The position numbers and the translations under genes were made by a program. From positions 56,417 to 120,416 of the forward strand of contig JAPLYL010000008.1 of assembly GCA_026395595.1 (NCBI GenBank): a stretch of 64,000 nucleotides of DNA, in the 5' to 3' direction. The notes below the pieces were generated by a model. That model had not been told where the DNA came from. It saw only the letters and a program-made list of their open reading frames with translations, and ran no database searches. Positions 1-64,000 of this stretch are shown here, one piece after another; positions within the stretch are counted from its first letter, which is position 1; each line of letters starts with the position of its first letter. The DNA comes from Candidatus Parcubacteria bacterium (GTDB lineage: Bacteria > Patescibacteriota > Minisyncoccia > Phycocordibacterales > CAIJYI01).

Positions 1-99
1 TTTTTCATATGAAATAAATAGACTTAAAATATAATCTACATTTACAGTATATCATTGATTTCAAAAAAAAAGAAAAAGGTTGGGGATAAACAGGACAAC

Positions 100-123
100 A
101 AAAGACCCCTTTCGGGGCCTTTC
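100..123 (-). terminator. Rho-independent terminator downstream of pilin gene
   Basis: On the minus-strand transcript AGGCCCC-GAAA-GGGGUCU forms a 7-bp stem followed by a U-run. It lies immediately 3' of the pilin stop. Confidence 0.5.
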
Positions 124-135
124 GAGAAACTGTTT

Positions 136-567
136 TTATTGAATTCCTGCGGGGGTAGCTGTGTGAGCTCCTGAACCAAGAGCCCCGGTTTGTCCTTCAA
201 GGCTGAAGCCAATAGTATAAGTAGTTGCCGCAGCTGCAACATAGGTGTATGCGGCTCCTCCAGGTGAAGGATTGGTCGGCAGTGGGTTCATAAAAGTAGC
301 AAAGGTATCCGACCCACAGGAGGTAGTAGTAAGAAGTCCTCCGGCCGCCCCAATAGTAGTTGCAGTAGCAATAATAGGATAACCATTCGCAGAGTCATAA
401 CATAATTCAAGCGCAGTTTGTAACGCTTTAACATCGCTTATTCTTTTCGCATCGCGGCCTTTCGCGCGAGCGCTATTAAGACCTGCCATAACGACAGTGG
501 AGAGAATCGCGATAATCGCGATAACGACGAGGAGCTCAATTAAGGTAAAACCTTTATTCTTTTTCAT
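136..567 (-). CDS. Type IV pilin / pseudopilin with prepilin N-terminal cleavage-methylation motif
   Basis: N-terminus MKKNKGFTLIELLVVIAIIAIL is a class III signal peptide (G/FTLIE) followed by a hydrophobic helix. Size is about 140 aa. It sits at the end of the pil operon. Confidence 0.9.
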   Translation of the reverse strand: MKKNKGFTLIELLVVIAIIAILSTVVMAGLNSARAKGRDAKRISDVKALQTALELCYDSANGYPIIATATTIGAAGGLLTTTSCGSDTFATFMNPLPTNPSPGGAAYTYVAAAATTYTIGFSLEGQTGALGSGAHTATPAGIQ

Positions 568-904
568 ATGAAAAACTTATAAAAAATTAATAATACTGTT
601 AATAACGACTTTTTCAGGAGAGGTTTGGAAGCACCCCTCATTTACAGGATACCATGGAAAGCATAAGAATGTACAAGCCTGGGTGTGGATAAATGACAGT
701 GATAAAAGTTCTAACGAAGTGAAATAGCCACGAGACCTTGCAAAGAGGACTGCCCTCAAAAAATTCTAAGAATGTGAAATAGCCCCAAGGTCTCTCCTTT
801 CCCCGTCACTCCGCTTCGCTGCGTTCCTCCTTAAGGAAAGACCTTGCAAAGTGCGGTATGTCGTTCCTTTTTTCTTTTTTCTTGTTGCTTTTTCCTTTTC
901 TCTT
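568..904 (-). promoter_or_regulatory. Long non-coding leader/promoter region upstream of pilin gene with internal direct repeats
   Basis: gtgaaatagcc occurs twice and agaccttgcaaag occurs twice. There is a CT-rich hairpin ggtct...ctttcc/ggaaag...acc. The only ORFs here (60 and 62 aa) are low-complexity and unconvincing. Confidence 0.35.
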
Positions 905-2227
905 TTAAGAGATATTCGCGGTAATGTTGTAGATTGGAATAAGAATGGACGCAAGGAGAAAACCGACGGCGACGGCGAGAGAAACTATCATGACAGGCTC
1001 GATCAAACCGACTAAAGTGTCTACAGCTTGCTCTGCTTCTCTTTTGTAGAAGGTGGCAAGAGTTTTGAGAATAGTAGAGAGCTCTCCTGTCTCTTCTCCG
1101 ACTTTAATCATCTGTACCATGATACTGGGGATTTCTTCTCTGTCGGAAAGAGATTCAGAAAGAGAGCTTCCCGCTTTTACTTTCTCTCCCGCCTCAACCA
1201 TGATGGCCATATAGGTAGGATCTCCGACGACTTTTCCCGCAATTTCTATGGAACGAAGCATTGGAACACCATTGGAAAGCATCGTATCAAGATTATCGGA
1301 AATGCGAGAAAGATAAGTTTTTTTGTAAAGCGTGCCAAAAAACGGGATATTAAGCTTGACTGAAGACCAGCCGTTGGCAGCTCCGGGAATACCGACTTTC
1401 CAGAAAATGACACCGGCAATGATGACAAAAATTAAGAAAAAGAATCCGTAATGAACGACAAAATCGCTCAAATTCATAACGATCTGCGTATAGAGCGGAA
1501 CAGATTGCCCTGATTCTTTCAAAACGTCAGCAAGTTTCGGAATGACAAGTACGAGCATGAGAGTCAACACACCGAAAAACGTACAAACAACAAAAGCCGG
1601 ATAGACCAAGGCATTCTTTGTTTTGGTGATAAGAGCCGATTCTCTTTCCATATAGGAAGCAAGATAGGCAAATGCTTCCGAGAGCTTTCCCGACTCCTCT
1701 CCCGATTTAATCATATTGACGTAAAAATCAGAAAAAATATCGGGATGTTTTTCAAGAGCGACAGAGAGAGATTCTCCTCCTTGGATGTCATCGGAAATTT
1801 CCCCCAATTTCTTTTGGAGCAACGGATTTTCTGTTCCTTCCGCAAGAAGACGGAAGATACGAAGAACGGAGACATGCGAATTAAAGAGAATGGATATCTG
1901 ATTGGAAAGCATTACCAGCTCTTTCAGTTTGACATGTTCAAACATTCCGGAGAATTTCGCCATGACCCCCTCGCCCCCTTCGGGGATAATGGACTCAATG
2001 ACAAATCCGCGACGCTGAAGAGAACTGATGGCGACATCAACATTTATGGCATCAATGGAACCGGTTTCTTCGGTTCCCGTCGGATTAAGAACTTTATAAG
2101 TGAAGAGCATAAAATAAATTAATAGCTTAAACTTTACTGATTGAGAAATTTGAAAAAATCTGAATAAAAGAGCGGGATTTTTAAAAGAATTTCTAATTAC
2201 TAATTTCCAATTTCTAAAAAAATCCAA
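905..2227 (-). CDS. pilC: Type IV pilus assembly platform protein PilC (GspF family)
   Basis: Two GspF-type domains and a three-TM topology. The ORF begins with TTG. The likely true start is the internal Met at about 2110 (MLFTYKVLNPTGTEETGS...). Confidence 0.85.
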   Translation of the reverse strand: MDFFRNWKLVIRNSFKNPALLFRFFQISQSVKFKLLIYFMLFTYKVLNPTGTEETGSIDAINVDVAISSLQRRGFVIESIIPEGGEGVMAKFSGMFEHVKLKELVMLSNQISILFNSHVSVLRIFRLLAEGTENPLLQKKLGEISDDIQGGESLSVALEKHPDIFSDFYVNMIKSGEESGKLSEAFAYLASYMERESALITKTKNALVYPAFVVCTFFGVLTLMLVLVIPKLADVLKESGQSVPLYTQIVMNLSDFVVHYGFFFLIFVIIAGVIFWKVGIPGAANGWSSVKLNIPFFGTLYKKTYLSRISDNLDTMLSNGVPMLRSIEIAGKVVGDPTYMAIMVEAGEKVKAGSSLSESLSDREEIPSIMVQMIKVGEETGELSTILKTLATFYKREAEQAVDTLVGLIEPVMIVSLAVAVGFLLASILIPIYNITANIS

Positions 2228-2281
2228 ATATCAAAAAAACGAATCATTTGTTTAGAAATTAGGAATTAGATATTAGAAATT
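2188..2281. repeat. Intergenic imperfect inverted repeat built from GAAATT/AATTTC units (family member 1 of 3)
   Basis: aatttctaattactaatttccaatttctaa ... ttagaaattaggaattagatattagaaatt are near-reverse-complement arms flanking ccaaatatcaaaaaa. It lies between pilT and pilC. Confidence 0.6.
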
Positions 2282-2283
2282 TT

Positions 2284-3351
2284 TTATAGCAGTCTTTCCA
2301 AACTTTTTGAGTTCGTGGAATAGAGAATCGCATTTTCTTGAGTAATTTCTCCGTTGTGTACCAGCTCGGCAAGGCTTCGGTTGAAGTCTATCATGCCGAA
2401 TTCGGCGCCGGTTTCAATGACGCGCGGAATTTCATGAGATCTTTTTTCGCGGATAAGATTGGAAACGGCATTGGTATTGATAAGAAGTTCGTAGGCGGGA
2501 ATTTGTCCGCCGGAAATGCGCGGAATTAAACGCTGGGAAAAGACTCCGAGCAAGCTTTCTGCCAGCTGCGCGCTAATCTGATTTTGCTGTTCGGGAGGGA
2601 AGGTATCAATGATACGATCAATGGTTTGGGTCGCGTCATTCGTATGGAGCGTGGAAAAAACAAGGTGTCCGGTCTCTGCGGCTGTAACGGCAACCGACAT
2701 AGTTTCGTGATCACGCATTTCCCCGATCATGACAACGTCTACGTCTTGGCGGAACATGGAGTACAGCCCCGTATGGAAATCCATCGTGTCGGTGTGTATT
2801 TCACGTTGGTCTATTATAGATTTTACCGGTTTAAAAAGGTATTCAACCGGGTCTTCAATAGTAAGAATATGTTCCGTTCTTTCTTGATTGATAAGTTGAA
2901 TCAATGCAGCGAGGGTGGTTGATTTTCCTTGCCCAATAGGGCCGACAACGAGGAAAAATCCTTGTTTTTTTCGAGCAAAAGTTTCCAGTATGGGAGGGAG
3001 ATTCAATTCTTCAATGTTGCGGACATATTCAGGAATAAGACGAAGCGCAATAGAAAGTATTCCTCTCTGAAAAAAAGCATTTCCGCGAAAACGGGCTTTA
3101 CTCCCATAACTATAAGAAAAATCAACTTCGTATTCTTTAAAAAGTTTCGCCTTTCGGTCATCGGTAAGCATAAGAGAAGCGAATTCAAGCATTTCTTCTT
3201 GAGTCAACGGTTCTTTTTTTACCAAAGGAACCAACTCGCCTACGGCACGAATATACGGTACGCGCCCGGCAGAAAGATGGAGGTCTGATCCGTTTTCACG
3301 GATGACCGTTAAAATAAGCTCTTCAAGTTCTCTTTTTGCGTCTAATGCCAT
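2284..3351 (-). CDS. pilT: Twitching motility / pilus retraction ATPase PilT
   Basis: Walker A GPIGQGKST, GEMRD motif and HLVFSTLHT. Length is 355 aa. Confidence 0.85.
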   Translation of the reverse strand: MALDAKRELEELILTVIRENGSDLHLSAGRVPYIRAVGELVPLVKKEPLTQEEMLEFASLMLTDDRKAKLFKEYEVDFSYSYGSKARFRGNAFFQRGILSIALRLIPEYVRNIEELNLPPILETFARKKQGFFLVVGPIGQGKSTTLAALIQLINQERTEHILTIEDPVEYLFKPVKSIIDQREIHTDTMDFHTGLYSMFRQDVDVVMIGEMRDHETMSVAVTAAETGHLVFSTLHTNDATQTIDRIIDTFPPEQQNQISAQLAESLLGVFSQRLIPRISGGQIPAYELLINTNAVSNLIREKRSHEIPRVIETGAEFGMIDFNRSLAELVHNGEITQENAILYSTNSKSLERLL

Positions 3352-3360
3352 AATTTTTAT

Positions 3361-3759
3361 TTACAATTTCTTAGTTCCAAGCACTTCTAATACTTTTTTT
3401 ACTACCTCCGACGGTGTGGACATTGCTTTTATAATATATCCGTCAGCTCCAAGCGCCGCTCCTTTATCAAGGTCTTCTTTTTGCCCGAGATTTGAAAGGA
3501 CAATGATTCGCGCATTCGGCGCGAACTTTCTTTTTTTAACTTCCTCCAAAAATTCAAACCCGGTCATAACAGGCATAACAACGTCGGTGAGTATAGCGTC
3601 GGGAACGAATTCTTCTTCCAGTTTTGCCAAAGCATCCGATCCTCCAAAAACGGCGGTAACATCAAAGCCTTTTTCTTTGAATTTCGTAGCATACATATCA
3701 AGCAGAAATTTATCATCTTCCACTAGAAGTATTTTGTAGATTTTTTGATTTTCTTCCAT
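3361..3759 (-). CDS. Single-domain response regulator (CheY-like REC) embedded in pil operon
   Basis: ILLVEDD...D...LTDVVMP...K motifs of a receiver domain. Length is 132 aa. Confidence 0.85.
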   Translation of the reverse strand: MEENQKIYKILLVEDDKFLLDMYATKFKEKGFDVTAVFGGSDALAKLEEEFVPDAILTDVVMPVMTGFEFLEEVKKRKFAPNARIIVLSNLGQKEDLDKGAALGADGYIIKAMSTPSEVVKKVLEVLGTKKL

Positions 3760-3857
3760 ATTTTTATATATCAGTAATAGTAAATTAAAGGTTTCTTTAA
3801 TTATAACAAGAAATAAGTAAAAAAGAAAAATTCACCAACAGACCCGTCAACTTTTTA

Positions 3858-5582
3858 TTAGAGAGAGTTCACTTCCATATACTCAATATCTCCATTGAAG
3901 GCCTTGATAATTGCATCTTCTTTCAATGTAATCATTCCTTTCTTGCGAGCCGCTTTGTAAAGATCCATTTCGTTTGAGCTTTTCAGTATAACGCTCTGTA
4001 TATCTAAATCTATATTGAAGAGTTCAAATACGGCAATACGACCCTTTTTCCCTGACGGACAATCAGAGGTTGGTCCCGCTTCATAAACGTGATTCGGAAT
4101 AGCTATGGAATTTCTATACTCCTCGGGAAGATCAGAAAGTTCTTTTGTCACAAGAGCTTTCATTGCCTCGGTCATCGGGATTTCTTTTTTTCCTGCCGGA
4201 CATATTTTAGGAACCAGACGTTGCCCGATGGCAAGAATAAGCGTCGGTGCGATAAGATACGGGTCAACGCCCATGTCTACCAAACGAGTAATAACGCCTG
4301 TTGAGGTATTGGTATGCAAAGTAGAAAGAACCAAGTGTCCGGTAAGGGCCGCTTGGACTGCGAGCTGCGCCGTTTCTTTGTCGCGAATTTCTCCGACCAT
4401 GATAATGTCCGGGTCTTGGCGCAAAATAGAACGCAATCCGCTGGCAAAAGTGTAACCAATCTCCGGCTGAACTTGTGACTGACTTACTCCCGGCATACTG
4501 TACTCCACAGGATCTTCAAGACTGATGACATTATCGGAATCGCGGTCAAGTTCATTCAACATGGCATAAAGCGTCGTTGATTTTCCAGAACCGGTCGGAC
4601 CAGAAAGAAGAATCATTCCATAGGGTCGGAGGATAGCTTCTTTTACGATATCAAGATGCTCTTTTTTCATCCCTAATGAAGTTAAAGTGAGCATTCCCTT
4701 TTCTGAGTCAAGAATACGAAGCACTACCTTTTCTCCGTAATAAGAAGGGAAAGTGGAAACACGAAAGTCTATTTTTCGTCCGTCAATGCGAGCGGAAAAA
4801 CGTCCATCTTGAGGTTTGCGTTTTTCATCCAACTTTAAACTGGCAAGGATTTTTATGCGAGAAACAACAGCGGGATGAACAGCTGCGGGAAGAAGAAGAC
4901 TGGTGTAAAGCGTTCCGTCTACGCGGAAACGAACGCGAATCTTTTCCCCCATGTTTTCAATATGGATATCCGAAGCATTTCCCTCTGTCGCATGGCGAAG
5001 AATAACTGCGACCATTTTTGTAACGGGGGCATCTTCAACGATTGTTTCCTGTTCGCCTTTATCTTTTGAGGCGGTTTTTGCCAAAACGACAGCCTCTTTG
5101 CTTTTCTGCTCGGCATTAACACTTCCGAGCTCAGTGAGAGCCTCTCCGACCTCTCCGCTCAAACCACTATAACTGTTTAAAATTTCTTTAAAGCCCGTTT
5201 GAGAAATGAGAAAAAGTTTGAAGGGCATTCCAACCCTGGAAGAGATAAACTGAACGGCATCGGTAGACTCCATATTTTCAGGATCAACCATTCCCACTTC
5301 AAGCACTCCGTCAGTTACCCCAACCGGAACAAATCGGTAATGTTTTGCAGATTCTTCCGGTATATATTTCAAAATCTCCCCCGTCACATGAAAATCGGTC
5401 GATACTTTAATAGGAATGTTTAAATACTCCCCTTTAAGTCTGAGGAGTACGTCTTCGTCTATCCCATTTTTTATTAAAGATTCTTCCGCGCTTCCATTGC
5501 CATCAGCAACATACTGTTCCACAACAGCAATGCTTTCCTCTGTAATTATTCCCTTTTGAGAAAGAAAGTTTAAAAAATTCAT
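3858..5582 (-). CDS. pilB: Type IV pilus assembly ATPase PilB (GspE family)
   Basis: N-terminal GSPII_E_N-like region. Walker A LLSGPTGSGKSTT, Asp and His boxes. Length is 574 aa. Confidence 0.9.
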   Translation of the reverse strand: MNFLNFLSQKGIITEESIAVVEQYVADGNGSAEESLIKNGIDEDVLLRLKGEYLNIPIKVSTDFHVTGEILKYIPEESAKHYRFVPVGVTDGVLEVGMVDPENMESTDAVQFISSRVGMPFKLFLISQTGFKEILNSYSGLSGEVGEALTELGSVNAEQKSKEAVVLAKTASKDKGEQETIVEDAPVTKMVAVILRHATEGNASDIHIENMGEKIRVRFRVDGTLYTSLLLPAAVHPAVVSRIKILASLKLDEKRKPQDGRFSARIDGRKIDFRVSTFPSYYGEKVVLRILDSEKGMLTLTSLGMKKEHLDIVKEAILRPYGMILLSGPTGSGKSTTLYAMLNELDRDSDNVISLEDPVEYSMPGVSQSQVQPEIGYTFASGLRSILRQDPDIIMVGEIRDKETAQLAVQAALTGHLVLSTLHTNTSTGVITRLVDMGVDPYLIAPTLILAIGQRLVPKICPAGKKEIPMTEAMKALVTKELSDLPEEYRNSIAIPNHVYEAGPTSDCPSGKKGRIAVFELFNIDLDIQSVILKSSNEMDLYKAARKKGMITLKEDAIIKAFNGDIEYMEVNSL

Positions 5583-5676
5583 ATCATATATTGTCTGCTA
5601 TGTGTAGAAAAAAGAAGTACGCCAAACTCTGACCGCAAAAAAGTGTGAAAAACTTCTTTTTGTTAACCCCTTCCTC

Positions 5677-6096
5677 TTATATTTGAGGGGTAGATACCCC
5701 TGCTGGTGCCGGAGTGGTCGGTGGTGCAGAAACAGGAGCTTTCGTTTCCGTAGAAACCGTTCCGGCTACCCCCTCTGTTTCTGTTAAAACAGCATCTTTT
5801 CCGATAGGAGCAAAAGGATTGTTTCTTTCCCTGGGTTCTTCCGCGAGATCCACATGATAATCTTTTAAGCTTAAAAAGGTAGGATCAGAAAAAATCGTAT
5901 CATCAAGCTGAATGACATTGAGTTCTTGAAGGAGTGCGAGTATTTGATCTCCTGTTTCCGAAGGTGTGGAGGATGGTACCTCAACGGAAATAGGGCTTTC
6001 TTGAGCAAACGACCTGTTTCCAGAAATAAACAGAGCCCCAGTTACCGCGAAGGTAAAAAGACCGGTTATGAAAAATATTTTTTTAAGTTGTTTCAT
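5677..6096 (-). CDS. Hypothetical membrane-anchored protein in pil operon (PilP-like position)
   Basis: N-terminal TM/signal with a Pro/Thr-rich C-terminus. It sits between pilO and pilB. No recognisable motif. Confidence 0.45.
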   Translation of the reverse strand: MKQLKKIFFITGLFTFAVTGALFISGNRSFAQESPISVEVPSSTPSETGDQILALLQELNVIQLDDTIFSDPTFLSLKDYHVDLAEEPRERNNPFAPIGKDAVLTETEGVAGTVSTETKAPVSAPPTTPAPAGVSTPQI

Positions 6097-6140
6097 TTTT
6101 ATTATTTACTTGTTCTTTTGTCGCTCTTTATTCCCCTTGC

Positions 6141-6707
6141 TTATTGTTTAAGCCAATAAGTGTCAAAAGACGTTTTGTAATTGTAAATATCTCGATCTCC
6201 TGTCCCGGAAGTTGCTCCAGAAAGGGAAATTGAAGTGATATTTATCAAGCGAAGGCTTTGTTCGAGATCTTTCACAAAAGAAATATAATCTTCGTAGGTT
6301 CCGGTAACGGAAAAATCAAGCTTGCCAGTGCCGTAAACGGATGAATCAGAAATGACCGCTTCTCCTATTGTTTGAGCGGATGGTTTTTCTTCCAAGGCAA
6401 CTCTTGCATTACTAAGCGCCATATTGTATTTTCCTGCGACTTTATCAATTTCAATGACAAGGCGGATATTATCTATGCTATCGGGAAGAAAGGCACCTAA
6501 ACGCTGAAGATTTTCCGTGGATATGCCGTTGTATTTTGCCTCAAGAGCATCGCGAAGACCCTGCGCTTCCTGAGAATTATTCAGTGCTTCGTTATATCTT
6601 GCTTTTGTGGCGCTCAATACTTGAATATCCGCATAGGTCGGAATCGTGATGAGGTAGAAAATTCCTACGGCGGAAAGCATGAGTACTATGGCGATTAAAT
6701 TCTTCAT
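6141..6707 (-). CDS. pilO: PilO-like type IV pilus biogenesis protein
   Basis: Single N-terminal TM, then a coiled-coil and a C-terminal domain. Operon position follows pilN. Confidence 0.6.
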   Translation of the reverse strand: MKNLIAIVLMLSAVGIFYLITIPTYADIQVLSATKARYNEALNNSQEAQGLRDALEAKYNGISTENLQRLGAFLPDSIDNIRLVIEIDKVAGKYNMALSNARVALEEKPSAQTIGEAVISDSSVYGTGKLDFSVTGTYEDYISFVKDLEQSLRLINITSISLSGATSGTGDRDIYNYKTSFDTYWLKQ

Positions 6708-6727
6708 GAAAATTTATTTTTTAAAGA

Positions 6728-7333
6728 TTAGTTCCCGCTCTCTGGTGCGGTCAGAGAAGCTCTATATGAAATTAATGATGGGTCCATGGATCCGTTGAAA
6801 GAAAAAGTTACCGTTCCTGTGGAGGTAAGAGTCAAGTCAGAGAACAACGGATTTCTCCAATTTTTTTCTTGATTAAAAGAATCTGAAAGCAACGCGACAG
6901 AAGAATAGCTTGCTGCCTCTCCTTTCATTCTCACGCTTATATTACCGCTCGTCTCAGAAGAGAAATCAAAAGAAGTAAAACGAACCGTTTTCAAAGTAGA
7001 ACGTTGAAGGGTTTCAAACACGGGAACAACAACAGTATGAGCATCTAAAAGAGTGCGCGCTGTTTTGAGTCGCAAATCAACCCTTTTTACCGAATTGATC
7101 CATTTGGTATCAACCAACGCTTCCTTTGCCGCAATAAGATCTGCCTGTTGTCCGTCTACCTGTTTTTGAAGCAATGCCTTATACAAGAAAACACCGGCAG
7201 CGATAGCGAGCGCCATAAAGAAAATGATTATTCCAATGGACATCAGGGGGTTGATGAGAGCCCTGCTCCCCGAACCACCCTTGGTAACCAGTGTTTTTTT
7301 AGGAACAAATGATGTTCTCAGCCTTGTATCCAT
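6728..7333 (-). CDS. pilN: PilN-like type IV pilus biogenesis protein
   Basis: Short cytoplasmic N-terminus, one TM, then a coiled-coil (QADLIAAKEAL). Immediately downstream of pilM. Confidence 0.6.
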   Translation of the reverse strand: MDTRLRTSFVPKKTLVTKGGSGSRALINPLMSIGIIIFFMALAIAAGVFLYKALLQKQVDGQQADLIAAKEALVDTKWINSVKRVDLRLKTARTLLDAHTVVVPVFETLQRSTLKTVRFTSFDFSSETSGNISVRMKGEAASYSSVALLSDSFNQEKNWRNPLFSDLTLTSTGTVTFSFNGSMDPSLISYRASLTAPESGN

Positions 7334-7375
7334 GTTGCAATGTTAAAATTTAAAATACAAATTAGTTGATACGTT

Positions 7376-8509
7376 TTAGGGTAATTCCTGTAATCGTTTC
7401 AAAGCAAGACCAATAGAAACGGAAAATTCAGGACCGGCATCAGTGAGTACCGCTTGAAGAAACGCGGGAGTTTCAATTTTGGAAAATGAATCGCCGAAAA
7501 CCACTTCCGCTTCCATCCATTTTTTCGCGTGTTCAGGTAAACCTTTGAGAAGGACACCGCCGCCGGTCAGAACCACTCTGCTTACGGTTTTGTTATTTTT
7601 GTTTTGGTATCCTAATAATACTCTATTCGCTTCCGTAAAGATATAACTGACGGTGGATTCCATTATCTCAGAAGCCTTGCGCGCCTCTTCGTCTTTTCCG
7701 AGAAGGCCGATATCTCGTTTCATTTTTTCGGCTTTCGCAATACTGATGTTGAGGGCGCGAGAAAGCGCGATGGTTATTTCCTGAGAACCGCGACTGATAA
7801 TGTGCGCATTCTTAATAACGCCTTGTTCCACGAGGGCGAGTTTGGTAATACCCGCACCCATGTCTATGAACATCATCGGGGAAAGATCTCGTCCGATGGT
7901 CGCGCGAATGGAGCTGTATACTTCAATTTCAAATGTCGTTCCTTCTGTAAGTCCGATTTTTTTCACAACATCTTCATATTTGTTCAGAACTTGATTGTGT
8001 ATAGCGACGATCATCACCTGAATTTTGTCTTTTTTAGGATCACCGGTCATTAAGGCCTCTTCTTCTGCAGTCTTCGGAATAACAATCCAATCAAGAGCAA
8101 CTTCAGTAATGGGAACCGGGATATATTTTCTCGCTTCAACGGGAATCATCTGTGCGAGCTTTTCATCATCAACGACGGGAAGTTCTATCATCGTAAGCAA
8201 AGCGGAAGAGAGGGGGAGGGATACAGATCCGATTCTTGAGGTGACGTTTGCCTCGCGGAAAAGATCTTTGATGGCTTCAACGATTTTATCGGCGGGAAGG
8301 TTTGTTGCTCGTCCGACATCAAAACCGCCATAAGGGCCAAGGGCGAGTTCGCCATATGTTTCCAACACAGCGCGTCCTTGTTCTTTTCTTACCTGAACAA
8401 CCTTAATAACCGAAGATCCGATATCCAAGCCAATAACGCTCTCATTCTTTTTGAAGAGATTTTTAACGTAGGGAATTATTTGTTGAATATCAAAATTTTG
8501 AAGTGCCAT
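7376..8509 (-). CDS. pilM: PilM, actin-like ATPase of the type IV pilus inner-membrane complex
   Basis: N-terminal IGLDIGSSVIKVV phosphate-1 motif of the actin/HSP70 fold. Length is 377 aa. First gene of the operon. Confidence 0.85.
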   Translation of the reverse strand: MALQNFDIQQIIPYVKNLFKKNESVIGLDIGSSVIKVVQVRKEQGRAVLETYGELALGPYGGFDVGRATNLPADKIVEAIKDLFREANVTSRIGSVSLPLSSALLTMIELPVVDDEKLAQMIPVEARKYIPVPITEVALDWIVIPKTAEEEALMTGDPKKDKIQVMIVAIHNQVLNKYEDVVKKIGLTEGTTFEIEVYSSIRATIGRDLSPMMFIDMGAGITKLALVEQGVIKNAHIISRGSQEITIALSRALNISIAKAEKMKRDIGLLGKDEEARKASEIMESTVSYIFTEANRVLLGYQNKNNKTVSRVVLTGGGVLLKGLPEHAKKWMEAEVVFGDSFSKIETPAFLQAVLTDAGPEFSVSIGLALKRLQELP

Positions 8510-9296
8510 GCGTATAACAATTTATGGACAGAAACTGTATTTTTATTATACCATAAAAACAATTATGCATTATAGGGAAAAGTCTCATTTATCCACAACT
8601 TCCATTTCTTGGTTGCAAAATACAGCAAAGGTATTCTATGATTTTATTCTTGATCTTTTTTTTCCAAGAAATTGCATTCTCTGCAAGAAAGACGGGGTCT
8701 TTTTTTGCGCGTCATGCAGAGGTAAAATGCCGATTGATACCACTCCGATGATCAATCATACTTTTTCTCTCTGGAGATACGACCATGAAACCGTACGGAA
8801 AGCGCTCTGGGAATTAAAATACCGCGGAAAACGCGGTTTAGCCCGAGACCTCGCGGAATCGCTCTACGACAAAATTCTTGAAACCCTCTCCGAAGAGGAA
8901 CTTTTCCAAAACCCTGCGGGAAAAGAAGAATGCTCAGACAGGTATATGGTCGTCCCCGTTCCCATTCACAAGAAGAGGAGAAAAGAACGAGGATATAATC
9001 AATCCGAACTTCTTGCCAAAGAACTTTCTTTATTAAACCACTCCCTTTTTATTCTTGAAAATAAAGTACTTCTCAAAACAAAAGCAACGCCGAGTCAGGT
9101 TTCCGTCAAAGACCGAGAAAAACGCCTGAAAAATATCAAAGGTTCTTTCACGATAAAAAATCCGGAAAAAATAATCGAGAAAAAAGTGCTCATTGTAGAT
9201 GATATCACCACCACGGGAGCCACCCTTTCTGAAGCACGACGATTATTAATAAAGTCCGGAGCAAAAAAAGTCTGGTGCGTGACGGTAGCGCATTAA
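8508..9296 (+). CDS. comFC: ComF family protein (ComFC; phosphoribosyltransferase domain with N-terminal zinc finger)
   Basis: CILCKK...CASCRG is a four-Cys zinc finger. The C-terminal PRTase motif is VLIVDDITTTGATL. It is divergent from pilM. The true start may be the internal Met at about 8565. Confidence 0.8.
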   Translation: MRITIYGQKLYFYYTIKTIMHYREKSHLSTTSISWLQNTAKVFYDFILDLFFPRNCILCKKDGVFFCASCRGKMPIDTTPMINHTFSLWRYDHETVRKALWELKYRGKRGLARDLAESLYDKILETLSEEELFQNPAGKEECSDRYMVVPVPIHKKRRKERGYNQSELLAKELSLLNHSLFILENKVLLKTKATPSQVSVKDREKRLKNIKGSFTIKNPEKIIEKKVLIVDDITTTGATLSEARRLLIKSGAKKVWCVTVAH

Positions 9297-9304
9297 CCAA
9301 AAAA

Positions 9305-9326
9305 ATAACCCTTTCGGGTTATTTTT
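9305..9326. terminator. Bidirectional terminator hairpin between comFC and the surface-protein gene
   Basis: ataaccc-tttc-gggttat flanked by an A-run and a T-run. Confidence 0.5.
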
Positions 9327-9339
9327 GTAAGCGCTGAAT

Positions 9340-11163
9340 TTACTGCTGGCTGTTTAACTGCGCCATTCTTGCCAGTATTTGTGAAAGTTCAGTCTGAAGA
9401 ACCTTAACCCTCGTCTGAAGCTGACTCATCGTCATACCGGAAATATCGGTGGAACTTAATGAGGTGCTTGCGGACACAGACCCTGAAGCGCCAATCTGGT
9501 TTAGAGCCGTACGAGTTCCCGGACCAACGACGCCGAGGGTGTTCAATCCATGCGCCGCCTGGAATTTTTTCACAGCAGCGGTTGTTTGCGCCCCGTAATA
9601 ACCGGTCGGTGCGGCAGATAAATATCCTTGTGAAACAAGCGTCCGTTGAAGTTCCATCACTTCATCATTTTGAGTTCCTTGAGTGAGATAACTGCTAAAG
9701 GTATAGGCGGGAGTGGAAATAATCGGTGTTGATATCGGAGCAACCGCCGTTATCGCAGGAGCGACGGCCGTTACTACCGGTGATACCACTACTGCCGTCG
9801 CCCCGTTTACGGTTACCTCAAGAGCAGCACAAGCACCACCGGAGGAACAAACATCCACAGAAGAATGTCCGGAAGAAACGCCGTAGACCGTAAGGCTATT
9901 ACCGTTTAAAGTTTGTTGCGATACAGAACTGGTTCCTCCTGAAATGACATACGGTTGAGAACCTCCAGAGATAATAATGGTAATGCTTTGTCCGGAAGAA
10001 AGAGACAGAGTGTTTTGACTCAAAGAAAGAGGTCCTCCTCCGGTGTTGTATTGCACAGTTATGGTAAGAGAGCTACAAGTCCCCGTTGATGCGCAAACCC
10101 GAACAGACGACGTACCCGCAGAAATTCCGGTAAGAGTAAGGGTTGTCCCGGTAAGATTTGCTTGGACAATCGCCGGGTTAGAGTTGGATGAAACATAAAA
10201 AGTAACTCCGGTCGGGCCATAGATATTTACGGTGGTGCTTTGATTCGCAGAAACGGTCGGTGTGGCAGTGCTGAATGAAATGGAAACGGAACTGGCGTCT
10301 CCTGCTGTTGCATTTACCACCCCGCATACAGCCATGTCTGAAGAACAGACTGTTACGGAAGCCGATCCGCTTGTAGAACCGGTGCTTAATGTCAAAACGG
10401 AACCGCTGATACTCGCCTGTATAATGCTTGAATTTGAATTGCTGACAATTGTATAGCTTCCGTTACCGCCGGTTATGGTTATAGGGAGAGACTGTCCGTT
10501 TACCACCGTCGGGTTTATTTGACTAAAAGAAAGTTGTCCTGAACCGGCTTGATTTACTATGACATAGATACTCGGACAATTCGTAGTGATGCCTCCCACC
10601 TGACAAAGCGTGATGTTCGTAGAACCGGAAACGTTTCCTGAAATGACGGCTGATGTTCCGCTGATGTTAACGTTCGCAATGGAAGGATTGGAATTATTGG
10701 AAACATACAAAGAACCTGAACCGGAGTTGCTTGCGGTAACGGTTGCTGAAGATCCGACACTCAAAACGAGAGCACTCTGACTTAACGTAAGAGCGTTAGC
10801 AGAAGTAACGGACGGCCAAGCGACGGCGGAAGAGGTCGGGCCACTCAATCCGTTCAAGATTGCGGTGATAAGCGTCCCCGTAGTAAGACTATACGTTGAG
10901 GCAGATAGCGTGGTGGAAAAATGACCGGTTGAATCGGTTGTGCCTATCGGAGAAATCGTTAGCCCACTTCCCGTCTTCGTATAGGAAAGCATCACTCCGA
11001 CATTCGGATCTCCGACAACAGAAACAAGAACGTTATCACTATTCCCTGTTGCACTCAAAGAAAGGGTCGGAGTAACGGAAGCAAAAGCTGATGGAGTAAT
11101 ACTTAATAAACCGACAACAAAAGCACACCACGATAATTTCAAAGAAAGATGTTTCATAAGCAT
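9340..11163 (-). CDS. Secreted repeat-containing surface protein with C-terminal peptidoglycan-binding (PG_binding_1-like) domain
   Basis: Signal peptide, then about four or five divergent ~80-aa Ser/Thr-rich Ig-like repeats, each ending ...VxVCxS. The C-terminus LQRTLVSQGYL...GYYGAQTTAAVKKFQAAHGL fits a PG-binding fold. Confidence 0.7.
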   Translation of the reverse strand: MLMKHLSLKLSWCAFVVGLLSITPSAFASVTPTLSLSATGNSDNVLVSVVGDPNVGVMLSYTKTGSGLTISPIGTTDSTGHFSTTLSASTYSLTTGTLITAILNGLSGPTSSAVAWPSVTSANALTLSQSALVLSVGSSATVTASNSGSGSLYVSNNSNPSIANVNISGTSAVISGNVSGSTNITLCQVGGITTNCPSIYVIVNQAGSGQLSFSQINPTVVNGQSLPITITGGNGSYTIVSNSNSSIIQASISGSVLTLSTGSTSGSASVTVCSSDMAVCGVVNATAGDASSVSISFSTATPTVSANQSTTVNIYGPTGVTFYVSSNSNPAIVQANLTGTTLTLTGISAGTSSVRVCASTGTCSSLTITVQYNTGGGPLSLSQNTLSLSSGQSITIIISGGSQPYVISGGTSSVSQQTLNGNSLTVYGVSSGHSSVDVCSSGGACAALEVTVNGATAVVVSPVVTAVAPAITAVAPISTPIISTPAYTFSSYLTQGTQNDEVMELQRTLVSQGYLSAAPTGYYGAQTTAAVKKFQAAHGLNTLGVVGPGTRTALNQIGASGSVSASTSLSSTDISGMTMSQLQTRVKVLQTELSQILARMAQLNSQQ

Positions 11164-11432
11164 AATTATTTACAATAAAAATAGAACCAAAAACATTTTT
11201 TATTTTTGTGTATAGTTTAATTGTACTGAAAAAACAGAAAAAAAGCGACAAAAGATTTCTTGTTTTTATGCACAGTGAAGGGGTATATCTTTCTTCTTAC
11301 TTGAAAAAAATAAGAATTTTGTTTTTTCCTTCTTTTGTGATAGATTATCTACATGTTCGCGCGATAAGTGCAAGGGAAAGTGTGAAAACCGCAGGTTTTC
11401 ACAACCCTAGCGACGAAGGAGCGAGAATGTAA

Positions 11433-11521
11433 CGGAGAGGTGGGTGAGCACGGTCGAAACCACCACACTGCTAACGTGGCAGGGGGTAAAACCCCTCGAG
11501 GGTTCGAATCCCTCCCTCTCC
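11433..11521 (+). tRNA. tRNA-Ser (anticodon GCU), class II with long variable arm
   Basis: Acceptor GGAGAGG/CCTCTCC with discriminator G. D stem GGT/ACC. Anticodon loop CTGCTAA. Variable arm GGGGGTAAAACCCC. T arm GAGGG-TTCGAAT-CCCTC. Confidence 0.85.
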
Positions 11522-11533
11522 GCAGTAAGTTTT

Positions 11534-11556
11534 TAGTATCGGAAGACCCGAGTGCC
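11534..11556. repeat. 23-bp direct repeat (copy 1) agtatcggaagacccgagtgcct, 13 bp after tRNA-Ser; putative island junction
   Basis: An exact second copy lies at 29682..29704. It contains the RACCCGAGTR core, which occurs at least 7 times in the window. It is embedded in a partial palindrome aagaccc...gggtctt. Confidence 0.7.
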
Positions 11557-11592
11557 TTGATATTCAAGGGTCTTTTGAATCACTGGAATCTC

Positions 11593-11628
11593 AAAAAGTT
11601 CGAACCTTTATGGGGTTCGAACTTTTTG
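11593..11628 (-). terminator. Terminator hairpin after the 1098-aa helicase gene
   Basis: Perfect palindrome aaaaagttcgaacc-tttatgg-ggttcgaacttttt. Confidence 0.6.
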
Positions 11629-11641
11629 TTACTTCGGACTA

Positions 11642-14600
11642 TTATTCACTGCAAATCACGTCAAGGTCAACGCCCACTGTTTCTTTAAGATAGCTATGTG
11701 CGGCCGCTAAAATCGCTGTTTGATCTGGTGTATGGTTGGTTTTTGATAATCCCGGTTGAACGATAATGATCTCAGCCCTGATTTCCTTGAATCTGCTTAT
11801 CTTTACAAATTTATTCATATCAGCTGATGAACCCAACAAGAAGCGAGTAACTCTTTCTTCGTTTGTGAGACGCTTTTCTCTGTCTAATATATGTTTGCAT
11901 AAATCCTTGAACTTCCATTTCCATTTAGCCGAACGGACCGCTTGCGAAGAAACCTCTACAACATCGCTAATACGTTCACCTGCTGTAGTTTCTGTTGTAA
12001 ATTTACAGTGAATTAAAGCTAATCTAATATGATCATCTTCCTCTTTGAAACAGACTAGATCGGCAGCCTCTCCTGCACCATCGTCATCAAATACTGTTTC
12101 AAAATTTCCAGCAATAAACTGTTGAGCGGCTCGCCATTGTATGGAATCTTCTCTTTGCGCTCCGTTCTTCCAAATAGACTCTTTGCGCAAATCAACACCC
12201 ACCCAATCCCACGCCTCAAATCTTTCTTCTGGGAAAATGAGTTCCTGGGTGTTTTGTGGCTTAATAAGTAGGTTGCCATCAAGTTCAGAAATATCAACGA
12301 ATCGAATCATTGGGGGATAGTTTGAAAAATATTCTTCAATCGGAAGTACTAAATTTCCAACTCGAATAGTAACCTGCTCTTGAGAGTTTTTTGTAACCTT
12401 AAAACCTTCATCACCACCAACAGTTAGTGACAGGTTTAACCAAACATCTTCAGGATCCGTAACTAACCTAAAATAAACTTGGCTGGTCACAATATCAGTT
12501 TTTATAAACTGAAGGTCAAACAATGAGACCGATTTTTCAATTCCTCCTTTTTTTAGAATGACTCTTTCTTCCGATTGCCTAATAATTTCAAGTGGCCATT
12601 CGATACTAAGAACCTGCTTGTCGGGTAACGCGGTTACTTCTTCGGGAATAAGCACGTTTGCAATAATATCAGCAGTATCTATGTTTCCATCTTTAATTTT
12701 TCCACCAACAGATTCACACCATTTGATAAGTTCAGGTATTGAACCTGGATCTCTGGCCCACACACGTCCTTTGTAAGAACAACCTATCGTTACAGGTTCT
12801 CCATTTTCCCAACCCGTGCCACTTAGATTGGATTTAACGGAACCGGCTCGTTCAGAAACGCTGAGCGCTGTTGCCACATCTGAACCGGTATACATTGCGT
12901 ATCGTAGATTGCGTCGGCCGTGTTTTGTCACCCCAACGTTTTGGAAGATTAATCTGTTAATTCGTCCAAGTGCGCGAAATATTATGTCTCCAGAAACGAG
13001 TTTTGTTGCACCAATAGCCCCGGCTATCTTTTCATGATTTGAAGATTTGTCGCTGGAGGAAACGAATAACAGATTGCGAGCTTCATCAAAATGAAAAACG
13101 TGTAAATCCCATATACGATCGCGAAGCTTTCGCGATCTTGTCCATCGAATCGGAGATTCAAGCCTTGTCACAAAATACAAAGTGTTTGATTCTTCATGAA
13201 TCCATACGCGATGCACATTTATACCCCTGGGTATTCCCTCAAAAAACTTTTTTGGCGTAAATGAATTTGCCTCATACATCAATGTACTAAATGTTGGACG
13301 CAACAAATGGTGGGATATTTCTATCTTTTCTTCATCTTCAGAGTTATCAAGAACTTCAGATGCATTCAAAAATGCAATGAGCTCGGAATGAGTCTTTGCC
13401 GCATCGGAACTAAATTCACTTAACAACTGATTCCAGTCAGCATCTTCACTATATAATCGCTCAAGAGCAGATGAAACATCTTGATCGGCAATGTTTGCTA
13501 CTACTGTGGCATCGCCGATTGCTTCACCAGCAGTTCGGGTAAATCTTCCCGTAAATTGAAGTAGAATTGCAAGACTTTTATGTGTATCATGAACAGCCGC
13601 AATTTTCAGTTGAGGTAAATCAAAACCTTCCCCAAGCATGTTTACACAAATAACGATACGACTCTGTCGAGATCTAATTTTTTCAATTGAAGCATCGGTT
13701 TCATCTTCCTCTGAGTGAATAAGAACGGGATTAAGGTCTGGTGCGATTCTATCATAGATAGCGTAGATAGTTCTGGCTCGACCAATACTGGCACATCTTG
13801 CCATCATAAGATGATCTTTTCCAGAAGCGAGGTCTCTTCGAAGTATTTCTACACCTTTTGTGGCAATTGCCTCATCGGCGTTTTCTTGGTCAATCTCATA
13901 TACAGGTTCAAAATTTATATTCTTGAAATACCCATCGTTTTGTGCTGAATGCAATGGATACTCATAAATAACTTTCCCATCAACAAGTTTCCCATCTCTT
14001 CGATAAGGGGTCGCTGTAAACTGCAAAACTCTGTTATCTTTAAACTTTTCTCGAAATGCACCCCACCCAACTGCTCCAACATGATGAGCTTCATCAACTA
14101 TAAGCGTCTTCACATAATCAGCAATAGGAAGAGGTGTATCACCAGAAGAATCGCTTTCCATTACGCTCATCGTCGCGATAACAACATTACATTTATTAAA
14201 AATATCTAAATCTTCTTCCGACTGAAGCCTTTTTTTGATTACTCCAACAATAGGATTTTTTGCTTCAGATGAAAGATTACCAAGGGACCGAAGTAGTCCG
14301 AGAGTAAGAAACTTTTTTGCTGTTTGGTCGCGCAACACTTTTGATGGAACAACCACGAGTAAACTTCCTGTCGAATAGGCAACGAGAGTTGCAAGCATAG
14401 CTTCTGTCTTTCCTGTGCCTGTTGGCATGACAATCGTAGCTGGTTGTTGATACAAACTCCAGTGAGCACCTATTGAATGAAGACTTCCGATTTGTGGTGG
14501 CCTTAATCCTTTTTTAGTTACAGTACCGACAAGGTCTTTTTCTTCGGATTGAAAATTGAATTTTCCATACCAGCTTTCAGTTATGTCTTTCGAAACTTTT

Positions 14601-14938
14601 TCTAAACCACCCTCGTCGACATCATATTTTAGAGCATTTAATTTTCGGTGTGCTATCCACTTCAACGCGTTTCCGAGTTGACCAAAAAGAACTCCATCAA
14701 CATCTCGAGGTAGTTCAAGTTTCTTCTTTTTTGTAATGAGTATTTTTTGACCGTCATCGAGAACATATAGAGTTTCTCTAACTCTTGGAGACGTAAAAAA
14801 TTCCTCAGTCCTGGATATGACTTTATTACCGCCTAAATCTAATACATGAGAAATAATGCCGATAGAATGCTTAATAGGCCCGAATTCTAATGGCGGGAGG
14901 AATAGCATATTCGGATTTTCTGGGTTTGAAGGGCTCAT
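11642..14938 (-). CDS. Large SF2 (ResIII/DEAH-type) helicase fused to an about 500-aa C-terminal domain of unknown function; defense-island-type protein
   Basis: Motif I MPTGTGKT, motif II DEAHH, motif III TATP and motif VI QFTGRFTR are in the N-terminal half. The C-terminal half has no recognisable family apart from a possible degenerate PD-(D/E)xK-like segment (ADLVCF...LALIHCKF). Confidence 0.7.
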   Translation of the reverse strand: MSPSNPENPNMLFLPPLEFGPIKHSIGIISHVLDLGGNKVISRTEEFFTSPRVRETLYVLDDGQKILITKKKKLELPRDVDGVLFGQLGNALKWIAHRKLNALKYDVDEGGLEKVSKDITESWYGKFNFQSEEKDLVGTVTKKGLRPPQIGSLHSIGAHWSLYQQPATIVMPTGTGKTEAMLATLVAYSTGSLLVVVPSKVLRDQTAKKFLTLGLLRSLGNLSSEAKNPIVGVIKKRLQSEEDLDIFNKCNVVIATMSVMESDSSGDTPLPIADYVKTLIVDEAHHVGAVGWGAFREKFKDNRVLQFTATPYRRDGKLVDGKVIYEYPLHSAQNDGYFKNINFEPVYEIDQENADEAIATKGVEILRRDLASGKDHLMMARCASIGRARTIYAIYDRIAPDLNPVLIHSEEDETDASIEKIRSRQSRIVICVNMLGEGFDLPQLKIAAVHDTHKSLAILLQFTGRFTRTAGEAIGDATVVANIADQDVSSALERLYSEDADWNQLLSEFSSDAAKTHSELIAFLNASEVLDNSEDEEKIEISHHLLRPTFSTLMYEANSFTPKKFFEGIPRGINVHRVWIHEESNTLYFVTRLESPIRWTRSRKLRDRIWDLHVFHFDEARNLLFVSSSDKSSNHEKIAGAIGATKLVSGDIIFRALGRINRLIFQNVGVTKHGRRNLRYAMYTGSDVATALSVSERAGSVKSNLSGTGWENGEPVTIGCSYKGRVWARDPGSIPELIKWCESVGGKIKDGNIDTADIIANVLIPEEVTALPDKQVLSIEWPLEIIRQSEERVILKKGGIEKSVSLFDLQFIKTDIVTSQVYFRLVTDPEDVWLNLSLTVGGDEGFKVTKNSQEQVTIRVGNLVLPIEEYFSNYPPMIRFVDISELDGNLLIKPQNTQELIFPEERFEAWDWVGVDLRKESIWKNGAQREDSIQWRAAQQFIAGNFETVFDDDGAGEAADLVCFKEEDDHIRLALIHCKFTTETTAGERISDVVEVSSQAVRSAKWKWKFKDLCKHILDREKRLTNEERVTRFLLGSSADMNKFVKISRFKEIRAEIIIVQPGLSKTNHTPDQTAILAAAHSYLKETVGVDLDVICSE

Positions 14939-15002
14939 TTTTGGGTGACGTGAGATAAGATTTAGATTTCATCACCACCACATTTTATCACTTTTGCAAG
15001 AT

Positions 15003-16328
15003 CTACGCTATTGTCACCACCCCCTTCGTAACTTTAATTTTTGACTTAAAACACCCCATCAATTCTCTCTTCTCTTCGTTCGTCCCTTCTCGGAGAATAT
15101 ATTGGGCGTACGTTTTTGAATCTATTTCCTTGTAGGTTTCTTTTGGGTTTGTCATTCCGAGCACCTTTCTTTGAAATTTGTTCATTCGTTTTAATTCCTC
15201 ATCAAATTTATGTTTGATGCCGAGATTATTGAAGTCTATTTGATCCAGTACTTTTAAAAGTTGTTCAACTAATTCTTCTTCTCGAAGGTACTGACATTTG
15301 CAGTGCCTGTCTTTTGACCTTCCGCATCCATAGTAAATGTATTTTGCGGTCGTTCCATCTTTGAGTACTTTATATTTCTCTTCGGCTGAAATTCCTGATC
15401 CACACAATCCACAGACCATAAGTTTTGTAAAAGCGAATTCTTTGCTTTGTCGATGAATATCATCTCGTTTCAACTGTTCTTGAACTTTATCAAAAAGTTC
15501 TTTTTCAATGATCGGTTCATGTTTTCCGGTATACCAGTTTCCGGACTTTTTCGGGTATTCAAAAACTCCGTAATAAAACGGATTCGATAATGCCCGGTAA
15601 ATATTTCCAAGAGCGACATTATGATTTCCTACCGATTTAAAATTGAGTTCAAATTTTAACCATTGATGAATTTTTCGCCCCGACCATTTTTCATAAGCGA
15701 CTTTTTCATACATTTTTTTAACAATAGGAGCCCTGTCTGGATCTATGGTAACTTGGCATTTTCTATCAATTCTTTTTTCGTTCAAATATCCAAGCGGAGC
15801 GATTCCCGGCCACAGCCCCATTTCAACCCTCGTCCGAAGCCCGCGCTTTACGTTTATTCCGCGATTGTCATTTTCAAGCTTTGCCTGAGATCCAAGAATC
15901 ATCAACAAGAATTTTTCGTTTGGATTATTCCGGAAGCTTTGGCTGAATGTTCGAATCTCTACCAGTTTTCCTGCATCCATCAAGTCTACGATTTTTCCGA
16001 GATCTCCCGCATTACGACTGATACGATCCGGCGCCCATGTCAGAATCCCAGTAAACTTCCCGGCACGTAATTCTTCAACAATCTCATTAAATACAGGCCG
16101 TTGTCCAGTTTCCTTCGCCGAGTGCGATTCGCGCTTCATTGTTACGACCTCTAACCCTTCCCGATCCGCCAGTTGGAGCATTTCCTTAATCTGGCTGTCT
16201 ATTGAAAGCACCTGTCTTTCCTCTGATTCGGTACTCTTTCTCGCATAAAGGCAGTATTTTACCGCCGTTGGAACCTCTATTTTAGCCCTGGTTCCCGCTG
16301 GCATTTGCATTGTTTCCATATGTCTCAT
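15003..16328 (-). CDS. Large serine recombinase (resolvase catalytic domain + recombinase domain + zinc ribbon)
   Basis: YARKSTESEERQ...SIDSQ catalytic Ser region. LTWAPDRISRN. GLWPGIAPLGY recombinase domain. CGLCGSG...YYGCG zinc ribbon. Confidence 0.9.
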   Translation of the reverse strand: MRHMETMQMPAGTRAKIEVPTAVKYCLYARKSTESEERQVLSIDSQIKEMLQLADREGLEVVTMKRESHSAKETGQRPVFNEIVEELRAGKFTGILTWAPDRISRNAGDLGKIVDLMDAGKLVEIRTFSQSFRNNPNEKFLLMILGSQAKLENDNRGINVKRGLRTRVEMGLWPGIAPLGYLNEKRIDRKCQVTIDPDRAPIVKKMYEKVAYEKWSGRKIHQWLKFELNFKSVGNHNVALGNIYRALSNPFYYGVFEYPKKSGNWYTGKHEPIIEKELFDKVQEQLKRDDIHRQSKEFAFTKLMVCGLCGSGISAEEKYKVLKDGTTAKYIYYGCGRSKDRHCKCQYLREEELVEQLLKVLDQIDFNNLGIKHKFDEELKRMNKFQRKVLGMTNPKETYKEIDSKTYAQYILREGTNEEKRELMGCFKSKIKVTKGVVTIA

Positions 16329-16447
16329 TAATGACGCAACCCTCCTAAGGAGTCCAGAGCGACCCGAGTAGGTAACTTTTGCACAAAATATCCGTTTTAC
16401 TTTAATGAAAATTAAGTGTAAACTTATGTTAAGTTAACACTTTTGCT

Positions 16448-16633
16448 ATGACTACATCAAACACGGGAGATATCATTACGCTTAAGGAGGCATGCGAACT
16501 GCTGAACTGTCATCCGAATACCCTGCGAAAATGGGATAACTCCGGTTTCTTGAAAGCGATCCGTTTTGGTGCACGGCGCGACCGGCGGTATCATCGTGCC
16601 GATATTGAGAAATTAATTTCCCAAAAAACATAA
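16448..16633 (+). CDS. Small HTH DNA-binding protein (excisionase/MerR-like HTH_17); candidate RDF or controller
   Basis: ITLKEACELLNCHPNTLRKWDNSG helix-turn-helix. Length is 61 aa. It is the first gene of the MTase operon and lies next to the recombinase. Confidence 0.6.
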   Translation: MTTSNTGDIITLKEACELLNCHPNTLRKWDNSGFLKAIRFGARRDRRYHRADIEKLISQKT

Positions 16634-16635
16634 TT

Positions 16636-17751
16636 ATGAAAGATAAAGTTTCAAACGCCAGCCTTCATGGGGCAAAAAAAGCAAAGAAAGATGAGTTTTA
16701 TACTCAGCTTGTTGATATTGAAAAAGAATTGAAACATTATAAAGATCAGTTTCGTGGCAAGGTGGTATATTGCAACTGTGATGATCCATTTGAAAGTAAT
16801 TTTTTTAAGTATTTTGCCGCTAATTTCAATGCTCTCGGGTTGAAAAAACTTATCGCCACGAGTTACAAGCCATCCCCCATAGCCAATACACAACTGGGAC
16901 TATTTGGCGTAGATAAAGTACTTGCTTCACCAAAAGGACGCCCCAAAGTAACCGCTAACAAATTTATTATCAATGAGGTTAGTGACATAGACGGCGACGG
17001 TGCATTTGATTTACGTGACGTTGCCGAGCAACTTAAGGCTAATAAAAACAATGAGTGGGCCCCATTAGAAGATGAAGGAGATTTTAGAAGTAAAGAAAGC
17101 ATAGAACTGCTAAAGCAGGCTGATATTGTCGTAACTAACCCGCCATTTTCGTTATTTCGGGAATATATTGCACAGATTGTAGAATACGACAAAAAGTTTT
17201 TAATTATCGGCAATATAAATGCGGTTACTTATCAGGAATGTTTTAGACTTGTTCAAAATGATAGAATGTGGCTCGGGGCAAGTATTCATAGCGGTGATCG
17301 TGAATTTCGCGTTCCGAATGATTACCCGCTTGAAGCCGCGGGTTGTAGAGTGGACGAGAGCGGTAATAAATATATCCGCGTCAAAGGTGTCCGTTGGTTT
17401 ACGAATTTGGATTATAAAGAACGTCATGAAGATTTAGTATTGTACAAAAAATACACACCAGAAGAGTATCCTTTATACGACAATTATAGTGCAATTAATG
17501 TTGATAAGACGGCCGATATTCCAATGAGTTACGTTGGGGAGATGGGTGTTCCGATTACATTTCTTGATAAATACAATCCTGATCAATTTAAAATTGTAGG
17601 TGCTCTAATATCTGGCCCACTTGGGCATGAATTGGGAGCAACTAAAACGCAACAGATTAGACCGAACGGAAAGACAACATTGGAATACGGACCAATTATC
17701 AACAAAAAAGGATATTATGGAAGAATTGTTATTAAAAACAAGAAAATATGA
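16636..17751 (+). CDS. N6-adenine DNA methyltransferase (NPPF motif; EcoRI-methylase-family-like)
   Basis: Motif IV VVTNPPF and an upstream CNCDDPFESNFF motif I-like region. The stop overlaps the next gene's start (ATGA). Confidence 0.65.
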   Translation: MKDKVSNASLHGAKKAKKDEFYTQLVDIEKELKHYKDQFRGKVVYCNCDDPFESNFFKYFAANFNALGLKKLIATSYKPSPIANTQLGLFGVDKVLASPKGRPKVTANKFIINEVSDIDGDGAFDLRDVAEQLKANKNNEWAPLEDEGDFRSKESIELLKQADIVVTNPPFSLFREYIAQIVEYDKKFLIIGNINAVTYQECFRLVQNDRMWLGASIHSGDREFRVPNDYPLEAAGCRVDESGNKYIRVKGVRWFTNLDYKERHEDLVLYKKYTPEEYPLYDNYSAINVDKTADIPMSYVGEMGVPITFLDKYNPDQFKIVGALISGPLGHELGATKTQQIRPNGKTTLEYGPIINKKGYYGRIVIKNKKI

Positions 17752-18854
17752 AAATTGAACTAAACAGAATTAAAATACGCGAAGTAATAGAAGAATACAA
17801 AGACAGCGCCGAGGAGGGTGTTGTGGCTTACGGTGGCAAACTTGATGTTCGTCCAAAATATCAGCGTGAGTTCGTCTACAAAGACAAGCAGCGAGATGCG
17901 GTTCTTGATACTATCAAAAAAGGATTCCCACTCAACGTCTTGTACTGGATGGTGCGTGAAGATGGCGGTTATGAACTACTCGATGGACAACAGCGAACGA
18001 TTAGCATTGGTCAGTATATCAGCGGTGACTTTTCGCTAGATGACCGTTATTTTCACAATCTCACAAAAGAAGAACAAGAGCAGATATTGAATTACGAATT
18101 GATGATTTATTTCTGCGAAGGTACAGATAAAGAAAGACTGGGCTGGTTCAAAACTATCAATATCGCGGGTGAAAAATTAACAGATCAGGAATTACGCAAC
18201 GCCGTTTACACTGGCCCGTGGCTTTCTGACGCAAAACTAAAATTCAGTAAATCAAATTGCGCCGGATACCTTTTGGCAAATGACGGTGGCACATTACTCA
18301 CCGGTTCGCCGATCCGGCAAGAATATCTGGAAACCGCACTTTCTTGGATCAATGATGACGAAGTGGCGGGCTATATGGCAAAACACCAGCACGACAAAAA
18401 CGCAAATGAATTGTGGGAGTATTTCCAAAATGTCATTGCTTGGGTACGAAAAACATTCACAAACTATCGCAAAGAAATGGCTCATGTAAACTGGGGCGAA
18501 TTGTACAACGAATTTAAAGATAAGAAGTTGGATTCAAAAAAGTTGGAAGCTGAAATCTTTAAATTGATGCAAGACGAGGACGTAACGAAAAAATCCGGTA
18601 TCTATCCTTATGTTCTCACAAAGCAAGAAAAACATCTTTCCATACGTGCATTCAACGATAAAATGAAACGCGAAGCATACGAGCGACAGGAAGGAATTTG
18701 TCCGCATTGCAAAGGAGAGAATAAGAAAAAGAAATGGGAAATTGAAGAAATGGAAGCCGATCACGTCACCCCATGGCACGAAGGTGGTAAAACGACCGCG
18801 GAAAATTGTCAGATGTTGTGTAAAGAAGATAATCGACGGAAATCGGGGAAATAA
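17748..18854 (+). CDS. DUF262 (ParB/Srx-like DGQQR NTPase) fused to C-terminal HNH endonuclease; GmrSD/BrxU-like
   Basis: DGQQRT motif in the N-terminal domain. C-terminal CPHCKG...ADHVTPWHEGG...NCQMLCKEDNRRK is the HNH signature. Translationally coupled to the MTase. Confidence 0.75.
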   Translation: MKIELNRIKIREVIEEYKDSAEEGVVAYGGKLDVRPKYQREFVYKDKQRDAVLDTIKKGFPLNVLYWMVREDGGYELLDGQQRTISIGQYISGDFSLDDRYFHNLTKEEQEQILNYELMIYFCEGTDKERLGWFKTINIAGEKLTDQELRNAVYTGPWLSDAKLKFSKSNCAGYLLANDGGTLLTGSPIRQEYLETALSWINDDEVAGYMAKHQHDKNANELWEYFQNVIAWVRKTFTNYRKEMAHVNWGELYNEFKDKKLDSKKLEAEIFKLMQDEDVTKKSGIYPYVLTKQEKHLSIRAFNDKMKREAYERQEGICPHCKGENKKKKWEIEEMEADHVTPWHEGGKTTAENCQMLCKEDNRRKSGK

Positions 18855-18857
18855 GCC

Positions 18858-21059
18858 ATGATTAATAAAATTCTAAAAATCGAAGGACTAGGAAAGTTTA
18901 AGAAGTTTTCCAATACAGGAAACGACGATTTGAAATTCTTGAAATACACTGTTATTTTCGGTTACAACACATACGGAAAAAGTACTCTGACAACCATTTT
19001 TAGATCTCTTAAAGATTCCGATCAAAAACGCCTGAATGGAAAGAAAAGTTTTGGATTCATTGGAAATCTTGCCATCGATATATTGGATGAGACTGGTCAA
19101 CACCTAACACTTGCAAACGGCAAATGGAGCAATCCTAATATAGCTATTTTTGATAATTATTTCACCCATAGCTCTGTTTTTGTTGGAGATGAAATAGGTC
19201 ACAAACACAAGTCATCTTTGTATGGAGTTTTTGTCGGGGAGGATATCAGACAACAAATTTCTAAGTTAAAAGAACTGCGGGGTGAGCAAGATGCCTTAGA
19301 AAAAGAGCGTGACAAAATTAAGTCTGAATACACAAAAGGGTATCTTGGAACTTTCGATGCCTTTCTTGGAAAGGAAGCGGTTGATGGAGTTGAAGAGAAA
19401 AAAGAAACTAAAAAGAAAGAAATTCAAAGGATAAAGAACTCCGTTTCGCTTAAACAACTTATTGCGAGCTCTCCATTTGCAAGTAAGTTCGAGAAATTTT
19501 CGGCATCAATGCAAAAAACACTTGATACCTCAGCTGAAACGAATATCGAAAATCATGTAAAATCTCATTGGAAAGATGTTACAGCCTCCAAAAATTTTCT
19601 GGCCGCAGGCGTTGATTTATTGAAAGACGGTACGAACACTTGTGTTTTCTGTGGGCAGGGCCTCACGCCCGTGGTAAATCTTATCAAAGACTTCAAAAAT
19701 GTTTTTGGGGCTACCTACAAAGAAACACAGCAGGAAATAGAAAAAATTGGCGAGGCGTTCTTGCGATTTGATGTAGAAGCTGAAATGGCAAAATTCACTC
19801 CGCTCGGGGTTATCTGCGAAGAAATATACAACAAGGATGTTTTGTTAAAAAATAAAAATATCCTCGACGAAGATGTTCGCAAAAAACTTAAGAATTTAAA
19901 TTACGCAATTGATGTTACTTCAGCTATAAGCCCCTTCAAATCTTTTGTTGCGGAAATAGTAAAATTACATCCAACTTTTGAGATGCTTAAGACTCAGGAG
20001 TTTTCTACTATAAAACAAACCGCATTGGAAAACGAACTGAAACAATTAGAACTCGCACAATATCGCCACGGGGAGGAAGGTGTCGCTCTTGCTCAAAAAT
20101 TTACCAAGGCCATTATAGCCGTTGAAACCAAAAAAACAGAAATCGATACTCTACGAAAAAAGATTGACGAAGCAACCAAAGATACTATTGGAAAAAACCA
20201 GAAGCAAGTTAATACAATACTTACGGATGTATTAAAGGCGGATTTCACAATCCAAAAAATGAGCGGTCAATCAAATTTAACCAGAGCTAATGCTCACTCT
20301 ATAGATTATGAATTCGTTATAAACGAAAATATCGTTCCCATATCCAATAAACACTTACAGACTGATGAGGAGCCATTAGACAAACCATATTTCGGAAATA
20401 CACTTAGCGATAGTGATAGAAGATTGCTCGCACTCGCGTTCTTCATTGCCAGCTTGCAAACGGATAGTAATCTGAAAGACAAGATAATTGTTTTAGATGA
20501 TCCATTTTCTAGCTTTGATTCAAATAGAAAAGATTATTTGGCGAGAATGATTATTGATATCCAGAACGAGAAAAAGGAACGACCGGGACAAATAATCGTT
20601 ATGACACACGACGATGGGTTTCTTGGTCGACTCCAATCAAAATTACCGTCATCTGACACGAAAGTACTTAAGATTAAAAACTCCGTTGCCGATGGCTCAG
20701 TTTTAGACAAATGTGATGTTGATGAAATTATCGAGGAAGAATATTTCAAAAACATAAAGCACATCAAAGAGGCAGCAGATAAAACAAGGGATGTAGATAG
20801 TGCCCTGAAACGGGTTCGTCCATGTCTTGAGCGAGTTTTACGACATAAGTACTATTTTTGTCTTGATAAAGAAACACTTGAGAGCGGAAGCATAACCTCT
20901 TATCTTGAAAAAATTGATAAAAAGTGCGTGATAAAAGATGAAATACTGAAAAGTGGTTGGCACGAACACATGCACGATGAACACGAGATTATGAAATTAT
21001 TGGAGCCGGAAAAAGTTCAAAAATTGAAGGATTTTCTTGTTCTCCTTGAAAAAATATAG
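18858..21059 (+). CDS. Rad50/SMC-like ABC ATPase with coiled-coil insert carrying a CxxC zinc-hook motif; PrrC/RloC-like or Septu PtuA-like candidate
   Basis: Walker A GYNTYGKST near the N-terminus. About 450-aa coiled-coil region containing CVFCGQGLT (compare Rad50 hook CPVCGR). Walker B IIVLDDPFSSFD, H-loop VMTHD, and an about 170-aa C-terminal tail (RPCLERVLRH...WHEHMHDEH). Confidence 0.65.
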   Translation: MINKILKIEGLGKFKKFSNTGNDDLKFLKYTVIFGYNTYGKSTLTTIFRSLKDSDQKRLNGKKSFGFIGNLAIDILDETGQHLTLANGKWSNPNIAIFDNYFTHSSVFVGDEIGHKHKSSLYGVFVGEDIRQQISKLKELRGEQDALEKERDKIKSEYTKGYLGTFDAFLGKEAVDGVEEKKETKKKEIQRIKNSVSLKQLIASSPFASKFEKFSASMQKTLDTSAETNIENHVKSHWKDVTASKNFLAAGVDLLKDGTNTCVFCGQGLTPVVNLIKDFKNVFGATYKETQQEIEKIGEAFLRFDVEAEMAKFTPLGVICEEIYNKDVLLKNKNILDEDVRKKLKNLNYAIDVTSAISPFKSFVAEIVKLHPTFEMLKTQEFSTIKQTALENELKQLELAQYRHGEEGVALAQKFTKAIIAVETKKTEIDTLRKKIDEATKDTIGKNQKQVNTILTDVLKADFTIQKMSGQSNLTRANAHSIDYEFVINENIVPISNKHLQTDEEPLDKPYFGNTLSDSDRRLLALAFFIASLQTDSNLKDKIIVLDDPFSSFDSNRKDYLARMIIDIQNEKKERPGQIIVMTHDDGFLGRLQSKLPSSDTKVLKIKNSVADGSVLDKCDVDEIIEEEYFKNIKHIKEAADKTRDVDSALKRVRPCLERVLRHKYYFCLDKETLESGSITSYLEKIDKKCVIKDEILKSGWHEHMHDEHEIMKLLEPEKVQKLKDFLVLLEKI

Positions 21060-21127
21060 GGCTGTAAGTGGTAATAGGTGAATCAAACAAAAAGGAACTC
21101 ATTAAGTTACTTTGTCTTCGTTGAAAC

Positions 21128-21140
21128 GGGGGGGGGGGGG
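21128..21140. repeat. Homopolymeric G13 tract in convergent intergenic region
   Basis: 13 consecutive G in an AT-rich genome. Possible slipped-strand site or assembly artefact. Confidence 0.6.
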
Positions 21141-21175
21141 CGAATATCGTGGAAAATTATGCATTGAAAATTGTC

Positions 21176-24040
21176 TTAGGGACACGCCAAACATGCTTTT
21201 GCAAGATCTTCAAGCTCTTTGAAGATTGTTTCCGCTTCTACTCGCTCAGGAGTTACCCCTTCAGGTAAGGAGTTTATAAATATTGGAGAATCCAACAACT
21301 GATCCTCAAGCATTACTGCAATTCCAACATCGGTTCTTTTCCTAATAAGTCTTCCGAAGCCCTGCTTAAAAAGCATTACGGCGAGTGGCTGATAGTAGTT
21401 TTTGAAACCATCTAACCTCTTGTTGTCCAATTCCTTACAACGAGCCTGTATAATGGGAAGGTTTGGGTTTCTATAGGGCGTTTTGTAGATAAAAAGAGAT
21501 CTTAGAGAATTACCTGGGACATCAACCCCCTGCCATAAAGTTTCTGTACCGATCAACACTGAATTTGTGTCACTGGAAAAATCTCTGATTACAGAAGTAC
21601 AAGATTGCCCCCTCGATTGTTTCAGTAGCCAAAGATTCTTTTTTGATAATGGACGAACCAGTTTTTCATAAATCTTGTTTACCTGGTCAAAACTCGTACA
21701 GAGAATAAGTGCCCCTCCGTTACTTGCGATAATCGCTTTTTCTAAAAAATCAACACTTTCGTTAAAATGACGGTCGCCCTTCATTGTCTTGAACGAAATG
21801 CCTTTCGGAAGGAAAAATTTGGCTTGTTTATCGTAATCAAATGAAGAGGAAAAGATGTACCCTTTTACGTTTCCTTTTTCTATAAGTCCCAACCCGCAGC
21901 GACTCGAAAAAAAGTTAAATTTTTTATCAATTGTTAGTGTCGCGGATGTCAGTACCACAGAGGAATAATTTTGATAGACTTTTTCGTTCAATTCTTTAGC
22001 GACAGACAGTAAAGATCCTTTTATCTCAACGCCCGAGTTGGTTCTTTCTAAGTATTTAATATATGCGGGGCTGGTGTTTATAAAAACAATGACTGTATCA
22101 ATTATTTGTTTTACCGTACGTATACGGATAGTTAATATTTTTTGTTGTTGCTCGTTCTTTGTTTCTTTTGCAAAAACTTCCATTATACTTTGGATACTTG
22201 CGAGACGGTCTCGAATCTGAATCAAAATACCCTGAAGAGCAGTTAATCCATCCTTGTTCATTTCTGAAAAAAGACTGTACTGAGAGTAACCTTTGTCGTT
22301 CGGTTTTGAAACAAGTTTTGGCGTAATCTCGTCAAACAAAGAGGTAATATCAAGATTAAGATTGGATTCTACCTCAAAAAAAGAATCCGACAAAGACGAC
22401 AACCTATTCTCATTTTTTTGTTTTGCGATATTTTCTATTATGTTAGCAACGCCTTTCCTTTTTCCTTTTCCAAACAAATGTTGCTCAAGTAAAATAAAAC
22501 GATCTTTAGAGAGAATTTGTTCCCATGCGGAAGTGGCATCTTCTTCAAGGTGATGAGCTTCGTCAAATACTATGTATTTTGCTTCTCCAGGAAATACGGT
22601 GTGTGAAAAACTAACGGCATGTTTTTGTGCGGAATTTTCTTCATCAACAAAATCGTTTTCTTTTTCTTCGGCTGGAACAATCCCAGACAACATAATCGCG
22701 TGATTCACAACCACAAGGTCTGCGTCTCTTGCGCGAAGTTTTGCTTTTGCGAGAAAACACTTTCCCTCACCAAACAAATCGCAAACTCCTTGTGTGCAAA
22801 GCTCGTCAGTATTGCATACATCGTGTTCGATCTTCTTTGGCATTCGTTCTGTAAGCCAATAAGGTAGTTCTCCCCAGTCTCCACGTGTAGTCTCTAAAAC
22901 CCAAGAAGAAAGAAGAATTCCTGATAGCGGGCGAGTAAACCTAATTCCATCTCTTTTGAATTCATATAAAGAACGCTGTGTACCTTCTGCTATTATTTCC
23001 TCTATGAATTCACTAAATTTTGATAAACAAACATAATTCTTTTTTCCCTTCAAGACGGCAACGTGTAATTCTTTTCCCATTAGTTCACATAGGTGGGGAA
23101 TTTCTTTAAATGCGAGCTGGTCTTGCAGAGCTTTTGTATGGGTTGAAATTATAACTGGTATATTATTTTCAAGCGCAAAAAGGACGGAAGGGGCTAAATA
23201 TGCTTTTGATTTTCCCGTTCCTGTACCGGCTTCAATAACCGCGTGTTTTTTATTATTAAAGGAGAATGCAATTGCCGCAGCCATTTTCTTTTGTTCTGGA
23301 CGAGCCTCCGAATAGTTGCCGGATTTATCAATCGCTGGATCAAAATATTTTTCTACATCCTCTATTTTTATTTCCTTGTTGGCCTTAAACCCAAGAGTGT
23401 TTTGCCCCACGGGTTTTCTATATGACTGAAACGGTTCGACTAAATGTGAAATATCTATGATATCCTCTGACCTAGCAGGTAGAAAATCTTTCCACCACCA
23501 ATTTACTCGTTCAGACAAGTAACGAAGCGCTGATCTGTGCTTTAACGGTTTTCTTACATATAGTGCTTGTAGGTTTTTTATAATCTCAAATTCACTTTCG
23601 CAATCCTGAAGAGCGCGATGCCTGACCGATTCTAATTTGAAATATTCTGAAAGTGCTGTAGTCGAATGCCCAAATGGATTTGTCGGCAAGATAAAAAATG
23701 CGAATTCAAGAGAATCTTGCTTGTCATCGAATTTAAGACCCTCTCGTTCCAGTATCGGAAAATCGAAAGAAAATCCATTATGAGAAACTACGGTATATCC
23801 TTTAATAAATTCTCTTGTTTGTTTAATTACTTCTTCAATTGTTGGTGCGTTGCAAACATCTTTTTCTGTAATTCCAGTAATTCGTTTTATTGTTTCTGGG
23901 ATTTCATCAGAATAACGCACAAAAGTAGACCATCTTTTTAAAACAGTATTTCCTGAAACCAAAATAGCACCGACTTCAAGGACAGAGGAAAATTCACGAT
24001 CTAAACCCGTTGTTTCAATATCCAGTATGACGTATTTCAT
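21176..24040 (-). CDS. dinG: DinG-family (Rad3-like) helicase with N-terminal DEDD 3'-5' exonuclease domain
   Basis: N-terminal ILDIETTGLD exonuclease motif I. Helicase motif I AGTGTGKS and motif II FDEAHH. Length is 954 aa. Confidence 0.8.
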   Translation of the reverse strand: MKYVILDIETTGLDREFSSVLEVGAILVSGNTVLKRWSTFVRYSDEIPETIKRITGITEKDVCNAPTIEEVIKQTREFIKGYTVVSHNGFSFDFPILEREGLKFDDKQDSLEFAFFILPTNPFGHSTTALSEYFKLESVRHRALQDCESEFEIIKNLQALYVRKPLKHRSALRYLSERVNWWWKDFLPARSEDIIDISHLVEPFQSYRKPVGQNTLGFKANKEIKIEDVEKYFDPAIDKSGNYSEARPEQKKMAAAIAFSFNNKKHAVIEAGTGTGKSKAYLAPSVLFALENNIPVIISTHTKALQDQLAFKEIPHLCELMGKELHVAVLKGKKNYVCLSKFSEFIEEIIAEGTQRSLYEFKRDGIRFTRPLSGILLSSWVLETTRGDWGELPYWLTERMPKKIEHDVCNTDELCTQGVCDLFGEGKCFLAKAKLRARDADLVVVNHAIMLSGIVPAEEKENDFVDEENSAQKHAVSFSHTVFPGEAKYIVFDEAHHLEEDATSAWEQILSKDRFILLEQHLFGKGKRKGVANIIENIAKQKNENRLSSLSDSFFEVESNLNLDITSLFDEITPKLVSKPNDKGYSQYSLFSEMNKDGLTALQGILIQIRDRLASIQSIMEVFAKETKNEQQQKILTIRIRTVKQIIDTVIVFINTSPAYIKYLERTNSGVEIKGSLLSVAKELNEKVYQNYSSVVLTSATLTIDKKFNFFSSRCGLGLIEKGNVKGYIFSSSFDYDKQAKFFLPKGISFKTMKGDRHFNESVDFLEKAIIASNGGALILCTSFDQVNKIYEKLVRPLSKKNLWLLKQSRGQSCTSVIRDFSSDTNSVLIGTETLWQGVDVPGNSLRSLFIYKTPYRNPNLPIIQARCKELDNKRLDGFKNYYQPLAVMLFKQGFGRLIRKRTDVGIAVMLEDQLLDSPIFINSLPEGVTPERVEAETIFKELEDLAKACLACP

Positions 24041-24194
24041 GATAGGTGATTCAAAAGTATCACACTATAAGCAATGCGTCAAAAAAGTTTTCTATTTAGA
24101 TCCGACAAAACTTGTTGATAACCACCCCTTCGCAACCGCTTCTTTTTAAGCTAAGGTACATGGACTAATAGTACTTTTTGCGCTATTATGTTCA

Positions 24195-24426
24195 TTGACA
24201 ACTGAATATTCTGGTCGGAAGACCAGGTACCTAACCCCGAAAGATTTTCTTTCGGATATGGTACGGAATCCCATGGAAGACACTGAACCCTGCGTTCAGC
24301 GACTCTTCCATGGGTCATATCGGGAAACTGGTATGGGACCGAAAGGTCTAGCTGGCGCAGGGTTCAGTGTACCCACTGTTTCTCTCGCCAGCTACTTAAT
24401 AGCTGGTTTTTATTCTCTCTAATAAT
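24195..24426 (+). promoter_or_regulatory. GC-rich highly structured leader ending in terminator hairpin directly upstream of ORF 24427 (riboswitch/attenuator or sRNA candidate, class unknown)
   Basis: Nested palindromes ccatggaaga...tcttccatgg and ctgaaccctgcg...cgcagggttcag. Terminal ccagcta-cttaat-agctgg plus TTTTT sits 10 nt before the ATG. The 75-aa ORF here is not credible. Confidence 0.4.
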
Positions 24427-25173
24427 ATGCCCTTCAAAGAGTACATAAGTAATCACCCCGATCTTGTTCGGGAACGAATTCATAATTTTTTAGGATACGG
24501 AAATCTCTTAGGCGACATTTGGTTCGTCGGAATGGAAGAAGGAGGCAATGAGACGCCAGAAATTCTGCTGTCTCGTTTTCTCGCCACCTCGCAAGGGAAA
24601 ATGTTCGACATTTATGATGATATGCGCGAACATCCGGATCATATGCGTTGGTTCAAAGAAAATGCACCAACGCAGGCGACATATCGAAAACTTATTTATC
24701 TTTTACTGTTCCTCCGTTTGGGAAAAGAGCCTTCCCTCGGAGACATTCGCGAGTATCAAATAAAGAGCTTCGGAAGAAAATCGTCCGATCACGCGGTTTT
24801 GGAACTCATGCCGTTACCGTCAAAAACAATAGACAAAAAAGACTGGAGATATGGTGATCTCGGTATCGAAGAACTTTCTTCTCGGAAAAAGTATCTTACC
24901 GAATTCAAATCCGACCGTGTGGAACTTTTCCGATCGCTCGTTGAAGATCACAAGCCGAAGCTTGTAATCTTTTATTCTCTTGGATATATCAAAGACTGGC
25001 AGAAAATTGCTGAAACGCCTTTTACGGAAATAATTCCGAAAAAACTATTAATCGCGCAAAGAGACGGAACCACCTTCGTTGTGGTTCCGCACTCTGTCGC
25101 GAGAGGACACTCAGATGAATCATGGAGATCTATCGTCGAAGGCATTATATCTGCTCATCCGTTTTCTTCATAG
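24427..25173 (+). CDS. Hypothetical protein (248 aa), no recognisable domain
   Basis: Clean ORF preceded by the structured leader. No motifs recognised. Confidence 0.5.
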   Translation: MPFKEYISNHPDLVRERIHNFLGYGNLLGDIWFVGMEEGGNETPEILLSRFLATSQGKMFDIYDDMREHPDHMRWFKENAPTQATYRKLIYLLLFLRLGKEPSLGDIREYQIKSFGRKSSDHAVLELMPLPSKTIDKKDWRYGDLGIEELSSRKKYLTEFKSDRVELFRSLVEDHKPKLVIFYSLGYIKDWQKIAETPFTEIIPKKLLIAQRDGTTFVVVPHSVARGHSDESWRSIVEGIISAHPFSS

Positions 25174-25540
25174 GTACCGTATAAATATTTAACTTGGTAA
25201 TCGGAGGAACGAACTCGCTATCGGGCGTTTTCTGATTCTTTGTTTGGTAGTCCGGATGGCATCTCTCGAGTTGGAATTTCACGGCTTGCATATTGTTCTG
25301 CTGGATATTTTGGATAAGATGCGTATGAGCAAGATCATTCACGAAGCTTTTTCCAAGGTTGATAGCATTATCCGCCTTAAGAGCAAATGGCCGTTCCTCT
25401 TTCCATGTGTAGAAAGTTTCTCGACTAATACCGGCTCGTTTGCAGGAATACCATATATTTCCCGAATCGCGGAGAAATTCAAGTACTTTTTCTTGCATTC
25501 TATGAGTCCTCTCTTTCACGTCTGATGATTTTTTCGCCAT
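25145..25540 (-). CDS. Phage terminase-small-subunit-like HTH protein
   Basis: SCKRAGISRETFYTWKEE resembles TerS/insertion-element HTH. It is adjacent to the ParB-MTase as in phage packaging modules. The true start may be the internal Met (MQEKV...) abutting the MTase stop. Confidence 0.5.
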   Translation of the reverse strand: MAKKSSDVKERTHRMQEKVLEFLRDSGNIWYSCKRAGISRETFYTWKEERPFALKADNAINLGKSFVNDLAHTHLIQNIQQNNMQAVKFQLERCHPDYQTKNQKTPDSEFVPPITKLNIYTVPMKKTDEQI

Positions 25541-26288
25541 GTCCGGTAAGTTTTTTCCAGCGTTCCACTATCGTCGCGCAATATTCAGGTTCGATTTCGA
25601 CCATAACGCAACGTCTCTTCGTCTGCTCGCACGCAATAAGCGTTGAGCCACTACCGCCGAAGGGATCGTATACGCAATCGTTCACACTGGTGCTGTTAAG
25701 AATGATTTTCCTCAAAATCCCGATCGGTTTCATCGTCGGATGAAGTTTGCTTCGGGACGGTTTCGGAGCGAAGATGACTGATTTGTCTTTTCCTCTTTCG
25801 AATTTATGCGTTCCTTTCCAACCGTAAAGGATGAGTTCGTGCTGGGGAAGGTAATCGAGCCGTCCGATGATTGCTCGGTCTTTTACCCAAATAATCAGCT
25901 GGGATACTTTCACGCCAAGGTCTACGAACGCTTGCCTGAGGGAGAAAATCATCTTGTCACAATTGAAGACGTAAATGCTATTCTTTTTTGAGAGGTGCGG
26001 AAGAATATTTTTCAGCCATCCTTTCGTGAAATCGGCATACTCCTCGTCGCTCATAAGCCCATCGTTTTCAATATCTTTGTCGACAGAAATTTCTTGCATT
26101 CCTCGCTTGCTCGCAACGTAATCAATCGCATACGGCGGATCTGTCAGAATCAAATCGATTGTACCTTTCAGAATCTCGCGGAGAGGAACCGTCTTTGCCT
26201 CTCCGCAAACGAGAATGTGATCGCCGAGAGTGATAATGTTGCCTTTCTTAATCGAGTTGCTTCGCTTTGTGTCCGGTGAATTTTTCAT
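25500..26288 (-). CDS. DNA methyltransferase (N6/N4 beta-class, DPPY motif)
   Basis: ILTDPPY motif IV precedes C-terminal FDPFGGSGSTLIACE motif I, which is the beta-class order. Length is 262 aa. Confidence 0.85.
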   Translation of the reverse strand: MKNSPDTKRSNSIKKGNIITLGDHILVCGEAKTVPLREILKGTIDLILTDPPYAIDYVASKRGMQEISVDKDIENDGLMSDEEYADFTKGWLKNILPHLSKKNSIYVFNCDKMIFSLRQAFVDLGVKVSQLIIWVKDRAIIGRLDYLPQHELILYGWKGTHKFERGKDKSVIFAPKPSRSKLHPTMKPIGILRKIILNSTSVNDCVYDPFGGSGSTLIACEQTKRRCVMVEIEPEYCATIVERWKKLTGHGEKIIRREREDS

Positions 26289-27522
26289 ATCGGTTGATGA
26301 TGAGCTGGCAAAAGATAGGGCTTTTTTCGACCAAGAATGCCCGGCGTTTCATTTGTTCGCAAGCGAGAAGTGTGGAACCGCTTCCTCCGAATAGATCAAG
26401 TACGTTATCGCCGATTTTTGTGCATCGGTTTAGAGGTCGCTCATGAAGAGAAAGCGGTTTCTGTGTCGGATGTTCGTACTCGTCACCCGAAATGCGTTTC
26501 GCGAGCCAGATGTCGATCATGTCGGTGATATCGTCGATTGTTGCGTTTCCGATTCCAATGTCTTTGTTAAGAATCTCCGCGAATTTCGTGTGCTTTGGCG
26601 AAAGATAGGGTTTTCCGGTCGTTCCGTAAACGCAGGGTTCATAAAGCTTAGAGAACGCTACCTGAGGTGTCACATTGATTCCGTTTTTAACCCAGAGTGC
26701 CGTGCGTTTGTATCCGATACCTAGTTCTTCGAAAAGCATTTGAAGCATGCCGACATATTTTTGATCGCAGTACCAGAAGTGGTGGGCGTTTTCCGCACTT
26801 ACGGAAAGGGCGCTTGTCATCGCTTTGCGGAGAAACTCGCGATATTCGACATCGGTCTTCTTGTCGTCGACATCTCCGCCGTAATTCGCCTTTCCGCCAA
26901 GACCTTTATTGTAGTCGAGCGAGATATTGTAAGGCGGATCGGAATAAGCCATATCAATTTTGTGATTTCCGACAAGACGTTTCGCGACCGCTTTGTCCGT
27001 ACTATCTCCGCAGATAAGGAAGTGATCGCCGAGAGAGAAGAGATTTCCTTCTTTGATGTCCGTTTTCTTCGCTTCTTCCATTTCCTTCTTCTCATCGAAA
27101 TCGTCATCTTCAATTTCGAGAACATCGTCCCAAATGTTCGAAAGGTCGGTATCGTCAAAGCCGATGTCGAGAAGAAATTCAGTATCGAACGCTTTCAGTA
27201 GGTCGTAATCCCACGAGCCGGTGTTCTTGTTGCTTCGGAGAAGGTACTCTTCACATTCCTTCGTCGTGAGCTTCCGATTCGGAACGCGGACGTCGATTTC
27301 TTCTTTTCCGCGACCGAGTGCTTGCATAATTCGGAGGCGGGCGTGTCCCGCCAAAATGCCGTTGTCTGTATTGATGGCCGGGATTTCGACCAAGTTATAT
27401 CTATTAATACTTGTTTCGAGGTCTTTCCGCTCTTTATCGGAAATCTTCCTCGGATTCTTGGCGTGCGGGATGAGATCATCGATCTTTCTCGTTTCCGTAC
27501 TCCAGACTAATGCTTTTTGCAT
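26248..27522 (-). CDS. ParB-like nuclease domain fused to DNA methyltransferase (phage-type orphan MTase)
   Basis: N-terminal ParB/Srx-like region (NPRKISDKE...EIPAIN...GHARL), then SDPPYNI and LDLFGGSGSTLLACE. Confidence 0.85.
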   Translation of the reverse strand: MQKALVWSTETRKIDDLIPHAKNPRKISDKERKDLETSINRYNLVEIPAINTDNGILAGHARLRIMQALGRGKEEIDVRVPNRKLTTKECEEYLLRSNKNTGSWDYDLLKAFDTEFLLDIGFDDTDLSNIWDDVLEIEDDDFDEKKEMEEAKKTDIKEGNLFSLGDHFLICGDSTDKAVAKRLVGNHKIDMAYSDPPYNISLDYNKGLGGKANYGGDVDDKKTDVEYREFLRKAMTSALSVSAENAHHFWYCDQKYVGMLQMLFEELGIGYKRTALWVKNGINVTPQVAFSKLYEPCVYGTTGKPYLSPKHTKFAEILNKDIGIGNATIDDITDMIDIWLAKRISGDEYEHPTQKPLSLHERPLNRCTKIGDNVLDLFGGSGSTLLACEQMKRRAFLVEKSPIFCQLIINRYEKFTGHKAKQLD

Positions 27523-27925
27523 ATTGGTTTATATGCTATCTAATACTTAGAGACTCGTGATCTTGTCGAAAGAATCGCAAATCTCGCAGCTTTTTCTTAA
27601 CGCTATCTTAATTATATCAGGCGCATATTTTTGCCTCGTATTTTTTCGCAAGATTATGTAAAAAAGTCATATTTTAAGGTGTATTATTCGTTTCAAAACT
27701 ATTAATTTTCGCGTTCAAAACGCATTAAAAACACCTCAAAAATTGAATTTCTTTTGATTTTTTTTAAGGCGAAAAACGGTGTTCAAACCACCCCGAAAAG
27801 GCGAAATACTTCCATATATCGCCATGTATTTCGGTAAACTGCTGAATACCGTAGAGTGTGTCAGATTTGTAAGGTAGCCGACTCGCGTGCTGGAAGATTA
27901 AAATCATGCTAATATTGCTTTACTT

Positions 27926-28558
27926 ATGGAAAACATTTGGATTTCAATCGCTCTTTCGTTGTTAACCGGTGTGGTTTCCAGTTCCTTGGTTGTTTTGTAT
28001 TTTGAGCTACGACACCAAAAAATGCACGCCCTTTCACGCGCGCATATTCTTGAACGATTTTCTCGAGAGCTATTTCATATACTCACAGCGGTCAGGATTG
28101 CTTCTAATCTCAAATTAAAAAACACAGCAACAAGCAAAGCCGAAATGGTTAAAGAATTGGAACAAATTTTGGGAAGAAATACCCTTACGATTCTTCTGGG
28201 GAGAATTTCTAATCTGTCTCCCAAACAACACCAAGTCTTACTCAACGAGCTGATTTTAGCCCACTCCTCTTTGTCTGTTTTATTTTCTCAGTCCATAGGC
28301 CATAAAACACTGGAAGATCGCATTGCGGCATCAATGGCGGAAACACAAGAGTGGATTGATTCCGTTTTAATTTACTACACTACGTATCCTGAAATTATTG
28401 ACGGGACAGCTGATCAGACAATCCACATGGTTTGGATGACAAGCGTTTTTAACCTTGTCGAAAATTCCTTTGCGATTCTCAATGACGTAGTAAAGGCTCA
28501 AACATTATCTGAGGGGGCATTACGTTGGGGCAGTCGTAGTTCAAAACACGGTTCTTAA
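27926..28558 (+). CDS. Hypothetical protein with N-terminal TM helix
   Basis: ORF of 210 aa with a hydrophobic N-terminus. No motifs. Confidence 0.45.
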   Translation: MENIWISIALSLLTGVVSSSLVVLYFELRHQKMHALSRAHILERFSRELFHILTAVRIASNLKLKNTATSKAEMVKELEQILGRNTLTILLGRISNLSPKQHQVLLNELILAHSSLSVLFSQSIGHKTLEDRIAASMAETQEWIDSVLIYYTTYPEIIDGTADQTIHMVWMTSVFNLVENSFAILNDVVKAQTLSEGALRWGSRSSKHGS

Positions 28559-28571
28559 TAAACTGTATATT

Positions 28572-29543
28572 ATGTTTTGCACAAACTGCGGAAACAAAAC
28601 ATATGCGGAAGATAACTTCTGCGGAAATTGCGGTAAAGCGAACAAGCGTACCAGTGTTTCAGGTGTTGAAAAACCATCTCCTAAAATAGAACCAAGACCG
28701 AGATCTCCAGCGTGTAAAGAACCAGAATATACACCGCCACCTATCCAACCTACTCGTAGTATTAAAGGTGAAGCAAGGGACGAAAAGAAAAAACAGGAAC
28801 GCAAAGAAGAATTGAGAAAGTTATTAGAGAGAGAGCGAGGACGAGAAATTTCCGATCAGGAACTCTTTGATGCAGAACTTTGGCTCACCAACTACGCCAA
28901 TCTGATGTATGACTTTGCCAAAACAGATTTTCAGAGAAAAACAAAGTTAGAAGAAAATCCAAAAGGTTTCCCTCTTGAAGGAAAAGGATATACCTGCGGC
29001 ATCTGTCACAACTCTATCTCAGACGAACAGACATGGTATGACCAAAACGGTCTCAAATGTTTAACCTGCCAGGATGCGTTAGATAAAAATATCATTCCGG
29101 TTTCAGTTATTATTGATCGTGAAAGTTGGTATTCAGTAAGTGATTTTGAAAGTAGTTTCTTTATGAAGCCAAATGCGGTGAGGAGATTCGTAAAAGAGGG
29201 TCTGTTAAAACCACGAATCATTTCAAATGCCTCAGGAAAAACTCACTTCCAATTATTTCTTATCGAAGAGCATGAAGGTATCTTGCCTCCTAAAGAAGTG
29301 ACGAAATGGCCAATGGTTAAATTTAAGAAAAATGGCAAAGTCTACTATCATTCAGAACCGTGGTTTATGCATAAAGATCCTAAAGAAGCTCTGGGAAGTT
29401 ACAAGATATCGGAGTACATGGCGACCCTGAAAGAGAACGAGATAAAGCAGTCATATCCTGATCTAAGCTTTGAAATGCACCTGGGATCAGAGTCTATATT
29501 AAAGATTGATTATATTGATGAAAAGCCAGAAAGTGCCGAGTAG
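28572..29543 (+). CDS. Zinc-ribbon domain protein (two CxxC...CxxC modules), hypothetical
   Basis: N-terminal CTNCGN...CGNCG, then a charged/Pro-rich linker, then CGICHN...CLTCQ. Confidence 0.5.
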   Translation: MFCTNCGNKTYAEDNFCGNCGKANKRTSVSGVEKPSPKIEPRPRSPACKEPEYTPPPIQPTRSIKGEARDEKKKQERKEELRKLLERERGREISDQELFDAELWLTNYANLMYDFAKTDFQRKTKLEENPKGFPLEGKGYTCGICHNSISDEQTWYDQNGLKCLTCQDALDKNIIPVSVIIDRESWYSVSDFESSFFMKPNAVRRFVKEGLLKPRIISNASGKTHFQLFLIEEHEGILPPKEVTKWPMVKFKKNGKVYYHSEPWFMHKDPKEALGSYKISEYMATLKENEIKQSYPDLSFEMHLGSESILKIDYIDEKPESAE

Positions 29544-29574
29544 CGTCTCTTTTGTCTCATTTTCAAAAAAATGA

Positions 29575-29704
29575 GTATAGTGACCCGAGTGCCTCGACAT
29601 CACAGCCAAAAGTGCGCTAAAATACCCTTACTGGGCTTAGACTCGCTGGTACTTAACCCGAGTGGCCCGCCATAAGAAAGAAGTATCGGAAGACCCGAGT
29701 GCCT
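29575..29704. repeat. Cluster of three RACCCGAGTR motif copies including 51-bp cassette repeat (copy 1) and 23-bp direct repeat (copy 2)
   Basis: gtgacccgagtgcc at about 29581. aataccctta...gtacttaacccgagtggcccgcc at 29621..29671. agtatcggaagacccgagtgcct at 29682..29704, identical to 11534..11556. Confidence 0.7.
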
Positions 29705-29709
29705 AAAAT

Positions 29710-30243
29710 ATGCAAAAGAAACAAACCACAATTATATTATTTCGAGGTCGCCCAGGCGTTGGAAAAAGCACTATTTCTAACGCATTCGCGAAAAAGGAGA
29801 ATATGCCGGTTCTTAGAAAGGACGATATTTATGATGCCGCCGCAACCTATGTAGAAGACCATGGGATACGAAACAAGATCAGTTACGATTCGCTGTTCAA
29901 GATGCTTGAGTCTAATATATCCTCAGAAACCTCTCTAATTCTTGATTACCCTTTCCAAAGGGACGAAGAGGTCTTAAACCTTCAGAGGTGGTGTAAAGAG
30001 CGAAATTTGCAACTCGTTTCGGTATTGGTGGTTTGTTCTGATCGAGAAATTTGGAAAAGTCGTTTTAATGTTCGTTCACAAAATCCAACGCCAAACCAAC
30101 TCATTACAGATTTAGATGAATTGGAGCGACACTATGGTGATTTAATTCTAAAACCCCTCGAAGATGAAATTGTCATTGACACTGTTGAATCCATCGAAAT
30201 CATCCTAAAACAGTTGGCGACCCGAGTACCCCGGGAGGGCTAG
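29710..30243 (+). CDS. Small P-loop kinase / AAA_33-like NTPase (zeta-toxin/gluconate-kinase fold class)
   Basis: Walker A ILFRGRPGVGKST. Length is 177 aa. Flanked by about 51-bp direct repeats. Confidence 0.6.
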   Translation: MQKKQTTIILFRGRPGVGKSTISNAFAKKENMPVLRKDDIYDAAATYVEDHGIRNKISYDSLFKMLESNISSETSLILDYPFQRDEEVLNLQRWCKERNLQLVSVLVVCSDREIWKSRFNVRSQNPTPNQLITDLDELERHYGDLILKPLEDEIVIDTVESIEIILKQLATRVPREG

Positions 30244-30257
30244 AGAAAAAACTTTGA

Positions 30258-30309
30258 AATACCCTTATGGTGTCTTGTCCGCCATAGTACTTAACCCGAG
30301 TGGCCCGCC
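30258..30309. repeat. Cassette direct repeat copy 2 (aataccctta...gtacttaacccgagtggcccgcc)
   Basis: The 23-bp 3' part is identical to 29649..29671 and the 5' aataccctta is shared. The middle diverges. Confidence 0.65.
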
Positions 30310-30314
30310 CGTAC

Positions 30315-30342
30315 AAAAAATAGCCCCGAGGGGCATTTTTTG
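30315..30342 (+). terminator. Terminator after kinase cassette
   Basis: gccccg-a-ggggc hairpin preceded by an A-run and followed by a T-run. Confidence 0.55.
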
Positions 30343-30540
30343 TTGGGAAGAGAGGAGCGAGTGCCCTGCGGCACTCGCGCGAGGGATTCGAAGAGGTTGA
30401 GTCTGTCGCAACGAGCCGAGGTCGGCGAAGTGAGACACGAAACCTATACCGCTCCTGTAAGGAGAGAAATTCCCTCCCTCTCCGTCAGCCCACACACCAA
30501 TGACGAATGTGTGACTCGGCTACCTCATAAATTGTAAATA
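30343..30540 (+). other. GC-rich structured non-coding segment containing a tRNA-Ser 3'-end-like stretch (tccctccctctccg); candidate attachment-site remnant or unclassified ncRNA
   Basis: Perfect hairpin gcgagtgcc-ctgc-ggcactcgc. cgagggattcgaa resembles the tRNA-Ser T-arm. A 14-nt exact match to the tRNA-Ser 3' end sits at about 30469..30482. Hairpin cacacac...gtgtgtg. ORFs on both strands are implausible. Confidence 0.35.
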
Positions 30541-30627
30541 AAAACAACGACTTTTTCGGTCGCTGTTTTTATTTTTATAAAAATCGGTTCTTCAATAAAG
30601 TCAATTTTTGAGATATAATAAGAACCT

Positions 30628-31095
30628 ATGACTTCGTACAAACACACTCAAATCAGTTACCTGATGATAGTTGTTACGCTTATGGTATTAGCTCTTTTTT
30701 CATGGGCTTATATCACCGCTCGGGCAGAACCGCCATCGGTTGACTCCGGCACAAATCTGCTCGTTACATCGATAATGGCATTCGTTCTGTTTCTTCTTGC
30801 GTCGCTTGTAACACTAACAGCGTCCATTGATGAAAAATATCTTAAGATTAAATTTGGTTATGGAATTTTTAGAAAAAAATTTTCTCTTAATGAAATAGTC
30901 TCAGCAAAGCAAGTAAAGAATCATTGGTATTACGGCTGGGGCATAAAATTCTGGTTATGGCCAAAAATGTGGATATATAATGTTTCCGGTTTTGATGCGA
31001 TTGAAATAACTATGAAGAATGGAAGAATTTATCGTATAGGAACGAATGACCCAAAAATACTTGAGACCGCCATTAAACAAACGATAAAAATTTAG
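30628..31095 (+). CDS. Hypothetical membrane protein (two TM helices)
   Basis: Hydrophobic N-terminal segments. Length is 155 aa. Confidence 0.5.
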   Translation: MTSYKHTQISYLMIVVTLMVLALFSWAYITARAEPPSVDSGTNLLVTSIMAFVLFLLASLVTLTASIDEKYLKIKFGYGIFRKKFSLNEIVSAKQVKNHWYYGWGIKFWLWPKMWIYNVSGFDAIEITMKNGRIYRIGTNDPKILETAIKQTIKI

Positions 31096-31341
31096 CATTA
31101 CCAGTAAAAACAATAACCACGATGTCATTTTGTAAAAATTGGAAAAGAGAAAATTATCATCCAGGCCAGCTTTTAGTCGGATTTCAAATCTTTCTTTTGG
31201 TTTTAATTATCGTCGGTATCACCCTTATCTTTACGCAAAATCTGTGGGTTCCCAAATTGGTGGAATTCATTTTGCTTCCAAAATAACAAAAACAAGCATA
31301 ACCCCTTCCCAAATCGTTAAAAATGTGTTATTCTTGAAGGA

Positions 31342-32790
31342 ATGTCAAAAAATGAGTCAATACTGCGATTTGAGAAAGTTCGCTTCGGATATTCAGAAAC
31401 CAAACCTCTTCTTGATGAAGTGGATTTTTCTGTGCGTCGCGGAACCAAAACAACCGTCATGGGACAAAATGGCGCAGGCAAAAGTACCCTTTTCAAACTG
31501 ATTACCGGTGAAATTTTCCCAGAAGAAGGAAACATTAACGTCTTCAGTGGAGTTTCTATCGCTGTTTCCCGACAGGTTATTCCTCGCGACCAACTTGACC
31601 TGACCGTCCGAGAATTTTTTGAAAAATCCTTTGACCATAAAGTGTACGATATTGACCCGAAGATAGATGAAATTTTGGAAGTCGTGCACCTTGATGTTCC
31701 CCGCGACCGCATTATGCGTTCTTTTTCCGGCGGACAACAAGCGCGTCTTTTGCTTGCCTCCGCCCTTATCCAAAATCCCGACCTGCTTTTGCTTGATGAG
31801 CCGACCAACAATCTGGATAAAGCCGGCATTGAACATCTCACAAAGTTTTTGAAAGAATATGAGAAAACCGTTATCGTCATTTCGCATGACGCGGGATTTT
31901 TAAACAGTTTTACCGATGGAGTTCTCTATCTTGATGTCTTTACAAAAAAAATAGAGCAATACGTCGGAAACTATTTTGATGTACGCGAACAAATTACCGC
32001 TCGGGTAGAAAAAGAGAATCGCAAGAACGCGCAGCTCGCAAAAGAAATTCAGGCAAACAAAGACAAAGCCAATTTCTTCGCCATGAAGGGCGGCCAGATG
32101 CGTATGGTCGCGAAACGCATGCGTGAAAAAGCGGAAGAAATGGAAGAAGAAAAAGTGGATACCAGAAAAGAAGACAAAACCATACGTCCCTTCATTATTC
32201 CCTCTCAACAAAACATCGGAGGAATCGTTCACATCACCGCTTTCAAAACCTACAAAAACGGCAAAGTGTTTCAAAGAAAAACCGACGTGAAGCTTGGGCG
32301 AAATCAGCATCTCCAGCTTCAAGGACCGAACGGAATAGGCAAAAGCACGCTTCTTGAACTCATTGCTAAAAATGAATCAGAAGGGACAACCATTCCGAAA
32401 GATATCGTCATCGGCTATTATCGCCAAGATTTTTCTACGCTCAATTTTGAGGACACCGCTTACGAATCACTCACCAAAGTCGCCCCGAAAGAAACCGAAG
32501 AAAAAATCCGCAGTATTGCGGCGGGATTTCTGCTTACCGGCAACACGGTTCACACAAAAATCGGAAGTCTTTCCGAAGGACAAAAAGGTCTCGTCGCTTT
32601 CACGCGTTTGGTTTTGCAAAAACCGGGTCTGCTCATACTGGACGAGCCGACCAATCACATCAACTTCCGTCACCTCCCTATCATTGCCGAAGCCCTCAAC
32701 AAATATGACGGCGCCATGATAGTGGTAAGCCACGTCCCCGATTTCGTGGAAAAAATCCGCATTGACGATGTGTTGGATTTAGAGAAATAA
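31342..32790 (+). CDS. ABC-F family ATPase (two tandem ABC domains, no TMD)
   Basis: GQNGAGKST / LSGGQQ / LLLDEP, then GPNGIGKST / LSEGQK / LILDEP. Length is 482 aa. Confidence 0.85.
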   Translation: MSKNESILRFEKVRFGYSETKPLLDEVDFSVRRGTKTTVMGQNGAGKSTLFKLITGEIFPEEGNINVFSGVSIAVSRQVIPRDQLDLTVREFFEKSFDHKVYDIDPKIDEILEVVHLDVPRDRIMRSFSGGQQARLLLASALIQNPDLLLLDEPTNNLDKAGIEHLTKFLKEYEKTVIVISHDAGFLNSFTDGVLYLDVFTKKIEQYVGNYFDVREQITARVEKENRKNAQLAKEIQANKDKANFFAMKGGQMRMVAKRMREKAEEMEEEKVDTRKEDKTIRPFIIPSQQNIGGIVHITAFKTYKNGKVFQRKTDVKLGRNQHLQLQGPNGIGKSTLLELIAKNESEGTTIPKDIVIGYYRQDFSTLNFEDTAYESLTKVAPKETEEKIRSIAAGFLLTGNTVHTKIGSLSEGQKGLVAFTRLVLQKPGLLILDEPTNHINFRHLPIIAEALNKYDGAMIVVSHVPDFVEKIRIDDVLDLEK

Positions 32791-32796
32791 AAAAAG

Positions 32797-32832
32797 TGCC
32801 GGCATTTTGCCGGCGCTGTTTTGTTTTTAGGT
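32797..32832. terminator. Bidirectional terminator (gccggc-atttt-gccggc)
   Basis: Hairpin followed by a T-run, between convergent genes. Confidence 0.6.
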
Positions 32833-32836
32833 CGCG

Positions 32837-33505
32837 TCAAAAAAAAGAAACGACGAGTCCAACAAGCAGAAGAACAAAGAGCATGCAGTCAAAAACGGTG
32901 TGATAGACAATTGATGTCGCAATCGCTCTTGAATGCGCCATGTTTAGATCTTCTCCGCAGTACGGCAGTGTTTCCAGATAGGCTTTCCTGTATTTATACC
33001 CCAGAAAAAATCCGAGAAAAGTTAGAGCGACAGGGGCGGCTAAAGGAATACCAAGCACGAGATGTATCAGCCCGAATTTCACCGATTGCCAAGATACGGC
33101 TCCCCACTCAGTGTGCCCGTAGCGGAAAATTTCTTCTTCCACTTTCACAATAAACGGAGCGAGAAAAATAAGTACAGTAAGCAAGACAACCGGAATACAA
33201 CGAATGAGATAATCGGAAGATTCTGCAAGATCCGTGAAGGGCTTTAATATAATGTTTCCGCCTTCGTGGGCAAAAAAATTCATCCAGCCTATTCGCATGA
33301 ACGGGATGAACACCATCAGAAACATCATGGTTCCTACGACGAGAATGAGAATTCCGAACACCTCCGCAATCATTTTTGGATGAACGCGTTTCCAAATAAA
33401 CGGAATGAAAGAGATATTCGCGAATGCCTCCCTTGCCATACTGACGATAAAATACAGAGAATACGCCAAAGCGATGCCTTTGAGATAAAAAACGGGGTCA
33501 GACAT
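32837..33505 (-). CDS. CPBP-family (CAAX/Abi) intramembrane metalloprotease
   Basis: EExxxR (EEEIFRYG), FxxxH (FGLIHL) and a later His motif. Multi-TM protein. Confidence 0.65.
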   Translation of the reverse strand: MSDPVFYLKGIALAYSLYFIVSMAREAFANISFIPFIWKRVHPKMIAEVFGILILVVGTMMFLMVFIPFMRIGWMNFFAHEGGNIILKPFTDLAESSDYLIRCIPVVLLTVLIFLAPFIVKVEEEIFRYGHTEWGAVSWQSVKFGLIHLVLGIPLAAPVALTFLGFFLGYKYRKAYLETLPYCGEDLNMAHSRAIATSIVYHTVFDCMLFVLLLVGLVVSFF

Positions 33506-33619
33506 GGGTTATGCCTCCTCTGTTGATTTATATGCAAAAAACTTATTCTGGCGTCAGAGTAACATAATTATATAGACAGGGCAAGAAATTCTTGTCCAAA
33601 GAGTAGTGATCTCAAAACA

Positions 33620-33656
33620 AAAAAAGAAGACGCCATTTGTAAAAAATGACGTCTTT
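33620..33656 (-). terminator. Terminator after terC-family gene
   Basis: On the minus strand aagacg...cgtctt forms a stem followed by a U-run. Confidence 0.45.
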
Positions 33657-33669
33657 GGTATTCATACCC

Positions 33670-34668
33670 TTATTTTTTTGGAAAACAAATCGATGTAATG
33701 AAGGCGATAACGAGTGCAGACATAATAATGCCAAATGATAACAATGAAGGTATATGAATACCAAATATCACGACAAGCATTTTTATGCCGATGAATACGA
33801 GAATAAAACACAAGGCCTTATTCAAATGATGGAATCTTTCCATAAAACCTTCGACGACAAAGAAGAGTGATCTCATCCCCAAAACCGCAAAAATGTTTGA
33901 TGTAAAAACGATAAACGGATCTTGCGAAATAGCAAAGACCGCAGGAATTGAATCAACGGCAAATATAATGTCGGTTGCTTCTACTAAAAGAACGATTAAA
34001 AAAAGTGACGTGAAAAGAACTTTTCCGTTCTCTTTTACAAAAAACCGACCTTCATGATTATTTGCAGAAAAGGGTAAAAAACGTCGTGCGAATTTTACAA
34101 TCCATTTCTCTTCAAAATTTTCGTCCTCTTCATTTTTCTCTTGCACCAGTTTAATACCACTATAGACAAGAAAAGCACCAAAAATATATAACACCCAGTA
34201 AAATTGACTAATGAGTAATGCTCCGGCTCCGATAAAAATTCCTCGAAAGACAAGAGCTCCCATAATACCGTAGAACAATACACGATGATGATATTTTGCT
34301 TCCAGTGCGAAAAAATTGAAAATCAGGATTAATACAAAAAGATTATCCACTGACAACATTTTTTCAGTTACGTAAGCGGTCACAAACAGAACGGCTGATT
34401 CTTTATCCATATACAGATAAATCAAAACAGCGAATGTGAGAGAAATAGCGACCCAGAAAACTGACTGGTACAAGGCTGATTTAAATTCCATTTTATGGCA
34501 AGTTCGGTTAAAGAAACCAAGATCAATAACCAAAAATAGCAATACGACAATTCCAAAAAGAATGGACAAAACCGTCTGGATACCCAACATTCCAAAAATA
34601 ACCGATATAATGGCTTTAATAGCAAGCGTGGATTCAGAAAGAATAAAAAAGATTGTTTGTATGCCCAT
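33670..34668 (-). CDS. TerC family integral membrane protein
   Basis: Duplicated signature LSVDNLFV and FAVDSIPAVF. Length is 332 aa. Confidence 0.8.
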   Translation of the reverse strand: MGIQTIFFILSESTLAIKAIISVIFGMLGIQTVLSILFGIVVLLFLVIDLGFFNRTCHKMEFKSALYQSVFWVAISLTFAVLIYLYMDKESAVLFVTAYVTEKMLSVDNLFVLILIFNFFALEAKYHHRVLFYGIMGALVFRGIFIGAGALLISQFYWVLYIFGAFLVYSGIKLVQEKNEEDENFEEKWIVKFARRFLPFSANNHEGRFFVKENGKVLFTSLFLIVLLVEATDIIFAVDSIPAVFAISQDPFIVFTSNIFAVLGMRSLFFVVEGFMERFHHLNKALCFILVFIGIKMLVVIFGIHIPSLLSFGIIMSALVIAFITSICFPKK

Positions 34669-34868
34669 GAGGGGCTCCTTAGCGTTGACGCTAAAATGAG
34701 ATGAAAAACAGGTACTTCTGTTGTTTTTTTAAATGTAAAAGTTCTCTTCAGACCCTTAAAAAGGTCTTTTTTCTGTTGTAGACAATATCATACTTTATAA
34801 TTAATGTCAATAAATTTTCTGAATTTTCTCTTTGTTTTTTTTGAAAAAAATGATAAAATAAACAGCTT

Positions 34869-35666
34869 ATGTCTAGCACTATACTAAATAAAGTCCCCGT
34901 CCCTACACGTTGGAGATTAGCAATAAAAACTCTTCCTTTTATCACTGTAATCATTTTTCTCAAGTTCTGTGTTCACTCTTACGGATATGAATTTTTAACA
35001 CTCAACTCTCTTTTTACCGCGATTATTTCCGCCAACATTTTTCTCATAGGATTTTTAATTTCCGGCACCCTTGTAGATTATAAAGAAAGCGAGAAGTTAC
35101 CGGGAGACTTGTCGTCAAGTTTGGAGGCAATGGCAGATGAAGGAATCATTATTTGGAAAAATAAAAAAAGCCAAGAATCAAAAGATTATTTATTAAAAAT
35201 ATCACAATTCAATAAAGCCCTTATTGATTGGTTTTACAAAAAAGAGCACACGGATACTCTCATGGAAAAGTTACGTTCCTTCAACGAAGATTTTCTCGCT
35301 TTTGAAAACCAAACTCAAGCAAATTTTATCGTCCGAATGAAACAGGAACAAAACAGTATCAGAAAAATGATAAACAGAATTCATACGATCAGAGAAACAT
35401 CTTTTTTGGGTACGGGGTATGCCATCGCCGAAATAATAACTTTTATTCTCGTTATCGGTTTGATTTTCATAAAAATGGATCCGTTTTACGAAAGCATCTT
35501 TTTTATTTCTTTCGTCAGTTTTATATTAATTTATATGATCTATTTCATCAAAGATTTAGATAATCCTTTTGGATACACAGAGGAAGACAGCTTAGTGGAA
35601 AACGTGTCCTTAAAACCGCTCTTGGACAGCCAAAAAAGACTAGAAACATATTACCAAGAAAAGTAA
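34869..35666 (+). CDS. Hypothetical multi-TM membrane protein
   Basis: Four predicted TM segments. No motif recognised. Confidence 0.5.
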   Translation: MSSTILNKVPVPTRWRLAIKTLPFITVIIFLKFCVHSYGYEFLTLNSLFTAIISANIFLIGFLISGTLVDYKESEKLPGDLSSSLEAMADEGIIIWKNKKSQESKDYLLKISQFNKALIDWFYKKEHTDTLMEKLRSFNEDFLAFENQTQANFIVRMKQEQNSIRKMINRIHTIRETSFLGTGYAIAEIITFILVIGLIFIKMDPFYESIFFISFVSFILIYMIYFIKDLDNPFGYTEEDSLVENVSLKPLLDSQKRLETYYQEK

Positions 35667-35765
35667 TGATATCTCCATCGTATTCTCAAGATAAAAAAAC
35701 GACCGAAGAAAGGTTTCTCTTTGGTCGTTTTTTTATTCTCTCACTGTATGTTTTTATCGGTGTTC

Positions 35766-36239
35766 CTACCCCTCTTCATTATTGCAATACGCTATCATAG
35801 CATTCCGAATAAATTCGGCCAACCCCTTCCCCATTTTTTCGTAATGTGATCTGAATCGTTCATCTGAAACATATATATCCGCCAATCCTCGATATATTTG
35901 CAAATTCGGTTCATAAAAAGTACGGAGGTGATGATAATGTCTCGCAATAAGCGCCTGTACTTTTTCACTTTCCGGCGCTTCACCCTCTTTCATACATTCC
36001 GCAATTTCCGCGATTATTTTATCCATATCAAGAGCCGACTGTGCCAGTTCCTCTTTGTTCATTTTTTTCACGCGCTCTTGCGATTGTTTATAGGCTTCGG
36101 TATCACCCCACTTCTCGCGAGTTTCTTCTTCGTGCTTGTTGATGTCGTCCATATTTTTATTTTTTGTTAAGAGAACTTTATTATAACAAAGGTTGTCTTT
36201 TTTTTCCCCTCTGATACGATAAAGAGAGGAAGTTACCAC
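35766..36239 (-). CDS. TipAS-like antibiotic-recognition domain protein (no MerR HTH)
   Basis: YVSDERFRSHYEKMGKGLAEFIRNAMIAY matches the TipAS C-terminal signature. The ORF starts with GTG. The internal Met (MDDINKH) is a possible true start. Confidence 0.6.
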   Translation of the reverse strand: MVTSSLYRIRGEKKDNLCYNKVLLTKNKNMDDINKHEEETREKWGDTEAYKQSQERVKKMNKEELAQSALDMDKIIAEIAECMKEGEAPESEKVQALIARHYHHLRTFYEPNLQIYRGLADIYVSDERFRSHYEKMGKGLAEFIRNAMIAYCNNEEG

Positions 36240-36296
36240 AAAAGGCCCACCGTCGTCCTGAGTTTACCGAAGGGCTATGGCGAGGCAAGGAAAAAT

Positions 36297-36653
36297 ATGA
36301 AAACAAAAAAAACAATTTTTGTCGCGCATCCGATCAGCGGAGACATTCAAGGCAACGTGGAAAAAATCCTTAAAATTTGCAAGGAAATCCATAATGAAAC
36401 GACGATACCCGTCGCCCCTTATCTCATGTCTCTCAGATATTTAGACGACAGCGAATCAGAAGAAAGAGATCTCGGCATCGGCGCAAACCTTGAAACATTT
36501 CACAGGGGATATGTTGACGAGTTATGGCTTTTCGGAGACACCGTTTCTCCCGGGATGAAAGAAGAAATTGATCTCGCTCTTTCTCTTGGAATTCCAATTG
36601 TGGCAAAAACAGAAGGAACAAAGAAATCCCTGCAAAATATAATCAGCGAATAG
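36297..36653 (+). CDS. Small hypothetical protein, nucleoside 2-deoxyribosyltransferase-like (DUF4406-like) fold candidate
   Basis: Length is 118 aa. KTIFVAHPISGD...LWLFGD pattern. Confidence 0.4.
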   Translation: MKTKKTIFVAHPISGDIQGNVEKILKICKEIHNETTIPVAPYLMSLRYLDDSESEERDLGIGANLETFHRGYVDELWLFGDTVSPGMKEEIDLALSLGIPIVAKTEGTKKSLQNIISE

Positions 36654-36661
36654 TTTTCAAA

Positions 36662-36690
36662 AAGCGATGCCATAGCATCGCTTTTTTCTT
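36662..36690 (+). terminator. Terminator (aagcgatgc-cata-gcatcgctt + T-run)
   Basis: Perfect 9-bp stem followed by a T-run. Confidence 0.6.
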
Positions 36691-36707
36691 TTTGATATAC
36701 TATACAG

Positions 36708-37103
36708 ATGAAAACAAGAAACTTTTCAGGAACAATTGTTTTTATCGCCATGGCGTGCATCGCTATTTTGTGGTTTTCAAATATTCCGACGCAAACAGCA
36801 ACGAAAGAAGAGCAAAAACCGCCTGAAATTCTTGTCCCTCCAACAGAAAAACCCACACAGGTAACAACTTCAACCACCACTCCAATAACCCAAACTCCAA
36901 AACCAATATCTTGTCCGCCAAAAACAGGAAAGGAAGGCGAAGTCATGTGTATTGCCATCTACAAACCGGTCTGTGCAGAAGTACAAGTTCAATGCATCAA
37001 AGCCCCCTGTCCGCCGATACCATATACTTTCAGTAACTCCTGCGAAGCCTGCGCAAATCCTTTAGCCAAAGAATATACAGAAGGAGAATGTGTAAAAAAG
37101 TAA
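36708..37103 (+). CDS. Secreted protein with Thr/Pro-rich linker and Cys-rich Kazal-like domain
   Basis: Signal peptide. YKPVC and TFSNSCEAC match the Kazal YxPVC / TYxNxCxxC core. There are 8 Cys. Confidence 0.45.
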   Translation: MKTRNFSGTIVFIAMACIAILWFSNIPTQTATKEEQKPPEILVPPTEKPTQVTTSTTTPITQTPKPISCPPKTGKEGEVMCIAIYKPVCAEVQVQCIKAPCPPIPYTFSNSCEACANPLAKEYTEGECVKK

Positions 37104-37364
37104 AACATTATTAACTCTATTATTTTTAATACATACTATGAAACAATCGCAAATTCCACCAATGGATAAAGAAAGAAATGTCCGTCAAAATCAACACGTA
37201 ACCAGAGCTCCGCGAATGGAAATGAGAAGAGAGAAAAAGAAATAAACGAAAAGGAATAAGCAAAAAGCAACAAGAAAAAAGGAGACGGCGACCGTTTCCT
37301 TTTTTCTTGTTTGCTACTCTTTATTCCTGTTCCCCTGCTTTAACATATTTGTTATACTTTTTCT

Positions 37365-38450
37365 ATGCTTCAAATAATCATTTTCGCAACCATAGCTATC
37401 GGTCTTCTTGCTGTTACGCATGTCTTTCTCTTCTTTTCTTTCATAAAATTCTTCACCGTTGAGTCGGTAAAAATGCAATACTTTATCGGAAGCATTTTGA
37501 TTTTTCTTCCCGTCGGACTAATTTGTGCGCAGATTCTCTCTCATTTTTACGATACCTATTTTTCTCGTTGTATTTTTTATCTTTTCAATCTCTGGTTCGG
37601 AACTCTGACCGCACTCCTTACTTTTTTTATTTTGGCGTGGATAGCCACTCTTCCTCCCTTCAATGCTCCGCGTTTTGTATTGGGAAGCATCGTACTGTTC
37701 GCCTCTATCGCCTATACCTCGTATGGGATATGGAATGCCTACCATCCAGAAATAAAACATATTACCGTTACGATAAAAAATCTTCCGGAAGGGTGGAAAG
37801 GCAAAAAAGTCGTTCAGGCCTCTGACATTCATCTCGGATTTATTTGGAGTGAAGCTTTTTTCCACCGGCTTATTGCCGATATTAACGTGCAAAAACCGGA
37901 AGCGGTATTTATTACCGGAGACCTTTTTGACGGGACGGGAGACAAATTTGATTATGTCGCCAACGATCTCAGAAAACTTATCGCGCCGAAAGGTTCTTAC
38001 TTTATCACCGGCAATCACGAGACGTATTTCGGCGTTGAAAAATCGTACGCGCTCCTTCAAAATTCCGGCGTCACCATACTTCGAGATGAAATGAAAAACG
38101 TAGACGGTCTGCAAATCGTCGGGATAAACTTTGAAAACAAAAAAGTGACGGATACGCTCGCAAAAATGCCAGAATACGACAGAAACGGTCCCTCCATTCT
38201 TCTCTATCATGAACCGGCAAGAACCGACGAAGCCAAAGCTTCGGGAATCAAACTCCAACTCTCTGGACATACTCATGCCGGGCAAATTTTCCCATACGGC
38301 TTTATTACCTCCCTCTATTATTCCAGTCTTGATTACGGATTACACAAATTCGGCGATTATACCCTGTACACTTCCAGCGGAGCCGGCACATGGGGTCCGG
38401 CGATGAGAGTCGGTACAAATTCCGAAATCGTCGTCATTACGCTTCAATAA
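37365..38450 (+). CDS. Membrane-anchored metallophosphoesterase (calcineurin-like)
   Basis: GDLFDGTGD, GNHE and GHTH motifs. N-terminal TM helices. Confidence 0.85.
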   Translation: MLQIIIFATIAIGLLAVTHVFLFFSFIKFFTVESVKMQYFIGSILIFLPVGLICAQILSHFYDTYFSRCIFYLFNLWFGTLTALLTFFILAWIATLPPFNAPRFVLGSIVLFASIAYTSYGIWNAYHPEIKHITVTIKNLPEGWKGKKVVQASDIHLGFIWSEAFFHRLIADINVQKPEAVFITGDLFDGTGDKFDYVANDLRKLIAPKGSYFITGNHETYFGVEKSYALLQNSGVTILRDEMKNVDGLQIVGINFENKKVTDTLAKMPEYDRNGPSILLYHEPARTDEAKASGIKLQLSGHTHAGQIFPYGFITSLYYSSLDYGLHKFGDYTLYTSSGAGTWGPAMRVGTNSEIVVITLQ

Positions 38451-38458
38451 AAAAAGAA

Positions 38459-38492
38459 ACCGCCCCGATAGACAATCGGGGCGGTGTTTTTT
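38459..38492. terminator. Bidirectional terminator (ccgccccga-tagacaa-tcggggcgg)
   Basis: Nine-bp GC stem followed by a T-run. A similar stem recurs at about 44303. Confidence 0.6.
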
Positions 38493-39453
38493 AAAGAACC
38501 ATATTAAATAAATAGCCGGTCAGGATAATACCAATACCGACAACACTAAAGTACAAAGCCAAAAGTTTTGGTTTTAACACATTACGAAGGATAATCATTT
38601 CAGGAAGAGAAAGCGCCGTGACCGACATCATAAAAGCCAACGCTGTCCCCATGGGCAAACCTTTTTCAACCAATGATCGCACAATAGGTATCGTTCCCGC
38701 CGCGTTTGAGTATAAAGGAATACCTATTAAAACAACAATAATTACGGCAAACGGATTACTTGCACTGGCATACGTAGAAAGAAACCCTTCAGGCAAATAT
38801 CCGTGAATTCCCGCACCCAAAGCGACACCAATGAGAACATAAGGGAAAATTTTTTTCACTAAATCTTTCGTGTAATAATAAGATGAAAATAACCGTTGTT
38901 TTACTGTCAATTTTTCTTCCCATTCTTCTCCTTCCGATTTGAATTCCCAAACATATTCTTCAACTAAATGTTCCAATTTCATTTTTCCAAAAATAACCCC
39001 TGCCACGATAGAGAGAAAAATTCCTGAAATTACATACAAAAGCGCGACTTTCCATCCGAACATCCCAAACAAGAGAACAACAGCAATTTCATTCACCATT
39101 GGTGCAGAAATCAGATAAGAAAAGGTGACGCCAAGGGGAACCCCAGCTTCCAAAAGTCCAATAAACAGAGGAACGGCGGAACACGAACAAAAAGGAGTAA
39201 TAACACCAAGTAAAGAGGCGAGGATATTACCGACAAAGGAAAATCGGTTGGAAAGCATTCGTCTTATTTTTTGTGCAGGAAGATATGACCGAATAAGAGT
39301 AATAACAAAAACGATAACAGAGAGAAGCAATCCTATTTTTATGCTATCGTAAATGAAAAAATGAAGGGAGGTATACAAGACATCGTTCGGAGAGAGAGTG
39401 GTAAAAGCCAATAACCAATCCGCAAATTTTTCTACCGGATAAAAAATAGACAT
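38491..39453 (-). CDS. Permease of the DUF318/UPF0718 family (CxC-containing)
   Basis: PFCSCSAVPLF motif. Multi-TM protein. Operonic with a thioredoxin-like protein and ArsR. Confidence 0.7.
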   Translation of the reverse strand: MSIFYPVEKFADWLLAFTTLSPNDVLYTSLHFFIYDSIKIGLLLSVIVFVITLIRSYLPAQKIRRMLSNRFSFVGNILASLLGVITPFCSCSAVPLFIGLLEAGVPLGVTFSYLISAPMVNEIAVVLLFGMFGWKVALLYVISGIFLSIVAGVIFGKMKLEHLVEEYVWEFKSEGEEWEEKLTVKQRLFSSYYYTKDLVKKIFPYVLIGVALGAGIHGYLPEGFLSTYASASNPFAVIIVVLIGIPLYSNAAGTIPIVRSLVEKGLPMGTALAFMMSVTALSLPEMIILRNVLKPKLLALYFSVVGIGIILTGYLFNMVL

Positions 39454-39464
39454 GATATCATTCC

Positions 39465-39755
39465 TTATTGGTTATCAAGAAGTATTTTTTTAATTTTCTC
39501 TTTTTTAACTTCTTCCGGCTCAAGATCAAATCCTATCATCACCGCTTTTCCTCGGATGGTAATTATCGGGGTTTTTAAAACCTTCAGTTTTAAAACTTCT
39601 TTAATGTCGGGAACGTAGATAATTGACTCCGTGATTCCGACTTCTTTTGCCACTCGAGAAACAAGGTTAAACAATTTTTTACATGTCGGACACCCGGAAC
39701 CAAGGACTTTAATATCCATCGGAGTTGTTTCAGTTTTTTTATGTTCTTCTGTCAT
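39465..39755 (-). CDS. Thioredoxin-fold redox-active disulfide protein
   Basis: MDIKVLGSGCPTCKKL CxxC motif. The ORF track extends to 39833, but a start at about 39755 or 39719 avoids overlap with arsR. Confidence 0.55.
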   Translation of the reverse strand: MTEEHKKTETTPMDIKVLGSGCPTCKKLFNLVSRVAKEVGITESIIYVPDIKEVLKLKVLKTPIITIRGKAVMIGFDLEPEEVKKEKIKKILLDNQ

Positions 39756-39766
39756 TTCTTTCCCCT

Positions 39767-40036
39767 TTATAATTTTCTTAAAAAACCTCGCAATTCTGCA
39801 AAACTTTTTTTGTTCAAAGAATAATGTATCCATTTCCCCTCCCTGTGTGCGATAATAAGATTGCTTTTTCGTAAAGTTCCCAGATGATACGAAACCAGAT
39901 TTTGCGGTAATTTCAGATTTTCAAGAATCTCACACACACACTTTTCGCCAATAGAAAGATATTGGATAATTTTTATCCTTTCACTCCCTCCGAGAACTTT
40001 AAATGTCTGCGCTATTTTTTTGTGGTTCATATACAT
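39767..40036 (-). CDS. ArsR/SmtB family transcriptional regulator
   Basis: EKCVCEILE metal-sensing-type helix and a winged HTH. Length is 89 aa. Confidence 0.75.
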   Translation of the reverse strand: MYMNHKKIAQTFKVLGGSERIKIIQYLSIGEKCVCEILENLKLPQNLVSYHLGTLRKSNLIIAHREGKWIHYSLNKKSFAELRGFLRKL

Positions 40037-40091
40037 ATCAAAGAACTTTGATATGACTTATACTAGCACAATCGTTTTTTGTGTCAATAAA

Positions 40092-40121
40092 AAATCGGCG
40101 ACCCGTTTGAGGGTCGCCGAT
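40092..40121 (-). terminator. Terminator after ALDH gene
   Basis: aatcggcgaccc-gtttga-gggtcgccgatt is a perfect 12-bp stem. Confidence 0.6.
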
Positions 40122-40127
40122 TGCGTT

Positions 40128-41693
40128 TTAACTTTGTATCAATTTAGCCGAATAATCTATCGGACCGACGTCGCGGATAATACATCTTGGAGAGCTCCAT
40201 GTGTTGATGATTGCTTGCGGAGTACCGATACCGGCGCCGCGAGGATCGCCACAGGGGCCGAACCAATGATTTTGAGGAGCGCCGGTTGTGCGAGCGCGCA
40301 TGCCCGCATAGGTCGTTCCGTTCACAGTTGAACCAAGCACACGATTGATAAAAACGGGGTCATCTGAAACCACAGCTGCGGTCAAATGATTTTCCATACG
40401 ATCACAGGCTTCCAGTACGTATTCAGTATCTCTATTTTCATAAGAAGTGACCAACTGAAACGGACCAAAAACTTCGGTCGTCGCAGTATTCCAATATCTT
40501 GGCAATAAAATTTGCTTAAGCGGGACATATACCGCCGTCGGTTCTATCGCGCCATAACAATCCGGAATAGTGTGATTTATAAGAGGTTTTCCGCCGAACA
40601 GAAGTCTCGCTCCGGGAATTTCAAGAAGCTTGTTCATGTGGTGCAACATCTCTTTCGTCTTCCACGTAAGAACCGGGCCAACGGTGAGGTCGTGAAGATT
40701 CCGCGAATAAGCTAAGGATTTTAATTTGGAAAAAAGACCGCCATCCACCCAATTGTTATGAGCAAAAAGGATGGAAGTCGCCGAGCATTTTTGTCCGCTT
40801 GCCGCATACGCATCTTGGTCGCATTGCCAAGCAACATAATCAAGATTTTCTTTATTGAAATCCGGACCGAGAATTTTCCAGTCAAAACCGGCATCTTCAA
40901 TGCGCACTTTTCCGCGCATAATCTGTGAAATTTCTTCCGCAACGTTGCTTGAACCGGTGAATTGAACGAGACGGATAATATCTTTTCCTTGTTTCAATAA
41001 TTCGTTCATCACGGAACCGCGACAGTGGATAAGGTCAACATCTCCCATCGGCAAACCGCAAAAGTGAAGCAGGGCCAAGAATTGGTCAATAACCACACTC
41101 ACGGTCGTCGCCGATTTAATGAGCGGTTTATTGCCCATATAAAGTGCGCCCATCAATTGCAAGACGGGAATTTCCATCGGAAAGTTAAACGGCGCGATAA
41201 TTACCGCGGAGCCATAGGGCCACTGATAATCCTGCGGTTGCTGTCCGAAGTGATCACCGGGGGTTGTCTTCCCCGTCGCCAGAAACCGCACTTGGTCTCC
41301 GGAAAAGTTTTTCAAAAATTGTTTCGTTACGACGACTTCGCCACGCGCTTGCGCGTACGATTTCGGCATTACGCTTTGGATAAGGCGAGTAAAGTACCCC
41401 TCAACAGCAGAATCTTCCAAAGCCATTGCCGCCTTAAAAGAAACTTCGCCGAGCATTTTATAGCGCTCAACATTTTTTATCGGATTATGTAGCCCGCTTT
41501 TCGGACACTTCGCCAACGACTCCAAAAATGGCGCAATTTCGTCCGCTTGAGTATCGGGATATTCCAACAGTGGCGTTCCCTCAAGCGGGTTTATAAGTAC
41601 AGCCATTTTCGCCGTATTCACATATTCCCCGCCGACGATGTTGCATAAATGTTTTTGGTCGTCTTTCAATGCTTCTAACAAGTCTTTATACAT
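40128..41693 (-). CDS. Aldehyde dehydrogenase superfamily protein (possibly 1-pyrroline-5-carboxylate dehydrogenase type)
   Basis: FTGSSNVAEEI and catalytic GQKCSATS motifs. Length is 521 aa. Confidence 0.75.
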   Translation of the reverse strand: MYKDLLEALKDDQKHLCNIVGGEYVNTAKMAVLINPLEGTPLLEYPDTQADEIAPFLESLAKCPKSGLHNPIKNVERYKMLGEVSFKAAMALEDSAVEGYFTRLIQSVMPKSYAQARGEVVVTKQFLKNFSGDQVRFLATGKTTPGDHFGQQPQDYQWPYGSAVIIAPFNFPMEIPVLQLMGALYMGNKPLIKSATTVSVVIDQFLALLHFCGLPMGDVDLIHCRGSVMNELLKQGKDIIRLVQFTGSSNVAEEISQIMRGKVRIEDAGFDWKILGPDFNKENLDYVAWQCDQDAYAASGQKCSATSILFAHNNWVDGGLFSKLKSLAYSRNLHDLTVGPVLTWKTKEMLHHMNKLLEIPGARLLFGGKPLINHTIPDCYGAIEPTAVYVPLKQILLPRYWNTATTEVFGPFQLVTSYENRDTEYVLEACDRMENHLTAAVVSDDPVFINRVLGSTVNGTTYAGMRARTTGAPQNHWFGPCGDPRGAGIGTPQAIINTWSSPRCIIRDVGPIDYSAKLIQS

Positions 41694-41857
41694 CAGATAC
41701 TCTCCATTTCTCGCCTGCCATAGCCTCTGGCAAAGGCGGGTTTTTTGTTAAAAATCAATCCGTGCTTATTCTGCCTAATTTTGTCATAAATGTCAATAAA
41801 AATCGGGACTTTTTCGTGCTATAATACCAGCGGAAAAACACGAAGAAGGAGGTCTTT

Positions 41858-42307
41858 ATGAAACCCCTCAAATACGCTATTTTGGCAGTTCTATTTCTTT
41901 TTGTCAGTTGTAAACCTCCGCAACAAGCAGACCCGGGCGGACGATGGCGCGGGTATATGGATCGCGTCGCTTCAACGCAAAAAACGGGAGCGAGCGTTCT
42001 CATTGATTATGAATGTGATAGTTCGTGCCTTATTCTTCTCTCTTCCGGACCTGGGCTTCGTATTTCAAAAGACGCCAAGTTCGGTGTTCACGAAACGAGA
42101 TATGTTCTTCCTCACTCCGAGTACTTGGACAATACCAGCAAAAGAAGTGAAGTCGGCACCAAACTTTTCAAAACACTGCTTCCCGAATGTCACGATTTAT
42201 TCGTGGCGTTTATTGTCGTTTCCTTTTTTCTTATTGTTTTTTTCTTTTCCCTTCGTGTTATCGTATGGTATTTTCCACCAACACTTCCGTTGCTTCTTCT
42301 TCACTAA
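41858..42307 (+). CDS. Hypothetical lipoprotein
   Basis: Signal peptide with lipobox LFVSC. The 3' end overlaps the MATE gene's ORF track, so the real stop region is uncertain. Confidence 0.4.
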   Translation: MKPLKYAILAVLFLFVSCKPPQQADPGGRWRGYMDRVASTQKTGASVLIDYECDSSCLILLSSGPGLRISKDAKFGVHETRYVLPHSEYLDNTSKRSEVGTKLFKTLLPECHDLFVAFIVVSFFLIVFFFSLRVIVWYFPPTLPLLLLH

Positions 42308-43673
42308 TCAGACGCTTGTGCTTCCAGTCCCCTTTTAGGAACCACACAACAGCCAAGAGCGCGGTAAAAACATACGAAACGGGAAATGCCCACCATATCC
42401 CGATTTCATGAAGGGAGGTATGTTTGGAAAGAAGATAGGCAACGGGGAATTGAAAAACCCAGAGAGAAACGACGGAAAACAAAAGAGGAACCATCATATT
42501 TCCCGAAGCGCGAAACACTCCGGAAAGCGACATCTGTAAACCGAGGAAACCGAAAGTGAGAGCGATGATGCGCAAAAAAACCGCACCCTGCCCTATCACC
42601 TCGGGATCGTTCGGAACAAAAAAACTGACGAGACGCGGAGCAAAAACAAAACAAAAAATTCCGACGACCGTGAGAAAAACAAAAGAAATAAACGCACCCA
42701 AAATAGCAGTATCATGCGCGCGTTTTATCTTCCCCGCCCCGATATTATGTCCAACCAAAACAGATGTTGCCACGGAAAGCCCAAGCGCCGGTATGACCAC
42801 TACCTGCAAGATATTGGAACCGACCCCATACACCGCCGTCACGACCGTACCAAAGCTGGTGATAAGGAACGTCATCGTCAGAATCCCAAAAGAACGAATA
42901 GATTGTTCCAGAGAGGCAGGAACGCCGAGAAAAAATAATTTTTTTAAGAAAATCATATCGGGAACAAAATCAGAAAGTTTAAGACAGATAGTGTAATTCC
43001 CTCGGAAGAGAAGAAATATCCCGATAAAAGCGGCAAGTGTTTGAGTTCCAAAAGTCGCCATAGCGGCACCGGCCACACCCGAGGCGGGAATGTTTTTCCA
43101 GCCAAATATAAAAAGCGGATCCAGTAAAAAATTCAGCGTCGTCGTTCCGATAATAATGATCATAGGAACTTTCACTTGCCCGATACCCCGCATAACCGAT
43201 TGAAAAGCAGTAAACCAAAACATAAACGGCAACCCAAGAAAAAGCACACGTAAAAAAAGAAGGGCGTTCAAAAACACTTCAGGAGAAACCCCCATAAGTT
43301 TCAATAAAACAGGAGAAAAAAACCAGCCGATAATTGCAAAAATTATGGAAGCAAACGTCACCAATACCAAGGTTTGTGCTACCACATGATTCACTTTTTT
43401 GTAGTTGCGCGCTCCGGCATATTGCGCGACAAGTGCCGATCCTGCAATAAGGAAACCGGTAACGATAGAGATGAGAAGAAAAGTAATAGGAAAACTGATA
43501 GAAACCGAAGCCACAGCATTCGCACCCAAACGACCTACCCAAAAAGCATCAGTGAGTTGATACGCCACTTGAAGAAGATTTATGCAAACAATGGGTATAG
43601 CAAGCATCGTCAAAGATCGGGCAATAGAACCCTCCGTCCCGCACCATTCTTTTGTTTTTGTTATCGGTTCCAT
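42258..43673 (-). CDS. MATE family efflux transporter
   Basis: Twelve-TM duplicated architecture. The likely start is MEPITKTKEW at about 43673. The ORF track extends to 43823. Confidence 0.75.
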   Translation of the reverse strand: MEPITKTKEWCGTEGSIARSLTMLAIPIVCINLLQVAYQLTDAFWVGRLGANAVASVSISFPITFLLISIVTGFLIAGSALVAQYAGARNYKKVNHVVAQTLVLVTFASIIFAIIGWFFSPVLLKLMGVSPEVFLNALLFLRVLFLGLPFMFWFTAFQSVMRGIGQVKVPMIIIIGTTTLNFLLDPLFIFGWKNIPASGVAGAAMATFGTQTLAAFIGIFLLFRGNYTICLKLSDFVPDMIFLKKLFFLGVPASLEQSIRSFGILTMTFLITSFGTVVTAVYGVGSNILQVVVIPALGLSVATSVLVGHNIGAGKIKRAHDTAILGAFISFVFLTVVGIFCFVFAPRLVSFFVPNDPEVIGQGAVFLRIIALTFGFLGLQMSLSGVFRASGNMMVPLLFSVVSLWVFQFPVAYLLSKHTSLHEIGIWWAFPVSYVFTALLAVVWFLKGDWKHKRLISEEEATEVLVENTIR

Positions 43674-43922
43674 ATAAAATAATATCGCATTGCAAGGGTA
43701 GTCCTTAAGGAGGTGAGGAATGGGTTGGGGCCCATTCCGTAAGACCTTTTGAGAGATTTTATGAGGTACGAATAAAATATCCAAAAAGTGTACCGTCCAT
43801 GTAATGGAAGGAGCGAAGCGCAATGACGGGGAAAGGACTGCCCTTGGGGTGATTTCACTTTGAATCTATTTATAAAATACGTTATACTACGAAATATCTT
43901 ATAAGTATACCCTTTTATCTCT

Positions 43923-44291
43923 ATGAACAACATGGAAAAAACAAGCGTTCGTCCGAAAATATCGGAAAACGACAAAAAAATACAAGAAAATCTTATCTCC
44001 GCTTTTGAAGAAAACAAATGCCCTTCATGTGGTAAAGACATCGGTCTTTTGGGAATTGAAAACTGGAATGGTTTTTGCGACGAAGATTGTTTCCAAAAAT
44101 ACAAAGGAGGGGACCAAAATCTCGCTATGGCCGGAGGAGAATACGATTACCGAAAATCCCTCGCCAGAGATGCCGAAAAACTCGGTATGGACGTAAATGA
44201 ATACAAAAAGCTCAGAGAAGAAAAGAAACTCTCGTTTGCGGAAATACAAGACGGAATAAGAAACGAAGAACAGCAAAAAATGGCCGCATAA
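43923..44291 (+). CDS. Hypothetical protein with CxxC...C zinc-binding N-terminus
   Basis: ORF of 122 aa. CPSCGKD...CDEDC. Confidence 0.45.
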   Translation: MNNMEKTSVRPKISENDKKIQENLISAFEENKCPSCGKDIGLLGIENWNGFCDEDCFQKYKGGDQNLAMAGGEYDYRKSLARDAEKLGMDVNEYKKLREEKKLSFAEIQDGIRNEEQQKMAA

Positions 44292-44302
44292 AAAATAACT
44301 GA

Positions 44303-44333
44303 AAAAAAACGCCCCGAGCAATCGGGGCGTTTA
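44303..44333. terminator. Bidirectional terminator (cgccccga-gcaa-tcggggcg)
   Basis: GC stem between an A-run and a T-run. Confidence 0.55.
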
Positions 44334-44339
44334 CTCGTA

Positions 44340-47000
44340 TTATTGAGCTAAACTTTTTTCAATTTTTTCCATCGTTCCTTTTACTTTTTCCATGGGAACT
44401 TTCAGAAGTTCTTCTTTCAAACGCAAAAGTTCCGTTTTCATCATTTCTTGAAGTCTTGGAATGTATCGTTTCCAATTAGTCAGAGATGAAACCATTCGCG
44501 AAGCGACAATATCATTCTTTGGAGCATAGCCTATAAGGAAATCGGTCAAGAACGCATACCCTTCTTTCGTATGGAAATGTTTAGCATTCCCTCCGGCAAA
44601 AGCGCCGACCAAAGCCCGTACTCGATTCGGATTATTGATGTCAAAATCCGGATGATTCATCAGCGCTTTGACACGCCCTATCGCGCCCTTTTCCTCAGAA
44701 TATGCTTGTACAGCGAACCACATATCAGTGACGTTATTATCACCCTTGAATTGTTCATAGAATCTATGAAGTGAATCTGAGGCAGAATTGGAAAATCCAT
44801 ATTTTGCAACACGATCAACCAAACAAGAAAGCGCCGTATATTTATCTGACATACCTTTCGCACGAGCATATTGTCCAAATATCCGAACCTCGTTTACATC
44901 AAGTTCCGTCAAATAGCCAAGAGCGGTATTAGCAACCGAACGTCTAGCTACCGATTCCGGGTCAAAAGAAAGTTCGGCATCAAAATCGCTCCGATTTTCC
45001 TTGTATAAGCGTTCAAATTCCTTGCGGTACATTCTCGCTAAAACACGATAAGCAAAAGTACGCGCTTTATGAATCGCGTGAGGATCAACTTTTTCGCTCA
45101 TATTAGAAAGTGTTCTGGAACCCGGCAAACACATCATTTCTGCAAGCAAATTCTTATCAATACTCTTTTCGCGGAGTATGGAACCGAATGCTTGTATAAA
45201 ACTATCTTCCAAAACAAGCGTTCTTCCAACTTTTGCGTCTTCCACAAGTTTGAGCAATACTTGCGCGCCATAGGTTTGACTCGCATCCCAACGAGCAAAC
45301 AAACTCGTGTCATACGCCATCAAGTGCGCTAATTCGCCGCCCGCATATTCATACTTCACTTTAACCGGAGCAAAATTCCGATTCAAAGAAAGCACTGGTT
45401 TTTCCGAAACGCAAGCAAAAACAAATTCTTGTTCTTTTTGAGTAATGCGAAGAGTTCCATCATGGTAATCGCCGGAAATTGCTCTCGCGTTTATCTCGCC
45501 TTTCTTGCCGATAAAACCGACAGAAAAAGGAATATCAAACGGTTCAAGTTCTTTTCCTTCCTTCAAAGGAGTCGTTTCCTGCTTTACAAGAAGACGAAGT
45601 TTTTGCAAAGCTTCGTCATATTCTGAAACGATGGTCACGGTTGGCGTCCCCGATTGGGTGAACCAGTTACGGAATTGATACAGGTCAACATCATTCGCTT
45701 CTTCCATGCAACGCATTACATCTTCAATTCGGGTCGCTTGACCGTCATGGCGTTTTGCGTAAAATTTCATGCCTTTCAAAAAACCGTCCCGTCCGATAAT
45801 GCCTTCCAGCATTTTGTACACTTCCGCGCCTTTTTGGTAAACCGTTGAGGTGTACATATTATTCGGTTCTTTAATTACCTCCGGGCGTATCGCATGACGA
45901 TTCGGGCCTGCATCTTCCGAAAACTGTCCGGAACGAATACTGGAAACATCATCAATTTCTTTGCGAAGTCCCCAACCGCGATAATCCTTAGAAAAAAGGC
46001 AGTCGCGGCGAACTGTAATGCTTTCTTTTACTCCGAGTTCTCGCCAGTCAACATTGGTAATCCGATTTCCCGTCCAGTTATGAAAATACTCATGACCGAT
46101 AACCCCTTCAACGTGTTCGTAAGTAGAATCAGCCGCTGTTTCCGGACTGGCAAGTACGCACGACACATTAAAGATATTCAGTCCTTTGTTTTCCATTGCG
46201 CCCATATTGAAATACGGGGTCGCGACAATTTTGTAATCGTCAACATCACACTCGTATCCGTACCAGTCTTCATCATACTTCATCGCGTGTTTGAGCGAAT
46301 CCATCGCATGATGGCATTTTTCAATGTCTTTCTTATCGGCGTAAATTTCAAGATTTACACTGCGTCCGGACATCGCCAAATACGAATCTTTCAGTACTTC
46401 CAATTTTCCCGCCACCAAAGCGAATAAATAGCTTGGTATGGGGAACGGCAGGTCGTAGGCCTTCCAATGCGATCCGTTTTTTTCTCCTTCATCAACCAAG
46501 TTGCCGTTGGAAAGTATGACCGGATATTTTTCTTTGTTGCCGATGATAGTGGTGCGAAATGGCGCCATTACTTTCGGCATATCAAGGTAAGGTACGATCT
46601 TGCGAAATCCTTCCGGTTCGTTTTGAGTCAGAAGCATATCGCCCGCCGCATACAACCCTTCACCGGTCGTATTGTTTTTCGGGTCTATCAAAACAACGGT
46701 TTCCACTTTGCACCCGTTGGGTACTCCGTGGAGAATAAGCTTGTTGCCGGTACGTTCGTGCCGAAAAACCCACCCATTTATTTTAAGACTTAACAGCTTC
46801 ACTTCAGGGGCCAAATCCAAAGTAAGCGGAGTATTATCCGCCACTTTTGGATTTCGCCGTATCCGATAAGTCGCCGTCACCTTTGTTTCATTTTCGGGGG
46901 TTGCGTCAAGTTCAAATCGTAGATCCACTCGCCCTATGGGGATATAATCCGCTTCAGGATAGTGTTTGTCTAGTTCGTGCGGTTTGCGCGGTTCGTTCAT
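44340..47000 (-). CDS. pepN: Aminopeptidase N (M1 family zinc metallopeptidase)
   Basis: GAMEN exopeptidase motif and HEYFHNWTGNRIT (HExxH plus E). Length is 886 aa. Confidence 0.9.
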   Translation of the reverse strand: MNEPRKPHELDKHYPEADYIPIGRVDLRFELDATPENETKVTATYRIRRNPKVADNTPLTLDLAPEVKLLSLKINGWVFRHERTGNKLILHGVPNGCKVETVVLIDPKNNTTGEGLYAAGDMLLTQNEPEGFRKIVPYLDMPKVMAPFRTTIIGNKEKYPVILSNGNLVDEGEKNGSHWKAYDLPFPIPSYLFALVAGKLEVLKDSYLAMSGRSVNLEIYADKKDIEKCHHAMDSLKHAMKYDEDWYGYECDVDDYKIVATPYFNMGAMENKGLNIFNVSCVLASPETAADSTYEHVEGVIGHEYFHNWTGNRITNVDWRELGVKESITVRRDCLFSKDYRGWGLRKEIDDVSSIRSGQFSEDAGPNRHAIRPEVIKEPNNMYTSTVYQKGAEVYKMLEGIIGRDGFLKGMKFYAKRHDGQATRIEDVMRCMEEANDVDLYQFRNWFTQSGTPTVTIVSEYDEALQKLRLLVKQETTPLKEGKELEPFDIPFSVGFIGKKGEINARAISGDYHDGTLRITQKEQEFVFACVSEKPVLSLNRNFAPVKVKYEYAGGELAHLMAYDTSLFARWDASQTYGAQVLLKLVEDAKVGRTLVLEDSFIQAFGSILREKSIDKNLLAEMMCLPGSRTLSNMSEKVDPHAIHKARTFAYRVLARMYRKEFERLYKENRSDFDAELSFDPESVARRSVANTALGYLTELDVNEVRIFGQYARAKGMSDKYTALSCLVDRVAKYGFSNSASDSLHRFYEQFKGDNNVTDMWFAVQAYSEEKGAIGRVKALMNHPDFDINNPNRVRALVGAFAGGNAKHFHTKEGYAFLTDFLIGYAPKNDIVASRMVSSLTNWKRYIPRLQEMMKTELLRLKEELLKVPMEKVKGTMEKIEKSLAQ

Positions 47001-47149
47001 TTTCTTCTCCTTTCAGGAAAAAGTAATTTCAAGGAAAAACCTCAAAATGAAGTTTCTGTGCCTACAGTACTATAAAATGACAAAAAGTCAATACAGGCTT
47101 GTTACCGAAAAACCTCTGTGATATAGTAAACATACAATTTAATATCCAA

Positions 47150-47300
47150 TGGCCTAAACCGTTAGCATTTTGCTACGGCATGGCCGATAATCGTTCCACA
47201 CAAAAAACCCGTTATCAGGGCGTGTGGAACGTTGCGTGGGGAAACTCACACAGGGGCTTCGGCCCTCCTGGTAGCGGGTTTTTTGTACCCAAAAAAACAG
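47150..47300 (+). promoter_or_regulatory. GC-rich structured intergenic element with mutually exclusive hairpins (attenuator/riboswitch-like or sRNA)
   Basis: gttccacac...gtgtggaac hairpin competes with gtgtgg...ctcacac. Terminal gggc-ttcg-gccc and cccg...cggg are followed by a T-run. Confidence 0.35.
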
Positions 47301-47337
47301 CGCGCCCGGGAAATTTATTCGTTCATTTTTTTATAAC

Positions 47338-47631
47338 ATGAAAAAAGAACCGATCATTTCCTTCCAAGGGAAAAACGCGAACATAGAACTTTTTGAGACG
47401 GAAATAAAAATAGGAGAAAAGCATATCGCCATAAAAGATATTCTTTCTCACAAAATAAAACAACCCAAGAAAACCTGCGGTTTTCTCCATTTTTCTCTCG
47501 CGGGAAATCTTCCCTCTCAGAAATGGACTCTCGGCGACGAACCGGACGAAAACACGGTCTGCTTTACCACTGAAGAAGACCACCAAAAAGCGCAGGAGAT
47601 AGTAAAATACATCACAAAAAGTAAACGCTAA
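47338..47631 (+). CDS. Hypothetical protein (97 aa)
   Basis: ORF with a plausible start. No motif. Confidence 0.4.
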   Translation: MKKEPIISFQGKNANIELFETEIKIGEKHIAIKDILSHKIKQPKKTCGFLHFSLAGNLPSQKWTLGDEPDENTVCFTTEEDHQKAQEIVKYITKSKR

Positions 47632-47704
47632 AGAAAAATTATTATGACGAAGAGCGCCGTCTTTCTATTTTATTATTTCTCTATTCTGTTATCATAGAAA
47701 GATA

Positions 47705-48445
47705 ATGGCCACCAGCAAAAAAGAAGAAAATTGGCTCCTCAATGAGAAGTACCAAGGAAAAGAATGTCCCGAATTTTTTGAGGATATAAAAAGAATAGAA
47801 AACGGCAAACCGATTGATTATGTCATCGGTTTTACAGAATTTCTCGGCGCAAAAATAGACCTTTCTTTCCACCCCCTCATCCCTCGCCAAGAAACCGAGT
47901 ACTGGGTAGAAAAAGCCATAAAAGAAATGCCCGCGGAAAAACTTCAGGTATTAGATCTCTTCGCCGGTTCCGGTTGTATCGGTGTCGCCCTTCTCAAAAA
48001 TCTTCCCGACATTGCTGTTGATTTTGGAGAAAAAGACCTGAACCTCATACCGCAAATAGAGAAAAATCTTGCAATAAACAATATCGCCGCTGAAAGAGCG
48101 CGTGTTTTTACCACCGATGTTTTTTCATATCTCCCGCCAAAAAAGTACGATTATATTTTCGCCAATCCTCCGTATATTTCCAAAGATAAAAAAGAGCAAG
48201 TAGCAGACTCCGTTATGAAATACGAACCGCATCTCGCCCTCTTTGCCGATGACGACGGACTCTTTTTCATAAAAAAATTATTGAACGAATCTCCCAATTT
48301 TCTCTCTCCAAAAGGAAAACTCTTCATAGAATTTGATGCATGGCAAAAAGAAAAAATTGCGGAACTTATCAAAGAGTCAAAATTCCAAGGCGAGTTTCGG
48401 AAAGACCAATTTGATACATGGCGCGTTATCGTATGTACCCTTTAG
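47705..48445 (+). CDS. prmC: Release-factor glutamine N5-methyltransferase PrmC/HemK
   Basis: LDLFAGSGCIGVAL (motif I) and FANPPYIS (NPPY motif IV). Confidence 0.8.
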   Translation: MATSKKEENWLLNEKYQGKECPEFFEDIKRIENGKPIDYVIGFTEFLGAKIDLSFHPLIPRQETEYWVEKAIKEMPAEKLQVLDLFAGSGCIGVALLKNLPDIAVDFGEKDLNLIPQIEKNLAINNIAAERARVFTTDVFSYLPPKKYDYIFANPPYISKDKKEQVADSVMKYEPHLALFADDDGLFFIKKLLNESPNFLSPKGKLFIEFDAWQKEKIAELIKESKFQGEFRKDQFDTWRVIVCTL

Positions 48446-48468
48446 AAACTTAGCGGTGAGTCCTCCCT

Positions 48469-48918
48469 TTGGAGGTTCCACCGCCAAGTTGCCGCCAAAC
48501 ACTATTTAAAAACAATATGAAAAAAATACGCTATATTATTATATTTATACTTATTCTTATCATCAGTCTTCTCTTTTTCTTCTGGCCGAAACAGGCGGTA
48601 CAGAGAGACCTTTTTAGCTCGCCACAAAAAGAGAGGGGTATATTCTCCAACTCTCCTCCAAGAACTCCGCAAACCAAAGAAATCACCTATACGAACGAGG
48701 GTTTCAGTCCTACCGTTCTTTCTATAAATGCAGGAGACACGGTCATTTTCAAAAATAAAAGCAAAAAAAATTTCCAACCAAAAAGCGATAAAAATTTCGA
48801 AGCCGAAACCCCCATCGCAAAATACAAAGAATATCAATTCACCTTCCAAACCTCGGGAGAATACGGCTACTACGACCAACTCGACCAATCCAAATTCGGC
48901 GCGGTGGTAGTGAAATAA
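48469..48918 (+). CDS. Secreted hypothetical protein, cupredoxin-like fold candidate
   Basis: Signal/TM N-terminus. The beta-rich C-terminus (GDTVIFKNKS...YQFTFQTSGEYGYY) lacks obvious copper ligands. Confidence 0.4.
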   Translation: MEVPPPSCRQTLFKNNMKKIRYIIIFILILIISLLFFFWPKQAVQRDLFSSPQKERGIFSNSPPRTPQTKEITYTNEGFSPTVLSINAGDTVIFKNKSKKNFQPKSDKNFEAETPIAKYKEYQFTFQTSGEYGYYDQLDQSKFGAVVVK

Positions 48919-49646
48919 AAGGGGTCAGGTACCTTTGTTTTGCCTTCCTCTTTTTCGTATTGTTGCAAGAAGTCCATGCCTGTTTATCATTTCATTCGTC
49001 CACTCCGGTGTACCAAACGGCTTGCCTCGATTTACCGAATAGCGGACAGATTCTTCCTCTTCGCATGTTTGTGGAAGATTCACAAAAGAAATATAATCCT
49101 TGGGTTCGGCAATCGGCCAAGGAGACAAAAGATCCGTTTGCTTATTTTTCAATCTTTTGTTTAAACTTGAAAAATCCCAATTTTGCGCTTTCGTAACCAA
49201 CTTTGCGCGAAGTGGATTTCTCTCAACATACCGGATCACCGTTAAAAGGTGATCGTCCCCTTCTATCCCAAACGACTTGTATCTTCCCTGATACAAATGC
49301 CCGGTGCCAACAGTTTTGTTTTTTGTATGCCAGCGCTGGGTGTGTGTTAATGTAATCCACTGCATAAATTTCTGAAGGTCTCCGTCGAGATAAGGGTAGA
49401 GAACGAGATGAAAATGATTTGGCATCAAGCAATAGGCAAGGATACGCATTTTGTATTTTTGTTTTGCTTCTTCAAGAATGGTTTCAAACAACTTAAAATC
49501 ATCTTCTTCAAAAAAGATCGGGAGACGTGCGTTCGCGCGATTGATGACGTGATAAATTTCTCCGCCAATATCTACTCGCGGTAATCGTGGCATTTCAAAA
49601 TTATATCATATCGAATTTTTTAATCAAAGGTACCTGACCCTTTTAT
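48917..49646. mobile_element. Compact IS200/IS605-like (HUH Y1 transposase) element bounded by about 19-bp terminal inverted repeats
   Basis: Left aaaaggggtcaggtaccttt and right aaaggtacctgaccctttt are reverse complements apart from one G. They enclose only the transposase gene. Confidence 0.65.
48925..49593 (-). CDS. IS200-like / REP-associated HUH tyrosine transposase
   Basis: HUH motif LMPNHFHLV and an N-terminal YHVINRANAR pattern. Confidence 0.75.
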   Translation of the reverse strand: MPRLPRVDIGGEIYHVINRANARLPIFFEEDDFKLFETILEEAKQKYKMRILAYCLMPNHFHLVLYPYLDGDLQKFMQWITLTHTQRWHTKNKTVGTGHLYQGRYKSFGIEGDDHLLTVIRYVERNPLRAKLVTKAQNWDFSSLNKRLKNKQTDLLSPWPIAEPKDYISFVNLPQTCEEEESVRYSVNRGKPFGTPEWTNEMINRHGLLATIRKRGRQNKGT

Positions 49647-49933
49647 TATCAAAAAAGTCTCGCTCCCTGCCTGTTGGCGGATGCGAGACCTTAATAAAAA
49701 CTAGTGATTCATTTCATCATAATCACAACCGCTATGATGGACGGGGGGTCTTTCTGTTTTGATCATCCAAACAACACCGACGATCAAAGTAAAAATCACC
49801 AACAAAAAAATAATAGTAAACAAATCAAACCTCTGGGTTTTCCCGATAGACAAAAGTAACAAATTTAACTGTGTGTAGTATATCACAAATAAATTTTCTT
49901 GTCAACACACCTCCCGTCTGTTATCATTACCAA

Positions 49934-52090
49934 ATGACTCCAGAGTCGCTTATTGTTGAAACCTTCCGTCTTTCTCCTCTGCAAAAAGCCGCACTTGCTC
50001 GGCTTAATTTGCATACCATTTTAGATCTTCTATATTACTTCCCTACCCGTTACAGCAGTATCTCAGAAATAAAAAACATTTCGGAACTCATTATCGGTGA
50101 AAAAGCTGTTATCTATGGACAAATTTCCAACCTCAAAACTGCCAAAGGATTCAAATCAAAAATGACCTATGCGGAAGCGACCATTGAAGACCGCACGGGA
50201 AAAATCAAGACCATCTGGTTTCGTCAGCCGTATATCGCCAAGATGTTCGGAGAGGGAGATCTCGTCAAACTTTCCGGAACGGTTTCCGACAAAAACGGCG
50301 CCAAATACCTCAGCAATCCGGAAATAGAAAAAACCAAAGATCTGCCGATAGACGCGGGAAATTCGCTGTTCAAAAATACCGATCAGATCGGCGCGGTTTC
50401 CTATCCCGTGTATCCGGAGACGCAAGGCATTACGAGCAAGTGGATCTACCACGCGATAGACAAAATAATAAAAAATGGAACGATTGAAGCTATCGTTGAC
50501 CCGATACCGCAAGAAATTCTTGAAAAATACCACCTCCCGGCGCTAAAAACAGCACTCGTCTGGGTGCATATGCCAAAGGAAGAATCTCACGGATTGATCG
50601 CTCGCAAACGTTTTGCTTTTGAAGAAATTTTCTTTATTCAGCTCCTCCGCCAAAAAGCAAAAAAAGAATACGAGAAAAATAAATCGTTTTTCGTGCATGC
50701 CAAAGAAGAAGACGTGAATGACTTTATTTCCCGTTTCCCTTTTCGCCCCACAGACGCTCAAAACAAGGCGATAGAAGATATTTATAAAGACCTCCGTTCC
50801 GAAAAGCCGATGCTCCGCCTTCTTGAGGGGGATGTGGGTTCAGGAAAAACATTCGTCGCCGCCGCCATTGCTTATGCCCTCACACAAGAACGAACGCAGG
50901 GTGAATTTACCAAACTTCAAACCGCTTACATGGCGCCGACCGAAATTCTCGCCACCCAGCTTTTTGAGAATTTCATCAAATACTTTTCGCATTTACCCGT
51001 TACTATCGGTCTGGTAACCGGTTCCGGCTGCAAAAAATTCCCGTCAAAAGTTGATCCGACCGGTTGGACAAACATTTCAAAAACACAGCTCATGAAATGG
51101 GTCGGGGGCGGCGAAGTAGACATTCTCGTCGGCACGCACGCTATCATTCAAAAAAGCGTCAATTTCAAAAATCTCGCTTTCGCCATCATTGACGAACAGC
51201 ATCGTTTCGGTACCGCTCAGAGGATGAAACTCGTCAAAAAAGGCCAGCCGGTTCCCCACTTCCTCTCCATGACCGCCACCCCCATACCGCGAACGCTCGC
51301 CCTCACTATTTACGGTGACCTTGACCTCACTCTTTTGGATGCCATGCCTCCGGGAAGAAAACCGGTCATTACCGATATCATCTACGCAAAAAATCGCGAC
51401 CAAATGTACGAAGACATCCGCAAAGAACTCAAAACCGGCCGCCAAGCCTACGTTATTTGTCCGCGCATTGACGAACCCGACCCCGAAAAAGAAATGGCGC
51501 TCCAAGCAAAATCAGTAAAAGAAGAAGCAAAACGCTTGAAGAAAAACATTTTTCAAGAATACGAGATTGATATTCTGCATGGAAAAATGACACCGAAAGA
51601 AAAAGAAAGCATCATGGCGAGCTTTGAGAAAAAAGAAATAGATATTCTCTGCGCGACTTCCGTCGTGGAAGTCGGTGTCAACGTCCCGAACGCCACGATT
51701 ATCATTATAGAAGGAGCCGAACGATTCGGCCTCGCCCAGCTCCACCAGCTCCGCGGAAGAGTCATCCGAAGCAATCACCAAGCATACTGTTATCTTTTGA
51801 CGGAAAGTTTCGGTCAAAAAACAAAAGACCGACTCCACGCGCTCAAAACCGCCAAAAACGGTTTTGAACTCGCCGAGATGGACTTGGCTTTGCGCGGCGC
51901 CGGAGAACTCGGCGGCAAAAAACAATGGGGTGTCAGCGACCTCGGAATGGAAGCGATCAAAAATCTAAAAATGGTAGAAGCAGCACGATTTGAAGCAAAG
52001 GAAATGTTAAAAAAGAATCCATCGCTCAAAAAATATCCGCTTATTCTCGCAAAACTGGAAGGAAAAGAAACCGTAAGCCATTTTGAGTAA
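49934..52090 (+). CDS. recG: ATP-dependent DNA helicase RecG
   Basis: Wedge domain, DVGSGKT, IIDEQHRFG, TATPIPRT and QLRGRV motifs. The ORF track starts at 49871 but the likely Met is at 49934. Confidence 0.85.
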   Translation: MTPESLIVETFRLSPLQKAALARLNLHTILDLLYYFPTRYSSISEIKNISELIIGEKAVIYGQISNLKTAKGFKSKMTYAEATIEDRTGKIKTIWFRQPYIAKMFGEGDLVKLSGTVSDKNGAKYLSNPEIEKTKDLPIDAGNSLFKNTDQIGAVSYPVYPETQGITSKWIYHAIDKIIKNGTIEAIVDPIPQEILEKYHLPALKTALVWVHMPKEESHGLIARKRFAFEEIFFIQLLRQKAKKEYEKNKSFFVHAKEEDVNDFISRFPFRPTDAQNKAIEDIYKDLRSEKPMLRLLEGDVGSGKTFVAAAIAYALTQERTQGEFTKLQTAYMAPTEILATQLFENFIKYFSHLPVTIGLVTGSGCKKFPSKVDPTGWTNISKTQLMKWVGGGEVDILVGTHAIIQKSVNFKNLAFAIIDEQHRFGTAQRMKLVKKGQPVPHFLSMTATPIPRTLALTIYGDLDLTLLDAMPPGRKPVITDIIYAKNRDQMYEDIRKELKTGRQAYVICPRIDEPDPEKEMALQAKSVKEEAKRLKKNIFQEYEIDILHGKMTPKEKESIMASFEKKEIDILCATSVVEVGVNVPNATIIIIEGAERFGLAQLHQLRGRVIRSNHQAYCYLLTESFGQKTKDRLHALKTAKNGFELAEMDLALRGAGELGGKKQWGVSDLGMEAIKNLKMVEAARFEAKEMLKKNPSLKKYPLILAKLEGKETVSHFE

Positions 52091-52157
52091 GTTGACATGT
52101 AACATATCCAATGCTAATCTTAAAAAAGATTTTCAGATAGAACAAAGAAGGTTCAAT

Positions 52158-52505
52158 ATGGAAAAAATAAGCGAAGAAATAAGAAAACTTGAAAAAGAGA
52201 TTGAAGAAAAAACAAAACCCATTGAAGATTTAAAAAATGAACTTTTACAGAAAAAACGTAAATTACTGAAAGAGTATCCGAAAGTAAAATTCAAAAATTT
52301 ACGACCGGGACAAAAATTCAGATTACTCCACGAGGGCAGCCCTTTGAGTATGAAGGCCTACATCCCCGAAAAGTCTATGAAGCAAATGGGGTTGTATCAT
52401 GAAGTATCGTGGCCCAACACATCCCCCGACACAGTAGTATTGGAAGGCGAAGACATAGGAAGAATAATACAAACTTACTCTGATATCGTCGCTCTTATTG
52501 AGTAA
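52158..52505 (+). CDS. Hypothetical coiled-coil protein
   Basis: Preceded by a TTGACA...TAATCT promoter-like sequence. No motif. Confidence 0.4.
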   Translation: MEKISEEIRKLEKEIEEKTKPIEDLKNELLQKKRKLLKEYPKVKFKNLRPGQKFRLLHEGSPLSMKAYIPEKSMKQMGLYHEVSWPNTSPDTVVLEGEDIGRIIQTYSDIVALIE

Positions 52506-52595
52506 TACAGATAATATCCCAATCCAGCCCGTCGCTCTGCGATTGGCTGGTTTTTTGTACTTGCTTTTTATATAACCAAAGTATATCATATAGTT

Positions 52596-52871
52596 ATGAA
52601 AACATTATTGAACATAAAGATTGATAGTGCGATTAAAGAAAAAGCAAAGGAGACGGCGAGGGATTTGGGTATGCCATTAAGCACTATATTGAATGCCTAC
52701 ATTCATCAACTCGTCCGCAGTCGTGAAGTATACTTTACCTCCGCCCCGCGCATGACGCCGGAACTGGAAAAACTCGTCGGGGTCGCGAAACGCGATTTTC
52801 GCAACAAAAAAAACATCGCAGGACCATTTAAAACCGGCGCAGAAATGGACGCCTATCTGGACGCCATTTAA
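52596..52871 (+). CDS. Type II antitoxin, DinJ/RelB family (RHH)
   Basis: Length is 91 aa. NIKIDSAIKEKAKE ribbon-helix-helix pattern. Followed immediately by the toxin gene. Confidence 0.7.
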   Translation: MKTLLNIKIDSAIKEKAKETARDLGMPLSTILNAYIHQLVRSREVYFTSAPRMTPELEKLVGVAKRDFRNKKNIAGPFKTGAEMDAYLDAI

Positions 52872-52874
52872 TCT

Positions 52875-53135
52875 ATGGAAATTTTTCTTCACAAACATTT
52901 CCTCAAAAAATATCCCGACCTTAAACCGGGAGAAAAAACACGGTTCAAAGAACGGCGCGAACTTTTTCTTTCCGACCCGTTTCATCCGATTTTAAACAAC
53001 CACGCCCTTTCCGGAAAATATAAGGGACTGCGAAGTATAAATATCGGCGGAGATTTGCGTGCTGTTTATGATGCCATTTCAGACAATGCCGTGCTTTTTG
53101 TTGATATTGATACGCATAGTAAATTGTACGAGTAA
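52875..53135 (+). CDS. Type II toxin, RelE/YafQ family mRNA interferase
   Basis: Length is 86 aa. ...RAVYDAISDNAVLFVDIDTHSKLY is a RelE-fold signature. Confidence 0.7.
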   Translation: MEIFLHKHFLKKYPDLKPGEKTRFKERRELFLSDPFHPILNNHALSGKYKGLRSINIGGDLRAVYDAISDNAVLFVDIDTHSKLYE

Positions 53136-53161
53136 GACAAACTCACTAAAAACAGAAGACG

Positions 53162-53195
53162 AAGAAACCGTGAGCCATTTTGAGTAGGGGGGGGG
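53162..53195. repeat. Duplicate of recG 3'-terminal 25 nt followed by a G9 homopolymer
   Basis: aagaaaccgtgagccattttgagta matches 52066..52089 with 24 of 25 identities. ggggggggg lies at 53187..53195. Confidence 0.65.
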
Positions 53196-53265
53196 CACAC
53201 ATTGACAAAATATACAAATGTGATATACTTTTTGCAGTTATAACTCAACGAAAAAAGGAAAAGAA

Positions 53266-53550
53266 ATGACCAATCTGTATGTAAGTCCGGATGATTACAA
53301 AAAAGTTAGAAAGTCTGATATCTCAAAAATTGAAACTTTTGAAGACGCAAAAACCGCTTTCTGTTTAAGAGAAAATATTCAACAGGCTCTTCAAGAAAAC
53401 TGTGAACAACAAAAAGCAAGATTTGAAATGGAAAAAATATGTCAATTTATTCTTGACCATTATGGTGAAAATTTGGCTACGGTTGAATGGGTGTCCACTC
53501 ATGCCGAATTTGGTAAAGCAAGAACGTTGGCTCATGAAATGTTGAGATAA
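53266..53550 (+). CDS. Hypothetical protein (94 aa)
   Basis: Preceded by a consensus-like promoter ttgacaaaatatacaaatgtgatatact. Confidence 0.4.
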   Translation: MTNLYVSPDDYKKVRKSDISKIETFEDAKTAFCLRENIQQALQENCEQQKARFEMEKICQFILDHYGENLATVEWVSTHAEFGKARTLAHEMLR

Positions 53551-53648
53551 TAAACCCCCGTCACATCGCGCTTCGCGAGGTGACGGGATTTCTATATACT
53601 CGCATATTAAAGTATTGACAAAATATATACAATATATATACTTTACTT

Positions 53649-53951
53649 ATGACTACTCAATTCATGTTTAAAATAGAGCCGAAGCTCAAAAAAGCGGCTA
53701 TGAAAAAAGCAAAAGAGCAAGGAACCACCTTCTCTTCCGTTCTTAATTTTGCCGCAACCGCTTTTATAGAGGGACAGTTCAATGTTGGGCTTATTATAAA
53801 CGAAGTACCGAATATTCGTACTCAAAAAATACTCCGACAAGCAAGTGAGGATTACCGCCTTGGAAAAAATATCTCCCCCGCTTTTTCCAATGCAAAGGAC
53901 GCCATTGCCTATCTAAAGTCTCAAACAACGCATGCTCGCAAGGTTTCATAA
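53649..53951 (+). CDS. Type II antitoxin (DinJ/RelB-like), second copy
   Basis: Length is 100 aa. KIEPKLKKAAMKKAKEQG. It overlaps the toxin gene. Its promoter is a near-duplicate of that at 53199. Confidence 0.6.
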   Translation: MTTQFMFKIEPKLKKAAMKKAKEQGTTFSSVLNFAATAFIEGQFNVGLIINEVPNIRTQKILRQASEDYRLGKNISPAFSNAKDAIAYLKSQTTHARKVS

Positions 53952-54186
53952 AAAATTCGCCAAGCGACTGGAAAAACTTCCCCTAAAAATTGAAGATGCT
54001 TTTTACGCAAGACTCGAAATTTTTCTTGTGAATAAATTTGACCAACGTCTTAATAATCACGAACTTGAGGGCGAATACGCCGGATATAAAAGCATAAATG
54101 TTACGGGTGATTATCGCGCCATTTTCCAAGATTTTGGTGACAATGTTCTTTTTATTACCATCGGCACCCATAGCGAACTCTATTAA
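53932..54186 (+). CDS. Type II toxin RelE/YafQ family, second copy
   Basis: Length is 84 aa. ...RAIFQDFGDNVLFITIGTHSELY is paralogous to 52875..53135. Confidence 0.7.
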   Translation: MLARFHKKFAKRLEKLPLKIEDAFYARLEIFLVNKFDQRLNNHELEGEYAGYKSINVTGDYRAIFQDFGDNVLFITIGTHSELY

Positions 54187-54287
54187 ACAGCCCTTTGCTG
54201 TCTTTTTTGAATTTCTCTTGTTTTTTTATATTAATGTGTTATCCTCATACCAGTCCTGTTATTTTAAACACTCAAAAGGAGAACAAC

Positions 54288-54749
54288 ATGACTCAAGAAA
54301 AACTCGCATGTCTTGAATGCGGCAGTCCCGCCGAATGGATACGGTATACGCAATTTTCCGGCAATCATCCCTACTGCGAAGCTTGCGCCAAAAAAGAAAC
54401 AGATTTTCCCGAAGGCAACGGCTCTTATTCCGATTGGGACAAATGGCCGCCCGAAGAAAACCGCAAAAAAGAAGATTCTACCCGTCTTCATCAAATAAGA
54501 AAAGAAATTTGCGAGATAAGAGAGGAGTCCGACGCAAAAATTGCTCTTCTTCAGAGAGAAGCAGAGCAAATCTTTGAAGAAGCCCCGACTTTTTGGGAGA
54601 TTCCCCTCGGACAAAAGTTTATGTATGACCTCTATGGCCCGATATGCAAAAAGACCGGTGATTCCCGCGAAGCGACAATAGAAAGCGAACACAACAAAGG
54701 AATGCGCTTTCTTTTAAGAAGCACGGGCAAAGTTTTCCTTATAGAATAA
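54288..54749 (+). CDS. Hypothetical zinc-ribbon protein
   Basis: CLECGS...CEAC. RBS aaaggag precedes the ATG at 54288. The ORF track began earlier at 54195. Confidence 0.45.
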   Translation: MTQEKLACLECGSPAEWIRYTQFSGNHPYCEACAKKETDFPEGNGSYSDWDKWPPEENRKKEDSTRLHQIRKEICEIREESDAKIALLQREAEQIFEEAPTFWEIPLGQKFMYDLYGPICKKTGDSREATIESEHNKGMRFLLRSTGKVFLIE

Positions 54750-54765
54750 AGGGATTCCCTTAAAA

Positions 54766-55002
54766 ATGGATAAAACAATAAGTATGTATTTGGGGTATTT
54801 TTCCCCATATTATGCTTTTCTGTTCACTTTCGTTTTTTTATCTCTTACCGGTTTTCTGATAATTGCTTATGGATGGTCTTTTGAAGTTCTGTGTGTCGCT
54901 ATTGCCGGTGCGGGCATACTTTCTTTGTATTTTATAAAAGGAAGAGAAAGACTGAGAGAATTGGTAAACAAAATGAAGAAAAACAAAATCTTTCTTGCCT
55001 AG
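54766..55002 (+). CDS. Small two-TM membrane protein
   Basis: Length is 78 aa with two hydrophobic helices. Confidence 0.4.
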   Translation: MDKTISMYLGYFSPYYAFLFTFVFLSLTGFLIIAYGWSFEVLCVAIAGAGILSLYFIKGRERLRELVNKMKKNKIFLA

Positions 55003-55183
55003 CTAGTAAATCCGCCCGTCGCATGGTCGTCCATAGTCCGTTGTTTTTTAGATGCATGCGATCATTATCGGAAAAATCGCTCGTAAACATCATCGCCCCG
55101 CGCTTATGCGTCGGGGCGATTTTTTGTTGCGAAATTTAATATAAAAAGGGCCGCCAATAAAGACAACCCTTTGAACTCTTAAT

Positions 55184-55666
55184 CTAAAATTTTATTTTTT
55201 TGGGAATAGCTGCGGTTGCGGTTAATTCCACCAGCGTATCTTCCGCGGGGTATTCCAGCGGAACTTCTGATACCCACACGAGCGTTCTTGCGGGAAGATT
55301 TTTTGTTTCTTTGGACACCATGTGTCCCGCAAAAAAATCTATATAAGCGGCACCGAAATTTTTTCTTGCCTCGGCTCTCGCTAGATGTTTCGCTTCCCCT
55401 GTTTCCTCAGCATCCTTCAAAAAAACTTTAATTTCAACAATACTGTTGATATTACCGCCAGCCGCTTTAACAACAGCCAAAATGTTCCTGAGCGCTTGAA
55501 ATGTCTGTTGGTATAAACCGCCAGAAACGACAGGTTCATCTGGAACACCCGGAATGTTTCCAGTCTGCCCAGCAAGAAAAAGTAAATTGCATTTTTCCAG
55601 ATCAACCAAAACAGCCTGACTGTAAAACCCCGGTTCCGGGGCATTCTTCGTAAATATGTGCTTCAT
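55184..55666 (-). CDS. ridA: RidA/YjgF/L-PSP family protein
   Basis: NAPEPGFYSQAV...AGQ...FLKD...PART pattern typical of the RidA family. Confidence 0.75.
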   Translation of the reverse strand: MKHIFTKNAPEPGFYSQAVLVDLEKCNLLFLAGQTGNIPGVPDEPVVSGGLYQQTFQALRNILAVVKAAGGNINSIVEIKVFLKDAEETGEAKHLARAEARKNFGAAYIDFFAGHMVSKETKNLPARTLVWVSEVPLEYPAEDTLVELTATAAIPKKIKF

Positions 55667-55789
55667 GAGATATCTCCTCTTTTTTCAGGGTACAAATTAC
55701 TTTTTTATGATATCATATTTGTTCAATACTGTCAAATCCATTGCGAAAAAACCGAAAATACGCTAAAATTCTCTGCATAACCAAAGTAT

Positions 55790-55828
55790 GCACGCATAGC
55801 TTAATTGGTTAAAGCATTTGGCTTATAA
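55790..55828 (+). pseudogene. 5' tRNA fragment (acceptor + D arm + anticodon stem-loop only)
   Basis: gcacgcatagcttaattggttaaagcatttggcttataa is near-identical to the 5' half of the downstream intact tRNA, then diverges. Confidence 0.6.
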
Positions 55829-55858
55829 TTACAAACGAAGAACAAAATAAAAGAAAAT

Positions 55859-55932
55859 GCACGCATAGCTCAATTGGTTAGAGCATTTGGCTTATATCCA
55901 AAAGGTTCATGGTTCAAGTCCATGTGCGTGCA
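55859..55932 (+). tRNA. tRNA-Ile (anticodon UAU) (74 nt)
   Basis: Acceptor GCACGCA/TGCGTGC with discriminator A. D arm GCTC-AATTGGTTA-GAGC. Anticodon stem TTTGG/CCAAA with loop CTTATAT. T arm CATGG-TTCAAGT-CCATG. Confidence 0.75.
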
Positions 55933-55983
55933 CAACAAAGTGCATTATCTTTTATTTTTTCTGAGTGCTGTAATTATACGAAG

Positions 55984-56023
55984 TATATCCAAAAGGTTCA
56001 TGGTTCAAGTCCATGTGCGCCCA
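55984..56023 (+). pseudogene. 3' tRNA fragment (anticodon loop to acceptor 3' strand)
   Basis: tatatccaaaaggttcatggttcaagtccatgtgcgc matches the intact tRNA up to the acceptor, which then differs. There is no 5' partner. Confidence 0.6.
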
Positions 56024-56067
56024 CATTCAAAACAAAAGCGGCAAAGCCGCTTTTGTTTTTATATTTT

Positions 56068-57264
56068 TTATTTTACATCCGACTCCAATACCCTTTTCAC
56101 CACCTTTCCCCATCGAGCGAGCGGTTCGTGTGTGAGTAGTGCAATGATCTCTTCTTTTTCGTATCCGGCATCCTCCATTTTTCTTACCGCACCTACACCG
56201 ATTGTAAGGGTTTCTTTGTATTCTTGGACAAGCGTTTTTTCTACAACTTCTTTTGTTAGAGCGCGGATATCATCGCTTGATTTTAGCCACAAATACTCCG
56301 CTTTTCTCGGTTCTTCGAGGAAATCATAAATGCCTCCCTCTTCTTTTGGCATGTTCAATTCAACAAGCGCCATGTCTTCGTGCCCGTCCTTGTAGTGTGC
56401 AATCATTTCATCTTTTGCAAAGGCTTCGGCATTTTTCCGGAACTGGCGGAAAAAATTTATGAGTATCTTTTCTTTTTCTTCCATCGTTTCCGCGTCAAGA
56501 AAACTTTGACGAACATTTCTGACGTTGATCGGGTCATTTGGATCAAGCAGGTCTTTATCGAAAAGGCTATTTATTGCATGCTGTTCTTCATGAATAAAAA
56601 TAACGGCGCTTTCTTCTTCTTTCGGATTTCTTCCGATTCCTGAATTGTTTTCAGCCATTACTACCCTACCAATTTCTGGATGAGACACGGAAAAAATATT
56701 TATTGCCTTGCATCCCATCGCTTCCGCTTTTTCCTCTTCGGTAAAATCCCGCTTTTTTCCGTGATGTCTTCTTTGGTTTGAATAAAAGACAGTTAAATAA
56801 TCTTTAAAATCATAACATTTAAAATATAACGATACGGGTCCCGTCACTAATTCCACTTTTCCTTTTGGCGCTTCAAAAAAGAGCTCTTTGTATAAATCAT
56901 TCGTATTCGGAAATTTTTGCCGGATATTTTCAATTCCTTTATACAAAAGACTATATCGGTCAAGAATTTTTGCAATCTCTTTTTTTTGTTGTTTATTCAT
57001 CCCAAACTCTGCGCCGAGTTCAACCGCCATGTCATAGAAATCTTCAATTTTTCCGTTCGGCTTATTACGAATCTCATCAATAAGAATATCCTGCACGCGA
57101 GCCAAACCTACTTGTTGAAAGGCCAGTTTTTCTTTAAATTCAGCAAGCTTCTGCTGTCGTTCTTCTTTTGGAGCTTTCAGAATCTCTCTGACCGCAATCT
57201 CAGGGTCAAAAACTTCCCCATATTTTATCGGTGGCTGTTCCATAACGAATTTTTCTTCTTGCAT
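56068..57264 (-). CDS. Hypothetical protein (398 aa)
   Basis: Long clean ORF. No motif recognised. Confidence 0.5.
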   Translation of the reverse strand: MQEEKFVMEQPPIKYGEVFDPEIAVREILKAPKEERQQKLAEFKEKLAFQQVGLARVQDILIDEIRNKPNGKIEDFYDMAVELGAEFGMNKQQKKEIAKILDRYSLLYKGIENIRQKFPNTNDLYKELFFEAPKGKVELVTGPVSLYFKCYDFKDYLTVFYSNQRRHHGKKRDFTEEEKAEAMGCKAINIFSVSHPEIGRVVMAENNSGIGRNPKEEESAVIFIHEEQHAINSLFDKDLLDPNDPINVRNVRQSFLDAETMEEKEKILINFFRQFRKNAEAFAKDEMIAHYKDGHEDMALVELNMPKEEGGIYDFLEEPRKAEYLWLKSSDDIRALTKEVVEKTLVQEYKETLTIGVGAVRKMEDAGYEKEEIIALLTHEPLARWGKVVKRVLESDVK

Positions 57265-57311
57265 AATACCCCCATTTTAGCATATTTTCCAAAGGTGTGC
57301 AGTCCGTCCGT

Positions 57312-57380
57312 TTAGAAATTAAAAATTGGAAATTAGAAATTAGAAATTAGAAATTTTTAGATTCGCCAAATATCAAAAAA
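57312..57380. repeat. Tandem GAAATTAG-type repeat array plus ccaaatatcaaaaaa (family member 2 of 3)
   Basis: ttagaaattaaaaattggaaattagaaattagaaattagaaattttt is the reverse complement of the arm at 2188..2217. The ccaaatatcaaaaaa box is shared with locus 1. Confidence 0.6.
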
Positions 57381-57416
57381 CAATGCGCTTTGTTTTACAC
57401 AAAGCGCATTGTTTTC
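57381..57416 (-). terminator. Terminator after secY
   Basis: caatgcgctttgt-tttaca-caaagcgcattg is a perfect 13-bp stem followed by a T-run on the minus strand. Confidence 0.6.
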
Positions 57417-57429
57417 AAGATTTAGTATT

Positions 57430-58728
57430 CTAGTACTCTCTCATGCTTATCTGCGAGTCCACTTTCTTAATCAAATCAAGAACGACGGAAACGACGATGA
57501 GGAGAGCGGTACCGCCGATGGCAAGAGACTGGATGCCGGTCAAGCTTCGCATAATGAGCGGTAAGACGGCGATGACCGCCAAGAAAGTAGCGCCGACCAG
57601 AGTAACGCGAGAAACGATTTTTTCAATGTATTCTGCCGTGGTCTGTCCCGGACGAACCCCCGGAATGAAAGCTCCGTTTTTCTGAAGATTGGTCGCGACC
57701 GATTCGGGTTCAAACGTGATTGCCGTATAGAAGAATGTGAAGACAAATACGAGCACGAAGTAAGATATGGAGTAGAGCCACTGATTCTGTACAAAATTGA
57801 GAAGTGCTTTAGAAATCTTCAAAAGAACTTCTTGTTTGGAGAGAACAAGAACACTGGCAATGACCTGAGGGAATACCAACATGGACAAAGCGAAGATAAT
57901 CGGAATGACTCCTGCCTGGTTGATACGGATAGGAAGATACGTGGAAATACCGCCGTATTGTCTGTTTCCTCGGACTTGTTTCGCATAGGTAATGGGAATA
58001 GGTCGTTCCGCTTCTGTGGCATATACCACTCCGGTAATAACAGCGATAGCGGCTGCAATAAAAGCGAGGGCGGTCGGAATAACTGAGGCATCAATAAAAG
58101 GAAATGACGAAGTCCCGTAGGCGGTCATAAATTGTCCGAATTGCGCAGGAAGAGCCACAACGATACCGGCAAAAATAAGTAAAGAAGTTCCGTTTCCTAC
58201 TCCGAATTCAGTCATAAGCTCTCCAATCCATGTCAAAAGCATCGCTCCTGCAATGATAACCATTACGTTGGTTGTCATCTGGAAAAAAGAAAGGGGTGCG
58301 AGAATCTGCTGTTTTTCAAGAAGCGTCAAAAGGGCGTAACCCTGAAGTGCTCCGAGAGGAACAGTAAGGAGTCGTCCGTATTGAGTAAATTTCTTTCGTC
58401 CGATTTCCCCTTCTTCGTGATACATCGCTTTCAGTTTCGGGGACATAACCGTTGAGAGCTGCATGATAATAGAACCCGTGATGTAGGGTCCGAGTCCGAG
58501 CATGACAATGGAAAGCTGATTCAGACCGCCTCCGGAAAATACATTTAAGAATCCCAAGAACTGAAAGTCAGTGAGAAGAGTACGAAGTCTGTCTGCGTTG
58601 ACTCCCGGAACAGGAATTGCAGAAAGAAGACGGAAGAGAAAGAATCCGAAGCCGACAAACAAAATGCGATTTCGCAGAATTCTGTCCTTAAAAACGAGTT
58701 CTATTTTCTCTAAAAAAACATTAAACAT
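57430..58728 (-). CDS. secY: Preprotein translocase subunit SecY
   Basis: Ten-TM topology with conserved SecY segments. Position after rplO. Confidence 0.9.
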   Translation of the reverse strand: MFNVFLEKIELVFKDRILRNRILFVGFGFFLFRLLSAIPVPGVNADRLRTLLTDFQFLGFLNVFSGGGLNQLSIVMLGLGPYITGSIIMQLSTVMSPKLKAMYHEEGEIGRKKFTQYGRLLTVPLGALQGYALLTLLEKQQILAPLSFFQMTTNVMVIIAGAMLLTWIGELMTEFGVGNGTSLLIFAGIVVALPAQFGQFMTAYGTSSFPFIDASVIPTALAFIAAAIAVITGVVYATEAERPIPITYAKQVRGNRQYGGISTYLPIRINQAGVIPIIFALSMLVFPQVIASVLVLSKQEVLLKISKALLNFVQNQWLYSISYFVLVFVFTFFYTAITFEPESVATNLQKNGAFIPGVRPGQTTAEYIEKIVSRVTLVGATFLAVIAVLPLIMRSLTGIQSLAIGGTALLIVVSVVLDLIKKVDSQISMREY

Positions 58729-58807
58729 AAAGATGGTGTGACAATGGTTATTTATTTACCTTGCGTACTCTGTTTGAATTTACCACTCGAGTCATATGAC
58801 ACAAATA

Positions 58808-58913
58808 ATTTCCAATATCCAATTTCAAATTTCAAATAAAATGTCCAATGTCTAAATACGGTTTCAACATTTAGATTTTCATTGGGAATTTGAAATTGGA
58901 TATTGGAAATTTT
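58808..58913. repeat. Intergenic inverted repeat of AATTTC/GAAATT units (family member 3 of 3) between rplO and secY
   Basis: aatttccaatatccaatttcaaatttcaaa ... gaatttgaaattggatattggaaatttt are reverse-complement arms around an about 45-bp spacer. Confidence 0.6.
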
Positions 58914-58976
58914 CAAAAATCAAGCCTCTCTCTTTCGCTCAAAATTCCCGCATAAAGCGAGAATTTGAAGAAACAT

Positions 58977-59441
58977 TTATTTTTCGGAAACGCTTCCTCC
59001 CGCTTTTTCAATTTTTGCTTTTGCGGAAGCAGAAACGGCAGAAGTTCTGAAACCAGTTAAGGCGAGTTTTTTAGTGAGTTCTCCAGTACCGAGGATTTTA
59101 ACAATCGGCATTTTCCCTTTTTGAGCTTTAATGACTTTTTTCTCCACTAAAGTAGCAAGGGTTACGGAAGCGCCTGCGTCAAAATTCTTTTCGAGAAGCG
59201 CAATGTTTACGATAACCGGTCTCAAATTAAGAGGAACGACTGATCGCGCACGGTTTTTACCGTATCCGCGTTTCTTCGGAAGTTTTTTGATGATATCGCG
59301 CATTTCAGGACGCATTCTGTGTCCGGCGCGAGCTTTCTGACCTTTGGTGCCTCGTCCGGAAGTTTTTCCGTGTACTCCTCCGCGTCCGACGCGTCGGGAT
59401 TCTTTATTGGGGTGCACCCTTTTAATGTTATGGATTTGCAT
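58977..59441 (-). CDS. rplO: 50S ribosomal protein L15
   Basis: MQIHNIKRV...RRVGRGG...GRG.KG signature. Confidence 0.9.
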   Translation of the reverse strand: MQIHNIKRVHPNKESRRVGRGGVHGKTSGRGTKGQKARAGHRMRPEMRDIIKKLPKKRGYGKNRARSVVPLNLRPVIVNIALLEKNFDAGASVTLATLVEKKVIKAQKGKMPIVKILGTGELTKKLALTGFRTSAVSASAKAKIEKAGGSVSEK

Positions 59442-59464
59442 GATAGTTTTTTATCTGGACTTTT

Positions 59465-60124
59465 TTATTCTTCAACAACAGGAACAATTTCCTCTACTTT
59501 AACTTCCGGAAGCTTCTCACCGCGAGGCAGAGAAAGCAGGGAAAGTGCGAGGATTGCCGCCTTTGCGTTGTTCAATTTATTCTTCGTTCCTGAACGGAGC
59601 TTTGCGGTAACGTTGGTAACACCGGCGAGGTCAAGAACGGAACGTACGGAACTTCCCGCAACAAGACCGCGTCCGGGAGCAGGCATGATAACCACGCGAG
59701 CGCTGGAATACTTGGCGGATGTCTCGTGAGGAACAGAACCTTCTTTGGTTCGGCGAACCGTAATCATATTCTTTTTCGCAGAAGTAACCGCTTTTTCAAT
59801 AGCGAGTGCGGTATCACCGGCTTTTCCGATTCCTACGCCGACTTTTCCTTTTTTATCTCCGGCCACAACAACAACGCTGAAGCTGAAACGACGTCCACCT
59901 GCGACCACACGGGCCACGCGTCTGATATCAATTATTTTTTGTGAGAACTCTGAAGCGAATTTCCCCTGAGGTCTTTTCCCTCCGGTTCCTCGAGATCCGC
60001 CTCGGTTAGGAGCTCCGGCACCACCGGTTCCACCCTGAGATTTTCCGTCTCTCTGACCAGGACCCTTTGTCCAAGGTCCCGGACGCTTCCCTTTTTGATT
60101 ATTTACTGGTGATTTTAGTTCCAT
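59465..60124 (-). CDS. rpsE: 30S ribosomal protein S5 with about 55-aa Gly/Arg/Lys-rich N-terminal extension
   Basis: Core IDIRRVARVVAGGRRFSFSVVVVAGD. Disordered N-terminal tail. Directly followed by rplO with no rpmD (L30). Confidence 0.9.
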   Translation of the reverse strand: MELKSPVNNQKGKRPGPWTKGPGQRDGKSQGGTGGAGAPNRGGSRGTGGKRPQGKFASEFSQKIIDIRRVARVVAGGRRFSFSVVVVAGDKKGKVGVGIGKAGDTALAIEKAVTSAKKNMITVRRTKEGSVPHETSAKYSSARVVIMPAPGRGLVAGSSVRSVLDLAGVTNVTAKLRSGTKNKLNNAKAAILALSLLSLPRGEKLPEVKVEEIVPVVEE

Positions 60125-60136
60125 GATGTATATAAA

Positions 60137-60487
60137 TTAGAAATCCAAACCGCCTTCTCTGGCGCCTTCCGCGACCGCTTTTACTCTTCCGGCATACAAG
60201 TATCCTCCGCGATCAAAAACAACCTTTGAGATATTTTTCTCCTTTGCTTTTTTAGCGAGTTCTACTCCTATAGTTTTTGAACTTTCAATTTTTCCTTTCT
60301 TCTTTCCTTTCAACTCCATATCAGAAGCGGAAACAAGCGTCTTGCCGGCTTCGTCGTCAATGATCTGAGCGTAAATGAATTTATTGGAACGAAAAATAGA
60401 AAGTCGCGGACGTTCTACGGTCCCCAACACTTTCGCGCGAACGCGAGCATGTCTTCTGTCTCTTTTTTGTGTTTTTATTGCCTTCAT
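60137..60487 (-). CDS. rplR: 50S ribosomal protein L18
   Basis: RHARVRAKV...[10 protein letters not shown] signature. Confidence 0.9.
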
Positions 60488-60491
60488 GATT

Positions 60492-61025
60492 TTATGCGGT
60501 TTTCTTTCCTTCTTTTCTCTTCACGACCTCGTTATCATAACGAATTCCTTTTCCTTTGTACGGTTCAGGTTTCTTTTTGGCTCTGACGAGGGCGGCAAAA
60601 GATCCGACATCCTCTTTGTTAATACCTGAAATGGTAATGTTATTTTTTTCTGCGGTTACCGTTAAAGAAGCGGGGATGGCGATATGTACCGGATGTGAAA
60701 AACCGAGGCTCATAACGAGCTCCTTTCCAACAACAGCAGATTTGAACCCGACTCCTTCAACAATCAATTTTTTAGAAAAAAGAGTATTGACACCCTGAAC
60801 CATATTTTTGATATGGGAAGCAACCGTACCCCAAAGGGCATGCGCAAAAATGGTATCATCTACCAATTGAACTTTAACTTCATTTCCATCCACAACGATA
60901 TCCACTCCTTTCGCGAAGCTTCTTGAAAGCTGGCCGAGCGGTCCTTTTACCGTTACCACGCCGTCTTTAAGAGAAACTTCCGTTTTTGCGGGGATTGCTA
61001 TGGGATTTTTTCCGATTCTTGACAT
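60492..61025 (-). CDS. rplF: 50S ribosomal protein L6
   Basis: [11 protein letters not shown]...GV..VKGP.G signature. Confidence 0.9.
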
Positions 61026-61031
61026 ATATTT

Positions 61032-61427
61032 TTACCAAATCTTAAATAGTGCTTCTCCGCCGACCTTGATTTTTCTTGCCTCGTTTCCTGAAAGAATTCC
61101 TGTCGGAGTGGAAAGTACAAGAGTTCCATATCCGTGACGTATCGGTTTAATATCGGTTACCGCAAAATACATTCTGCGAGAAGGTTTTGAAAGGCGATCT
61201 GCTCCGCTGATGCGGTGTTTACCGTCGGCAGTATACAAAAGGCCGATTTCCATTGTTTTAACAACCTTCTTCCCTTTCTTTGCAACGGACTCAATGTAAC
61301 CATACTTAACAAGCGCGGTTGCAACGGCGTAGCGAAGTTTTGAATAAGGCAATACAATCGTACTTTTATGTACGGCTCCTGCATTCCTTATCTGGGCAAG
61401 CATGTCTCCTATAGGGTCTGTTACCAT
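61032..61427 (-). CDS. rpsH: 30S ribosomal protein S8
   Basis: [13 protein letters not shown]... signature. Confidence 0.9.
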
Positions 61428-61606
61428 GATGATTTTCTTACTCCGGGTACTTTACCTTCATTGGCAAGTTCTCGGAAACAAATACGGCAAATTCCAAAAT
61501 CGCGCATAAAAGCGTGCTTTCTTCCACAACGAAAACATCGATTAGAGATGCGTGTTGAGAATTTCGGTTTTTTAAGCGATCTTGCTACTACTGAAGTCTT
61601 TGCCAT
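61421..61606 (-). CDS. rpsN: 30S ribosomal protein S14 type Z (zinc-binding, 61 aa)
   Basis: MAKTSVVAR...CFRCGRK...CRICFRE. The ORF track extends upstream to 61699, but the real Met is MAKTSV. Confidence 0.85.
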
Positions 61607-61767
61607 AATGCTCTTAATGTATAAATAATAGGTGTCTAAAAAATACTGCACTCTCAAGAAAGCATCTTCCTGAAAATCCAAGTGTTTCCATACTAGCAAG
61701 ACGAGCCAGTATTGTCAATAACCCATTATGATTAAAGCCTCTTTTTTCTCGCCGTTTCTGAAATATG

Positions 61768-61796
61768 TTGACATGTAAATCTTAAAGTGTTATAAT
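61768..61796 (+). promoter_or_regulatory. Consensus sigma70-type promoter (TTGACA-17 nt-TATAAT) for gene 61859
   Basis: ttgacatgtaaatcttaaagtgttataat is a perfect -35/-10 with a 17-nt spacer, about 60 nt upstream of the RBS aaaggagg. Confidence 0.6.
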
Positions 61797-61858
61797 CTAA
61801 CACGGCTTAGGCTTATACCGTACATTCACAATAATTTTCATTCAGAAAGGAGGTTCTC

Positions 61859-62341
61859 ATGCTTCAGTGGCTTGAGAAAGAAGCTTGCGGTAAACAGATG
61901 GTCTATTGCATCATTCGGTTTGCTTTGATTAGTTTTGTCTTGCAAATAGCAGCTTTTATCATCGCGGCACTATTCACAATAGACGTATCTTCGATGTCAA
62001 AAAATATGGTAATAATAACGAATTACCGCATATTTTATGTGATGATTATCCCCATAATTATGGAGGAAACAGTCTTTCGTCTCTTTCCTGTTTTTCTTGC
62101 AAAAAAACTAAAATTTTCAAAAAAAGAAATACTCGTTCTTGTCGCGATAAGTTCGGCGGTATTCGGATGCCTGCACGGCAATGCCTATAACATTTTCTTT
62201 CAGGGAGTATCGGGATTTCTCTTTTCTCTCTTGTTTCTAAAATGTGGCGGGTTACAGGAGCATTACGGAAAAGCCTTTGTTTCTTCAAGTGCATCCCACT
62301 ACCTGTTTAACTCTATCGTGAGTATTATGATTCTCTTATAA
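61859..62341 (+). CDS. Small CPBP-family (CAAX/Abi-like) membrane protein
   Basis: MEETVFRLFP (EExxxR) and FGCLHGNAYN (FxxxH). Four TM helices. Length is 160 aa. Confidence 0.55.
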   Translation: MLQWLEKEACGKQMVYCIIRFALISFVLQIAAFIIAALFTIDVSSMSKNMVIITNYRIFYVMIIPIIMEETVFRLFPVFLAKKLKFSKKEILVLVAISSAVFGCLHGNAYNIFFQGVSGFLFSLLFLKCGGLQEHYGKAFVSSSASHYLFNSIVSIMILL

Positions 62342-62483
62342 CAAGATTTTAAGATAAGCAAATCGGCATCAGTATTGATGCTGATTTTTTTTATAAAAAA
62401 AGCGCATAGCGCTTTTTTTGAAATGTGATAATGTTCAATTTCTTTCATTTTGGGATGAGATGCGAAGTCAAAACTTAAAAAAC

Positions 62484-62523
62484 AAAACGGGGCTGTACAA
62501 AAGTACTGCCCCGTTTTGTTTTT
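62484..62523 (-). terminator. Terminator after rpsG
   Basis: aaaacggggc...gccccgtttt is a 10-bp stem followed by a T-run on the minus strand. Confidence 0.6.
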
Positions 62524-62561
62524 TAAGTTTTGGCGAGTAGATCGCCCAAAATGAAAGAAAT

Positions 62562-63032
62562 TTACCAGCTGAAGTGTGCGAACGCTTTGTTGGAATCGGC
62601 CATTTTGTGGGTGTTGTCTCTCTTTTTGATAGCTTCTCCTTCGTTCTTACTGGCGCTGATCAATTCATCGGCGAGGCGGTTGGCCATCGGTGAACCTTTT
62701 TTACTGCGAGCGGCTCCCAAGATCCAGCGCATAGCGAGCGACAAACGGCGTTCAGCGCGGACTTCTCTCGGAACCTGATAGTTAGCTCCTCCGATTCGGC
62801 GTGAACGGACTTCCATGACCGGGCCGGCATTTTTCATTGCCATTTCAAAGACTTCAAGAGGGTCTTCGGTTTTTGCTTTTTCCTTTACGGCAAGCATGGC
62901 ATCGTTAACGACTTTTCGGGCCGTTTCTTTCTTTCCGTCATACATCAAGTAGTTGACGAATTTTTCAAGGCGTACCGATTTATAGGTCGTATCCGGCTTG
63001 ACGAGTCTTTTGTGTTTGAGTTTTCTTCGCAT
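62562..63032 (-). CDS. rpsG: 30S ribosomal protein S7
   Basis: MRRK...PD..Y.S..L.KF.N.LM.DGKK..A signature. Confidence 0.9.
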   Translation of the reverse strand: MRRKLKHKRLVKPDTTYKSVRLEKFVNYLMYDGKKETARKVVNDAMLAVKEKAKTEDPLEVFEMAMKNAGPVMEVRSRRIGGANYQVPREVRAERRLSLAMRWILGAARSKKGSPMANRLADELISASKNEGEAIKKRDNTHKMADSNKAFAHFSW

Positions 63033-63048
63033 GATAGCTTATTTTTTC

Positions 63049-63501
63049 TTATTTTTTCTTACCGCCTTTACCTTTTGGTTTAACGGCCGGGCCTTTCGGT
63101 GTTTTTGCGCCGTAGAGGCTGCGTCCTTTTCTTCGGTTTTCAACCCCGGAAGCATCCAAAACTCCTCTGACAATAGTATAGCGAACTCCAGTCAAGTCTT
63201 TCACGCGTCCACCGCGGAGCATAACGACGGAGTGTTCCTGGAGGTTGTGCTTCATTCCCGGAATGTAGGCGGTGACTTCCTGACCGTTCGTCAAACGAAC
63301 TCTGGCGATTTTTCGCAAAGCTGAGTTCGGTTTTTTCGGAGTCGTTGTTGAAACTCTGATACAAACTCCTCGTTTAAAAGGCGACGGTGAAAATGTCGGC
63401 TTGTTTTTGAGGGTATTGAAACTTCGCCCGAGAGCAACGGTTTTAACCTTCTTTGCGGAAGAAATTCTTCCTTTTTTTACTAGCTGTCTTATTGTTGGCA
63501 T
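63049..63501 (-). CDS. rpsL: 30S ribosomal protein S12 with Lys/Gly-rich C-terminal extension
   Basis: [12 protein letters not shown]...[10 protein letters not shown]. Tail [10 protein letters not shown]. Confidence 0.9.
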
Positions 63502-63558
63502 ATGTAGGGTGTATCGTAATATATTGTGAGGAAAAATGCAAGGGGTAGCCGAAAAATC

Positions 63559-63975
63559 TTACATTCCGGTGATAAGATGAAGAAAGAAGGCAACGAGATA
63601 GGAAATGACATCGCCCATAAAAAGAAGGAAAAAAGCGATAAAAATAAGCCAATATCGTTCCATAAACTCCTGAACGTATCGCATATGATACGGGAAAAAC
63701 GCAAAGAAAACACGGGAACCGTCCAAAGGGAAAATGGGGAGTAGGTTAACCACAGCCAAAGAAAGGTTAACGGTGACGATAATAAAGAGGATTTCCGCCG
63801 GAGCAGAACCAAGAGTGATTATTCCGCTTGCACCCAAACGAATGATTACGCCAAAAAAGACCGCGAGCAAGATATTAGACAACGGCCCTGCCACCGCAAC
63901 CTTCGCCTCGCCCCATCTTTGATCCCTTAAATTATATGGATTATACGGTACCGGTTTTGCCCAGCCGAACGGCAA
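63559..63975 (-). CDS. M50 family site-2 protease homolog, C-terminal part; gene probably continues past the window end
   Basis: NLLPIFPLDGSRV is the conserved M50 C-terminal motif. The HExxH region is expected upstream and is not in the window. Confidence 0.55.
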   Translation of the reverse strand: MPFGWAKPVPYNPYNLRDQRWGEAKVAVAGPLSNILLAVFFGVIIRLGASGIITLGSAPAEILFIIVTVNLSLAVVNLLPIFPLDGSRVFFAFFPYHMRYVQEFMERYWLIFIAFFLLFMGDVISYLVAFFLHLITGM

Positions 63976-64000
63976 AGCGCCGTTGGAAGCAAAATAGGTA

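Follow-up and report, generated by a model that had tools for sequence, protein, structure and literature searches.

A lineage-specific family of heptanucleotide-array repeats in the operon spacers of a Parcubacteria genome

Heptad arrays at three intergenic sites

The window analysed here, 64,000 nucleotides of a Candidatus Parcubacteria contig, carries repeat elements in three intergenic spacers: between a pilT-like and a pilC-like gene (locus 1), downstream of secY (locus 2) and between rplO and secY (locus 3). An earlier note on this DNA had described inverted-repeat elements at these places, and we found all three where it had put them, with the pilT-like, pilC-like, secY and rplO genes correctly called as their neighbours (Table 1). 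Tandem Repeats Finder returned period-7 arrays at 2188-2217, 2252-2281, 57312-57355, 58807-58837 and 58881-58911, all five with 4.3-6.3 copies. A heptad-array detector run on the 64 kb reported 5 arrays, exactly those of the three sites, against a mean of 0.06 in shuffled sequences, and the pattern AATNNCN repeated three times gave 10 overlapping matches in the window, all within the three sites, with 0.03 expected. The heptad of the window arrays is AAT-W-Y-C-Y. Thus the tandem units described previously are real, but their heptanucleotide nature, known from other bacteria (PMC4692102, PMC4679880), had been overlooked. That the host operons are highly expressed was assumed in the earlier note.

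Table 1. Repeat elements, neighbouring genes and context features in the window
Feature	Position	Strand	Remarks
pilC-like T2SSF gene	905-2110	-	gene call
Locus 1 palindromic element	2184..2285	.	between pilT and pilC (both -); 40-nt arms, 22-nt centre
Locus 1 arm, four-heptad module	2188..2215	+	AATTTCT AATTACT AATTTCC AATTTCT; period-7 array
Box CCAAATATCAAAAAA, first copy	2224..2238	+	centre of locus 1 hairpin; one of two exact window copies
Locus 1 other arm, four-heptad module	2254..2281	-	AATTTCT AATATCT AATTCCT AATTTCT; period-7 array
pilT-like T2SSE gene	2284-3351	-	gene call
RAYT-like IS200-like Y1 gene, 222 aa	48925-49593	-	Pfam PF01797, E = 1.3e-17
Promoter-like site TGCACA-16-TAAAAT with upstream TG	57274..57301	-	promoter scan; for 398-aa gene 56068-57264(-)
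Locus 2 solo six-heptad array	57314..57355	-	AATTTCT x3, AATTTCC, AATTTTT, AATTTCT; transcription direction; no inverted partner
Box CCAAATATCAAAAAA, second copy	57366..57380	+	on the gene strand, T-tail and spacer after secY terminator
secY intrinsic terminator	57376..57416	-	context only, not a family member; 18-pair stem, 6 G-C pairs, then T run
secY	57430-58728	-	gene call
Locus 3 palindromic element	58807..58911	.	between rplO and secY (both -); 50-nt arms, 5-nt loop
Locus 3 arm, four-heptad module	58807..58834	+	AATTTCC AATATCC AATTTCA AATTTCA; period-7 array
Locus 3 other arm, four-heptad module	58884..58911	-	AATTTCC AATATCC AATTTCA AATTCCC; period-7 array
Small G+C hairpin AAATTCTCGC-TTTAT-GCGGGAATTT	58941..58966	-	context; directly after rplO stop codon, upstream of heptad hairpin
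rplO	58977-59441	-	gene call

The inverted-repeat architecture ascribed to all three sites applies to loci 1 and 3, which no other inverted repeat of the window exceeds in length (I2 at locus 1, arms 85% complementary; I1 at locus 3, arms 80% complementary), but not to locus 2, a single direct array. For the gene strand, the predicted RNA folds have -27.6 kcal/mol (z -3.2) at locus 1 and -42.2 kcal/mol (z -6.1) at locus 3; for the + strand the values are -31.7 (z -5.6) and -41.4 (z -8.0), respectively. The sole strong hairpin beside locus 2 is that of the secY terminator (inverted repeat I19), the stem of which is maintained by compensatory changes in the relatives L001 and L002; the locus 2 array lies between this terminator and the next promoter-like site and ends 13 nt upstream of the first hexamer of that site (TGCACA). 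The array counts six units in the window versus four in the orthologous arrays of L001, L128 and L129. The box CCAAATATCAAAAAA, reported as common to loci 1 and 2, indeed has exact copies only at 2224 and 57366, and no other site in the window matches it with fewer than two mismatches. The small G+C hairpin that follows the rplO stop codon is conserved in L001, L128 and L002.

The building block of the family is a 28-bp module of four AAT-W-Y-C-Y heptads, that is, a heptanucleotide simple-sequence array. Within a module the heptads follow one another head to tail, and there is no internal dyad symmetry. Two modules, inverted around a 20-55-bp centre, make up a palindromic element of 100-125 bp with inverted arms of 28-40 nt and no ORF, which resembles a REPIN doublet or a MITE, and the lone module at locus 2 is a half-element. 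The rules of composition are strict: AAT occupies positions 1-3 in 123/123 heptads of 30 arrays, with variation confined to positions 4-7 (chi-square p = 1e-11), an array length of exactly four units is found in about 27 of 33 cases, and the inverted pairs are all of one polarity, 5'-AATTTC...GAAATT-3' (9/9). A tandem-repeat search of 238 kb from the clade gave 37 rows for period 7, one for period 6 and nine for period 8. Furthermore, with multiples of 3 left aside, period 7 ranks first in 514 kb of distant Parcubacteria, in which heptad arrays with other units are present, and a GTDB pattern scan found heptad arrays, among the matches listed, across many phyla and in many Patescibacteria. At rplO-secY and pilT-pilC, the end of the hairpin lies 72-81 nt before the start codon in all eight hairpins (8/8). 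Heptads were also found just upstream of start codons that have no Shine-Dalgarno sequence (L135, L155).

Turnover of the elements among close relatives

The rplO-secY spacer measures 108-247 bp at SecY identities of at least 76% and mostly 1-36 bp in distant Parcubacteria. Its variants fold into long hairpins in 10/10 cases and belong to at least five unrelated sequence types; the fold z-scores range from -4.6 to -10.2 in nine of the ten and reach -2.3 in the remaining one. Every close relative retains a long hairpin of some type in this spacer. In L001, the SecY of which is 97% identical, the upstream flanks are near-identical and the heptads of both arms have been rewritten into arms of 4 and 6 units, with only 14 nt of flank in common between this hairpin and its window ortholog. 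The arm of locus 1 at 2254..2281, on the other hand, shares a 24-nt exact match with the same rplO-secY hairpin of L001. The arms of the L002 hairpin pair poorly and retain the heptad register. Swapped asymmetric inner arms raised the idea that the hairpin core is inverted in L128 relative to the window; the idea was dropped, since such an inversion could not be told from ordinary palindrome evolution.

Likeness between copies does not follow the orthology of loci. Aligned over 129 nt, the pilT-pilC copy of L206 shows 77-79% identity with the rplO-secY copies in L128 and L174, level with the 79.8% identity of orthologous copies among themselves, and loci 1 and 2 have an exact 15-mer in common. 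Moreover, presence of the element varies: in L205, with a PilC 98% identical, the pilT-pilC spacer is 36 bp long and free of a hairpin, and a third family site, comF-pilM, is filled in L206 and empty in L207, L208 and the window. The suggestion of a small dispersed repeat family made in the earlier note is thus borne out by arms and an inner core of identical type at three unlinked loci of the clade and by their presence or absence in close relatives.

No target-site duplication is definable in the filled-versus-empty comparisons (window with L205; L206 with L207, L208 and the window; the clade with L004), since the A+T-rich flanks have diverged in all of them. In about 0.75 Mb of Parcubacteria DNA, no inverted heptad modules were found to flank a transposase-sized segment with a recognisable transposase, and the one transposase-like gene of the window, the Y1 gene, has different ends. 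What we observe is a family of defined anatomy whose copies are unstable and whose positions persist. Gain, loss, exchange between loci and resizing by unit slippage far outpace change in the flanking genes. Of the three roles considered previously (MITE-like element, RNA processing or attenuation site, protein-binding array), MITE-like behaviour has the most support.

Possible action in the operon mRNA and competing explanations

We give about even chances to the reading that the sites belong to one lineage-specific, non-coding repeat family of REPIN/MITE-like character, with arms of heptad arrays, which probably acts as an intercistronic RNA hairpin. The RNA role is suggested by position. 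Neither a sigma-70-type promoter nor a terminator was called at loci 1 and 3 by consensus scans and a two-hexamer promoter scan, and because the elements at these loci separate genes that run in the same direction, with neither a promoter nor a terminator detectable, they are most likely transcribed within the operon mRNA. The transcribed element would be predicted to fold into an A/U-rich stem of 28-45 bp, which may most plausibly serve as a target of a double-strand-specific RNase, as a barrier to 3'-exonucleases or as a partial roadblock. Such a hairpin would make the dosage of secY and pilC independent of the cistrons upstream. A search of Rfam 15 at gathering thresholds gave no match at the three sites; a known RNA family was rejected, as the E-value mode returned only generic long-hairpin microRNA-precursor models with 20-33 bits against thresholds of 83-211.

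The stem itself draws weak support from covariation, which we did not use as proof of structure. In an alignment of nine family members, 94.7% of cells are paired compared with 92.6% in shuffles, a value reached by 5/500 shuffles, and the RNAalifold covariation term is +0.55; with heptads that hardly vary, the excess of pairing is only marginal. Neither the invariance of AAT nor the existence of solo modules is explained by a pairing constraint. In addition, the persistence of hairpins of changing sequence could reflect palindromic elements that insert preferentially into existing hairpins, with no selected function.

An alternative that we consider improbable, but worth weighing, places the action at the level of DNA: the heptads would be half-sites for a small DNA-binding protein, or the A+T-rich module an UP-like element, and the hairpin potential a by-product of sites laid out in inverted order. 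Ribbon-helix-helix repressors on direct or inverted runs of 7-bp heptads, and ToxR/H-NS at TTTTGAT in the ctx promoter, offer models. The invariant AAT and the fixed four-unit length are what a sequence-specific footprint predicts, unlike a pairing constraint, and the existence of solo modules, the retention of the heptad register in L002 despite poor complementarity and the short distance of the locus 2 array from a -35-like hexamer point the same way, as do the orthologous solo arrays of L128 and L129, which precede extended -10 motifs by 27-35 nt. The interval of 72-81 nt between hairpin and start codon would leave room for a promoter and a short leader. However, no consensus promoter was found downstream of either hairpin, at locus 1 or at locus 3; the stretch from the hairpin to the start codon shows no conservation even where the proteins are 97% identical; and very close relatives can do without the elements. 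Furthermore, sister lineages fill the same spacer with hairpins of quite different units, so that a single regulator would not recognise them all, and the same arrays occur within housekeeping ORFs of other candidate-phyla genomes. By eye, extended -10-like motifs can be seen, such as TGGTAAATT, which follows the locus 3 hairpin at a distance of 22 nt; they are not conserved between relatives. Such motifs could be secY promoters missed by the two-hexamer scan, in which case the arrays would occupy the positions of UP elements or activator sites.

Much less probable in our judgement are neutral simple-sequence repeats, in which replication slippage, biased towards 7-nt units in many bacteria, would create arrays independently in A+T-rich spacers, with neither dispersal nor function. 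In many bacterial genomes, heptamers do outnumber the other long simple-sequence repeats (Mrazek 2007, as cited in PMC4679880 and PMC4692102), the unit number at locus 2 differs among close relatives, and heptad arrays of other units are found in distant Parcubacteria and, among the matches listed, in many phyla. Against this stand the ordered 28-bp module, the inner core and the exact 15-24-mers common to unlinked loci, of which the core, being non-repetitive, already refutes the neutral reading in part, an array length tightly fixed at about four units instead of being broadly distributed, the complete freedom of positions 1-3 from variation and the single polarity of the inverted pairs.

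It is very unlikely that the heptad doublets are REPINs mobilised as single-stranded hairpins by the RAYT-like Y1 transposase of the window. The window does encode such a 222-aa protein (PF01797), which scores 76.9 bits on the NCBIfam model of REP-associated tyrosine transposases, below the cut-off of 80, and the architecture of doublets plus singlets is that of REPINs (PMC3116915). Nevertheless, the Y1 gene has 20-bp inverted palindromic repeats of its own, CAAAGGTACCTGACCC(C/T)TTT, which bear no relation to the heptads and occur nowhere but at the two ends of the gene, analogous palindromes, GGTGTC(A/T)GACACC, are present at its homologue in L153, the heptad modules are not palindromes themselves, and L001 has heptad elements and lacks a Y1 gene at the corresponding site. 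A link between the heptads and this gene was rejected because of its different flanking repeats. Generic A+T-rich intrinsic terminators or effects of composition, the null explanation of the earlier note, can practically be set aside: although 4-5 T follow the hairpin in some copies (window locus 1, L001, L128), the terminator scan left locus 1 without a call and, around loci 2 and 3, picked out the secY terminator alone, genuine terminators here have G+C-containing stems and T6 tails in place of long A/U-rich heptad stems, the motif exceeds the shuffled expectation at least 100-fold, and the elements sit between genes of a single operon. A DNA uptake sequence was ruled out by density, since about five arrays per 64 kb are far too sparse.

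Relation to known repeats and a wider reading

REP hairpins act as intercistronic mRNA stabilisers. The clade elements resemble REPs and REPINs (Bertels and Rainey 2011, PMC3116915) in their inverted doublets of about 100 nt that form long intergenic hairpins, in singlets that appear as half-elements, and in dispersal within the genome and rapid turnover. They differ from them in that a REP is a short imperfect palindrome and the clade module a tandem heptad array, and in that the cognate RAYT is flanked by REPs, whereas the RAYT-like gene of the window is flanked by palindromes of the CAAAGGTACCTGACCC type and not by heptads (PMC3116915 for the REP side). The family is a variant, not yet described, of the known bacterial heptanucleotide repeats and no new kind of system; literature searches for heptamer repeats in Patescibacteria returned nothing specific.

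Correia/NEMIS elements of Neisseria are MITEs of 100-150 bp with terminal inverted repeats of about 26 bp and no ORF, inserted between operon genes. Their presence or absence differs among strains, and the co-transcribed hairpin of the terminal repeats is a substrate of RNase III. The clade elements are likewise small, ORF-less inverted repeats between operon genes with presence/absence polymorphism; in contrast, their terminal repeats are internally periodic (4 x 7 bp) with changing unit number, and no duplication of TA or another target is demonstrable at the clade sites compared.

Contiguous heptads also serve as operators. The omega repressor of pSM19035 binds WATCACW heptads. TTTTGAT heptads lie in the ctxAB promoter, according to a preprint (bioRxiv 10.1101/2021.05.14.444153). 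The likeness consists in contiguous 7-bp units, direct and inverted, of variable number and near promoters, and the difference in that the omega and ctxAB arrays are contiguous and have a known binder, whereas the clade arms lie 20-55 bp apart. Moreover, the clade elements are dispensable between near-identical strains.

The closest parallels are the STRR of heterocystous cyanobacteria and the GGGAATC/GGGGAYT repeats of Xanthomonas and Nostoc, which are heptanucleotide long simple-sequence repeats (Rehm et al. 2015, PMC4692102; Mrazek 2007, as cited therein). They share with the clade arrays tandem 7-bp units, mostly in intergenic DNA and between genes of like direction, one or few unit families in each genome, variation in copy number and a marked preference for four units (PMC4692102). 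In contrast, the clade units are A+T-rich and have no G tracts, so that the G-quadruplex account offered for the four-unit preference of those repeats is inapplicable here; as a rule the clade modules flank a conserved centre as inverted pairs and behave like a dispersed element, and their host is a reduced candidate-phyla genome. The TAACTGA heptamers of marine Beggiatoaceae (MacGregor 2015, PMC4679880) form runs of 2-6 units in intergenic spacers, including those of ribosomal-protein operons, often just upstream of start codons without a Shine-Dalgarno sequence, as in L135 and L155, and a post-transcriptional role has been proposed for them as a hypothesis (PMC4679880). Their strongly gene-oriented arrangement, with 169 direct sets against one indirect (PMC4679880), differs from that of the clade family, mostly inverted doublets at a distance of 72-81 nt from the start codon.

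Since the cyanobacterial STRRs, heptanucleotide repeats have been a known feature of bacteria, and their origin, four-unit preference and function are still unexplained. The present family shows that the period-7 and four-unit rules also hold where the unit is A+T-rich and the candidate-phyla genome very small; its modules form hairpin doublets of mobile appearance where operon genes meet, as between rplO and secY. Natural 'knock-outs' and replacements between near-identical strains exist in the clade, and the question is therefore testable with metatranscriptomes. For annotation, the case cautions against taking long spacers within Parcubacteria operons for missed genes, since they are repeat insertions.

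A bolder and rather doubtful possibility is that the 28-bp (AAT-W-Y-C-Y)x4 module is a unit that propagates actively throughout the candidate phyla radiation, with putative sequence-specific machinery that writes or recognises it. If so, the module would represent a novel type of mini mobile element or of nucleic-acid code and an A+T-rich counter-example to the G-quadruplex account of the bacterial heptamer four-unit rule. The four-unit length, the invariant AAT, the occurrence of both doublets and solos, and in-frame copies in housekeeping genes are compatible with such a unit. The in-frame copies within housekeeping genes belong to other Patescibacteria and are exemplified by a 12-residue FPISNFQFPIKS insertion in MnmA; of 14 ORF-embedded arrays examined, 12 have the sense orientation.

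Heptad arrays in the window and the 28-bp module

The window is DNA of Candidatus Parcubacteria/Paceibacterota, and its SecY matches with 100% identity an NCBI MAG protein listed under that name. The earlier note had claimed GAAATT/AATTTC inverted repeats at three intergenic sites, and all three sites are present: the pilT-pilC spacer (locus 1), the region downstream of secY (locus 2) and the rplO-secY spacer (locus 3), with flanking genes on the minus strand throughout. Tandem Repeats Finder returned five period-7 arrays, and a heptad-array detector run over the 64 kb recovered exactly these five (0.06 in shuffled sequence); the pattern AATNNCN x3 matched ten times, always within the three loci (0.03 expected). 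The inverted-repeat arrangement holds for loci 3 and 1, which are the longest two inverted repeats of the 64 kb and fold much more strongly than shuffles on both strands, but not for locus 2, a single direct array without partner arm that counts six heptads in the window versus four in L001 (L numbers denote fetched sequences of relatives or other database contigs). The box said to be common to loci 1 and 2 is an exact 15-mer, CCAAATATCAAAAAA, with exactly two copies in the window, one in the middle of the locus 1 hairpin and the other adjacent to the locus 2 array.

Positions of features in the window and, where prefixed, in other contigs
Feature	Position	Strand	Remark
A-rich repeat family	867-906, 37248-37332; L205:1433-1468; L129:2795-2925		GAAAAGGAAWAAGCAA..CAAGAAAAAAGGARACG
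pilC-like platform protein	905-2110	-	downstream of locus 1 element
Locus 1 arrays	2188-2217, 2252-2281		period 7
pilT-like ATPase	2284-3351	-	upstream of locus 1 element
Block upstream of pilM	8510-8600; L206:1350-1447; L207; L208	- (window)	strongly conserved
Predicted mobile island	11434-27522		probable; adjoins tRNA gene
tRNA gene	11434-11522		
Large serine recombinase	15003-16328		in island
LOOT RNA motif (Rfam RF03000)	24228-24349, 47151-47266	+	84 and 68 bits; gathering score 46.4
IS200/RAYT-like element	48918-49644		
Y1 transposase, 222 aa	48925-49593	-	Pfam PF01797, E = 1.3e-17
secY to ~397-aa gene	56068-57430; L001:4364-6275; L002:11299-14728; L004:11299-14105		variable gene content
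Promoter-like site	57301-57274	-	after locus 2 array, before 398-aa gene without family match
Locus 2 array	57312-57355		period 7
secY terminator	57416-57376	-	after secY, before locus 2 array
secY	57430-58728	-	downstream of locus 3 element
Locus 3 arrays	58807-58837, 58881-58911		period 7
rplO	58977-59441	-	upstream of locus 3 element

Among 123 heptads from 30 arrays of the window and relatives, AAT is invariant at positions 1-3, followed by T/A at position 4, T/C/A at position 5, C in 85% at position 6 and T/C/A at position 7; departures from the consensus fall at positions 4-6 only (chi-square p = 1e-11). Since array length is nearly always four units (28 bp), many arrays follow a common ordered pattern (e.g. 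AATTTCY-AATATCY-AATTYCY-AATTTCY) and inverted pairs show a single polarity, 5'-AATTTC...GAAATT-3' (9/9), what recurs is a defined 28-bp module and not an open-ended slippage product, although the number of units still changes, as at locus 2.

Heptanucleotides are the commonest long simple-sequence repeats in many bacteria (Mrazek 2007, as summarised in PMC4679880 and PMC4692102). In Xanthomonas and Nostoc, GGGAATC and GGGGAYT repeats are found between co-directional genes, with a preference for four units (PMC4692102), and TAACTGA repeats of Beggiatoaceae occupy intergenic spacers, ribosomal operons included (PMC4679880). Among the GTDB matches listed, AATWYCN x4 arrays occur in many phyla and many Patescibacteria, often as inverted pairs, and those of candidate phyla have four or five units only. 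The present family is A+T-rich, which makes a quadruplex impossible. It therefore belongs to the already known heptanucleotide repeats, the new features being this composition, the arrangement as REPIN/MITE-like doublets and the candidate-phyla host; a literature search on heptamer repeats in this lineage found no published description.

Spacers of relatives and dispersal of the family

Orthologous loci were fetched through relatives of SecY (L001-L004, L125-L204) and PilC (L205-L208). In distant Parcubacteria (SecY ~60% identical) the rplO-secY spacer mostly measures 1-36 bp, lengths of about 270-300 bp being artefacts of a short rplO; in the close clade (SecY at least 76% identical) it spans 108-247 bp and holds a long hairpin in every case. 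Fold z-scores of these spacers lie between -4.6 and -10.2, with the exception of L129 (-2.3). Within the close clade the hairpin sequence depends on lineage, with arms of AATTTCY heptads (window, L001, L128, L002/L131, L174, L130) or of the 8-mer AATTTAAC (L125-127), A-rich heptads (L129), a non-repetitive stem (L132) or G+C-rich stems (L004). Between the window and L001 (SecY 97% identity), the end of rplO and the first half of the spacer are nearly identical, both heptad arms are re-written (position 7 C/A to T) and the 78 nt before the secY start cannot be aligned. The pilT-pilC spacer measures 36 bp and lacks a hairpin in L205 (PilC 98% identity); it contains an AATTTCY hairpin in L206 and large hairpins of other sequence in L207 and L208.

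Over 129 nt, the pilT-pilC element of L206 shows 77-79% identity to its rplO-secY counterparts in L128 and L174, the inner core AATAAAATGNCTAAT...ATTAGGATTTTTATT included, and orthologous elements are no closer to each other than these copies. A 24-nt exact match connects the L001 rplO-secY arm with the window pilT-pilC arm, and a third L206 copy lies in the divergent comF/pilM spacer, a site that is element-free in L207, L208 and the window. Taken together, the spacer comparisons, the paralogy and the third site show a dispersed family whose copies are gained, lost and exchanged between loci. This supports the earlier note's interpretation in part, namely its dispersed repeat family, as copies of the same type occupy unlinked loci and are present or absent among close relatives.

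Every rplO-secY or pilT-pilC heptad hairpin has its 3' end 72-81 nt ahead of the start codon that follows (window 2110-2188 and 58728-58807; L001, L002, L128, L130, L174, L206), and the stretch in between is not conserved in sequence.

Possible action of the elements

Loci 1 and 3 lie between co-directional genes, with neither promoter nor terminator detected; on the simplest reading of this arrangement their elements would be transcribed inside the operon mRNA and would fold into A/U-rich stems of 28-45 bp. At the rplO-secY junction some long hairpin was kept through at least five sequence replacements, which suggests that the hairpin as such is important at this position. It might serve as a processing site, as a barrier to exonucleases or as a partial roadblock and could uncouple the dosage of secY from that of the ribosomal proteins; pilC could be uncoupled from pilT in a similar way.

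The main rival is a role at the DNA level, with heptads as candidate binding sites or UP-like modules, for which the invariant AAT, the fixed four-unit length, solo modules just upstream of promoters and the 72-81-nt spacing of every hairpin would argue; the elements, however, are dispensable in near-identical strains, and sister lineages carry different units at the same spot. An RNA-hairpin function is what we infer rather than observe, because covariation support for the stem is marginal, hairpin-seeking insertion of palindromic elements could create the same pattern without any function, and the argument is drawn from genome sequences.

The heptad elements matched no known RNA family, and their hairpins were rejected as terminators of this genome's type. 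Nor are they the repeats that partner the RAYT-like Y1 transposase, whose gene lies between palindromic 20-bp inverted repeats of its own, with no other copies in the window, and whose homologue in L153 has analogous ends.

Other repeats and probable mobile DNA

The Y1 protein scored 76.9 bits against the NCBIfam REP-associated tyrosine transposase (cut-off 80), and the palindrome CAAAGGTACCTTTG lies within its 20-bp repeats. In L001, cupredoxin and recG have no such element between them. The L153 homologue (556-1227, 58% identical) lies within a ribosomal-protein operon, flanked by GGTGTC(A/T)GACACC palindromes with a target duplication of ~20 bp.

A second, A-rich family with 7-bp periodicity comprises one inverted pair with 41-nt arms between two co-directional genes and one solo copy, also conserved in L205, immediately downstream of the pilC stop codon; the L129 rplO-secY hairpin is likewise made of A-rich heptads. 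A G+C-rich family with TCGCCGGACG... (L002:11470-11560, L004:11390-11480, L207:7900-8010, L208:9780-9900) recurs in relatives beside or nested in their heptad arrays and large hairpins, and the related AAACGGACGGAC follows the window locus 2 array as well as L002:12200. Between secY and the conserved ~397-aa gene, the window and L128 have no gene, L001 and L004 an NYN-domain gene, and L002 and L004 three or four reversed genes without assigned function; this region is an insertion hot spot beside the solo heptad array.

Heptad arrays also occur in ribosomal-protein operons of distant Parcubacteria (L135:1288-1366, 2423-2450; L155:2766-2793; L136 and L198 upstream of rplO), where they occupy whole intercistronic spacers and stop 8-10 nt short of start codons that lack a Shine-Dalgarno motif. 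Their units include AATTTCT, AATCCTA and AGCTAAT, and the rplF-rplR array has opposite orientations in L135 and L155. In GTDB Patescibacteria, four-unit arrays (AATTTCC/AATTTCA/AATATCA) lie in frame within long housekeeping ORFs (L018, L023, L025, L027, L030, L031, L069, L082, L091, L093, L104, L122), in sense orientation in 12/14; FPISNFQFP is one of the peptides they encode. Compared with solved MnmA structures, the L018 MnmA has the array as a 12-residue insertion, the TatD-like protein of L023 aligns gap-free across its array, and in L069 the in-frame TAA is abolished by a G at the end of one unit. Viral-classified IMG/VR contigs of higher G+C (L209, 3540-3760 and 6190-6265; L210; L228) carry GGAAATT...AATTTCT hairpins of opposite arm polarity and short G+C loop, one of them tandemly triplicated with a 78-bp unit.

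Besides the recombinase, the predicted mobile island encodes an EcoRI-type adenine methylase, a GmrSD/HNH nuclease, an AAA_13 ATPase, helicase-nuclease genes and two N6/N4 DNA methylases. The block upstream of pilM, CTGTGGATAA...TTTTCCCTA...TATGGTATAAT, probably represents the promoter of the pilus operon together with an operator.

Follow-up and report, generated by a model that had tools for sequence, protein, structure and literature searches.

Two tandem serine-recombinase elements probably occupy the 3′ side of a tRNA-Ser gene in a Patescibacteria genome

Introduction

Among the questions raised by the DNA that adjoins tRNA-Ser in this genome, the most immediate ones are what kind of DNA it is, where it ends and how it could have arrived there. 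The host belongs to the Patescibacteria (CPR), a group of tiny-celled bacteria, and the window analysed here is the whole stretch of 64,000 nt. A sequence-only reading of this window had proposed a single integrated island, bounded by two exact 23-bp repeats and marked by a recurring motif, RACCCGAGTR, on whose core the sites of its recombinase would be built. Our analysis leads to a different arrangement, where the interval probably consists of two mobile elements of one family, lying in tandem at the 3′ end of tRNA-Ser(GCU). This family of elements is apparently previously undescribed.

The inserted DNA and its host border

The tRNA-Ser(gct) gene, that is tRNA-Ser(GCU), is found at 11434-11523 on the + strand (ARAGORN; Rfam tRNA model, 50.5 bits), and its 3′ end, GGTTCGAATCCCTCCCTCTCCGC, constitutes the left arm of the integration site (attB/attL). 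In an island-free relative (L003), whose ABC-F protein is 83% identical to that of the window, the orthologous tRNA gene has a terminator and a GC-rich tRNA-like segment (TLE) directly 3′, the three lying in that order within ~270 bp, whereas in the window the homologous tRNA-Ser and the homologous terminator and TLE are 18.8 kb apart. Because tRNA-Ser adjoins the terminator and the GC-rich segment directly in L003, the interval 11524-30309 is real inserted DNA beside the tRNA gene, with element-specific ends and with an empty site known from this one relative. The comparison with an insert-free relative, which the sequence-only reading had called for, supports its claim of an integrated island adjoining tRNA-Ser. 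Its limits were misplaced, since the inserted DNA does not stop at the second 23-bp repeat but runs 605 bp past it, to 30309. The insertion has produced no partial tRNA in the junction alignment. A different island occupies the locus in the closest relative, L002, and no further assembly with this element emerged from exact-protein look-ups.

On the host side of the border there is a terminator hairpin (30314-30341, + strand), the native 3′ neighbour of the tRNA gene, as its homologues in L003 and in a second locus, L154, show by both sequence and placement. Beyond it lies the TLE (30347-30488, + strand), a structured tRNA-like RNA defined by covariance model matches and showing strong covariation. 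The 7 nt at its 5′ end and the 15 nt at its 3′ end repeat tRNA-Ser sequence from the acceptor and T-stem strands, and in the six tRNA/TLE pairs compared only these acceptor-like and T-stem-like strands are common to both RNAs. ARAGORN does not call it as a tRNA, the Rfam tRNA model gives no match at E ≤ 10, and no Rfam family matches it. The 14-nt copy of the tRNA 3′ end noticed earlier, TCCCTCCCTCTCCG, does recur here, at 30471-30484 instead of about 30469, and had been taken as an older or nested integration boundary; this reading falls with the native position of the TLE 3′ of the tRNA in L003. The supposed remnant is the 3′ end of a conserved host TLE, and marks the host side of the boundary.

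Two probable elements with the same ends

The 23-mer AGTATCGGAAGACCCGAGTGCCT occurs in exactly two copies, at 11535-11557 and 29682-29704, with no further copies at up to 3 mismatches, and two matches were reached in none of 100 shuffles. The exact repetition had been correctly recognised, with the first copy misplaced by 1 nt and a gap of 13 nt after the tRNA that is in fact of 11 nt. These repeats are the S boxes, or left ends, of two elements, with the form TAAG..AGTATCGGAAGACCCGAGTGCCT. Element A (11524-29671; 18,148 bp) starts with an S box at 11524-11557 (+ strand), where the spacer A-GTAAG-TTTTT precedes the 23-mer, and element B (29672-30309; 638 bp) starts with another at 29672-29704 (+ strand), where ATAAGAAAGA precedes the identical 23-mer. 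Both end with a U module of ~95-130 bp that stops at CCGCC: U1 in element A (29545-29671, + strand) and U2 in element B (30219-30309, + strand), whose CCGCC (30305-30309) closes the inserted DNA. Two site-specifically integrated elements, each with an S box at its left and a U module at its right, are the best explanation for the locus, and one that we hold to be likely.

The same ends are found in other loci of the family (L083, L091, L189 and L133). A layout with tRNA-Ser, S, LSR (large serine recombinase; − strand), ParB-MTase (− strand) and U (+ strand) recurs in independent contigs, with lengths of 6.3 kb in L091, 12.4 kb in L189 and 14 kb in L133, and it is partially present in L083. The family S box can be described as CCGC(C/A), a ~10-nt spacer, and TATCGG-N2-4-GACCC. 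About 33 of the 46 non-redundant S-regex matches listed lie 10-12 nt after the CCGC(C/A) 3′ end of a tRNA (~19), a U module (~11) or a TLE (2), with equal spacing in all of them. U1 followed by the S box of element B makes up one such U-S junction, comparable to an attP, and ~10 others with equal spacing are known. In L083, the S box is identical in 25 of 25 nt behind a different tRNA-Ser; at the DNA level, its LSR gene is 77% identical, its tRNA 79% and the 23-mer 100%. Elements with LSRs at least 77% identical show a 2-nt spacer in TATCGG-NN-GACCC, and those of the 67-70% clade show a 4-nt spacer, so the S box is under selection and tracks the LSR clade. A bidirectional terminator hairpin (11592-11629; fold z = −5.0) separates the S box of element A from the helicase gene that converges on it, and a TTCGAA-containing hairpin likewise lies 3′ of the S box in L083 and L082.

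Genes of the two elements

The gene content listed in the sequence-only reading (LSR, HTH, defence genes, MTases and a TerS-like protein) is fully recovered. The large serine recombinase (441 aa; 15003-16328, − strand) shows the catalytic Resolvase, Recombinase and Zn_ribbon_recom domains of LSR integrative elements (PF00239, PF07508 and PF13408, all above cutoff), matches the integrase family phrog_95, and has the SPbeta YokA/SprA, A118 and TP901-1 integrases as PDB relatives. Homologues with 58-88% identity occur in many S/U loci and, because independent contigs pair related LSRs with the same ends beside tRNA-Ser, this protein is very probably the recombinase of the island. The insertion, the architecture of the family, the conserved boxes and the classes of junction are direct observations; that the LSR acts on S and U, where the crossover lies and which element came first are our inferences. 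A divergent gene for a HTH_17/excisionase-like protein of 61 aa (16448-16633, + strand; Pfam and PHROG excisionase families) had been put forward as a candidate directionality factor, but HTH_17 is not conserved in related elements, and no recombination directionality factor was identified. The locus does not correspond to a tyrosine-integrase tRNA island or prophage either: none of the major ORFs in the interval has a Phage_integrase domain, and the 14-nt tRNA copy is part of the TLE on the host side.

The cargo of element A starts with a ResIII/DEAD helicase of 1098 aa (11642-14938, − strand; Pfam, with PADLOC PbeA-like and PHROG helicase matches), for which no homologue was found in related elements. 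Defence cargo follows, with a restriction-modification system made of an EcoRI-type MTase (16636-17751, + strand) and a GmrSD_N/HNH type II REase (17748-18854, + strand), together with an AAA_13 candidate defence ATPase (PDC-S06; 18858-21059, + strand). Next come a fusion of a DEDDh exonuclease and a DinG-like helicase (21176-24040, − strand) and a LOOT RNA (RF03000; 24228-24349, + strand; model positions 1-121), which scores 84 bits against a threshold of 46.4. LOOT is a conserved component of the family: among 15 related element loci, 7 contain it as well, in an equivalent place with respect to the TerS-like/MTase module. The conserved core module itself (24427-27522; Pfam, PHROGs) starts with orf248 (+ strand) and carries a TerS-like HTH gene (25145-25540), an N6_N4 MTase (25500-26288) and a fusion of a ParB-like nuclease with an N6_N4 MTase (26248-27522), all three on the − strand; by tblastn, TerS-like is found in 22 loci, MT262 in 28 and ParB-MTase in 33. 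Two more cargo ORFs, of 210 aa and of 323 aa with a zinc ribbon, occupy 27926-29543 (+ strand), and there are no phage structural genes in the island. With its LSR, its LOOT/TerS-like/MTase core and its defence cargo, element A is an autonomous element. In element B, the sole cargo is an AAA_33 kinase-like gene (29710-30243, + strand; Pfam), whose start lies 6 nt past the S box and whose last codons overlap the 5′ box of U2. Element B is a non-autonomous cassette, presumably mobilised in trans.

Small cassettes and a proposed tandem growth

Element B is not an isolated case. At least 16 LSR-less mini-cassettes with an S-ORF-U organisation, from 0.16 to 3 kb, were detected in the family, and one of them (L154) is an exact replica of the layout of element B, directly at tRNA-Ser. 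Of the 15 cassettes with an ORF, 14 have it on the S-to-U strand; the ORF usually starts 7-83 nt after S, and stops at the 5′ box of U in about half of the cases, with cargoes unrelated to one another.

In the mechanism that we propose, the LSR would join the U-S junction of a circular element (attP) to the junction between the tRNA 3′ end and the host terminator (attB), through a crossover in or beside their shared CCGCC, which would yield tRNA-S at the left and U-host at the right. Because the U-host junction again resembles a target, further elements could be added at the distal end. Canonical LSRs are not known to integrate at attL, attR or attP-like sites, and tandem growth would therefore require either a relaxed site choice, which is a property of the SCCmec Ccr recombinases, or homologous recombination between S/U copies. 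This second route can be extended to an explanation for the whole locus, where the tandem and its exact repeats would come from homologous recombination or duplication of S or U, and the mini-cassettes would be decayed full elements. A single S-S crossover between a circle and a resident element would give exactly such identical repeats, the long stretches that U1 and U2 have in common fit with it, and so does the avoidance of attL and attR by canonical LSRs. However, random decay is not expected to result in mini-cassettes with a tight, uniform geometry and unrelated cargo, and the spacing of S stays constant whether its left partner is a tRNA, a U module or a TLE, which makes this explanation unlikely compared with site-specific integration of two elements.

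The U modules

In U1, two TGTCNCATTT-like repeats are accompanied by a 5′ box, GACCCGAGTGCC (29582), a middle box, CTAAAATACCCTTA, and a 3′ box, GGTACTTAACCCGAGTGGCCCGCC, which ends at the junction. U modules of 95-130 bp are present in more than 120 metagenome contigs, mostly as a single copy, and the alignment and consensus of 64 copies show that conservation ends at CCGCC(A). The last 24 bp of the module (GGTACTTAACCCGAGTGGCCCGCC) resemble the T-arm and the acceptor 3′ strand of the target tRNA (GGTTCGAATCCC-N7-CCGCC), with 8 of 12 positions alike and equal spacing. Canonical att sites of LSRs are ~40-50 bp long and have only ~2 bp in common; as the conserved U extends for 95-130 bp on one side, it must do more than bind the LSR.

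This wide distribution, together with the invariant blocks of U, a sigma-70-like promoter match upstream of U1 and the presence of S boxes after U 3′ ends just as after tRNAs, could suggest that U is a host small-RNA gene used as a target in the same way as a tRNA, with the ACCCGAGT boxes as RNA features. We regard this as quite improbable. RNAalifold with default scoring found neither a consensus fold nor covariation in either strand of U, and under RIBOSUM scoring the only helix falls within the invariant blocks; moreover, the variable 3′ 7-mer of U has no conserved pairing partner, and U has no terminator of its own. U is also tied to the core genes of the elements in 22-33 loci (in 22 of them, ParB-MTase lies 1.3-2 kb upstream on the opposite strand), it is absent from the empty site of L003, and it closes every S...U unit, even cassettes of 0.16-0.6 kb. 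Its linkage to the ParB-MTase and TerS-like genes and its absence from the empty site argue for an element-borne U module.

The recurring motif

RACCCGAGTR and its 8-mer ACCCGAGT occur in 7 copies each, all on the + strand (11546, 16362, 29583, 29656, 29693, 30220 and 30294), against chance expectations of 0.2 and 0.9, respectively, and 7 copies were reached in none of 100 shuffles. The earlier count of at least seven copies, far above chance, is right except for offsets of 1-2 nt in the coordinates, and all of the copies do lie close to the recombinase gene or at element ends. A motif dispersed over the whole genome would have spoken against a link with the island, but this one is no such repeat: in ~1.4 Mb of related CPR loci, it appears at most 1-2 times per 20-kb locus. 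Six of the seven copies of ACCCGAGT correspond to S boxes or to the boxes of the U modules, and four of these six belong to U1 and U2, each with one copy in its 5′ box and one in its 3′ box. The remaining copy, GACCCGAGTA (16361-16370, + strand), is in the 5′ leader of the LSR gene and is not kept in the closest relative, which reads TCCCAAGT; in L083 the leader is kept, but the site reads GTCCCAAGTA. About one 8-mer per window is expected by chance, and this copy is probably unrelated to the end boxes.

Across the family, only GACCC and AACCCGA are constant, and the 8-mer is found unchanged in 25% of the U 5′ boxes, 57% of the U 3′ boxes and ~40% of the S boxes. ACCCGAGT is a lineage-typical version of three different conserved boxes. 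It had been proposed as the core on which the recombinase sites are built, but it is not the crossover core, and the junction alignment leaves only ~CCGCC, at the tRNA 3′ end, as common to attB, attL, attR and the attP-like junctions. A single 18.1-kb island, with the 23-bp repeats as att core and ACCCGAGT as recognition or crossover core, is very improbable: the repeats are exact and unique, excision between them is geometrically possible, and the motif keeps to the ends and the recombinase gene, but the insertion defined by the empty site reaches 30309, past the second repeat, the surroundings of that repeat (U 3′ end, ~10 nt, S) match those of ~10 attP-like junctions elsewhere, the 8-mer varies and its LSR-leader copy is not conserved, and it is CCGCC that attB, attL and attR have in common.

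Comparison with known systems

The island can be described as an LSR cassette system that resembles SCC elements and tycheposons, apparently undescribed in CPR. The SCC/SCCmec composite islands of staphylococci likewise use an LSR (Ccr) at the 3′ end of a conserved housekeeping gene, accumulate in tandem, have no evident dedicated directionality factor, and include recombinase-less cassettes with the same short direct repeats, presumably moved in trans, a likeness of organisation. Their target is rlmH/orfX, that of the CPR family is the tRNA 3′ end and its tRNA-like mimics, and, unlike SCC/SCCmec, the CPR family shows a 95-130-bp U at one end and, in some cases, single-ORF cassettes of only 160-640 bp.

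The LSRs of temperate phages and ICEs (SPbeta SprA/YokA, A118, TP901-1, phiC31 and Bxb1) have a matching domain architecture, with detectable similarity to solved structures; a unidirectional type of integration with a minimal shared core would be a further likeness. Their targets are protein-coding genes, in contrast to the tRNA 3′ end; moreover, the CPR family differs in its conserved sequence far past a 50-bp attP, its lack of phage structural genes, its tandem arrays and its mini-cassettes, presumably mobilised in trans. In organisation only, the mini-cassettes are analogous to those of integrons: small, mostly with a single ORF, bounded by recombination sequences, same-stranded, apparently promoterless, and stacked in arrays with diverse accessory cargo. 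However, the LSR is carried by one of the cassettes, there is neither IntI nor any other tyrosine recombinase, attI and attC hairpins are absent, and U has no consensus fold on either strand under default RNAalifold scoring.

Tycheposons of Prochlorococcus are elements beside tRNA genes, including tRNA-Ser, that are stacked by successive integration, carry defence or adaptive cargo, and are in some cases PICI-like with terS (bioRxiv 10.1101/2020.12.28.424599). Tyrosine recombinases are found in 910 of 937 of them and large serine recombinases in a minority, and they are flanked by partial tRNA copies (bioRxiv 10.1101/2020.12.28.424599). The stacking at the side of tRNAs, the type of cargo, the minority with LSRs and the occasional terS are features in common with the CPR family. 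Unlike tycheposons, the CPR elements come from a different phylum, have a core with LOOT RNA, ParB-MTase and TerS-like genes, and are flanked by S and U boxes, which have ~5 bp in common with the tRNA, instead of partial tRNAs. As for PICIs and other phage satellites, a TerS-like HTH and a ParB-like nuclease-MTase belong to the conserved core here, and no primase/replicase, capsid or repressor was recognised in the island.

As a tentative wider reading, somewhat short of an even chance in our judgement, Patescibacteria may have an integron-like form of gene capture driven by serine recombinases. Promoterless one-gene cassettes bounded by S and U would be stacked at tRNA 3′ ends, and master elements with both an LSR and the orphan LOOT RNA would mobilise them in trans. 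The landing pads may include a new class of structured RNAs, the TLEs, which shadow individual tRNAs by copying their acceptor and T-stem strands and could themselves be used as attachment sites.

Empty site and gene content of the island

A scan of species-representative genomes with the ABC-F protein flanking the island returned matches exclusively in Patescibacteria/CPR, the closest in 'Ca. Nomurabacteria Ike-200m-9' (locus L002, 96% at the amino acid level) and the next in KR_bin-0332 (locus L003, 83%). In the latter, a terminator hairpin comes after tRNA-Ser(gct) (4119-4207), and a homologue of window 30347-30488, a tRNA-like structured RNA (TLE), follows at 4249-4390; the tRNA-Ser gene (11434-11523 in the window, by ARAGORN and Rfam) and the TLE are thus adjacent in L003, whereas 18.8 kb separate them in the window. 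Downstream of its tRNA, L003 reads CCGCC followed by TGTATTAAGAAATGCCC, and since this sequence aligns with the window beyond 30309 (CCGCC followed by CGTACAAAAAATAGCCCC), positions 11524-30309 represent inserted DNA. Comparison with a relative without the insert, which the sequence-only reading had proposed as a check, has therefore defined the empty site.

The L002 locus (1-3983) carries a different island of the same family, with a ParB-MTase fragment, a right-end module (U) whose 3' box has diverged, and a degenerate left-end element (S box), so that the locus behaves as a hot spot. The TLE and a 155-aa gene are both absent from this stretch of L002. In the window, the 155-aa ORF lies at 30628-31095, immediately right of the TLE; its homologues in L102, L184 and L169 are 70-77% identical, and because they sit within or just past cassettes delimited by S and U, the gene may be former cassette cargo.

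By domain and profile matches, the island encodes a large serine recombinase (LSR) of full length on the minus strand (15003-16328). Two of the other products are helicases, one of the ResIII type and one DinG-like and fused with a DEDDh exonuclease, and two are N6_N4 MTases, of which one also carries a ParB-like nuclease domain. The remaining genes are for an EcoRI-type MTase and its GmrSD_N/HNH type II REase, an AAA_13 protein with a match to PDC-S06 (a PADLOC candidate), an AAA_33 kinase, an HTH_17 protein and a TerS-like HTH protein. Look-ups of the exact proteins in other assemblies gave nothing for the LSR, a 323-aa ORF or a 607-aa flanking protein, the sole match being an identical 2.3-kb Logan contig; the organism of the window is present in sample SRR20698640. 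Viral collections scanned for the 23-mer repeat, the U 3' box and U/S junctions yielded L082 and L083 only, besides two chance matches.

The S box and two elements in tandem

The 23-mer AGTATCGGAAGACCCGAGTGCCT occurs exactly twice in the window, at 11535-11557 and 29682-29704, with no third copy even when three mismatches are allowed, and no shuffle reached two matches. The octamer ACCCGAGT is present seven times, on the plus strand only, against 0.9 expected, and the 14-nt tRNA-Ser 3' end is repeated at 30471-30484. The repeats, motif, tRNA copy and gene content described from the sequence alone were all found, with coordinates differing by only 1-2 nt, and the proposal of an integrated island next to tRNA-Ser stands. 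What does not hold is that the 23-mers bound a single island of about 19 kb: they are better read as the S boxes of two tandem elements, A (11524-29671, 18,148 bp, bearing the LSR) and B (29672-30309, 638 bp).

The sequence comparisons indicate that the 23-mer belongs to a second conserved end type, the S box, whose copy in A (S1) reads (A)GTAAGTTTTTAGTATCGG at its left end. The expression TATCG[GT]-N2-5-[GA]ACCC had 46 non-redundant matches in 2.2 Mb, about 33 of them 10-12 nt past a 3' end of the form ...CCGC(C/A); their left neighbours were T-arm and acceptor ends of tRNAs (about 19), U 3' ends (about 11) and TLE 3' ends (2). In L083, 25 nt (AGTATCGGAAGACCCGAGTGCCTTG) are the same as in the window, though at the DNA level the LSR gene is only 77% and the tRNA 79% identical. 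The internal spacer of the S box measures 2 nt where the LSR is at least 77% identical and 4 nt in the 67-70% clade, and this tracking of LSR relatedness is the best available evidence that the LSR reads S. L133 has a pair of S boxes, separated by 540 nt, where a single element has its left end (14237-14793, minus strand); the second is preceded by non-tRNA sequence ending in ...CACTGCC, which suggests the remnant of a further unit.

The second 23-mer of the window stands 11 nt after the CCGCC of U1, the U module of A, a spacing equal to that of the first after the CCGC of the tRNA, and it probably forms the left end of unit B. This unit consists of its S box (S5), an AAA_33 kinase ORF starting 6 nt further on, and a U module (U2) overlapping the last codons of the ORF. 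Of the seven ACCCGAGT copies, two fall in S1 and S5 and four in the boxes of the U modules (5' and 3' in both U1 and U2); the seventh (16362) lies in the conserved LSR leader, where the closest related element has TCCCAAGT, and one copy per window is the chance expectation for the octamer. Across the family, about 40% of S boxes contain the exact octamer, as do, within U, 25% of the 5' boxes and 57% of the 3' boxes, so the motif is real but not the constant recognition core for which it had been taken, being variable in the boxes and unconserved at the seventh site.

Units without a recombinase are frequent: LSR-less S...U units, 0.16-3 kb in size, number at least 16 without redundancy and include a 156-bp unit with no ORF. 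In 14 of the 15 mini-units that have an ORF, the longest one runs in the S-to-U direction; it begins mostly 7-83 nt past S and in roughly half of the cases ends at the U 5' box. Among the cargo that could be recognised are HIT, SET, RelA/SpoT, LD-carboxypeptidase and EryCIII/UDPGT-type (macrolide-type) glycosyltransferase genes. A near-perfect replica of the right end of the window occurs in L154 (440-1420), in the order tRNA-Ser(cga), S box, HIT-family ORF, U, terminator, TLE and S box. There, a one-gene cassette is placed straight at the tRNA, and the second S box, directly after the tRNA-like 3' end of the TLE, opens a further element, with this 3' end as its attachment site. U/S junctions, which resemble attP, were seen in about 11 loci, one adjoining an LSR gene in the IMG/VR contig L082.

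The U module and the recurrent architecture

U1 and U2, whose right ends lie at 29671 and 30309 (reading ...GTGGCCCGCC in U2), are units of about 90 nt that share 5' GACCCGAGTR, a middle AAATACCCTTA and 3' GTACTTAACCCGAGTGGCCCGCC. A metagenome scan with ACCCTTA-N10-30-TACTTAACCCGA gave more than 120 contigs among the matches listed, and 64 aligned copies show invariant blocks, variable spacers of constant length and a conservation that ends sharply at CCGCC(A). In 22 loci, U is preceded at a distance of 1.3-2 kb by a gene on the opposite strand for a ParB-MTase (about 440 aa); by tblastn, 22 loci carry the TerS-like gene and 28-33 the MTases. This physical linkage to element genes identifies U as an element-borne end module and not a host gene.

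U gave little sign of a folded RNA. RNAalifold with default scoring found no consensus structure in the 64 copies on either strand, and RIBOSUM scoring a single helix between invariant blocks. Mutual information over the copies carried no pairing signal, single-sequence folds of U1 and U2 were no better than shuffles, and a search for an acceptor-like pairing partner of the variable 3' 7-mer found none. Rfam returned nothing credible for U or TLE at E <= 10 over 29400-30700 or at E <= 0.5 over four related loci. U is preceded by two TGTCNCATTT repeats, a sequence without enrichment in the window. A guide resembling a bridge RNA, with the S box matching the U 5' box of the same element, was rejected: the two match in the window only and differ in L091, L189, L133 and L082, and the 5' and 3' boxes of U do not covary as direct repeats would. 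The conserved CTAAAAT block gives a sigma-70-like match as a -10 element reading outward to the next cassette, but is not -10-like in every clade. Beyond its last 25 bp or so, U could equally be a predicted promoter, a set of binding sites for accessory proteins or a packaging site for the TerS-like protein.

LSR homologues were found by tblastn in many S/U loci, and the layout tRNA-Ser, S, LSR (minus), ParB-MTase (minus), U (plus) is repeated in complete or near-complete loci: L091 (tRNA-Ser gct, about 6.3 kb), L189 (tga, about 12.4 kb), L133 (cga, about 14 kb) and, partially, L083 (gct). The LOOT RNA (RF03000) is present by Rfam in 7 of 15 related loci (L108, L189, L133, L145, L198, L090 and L208), and where mapped it lies upstream of the block of orf248, TerS-like and MTase genes, which argues for a core component of these elements. 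Element A has its copy at 24228-24349; a second copy in the window, at 47151-47266, has no adjoining orf248/TerS-like/MTase module. The restriction-modification, PDC-S06 and helicase cargo belongs to this element only among the related elements compared.

A host-side RNA that shadows tRNAs

The tRNA-like segment near 30.4 kb had been proposed as an older or nested integration boundary. It is instead more plausibly a structured RNA of the host side and not an integration scar, given its host-side position, its tRNA-copying ends and its strong covariation, and it is present in the island-free L003. A covariance model built from 8 copies recovered 16 distinct copies in the loci examined, among them window 30347-30488, L003 4249-4390 and 2364-2504 (minus strand), L154 1234-1381 and 8872-9017, and L205 478-622 and 738-849. 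The TLE, about 140 nt long, either follows straight on a tRNA gene (Ser, Leu, Val or Gln) or comes immediately after U, where it appears to lie on the host side of inserted DNA.

In six tRNA/TLE pairs, the first 7-8 nt of the TLE repeat those of the neighbouring tRNA (the acceptor strand), and its last 15-17 nt correspond to the T-stem 3' strand, acceptor 3' strand and discriminator. The interior is unlike a tRNA: an 8-bp hairpin, whose loop is usually CUGC, precedes GGGAUUCGAA, after which come a variable insert and a hairpin with a UGUAA loop. With the alignment fitted to the model, all 18 modelled pairs have compensatory changes; pairing holds in 92.5% of cells and the covariation score is 0.68, as opposed to 38-49% and 0.08-0.17 when the partners are slid; none of 500 shuffles reached the observed values. 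ARAGORN made no call on the TLE and no Rfam family matched it. A degenerate tRNA-Ser or tmRNA at 30.34-30.49 kb was also considered and set aside, pairwise alignment being uninformative. In L154 and L205, the tRNA-like 3' end is followed by an S box, and it can probably serve as a secondary attachment site.

A weak match to the TLE model at 43707-43827 of the window (E about 2e-4) has a GUACCGUCCAUGUAAUGGAAG hairpin in common with the L003 TLE and adjoins one arm of a long-range inverted repeat (50 nt, 84% complementary, 771-820 with 43812-43861). The tRNA-Ile(tat) gene at 55859-55933 sits between two partial copies of itself (within 55788-56025), a 5'-half copy about 30 nt upstream (55788-55827, 95%) and a 3'-half copy, from the anticodon onward, about 50 nt downstream (55984-56025, 95%), which may be another signature of integration or duplication.

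A model for integration

In the mechanism that we propose, attP would be the U/S junction of a circular element and attB the junction between the tRNA 3' end and the host terminator. CCGCC is common to all four junction classes, and the LSR would exchange strands within or beside it. The U 3' arm, GGTACTTAACCC-N7-CCGCC, resembles the T-arm and acceptor strand of the tRNA, GGTTCGAATCCC-N7-CCGCC. The left arms (tRNA, U or TLE) look near-equivalent and the right arms are either S or host sequence; a left arm joined to S could therefore recombine with a left arm joined to host DNA, in integration and excision alike. Recombination at the distal junction between U and host DNA of a resident element would generate arrays, and in the window A would have arrived first, followed by B at the junction of U1 with the host. 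Alternatively, the same map could result from a single homologous crossover between S boxes.

Relation to known systems and significance

Close analogues of this recombinase-driven system are the SCCmec-type arrays, composite islands driven by LSRs, where recombinase-less cassettes are mobilised in trans. The cassette organisation is integron-like, and the other closest analogue is found in the tycheposons (bioRxiv 10.1101/2020.12.28.424599). The system is neither a tyrosine-integrase tRNA island nor an integron, and membership in the PICIs is not assignable on present evidence. On sequence grounds, what appears new is the CPR host, the S and U end modules, the targeting of tRNA 3' ends (and the TLE) by an LSR, the tiny cassettes and LOOT as a core gene. 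A full-text literature search turned up no account of tRNA-associated LSR islands in CPR, and one on LOOT returned nothing useful.

With its place as a core gene of LSR elements, LOOT, an orphan sRNA known from metagenomes, gains a genomic home, and the TLE brings to light a structured RNA that shadows tRNAs, covaries strongly and matches no Rfam family. LSRs with compact, well-defined predicted targets on tRNA 3' ends may also interest developers of integrases. To our knowledge, mobile elements have been little charted in the Candidate Phyla Radiation. The cargo described here spans restriction-modification, candidate defence, RelA/SpoT-like, macrolide-type glycosyltransferase, LD-carboxypeptidase, HIT, SET and kinase genes, and a conserved, recognisable pair of S and U would allow gene flux in reduced CPR genomes to be mapped straight from metagenomes.

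Follow-up and report, generated by a model that had tools for sequence, protein, structure and literature searches.

A predicted stand-alone helicase-nuclease carried as interchangeable cargo of a serine-recombinase island in a Parcubacteria genome

We analysed a 64,000-nucleotide stretch of DNA from a Candidatus Parcubacteria genome (the window) and found that a gene for a protein of 1098 residues is interchangeable cargo of a predicted mobile island, in which the slot it occupies is bounded by the attachment site on one side and the integrase gene on the other. Structural models suggest that the protein combines an ATP-driven SF2 motor, an RdgC-like module and a PD-(D/E)xK-type nuclease in a single chain. 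We favour the view that it is a stand-alone ATP-driven translocase/helicase-nuclease that travels as island cargo and is likely to act on its own in defence against phages or other invading DNA, and we put the probability of this reading at about 0.6. The original prediction had offered a stand-alone helicase-effector and the cargo helicase of the island as two readings; both fit the evidence and they are not mutually exclusive. The features of the locus are listed below.

11434–11523, plus strand: tRNA-Ser(GCU), found with ARAGORN
11536–11557, plus strand: left 22-nt direct repeat (attL-like core), an exact repeat, GTATCGGAAGACCCGAGTGCCT
11558–11627, plus strand: conserved left arm, from the repeat to the cargo slot (blastn to related loci)
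11642–14938, minus strand: complete helicase-nuclease gene, 1098 aa, stop codon included (open reading frame list and translation)
15003–16328, minus strand: large serine recombinase, 441 aa, the island integrase (Pfam Resolvase, Recombinase and Zn_ribbon_recom)
16448–16633, plus strand: HTH_17/MerR-type open reading frame, 61 aa, candidate excisionase (gene call and Pfam)
16636–21059, plus strand: further defence cargo of the island, namely an EcoRI-like methylase, a GmrSD_N/HNH restriction enzyme and an AAA_13 ATPase (Pfam and PADLOC)
29683–29704, plus strand: right 22-nt direct repeat (attR-like core), intergenic, an exact repeat

The open reading frame was present where it had been predicted; it lies on the minus strand, which the original prediction did not give, and its translation begins at an ATG. 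An NCBI entry that is 100% identical (P0001) carries the name 'DEAD/DEAH box helicase family protein [Candidatus Parcubacteria bacterium]'. The attachment-site repeat proposed earlier is an exact 22-mer that occurs twice, with the left copy 13 nt past the tRNA-Ser(GCU) gene (0.01 chance matches are expected for its 16-nt core), and the two copies enclose an island of approximately 18 kb downstream of the tRNA. Since 85 nt separate the stop codon of the helicase gene from the left copy, this is the first gene inside the repeat. The serine recombinase gene, whose adjacency had also been noted, lies directly upstream on the same strand across a 64-nt gap; its NCBIfam matches to CcrB/XisF are below cut-off. 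Divergent from it is the HTH_17/MerR open reading frame, the coordinates of which were converted from an identical Logan contig (L091, genes 8306–8491). The AAA_13 ATPase is the PADLOC candidate PDC-S06, and three methylases are present on the island, the EcoRI-like enzyme (16636–17751) and two N6_N4 methylases (25500–27522). GC content is 37–42% (mostly 37–41%) at 11–24 kb of the window versus 42–48% across most of the left flank.

Comparison with related loci reveals a conserved frame around a variable slot. The 22-mer is present in 23 metagenomic stretches, and together with the left arm, and in some loci the tRNA, it is 72–83% identical at the nucleotide level to many of them (blastn). Recombinase orthologues (62–94% amino acid identity) stand beside the same attachment region in eight metagenomic loci, with a 25-residue fragment in a ninth, and the inner sequence next to the right repeat (29545–29663) recurs at the far end of one related element (L093). 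Seven elements (L092, L093, L097, L100, L106, L107 and L114) have the tRNA-Ser/attachment region and the recombinase in common with the island but differ in what the slot holds. The slot measures 0.7–5.3 kb in these sister elements, and possibly ~8 kb in L112, and its alternative contents include a SIR2_2 protein, a weakly TIR-like protein, a C5 methylase with an MBL-fold PADLOC candidate (PDC-M48B) and proteins of no assigned kind. The helicase-nuclease itself was found in 0 of the 23 loci with the 22-mer. A recombinase, tRNA-side direct repeats and variable content inside conserved ends are thus all in place, as for the cargo of serine-recombinase integrative islands, and with at least seven sister elements holding unrelated cargo in the same interval the earlier suggestion of an island cargo helicase is supported.

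Beyond this island the protein belongs to a large, unnamed family with one fixed architecture. Using the C-terminal half alone as query, we recovered at least 1393 clusters at 50% identity; the best 150 of these are mostly ~1000–1120 aa long and match in their own C-terminal halves, the shorter ones being apparent fragments. The distribution is patchy across many phyla, with 82% identity in a Saccharibacteria genome and 57–62% in Rhodospirillaceae and Pedobacter. Members occur in 8 of 5426 E. coli genomes and in 108 plasmid records (60 of them conjugative), and the relatives are not core chromosomal genes. A search of 82 neighbourhoods for the co-occurring partners envisaged in the original prediction returned no conserved partner gene, and there was no methylase cluster among these loci; N6_Mtase accounts for 3 of 146 immediate neighbours, and N6_N4_Mtase and N6_Mtase for 3 and 2 of 144 next-but-one neighbours, respectively.

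Many neighbours belong to defence or mobile elements. One relative is accompanied by Mrr, a YoeB toxin-antitoxin pair and an integrase, another adjoins a serine recombinase, past which come terminase and ParB-methylase genes, and another adjoins a tyrosine integrase. On a Klebsiella conjugative plasmid a solitary relative is flanked by IS5, while on a Bacillus thuringiensis plasmid an integrase and an AAA ATPase/helicase pair, possibly Gabija-like, lie nearby. An E. coli relative adjoins retron Ec78 (RT-PtuA-PtuB), and Alphaproteobacteria relatives adjoin Azaca-type genes (DUF6361, helicase, PLD). Together with the invariant helicase and nuclease residues described below, these surroundings and the lack of a conserved neighbour in the 82 loci are consistent with the stand-alone effector that had been proposed from sequence. 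On the basis of position and anatomy, and so by guilt by association, this single gene probably protects against phages or plasmids.

The same surroundings bear on the possibility that the protein serves the mobile element, for instance by processing ends or intermediates of its DNA while it excises, replicates or transfers, or by attacking competitors for the tRNA-Ser site. The gene is directly downstream of the recombinase and co-oriented with it both here and in a Saccharibacteria locus (L009; helicase 82% and recombinase 68% identical, in tandem with the recombinase first). Such co-orientation with a 64–80 nt gap is seen in two candidate-phyla-radiation (CPR) genomes, four CPR genomes have CPR-type recombinases near the gene, the family is frequent on conjugative plasmids, and the middle module resembles the recombination-linked RdgC. 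However, the gene is missing from sister elements that share the recombinase and the attachment region and have other cargo in its place, and it is therefore not needed for mobility. Furthermore, although serine recombinases are the commonest neighbour family, a related one is found within 10 kb in only 9 of the 82 loci, and its orientation relative to the gene differs among loci (tandem here and in L009, convergent in L004 and L011). We regard service to the element as unlikely.

The anatomy of the protein was deduced from Pfam matches, conservation and structural models, of which the full-length AlphaFold model has a pLDDT of 85.7 and the model of the C-terminal half a pLDDT of 91.1 and a pTM of 0.86. 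From the N-terminus, the parts are as follows.

14510–14938, minus strand: N-terminal region, residues 1–143 (AlphaFold; no family match)
13904–14509, minus strand: RecA-like lobe 1, residues 144–345 (Pfam ResIII at 144–313, E = 1e-22)
13439–13903, minus strand: RecA-like lobe 2, residues 346–500 (Pfam Helicase_C at 403–468)
12143–13294, minus strand: beta-rich middle module, residues 549–932 (C-terminal model and Foldseek)
11645–12142, minus strand: PD-(D/E)xK-type nuclease domain, residues 933–1098 (conservation and fold)

All of the motifs quoted in the original prediction were located, those of the motor being MPTGTGKT (171–178), DEAHH (282–286), TATP (308–311) and QFTGRFTR (461–468). Within lobe 1 the Walker A GTGKT (174–178), DEAH (282–285) and TAT (308–310) are invariant in 64 sequences, as are Q461, G464, R465 and R468 of motif VI (QxxGRxxR, 461–468). 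These motifs do fall inside the 170–560 extent first assigned to the motor, but the motor ends near residue 500 rather than 560, because the RecA lobes span ~144–500 in the AlphaFold model and the Pfam matches cover 144–313 and 403–468. The flanks consequently measure ~143 residues at the N-terminus and ~600 at the C-terminus, not ~170 and ~500, and neither has a family match. Among solved structures, lobe 1 is closest to RadD, Mfd, LlaBIII (type ISP) and HsdR, and in a sequence search of the PDB, RadD and XPB were the sole chains matched.

The C-terminal half gave no sequence match in Pfam, NCBIfam, PADLOC or the PDB, and neither solved structures nor Pfam families nor curated models cover its 600 residues. 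The structure prediction and Foldseek search proposed earlier likewise returned no known accessory domain of housekeeping helicases; with the relatives also not being core chromosomal genes, the refutation set out in the original prediction did not come about. The larger part of the middle module (residues ~549–900, with approximate borders) has an RdgC-like (CENP-L/TBP-like) fold. In BFVD, Foldseek matched it to phage RdgC-type proteins, which are routinely annotated as 'exonuclease, recombination-associated' (probability ~1.0, E 9e-5 to 4e-3), and in the PDB to CENP-N (0.98) and CENP-L (0.96). This assignment is at the level of fold alone, with modest TM-scores (0.27–0.44 of target): a Pfam search of 37 family members at E <= 1 gave no match to RdgC (PF04381), and hhalign of the module against the E. 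coli RdgC family gave a probability of 0.1%, which is no support. RdgC and its phage homologues share the fold by Foldseek, but RdgC is a free-standing protein of ~300 aa, whereas here the fold is an internal domain of a helicase-nuclease and has no sequence similarity to it. Free RdgC forms a ring-shaped dimer. The RdgC-like part here is presumed to be a DNA-binding or clamp module.

The hint of a degenerate PD-(D/E)xK-like strand pair, ADLVCF (959–964) and RLALIHCKF (972–980), has been strengthened. Residues D952, D953, E957, D960, H977, K979 and Q999 do not vary among 64 relatives with identities down to 31%, and in both the AlphaFold and C-terminal models they are carried on a nuclease core of the canonical helix-strand-strand-strand-helix topology. 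We suggest D952, D953, E957, D960, H977-x-K979 and Q999 as candidate active-site residues. The signature D...HxK is unusual in that His replaces the canonical Asp/Glu. Foldseek matches were weak, both to the FokI cleavage domain in the PDB (probability 0.63–0.87) and to the HamA C-terminal domain in BFVD (0.44), and no solved nuclease was matched significantly, Foldseek giving 0 PDB matches at E <= 1e-3.

At the other end of the chain, AlphaFold places a beta-rich domain (~10–97) followed by a long helix (98–123) in residues 1–143 (pLDDT ~86–92), for which Pfam, NCBIfam and PADLOC return nothing. Nowhere is the protein more variable: identity to divergent relatives is 18% here versus 48–50% for the motor, and some relatives (~996–1020 aa) align only from about query residue 117. 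Such variability in a single gene without a methylase partner would suit a modification-dependent (type IV-like) restriction enzyme, a special case of defence in which a reader in the N-terminal or middle part senses modified DNA of phages, which the motor and nuclease then cut. PADLOC does return weak matches to helicase-containing type IV enzymes (mREase_IV, E ~1e-3), but these cover only generic helicase motifs in the motor region, and neither Pfam nor Foldseek finds a PUA, SRA, EVE or other reader fold, making this specialisation distinctly improbable.

We compared the protein with defence systems of similar composition. No full-length model in PADLOC 2.0.0 matches the family and no NCBIfam cut-off is reached, and it is therefore not a recognised system; type III Res, Hachiman and DISARM, named as examples in the original prediction, are none of them its family. 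The closest parallel in design is Hna (S. meliloti SMa2245), a single-protein helicase-nuclease defence that acts as an ATP-regulated 3'-5' ssDNA exonuclease in abortive infection and for which a catalytic lysine, K729, and the result of its K729A substitution have been published (PMC13381803). In both, one polypeptide carries an SF2 ATPase towards its N-terminus and a PD-(D/E)xK nuclease at its C-terminus, no partner gene is present, and the distribution is broad, patchy and often plasmid-borne. A motif is also paralleled ([P/A]D ... (E/H)-C-K ... Q-x-x-R-S-x-x-W), with HCK (K979) aligned to the ECK (K729) of Hna in a BLASTP segment that is not significant (E = 0.7). That segment is the best BLASTP match, hhalign reaches a probability of 20% and covers RecA lobe 1 alone, and comparison of the C-terminal half with the Hna family gave no match. 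Hna is an 845-aa protein with a DinG/XPD-type motor (Helicase_C_2; PF13307 is found in all listed Hna relatives), in contrast to the 1098 aa and ResIII/Helicase_C motor seen here, and it has neither the N-terminal beta domain nor the ~380-residue RdgC-like module. We rejected membership of Hna on the differing motor type and the absence of a significant sequence relation.

Type III Res and type ISP enzymes (EcoP15I Res, LlaBIII) resemble the protein in joining a ResIII-type dsDNA-translocase motor and a PD-(D/E)xK nuclease in one chain. It could accordingly be pictured as a Res-like subunit of a type III-like or ISP-like restriction-modification system, in which an island methylase marks self and the translocase-nuclease cuts unmethylated DNA. 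The order of motor and C-terminal nuclease is the layout of type III Res, LlaBIII and HsdR are among the fold neighbours, and the island does encode three methylases. The EcoRI-like methylase, however, already has a restriction enzyme of its own, encoded by an overlapping gene (PADLOC REase_II, E = 2e-135), a methylase is never a conserved neighbour of relatives, and many relatives are solitary, as on the Klebsiella plasmid. Curated Res and type III models in PADLOC and NCBIfam gave no match, only sub-threshold generic helicase matches, and a type III Res subunit was rejected on this ground and for want of an adjacent Mod, the neighbours being the recombinase and a tRNA. There is no methylase domain in the chain, type ISP enzymes have their nuclease at the N-terminus rather than the C-terminus, and the middle and N-terminal domains are unrelated to either class. 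A restriction-modification role of this kind is very unlikely.

Hachiman, a DNA-integrity-sensing defence, also pairs an SF2 helicase with a PD-(D/E)xK nuclease (PMC12278908), but it consists of two proteins (the DUF1837 nuclease HamA, and HamB) and its helicase is of a different clade. It was rejected since Pfam finds no DUF1837 and PADLOC no HamA or HamB, the weak HamA fold match being the only one. DdmDE, in which the helicase-nuclease DdmD is accompanied by an adjacent gene for the pAgo-like DdmE, was set aside on the absence of a conserved partner gene in the 82 loci and of a PADLOC match, and because sequence search of the PDB gave RadD and XPB only, with the proviso that the libraries may lack DdmD. 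It is hardly credible that the gene encodes a RadD/XPB-like housekeeping helicase for DNA repair that lies beside the island by chance: RadD (E. coli YejH) and XPB are the motor's best matches in sequence and fold, RadD being the nearest solved motor, and the gene follows an AddA/AddB-like pair in some Alphaproteobacteria, but RadD itself is chromosomally encoded, acts in repair, has ~586 aa and lacks a nuclease, the NCBIfam RadD model scores 44 bits where its cut-off is 720, and the gene lies inside the direct repeats, is missing from sister elements, and is sparse in E. coli, recurrent on plasmids and without a conserved neighbourhood.

For a stand-alone defence protein carried as island cargo, the parts suggest a mechanism. 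The serine recombinase would mobilise the ~18-kb island and insert it just downstream of tRNA-Ser in the Parcubacteria genome. The variable N-terminal beta domain may be a sensor or specificity part. The SF2 motor, of ResIII/RadD/HsdR type, would load on foreign DNA or on replication or recombination intermediates, the RdgC-like module may grip DNA, form a ring around it or serve in dimerisation, and ATP-dependent movement of the motor, a putative translocase, would be coupled to cleavage by the C-terminal nuclease. The analysis shows the protein's anatomy and conservation, the gene's mobility and its place in a variable slot; nuclease and translocase activity, the defensive role, the trigger and the sparing of self DNA are inferred from these. 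A bolder and more tentative proposal, which we think somewhat doubtful, is that the protein founds a widespread but so far unrecognised class of single-protein immunity, in which a DNA-encircling RdgC-like module couples the restriction-type SF2 translocase to the HxK nuclease, the hypervariable N-terminus is the trigger or specificity sensor, and the gene is a plug-in cargo of integrase-adjacent hotspots, including those of the reduced CPR genomes.

The joining of a restriction-type motor to an RdgC-like module and to a nuclease of HxK type is apparently undescribed, as far as could be found. Homologues suitable for testing exist in E. coli (WP_001549206.1, beside retron Ec78) and on a Klebsiella plasmid (WP_074091248.1). 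If the role is confirmed, a large family of at least 1393 clusters at 50% identity, spread over many phyla and plasmids and reaching some E. coli and Klebsiella, would join the one-gene helicase-nuclease defences. For the Parcubacteria and Saccharibacteria, whose immune repertoire is poorly known, the elements described here document a hotspot for defence cargo between attachment site and integrase.

The 1098-residue open reading frame of the original prediction is borne out by the ORF list and its translation (11642-14938, minus strand, ATG start), and every motif quoted for this protein, hereafter the helicase-nuclease, was found in it at the residues listed below. Its Pfam matches are limited to ResIII (144-313), DEAD and Helicase_C (403-468), searches of the full protein with PADLOC, NCBIfam and PHROGs returned only sub-threshold or generic helicase-core matches, and the only sequence matches among PDB chains are RadD and XPB. 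All of its relatives are labelled by the NCBI pipeline just as 'DEAD/DEAH box helicase (family protein)', and a literature search found nothing on the family, on its E. coli and Klebsiella accessions or on RdgC-helicase defence proteins. Structures were predicted using AlphaFold2 for the full-length protein (pLDDT 85.7) and for residues 540-1098 (pLDDT 91.1, pTM 0.86), the C-terminal model taking as its input the window fragment aligned with full-length homologues.

Motifs and AlphaFold2-predicted domains of the helicase-nuclease (residues)
~10-97: beta part of a beta-rich N-terminal domain, followed by a long helix
~144-500: two RecA lobes, then a linker
171-178: MPTGTGKT
282-286: DEAHH
308-311: TATP
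461-468: QFTGRFTR
~549-932: large beta-rich middle module
933-1098: alpha/beta domain with a helix-strand-strand-strand-helix core
959-964: ADLVCF
972-980: RLALIHCKF

The helicase motifs are all invariant in an alignment of 64 relatives with identities down to 31%. The possible degenerate PD-(D/E)xK strand pair noticed in the C-terminal half is strengthened as well, as residues D952, D953, E957, D960, H977, K979 and Q999 are invariant across the same alignment (likewise R1020, Q1061 and P1062 of this domain) and, in the core of the model, strand 2 opens with D960 and strand 3 closes with H977-C-K979. Residues 933-1098 are therefore predicted to form a PD-(D/E)xK layout in which a histidine replaces the usual Asp/Glu. 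Against divergent relatives, the motor is the best conserved part (48-50% identity), the nuclease (38%) and middle module (27-34%) are less so, and the N-terminal domain shows the least identity (18%).

The fold of the C-terminal half was compared with known and predicted structures. A family profile of this half matched no chain among all PDB sequences at E <= 10, and Pfam searches of 37 C-terminal halves of family members gave only noise at E <= 1. Foldseek comparison of the full model with the PDB recovered helicase cores only (RadD, Mfd, type ISP LlaBIII, HsdR and RecQ; query-normalised TM-score <= 0.27). With the C-terminal model, no PDB entry was matched at E <= 1e-3, and the weak matches of high probability were to CENP-N (0.98), CENP-L (0.96) and the FokI nuclease (0.63-0.87). 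Among predicted viral structures, the best matches were phage proteins called 'exonuclease' or 'recombination-associated protein RdgC' (probability ~1.0, E 9e-5 to 4e-3, ~290-370 aligned columns), names which are commonly borne by phage RdgC homologues. CENP-L/Iml3 has been described as RdgC/TBP-like, and so the PDB and viral fold searches agree. Homology to RdgC at the sequence level was unsupported in a profile comparison with the E. coli RdgC family, whose profile is narrow (members >=85% identical).

Nearest in concept to this architecture is Hna, the single-protein helicase-nuclease defence of S. meliloti, for which SMa2245 (845 aa) was taken from pSymA. Membership of the Hna family was rejected: BLASTP gave E = 0.7, and profile comparison gave a 20% probability confined to RecA lobe 1, with no match for the C-terminal half. 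The motors also differ, that of Hna being DinG-type (Helicase_C_2) whereas that of the helicase-nuclease is ResIII/Helicase_C. The single short, non-significant BLASTP segment pairs AD...IHCKF...SQAVRSAKW with PD...LFECKS...EQMNRSAAW of Hna and aligns K979 with K729, a catalytic residue in Hna (PMC13381803). The motor and nuclease layout of type III Res is matched, but a Mod partner and a match to the Res model are both absent. By the membership criteria of Hachiman, DdmD and RadD, the protein falls outside all three.

The observation behind the original prediction is confirmed and its interpretation supported; as to function, we infer that the protein acts like a helicase-nuclease effector, outside every named family tested. 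Its motor would be of the dsDNA-translocase type (cf. restriction enzymes, Mfd and RadD), the RdgC-like module of the model may plausibly grip or encircle DNA or else dimerise the enzyme, and the putative C-terminal nuclease would do the cutting. The strongest contender for a sensing or specificity role is the variable N-terminal domain. By analogy with Hna and Hachiman, self DNA might be spared through an auto-inhibition that is lifted by phage DNA structures or proteins.

The family is large and widespread. A word-index search retrieved >4800 relatives, the best 120 of which are nearly all 1090-1110 aa long and at least 57% identical, and the C-terminal half alone matched 1393 clusters at 50% identity (E <= 1e-3). 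Most of the best 150 have a length of 1000-1120 aa and are matched over their C-terminal half, indicating that the architecture is fixed; the shorter ones are fragment-like. When one genome per species was scanned, at least 447 relatives were confirmed, in Saccharibacteria, Paceibacterota, Alpha-, Beta- and Gammaproteobacteria, Bacteroidota, Bacillota, Planctomycetota, Acidobacteriota, Nitrospirota and others. Taxonomy does not predict the degree of identity (Saccharibacteria 82%, Rhodospirillaceae 62%, Pedobacter 57%). Relatives occur in 108 plasmid records, 60 of them conjugative, and a 996-aa member is present in 8 of 5426 complete E. coli genomes; of the phage-labelled genomes just one, present as two database records, has a near-full-length copy. 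An identical protein is recorded from a 'Candidatus Parcubacteria bacterium' metagenome-assembled genome, and the sole other contig with an identical copy is Logan contig L091 (SRR20698640_227915). This contig stops 148 nt past the gene, at the tRNA/attachment region, which fits an assembly break at a repeat or at a polymorphic island boundary.

A conserved partner gene was sought by calling and clustering all ORFs within +/-10 kb in 82 loci. No neighbour family occurs in more than 9 loci, the commonest being the serine recombinase (9/82), and the neighbours are scattered, so the helicase-nuclease gene is a stand-alone unit. By Pfam, the 146 immediate and 144 next-but-one neighbours are a scatter of mobile-element and defence families, including integrases, HTH regulators, UvrD/ResIII helicases, N6/Eco57I/MmeI methylases, restriction endonucleases, reverse transcriptases, AbiJ, Mrr and TrwC relaxase; PADLOC counts over neighbour sets were uninformative owing to redundant GajB models. 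One relative lies with Mrr, a YoeB toxin-antitoxin pair and an integrase, another adjoins a tyrosine integrase, and a third is convergent with a serine recombinase gene beyond which lie terminase and ParB-methylase genes, in what looks like a prophage. A Klebsiella relative on an IncFIB/HI1B plasmid has IS5 on both sides, and one on a Bacillus thuringiensis plasmid has nearby an integrase and an AAA ATPase and helicase pair that is possibly Gabija-like. The E. coli homologue WP_001549206.1 (locus L117, ECONIH5, NZ_CP026202.1 113400-116390) and a retron Ec78 system (RT, PtuA, PtuB) are 0.7 kb apart, among IS and integrase fragments that break up a fimbrial operon. In five or six alphaproteobacterial loci (L058, L063, L068, L071, L078 and L082) the family member belongs to a conserved block, following an AddA-like (UvrD+PDDEXK, ~1133 aa) and AddB-like (PDDEXK, ~887 aa) pair. 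Some of these loci continue with a DUF6361 protein, a 1078-aa ResIII helicase and a PLD-like protein, which is the composition of Azaca (10.1101/2025.07.10.664194).

The adjacency to a serine recombinase is also confirmed: the 441-aa recombinase gene is on the same strand, directly upstream of the helicase-nuclease with a 64-nt gap. Both genes lie in an island of 18.1 kb enclosed by two exact copies of a 22-mer, for whose 16-nt core 0.01 chance matches are expected.

Ends and further contents of the island (window positions)
11434-11523: tRNA-Ser(GCU)
11536-11557: 22-mer GTATCGGAAGACCCGAGTGCCT, left copy, 13 nt downstream of tRNA-Ser
15003-16328, minus: large serine recombinase (Pfam Resolvase, Recombinase, Zn_ribbon_recom)
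16448-16633, plus: candidate excisionase/directionality factor, 61-aa HTH_17/MerR-type ORF called as a gene on the identical contig L091; it diverges from the recombinase gene and immediately precedes the methylase
16636-21059, plus: EcoRI-like adenine methylase overlapping a GmrSD_N + HNH protein (PADLOC type II restriction enzyme model, E = 2e-135), then a 733-aa AAA_13 ATPase (PADLOC candidate PDC-S06)
21176-24040, minus: 954-aa DEDDh exonuclease (RNase_T)-DinG helicase fusion, strong PADLOC match to type IV-A CRISPR-associated DinG (E = 2e-99)
25500-27522, minus: tandem N6_N4 DNA methylase genes (262 and 424 aa), adjoined by an HTH_Tnp_1_2 protein
29582-29600: partial repeat copy GACCCGAGTGCCTCGACAT, 100 nt inside the right end
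29683-29704: 22-mer, right copy

The GC content of window 11-24 kb is below that of the left flank. Within the island, 16636-21059 looks like a three-gene defence block, and the tandem methylase genes have a 53-nt segment in common (74% identity; 26200 and 27005). The partial repeat copy is similar to the left junction (repeat plus left-arm start) and could be a relic of tandem or older integration. A promoter and terminator scan found no more sites than in shuffled sequence. In the left flank, a ComF-like phosphoribosyltransferase (8508-9296, plus, and 7376-8509, minus; PADLOC matches to PsyrT/ShosT, E ~1e-15) adjoins PilM and other pilus genes, which makes competence a likelier role for it than defence as a toxin.

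An alternative boundary, an exact 14-nt repeat (CTTTTGCAAGATCT) at 14991 and 21196, would give a 6.2-kb island with the helicase outside. It was set aside because, by our own estimate, chance alone comes close to explaining such a repeat in 17 kb. The 22-mer boundary, with the helicase inside, is preferred because its conserved arms are common to sister elements, i.e. metagenomic elements with the same attachment region and recombinase. A 22-mer scan of metagenomes gave 23 stretches, and both the attachment region (window 11434/11496-11627) and a recombinase gene (62-94% amino acid identity) are present in L092, L093, L097, L100, L106, L107 and L114; L093 also has the right inner end of the window island (29545-29663). 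The interval between attachment region and recombinase in these elements is 0.7-5.3 kb (possibly ~8 kb in L112) and holds unrelated genes that differ from one element to the next, among them those for a SIR2_2 protein and its 456-aa partner, a protein with a weak TIR-like match, a C5 methylase accompanied by an MBL-fold protein (PADLOC candidate PDC-M48B, E = 5e-80) and several proteins without a family. The helicase is absent from all of them, and its gene is thus dispensable for element mobility. With the attachment region and recombinase shared and the interval differing, these tRNA-Ser elements form a family with a variable cargo slot between attL and the integrase gene, and in the window that slot is filled by the helicase-nuclease. 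No other contextual argument speaks as strongly for a role in defence or competition, and the slots of these sister elements, L112 included, constitute a defence hotspot that could be mined for new systems.
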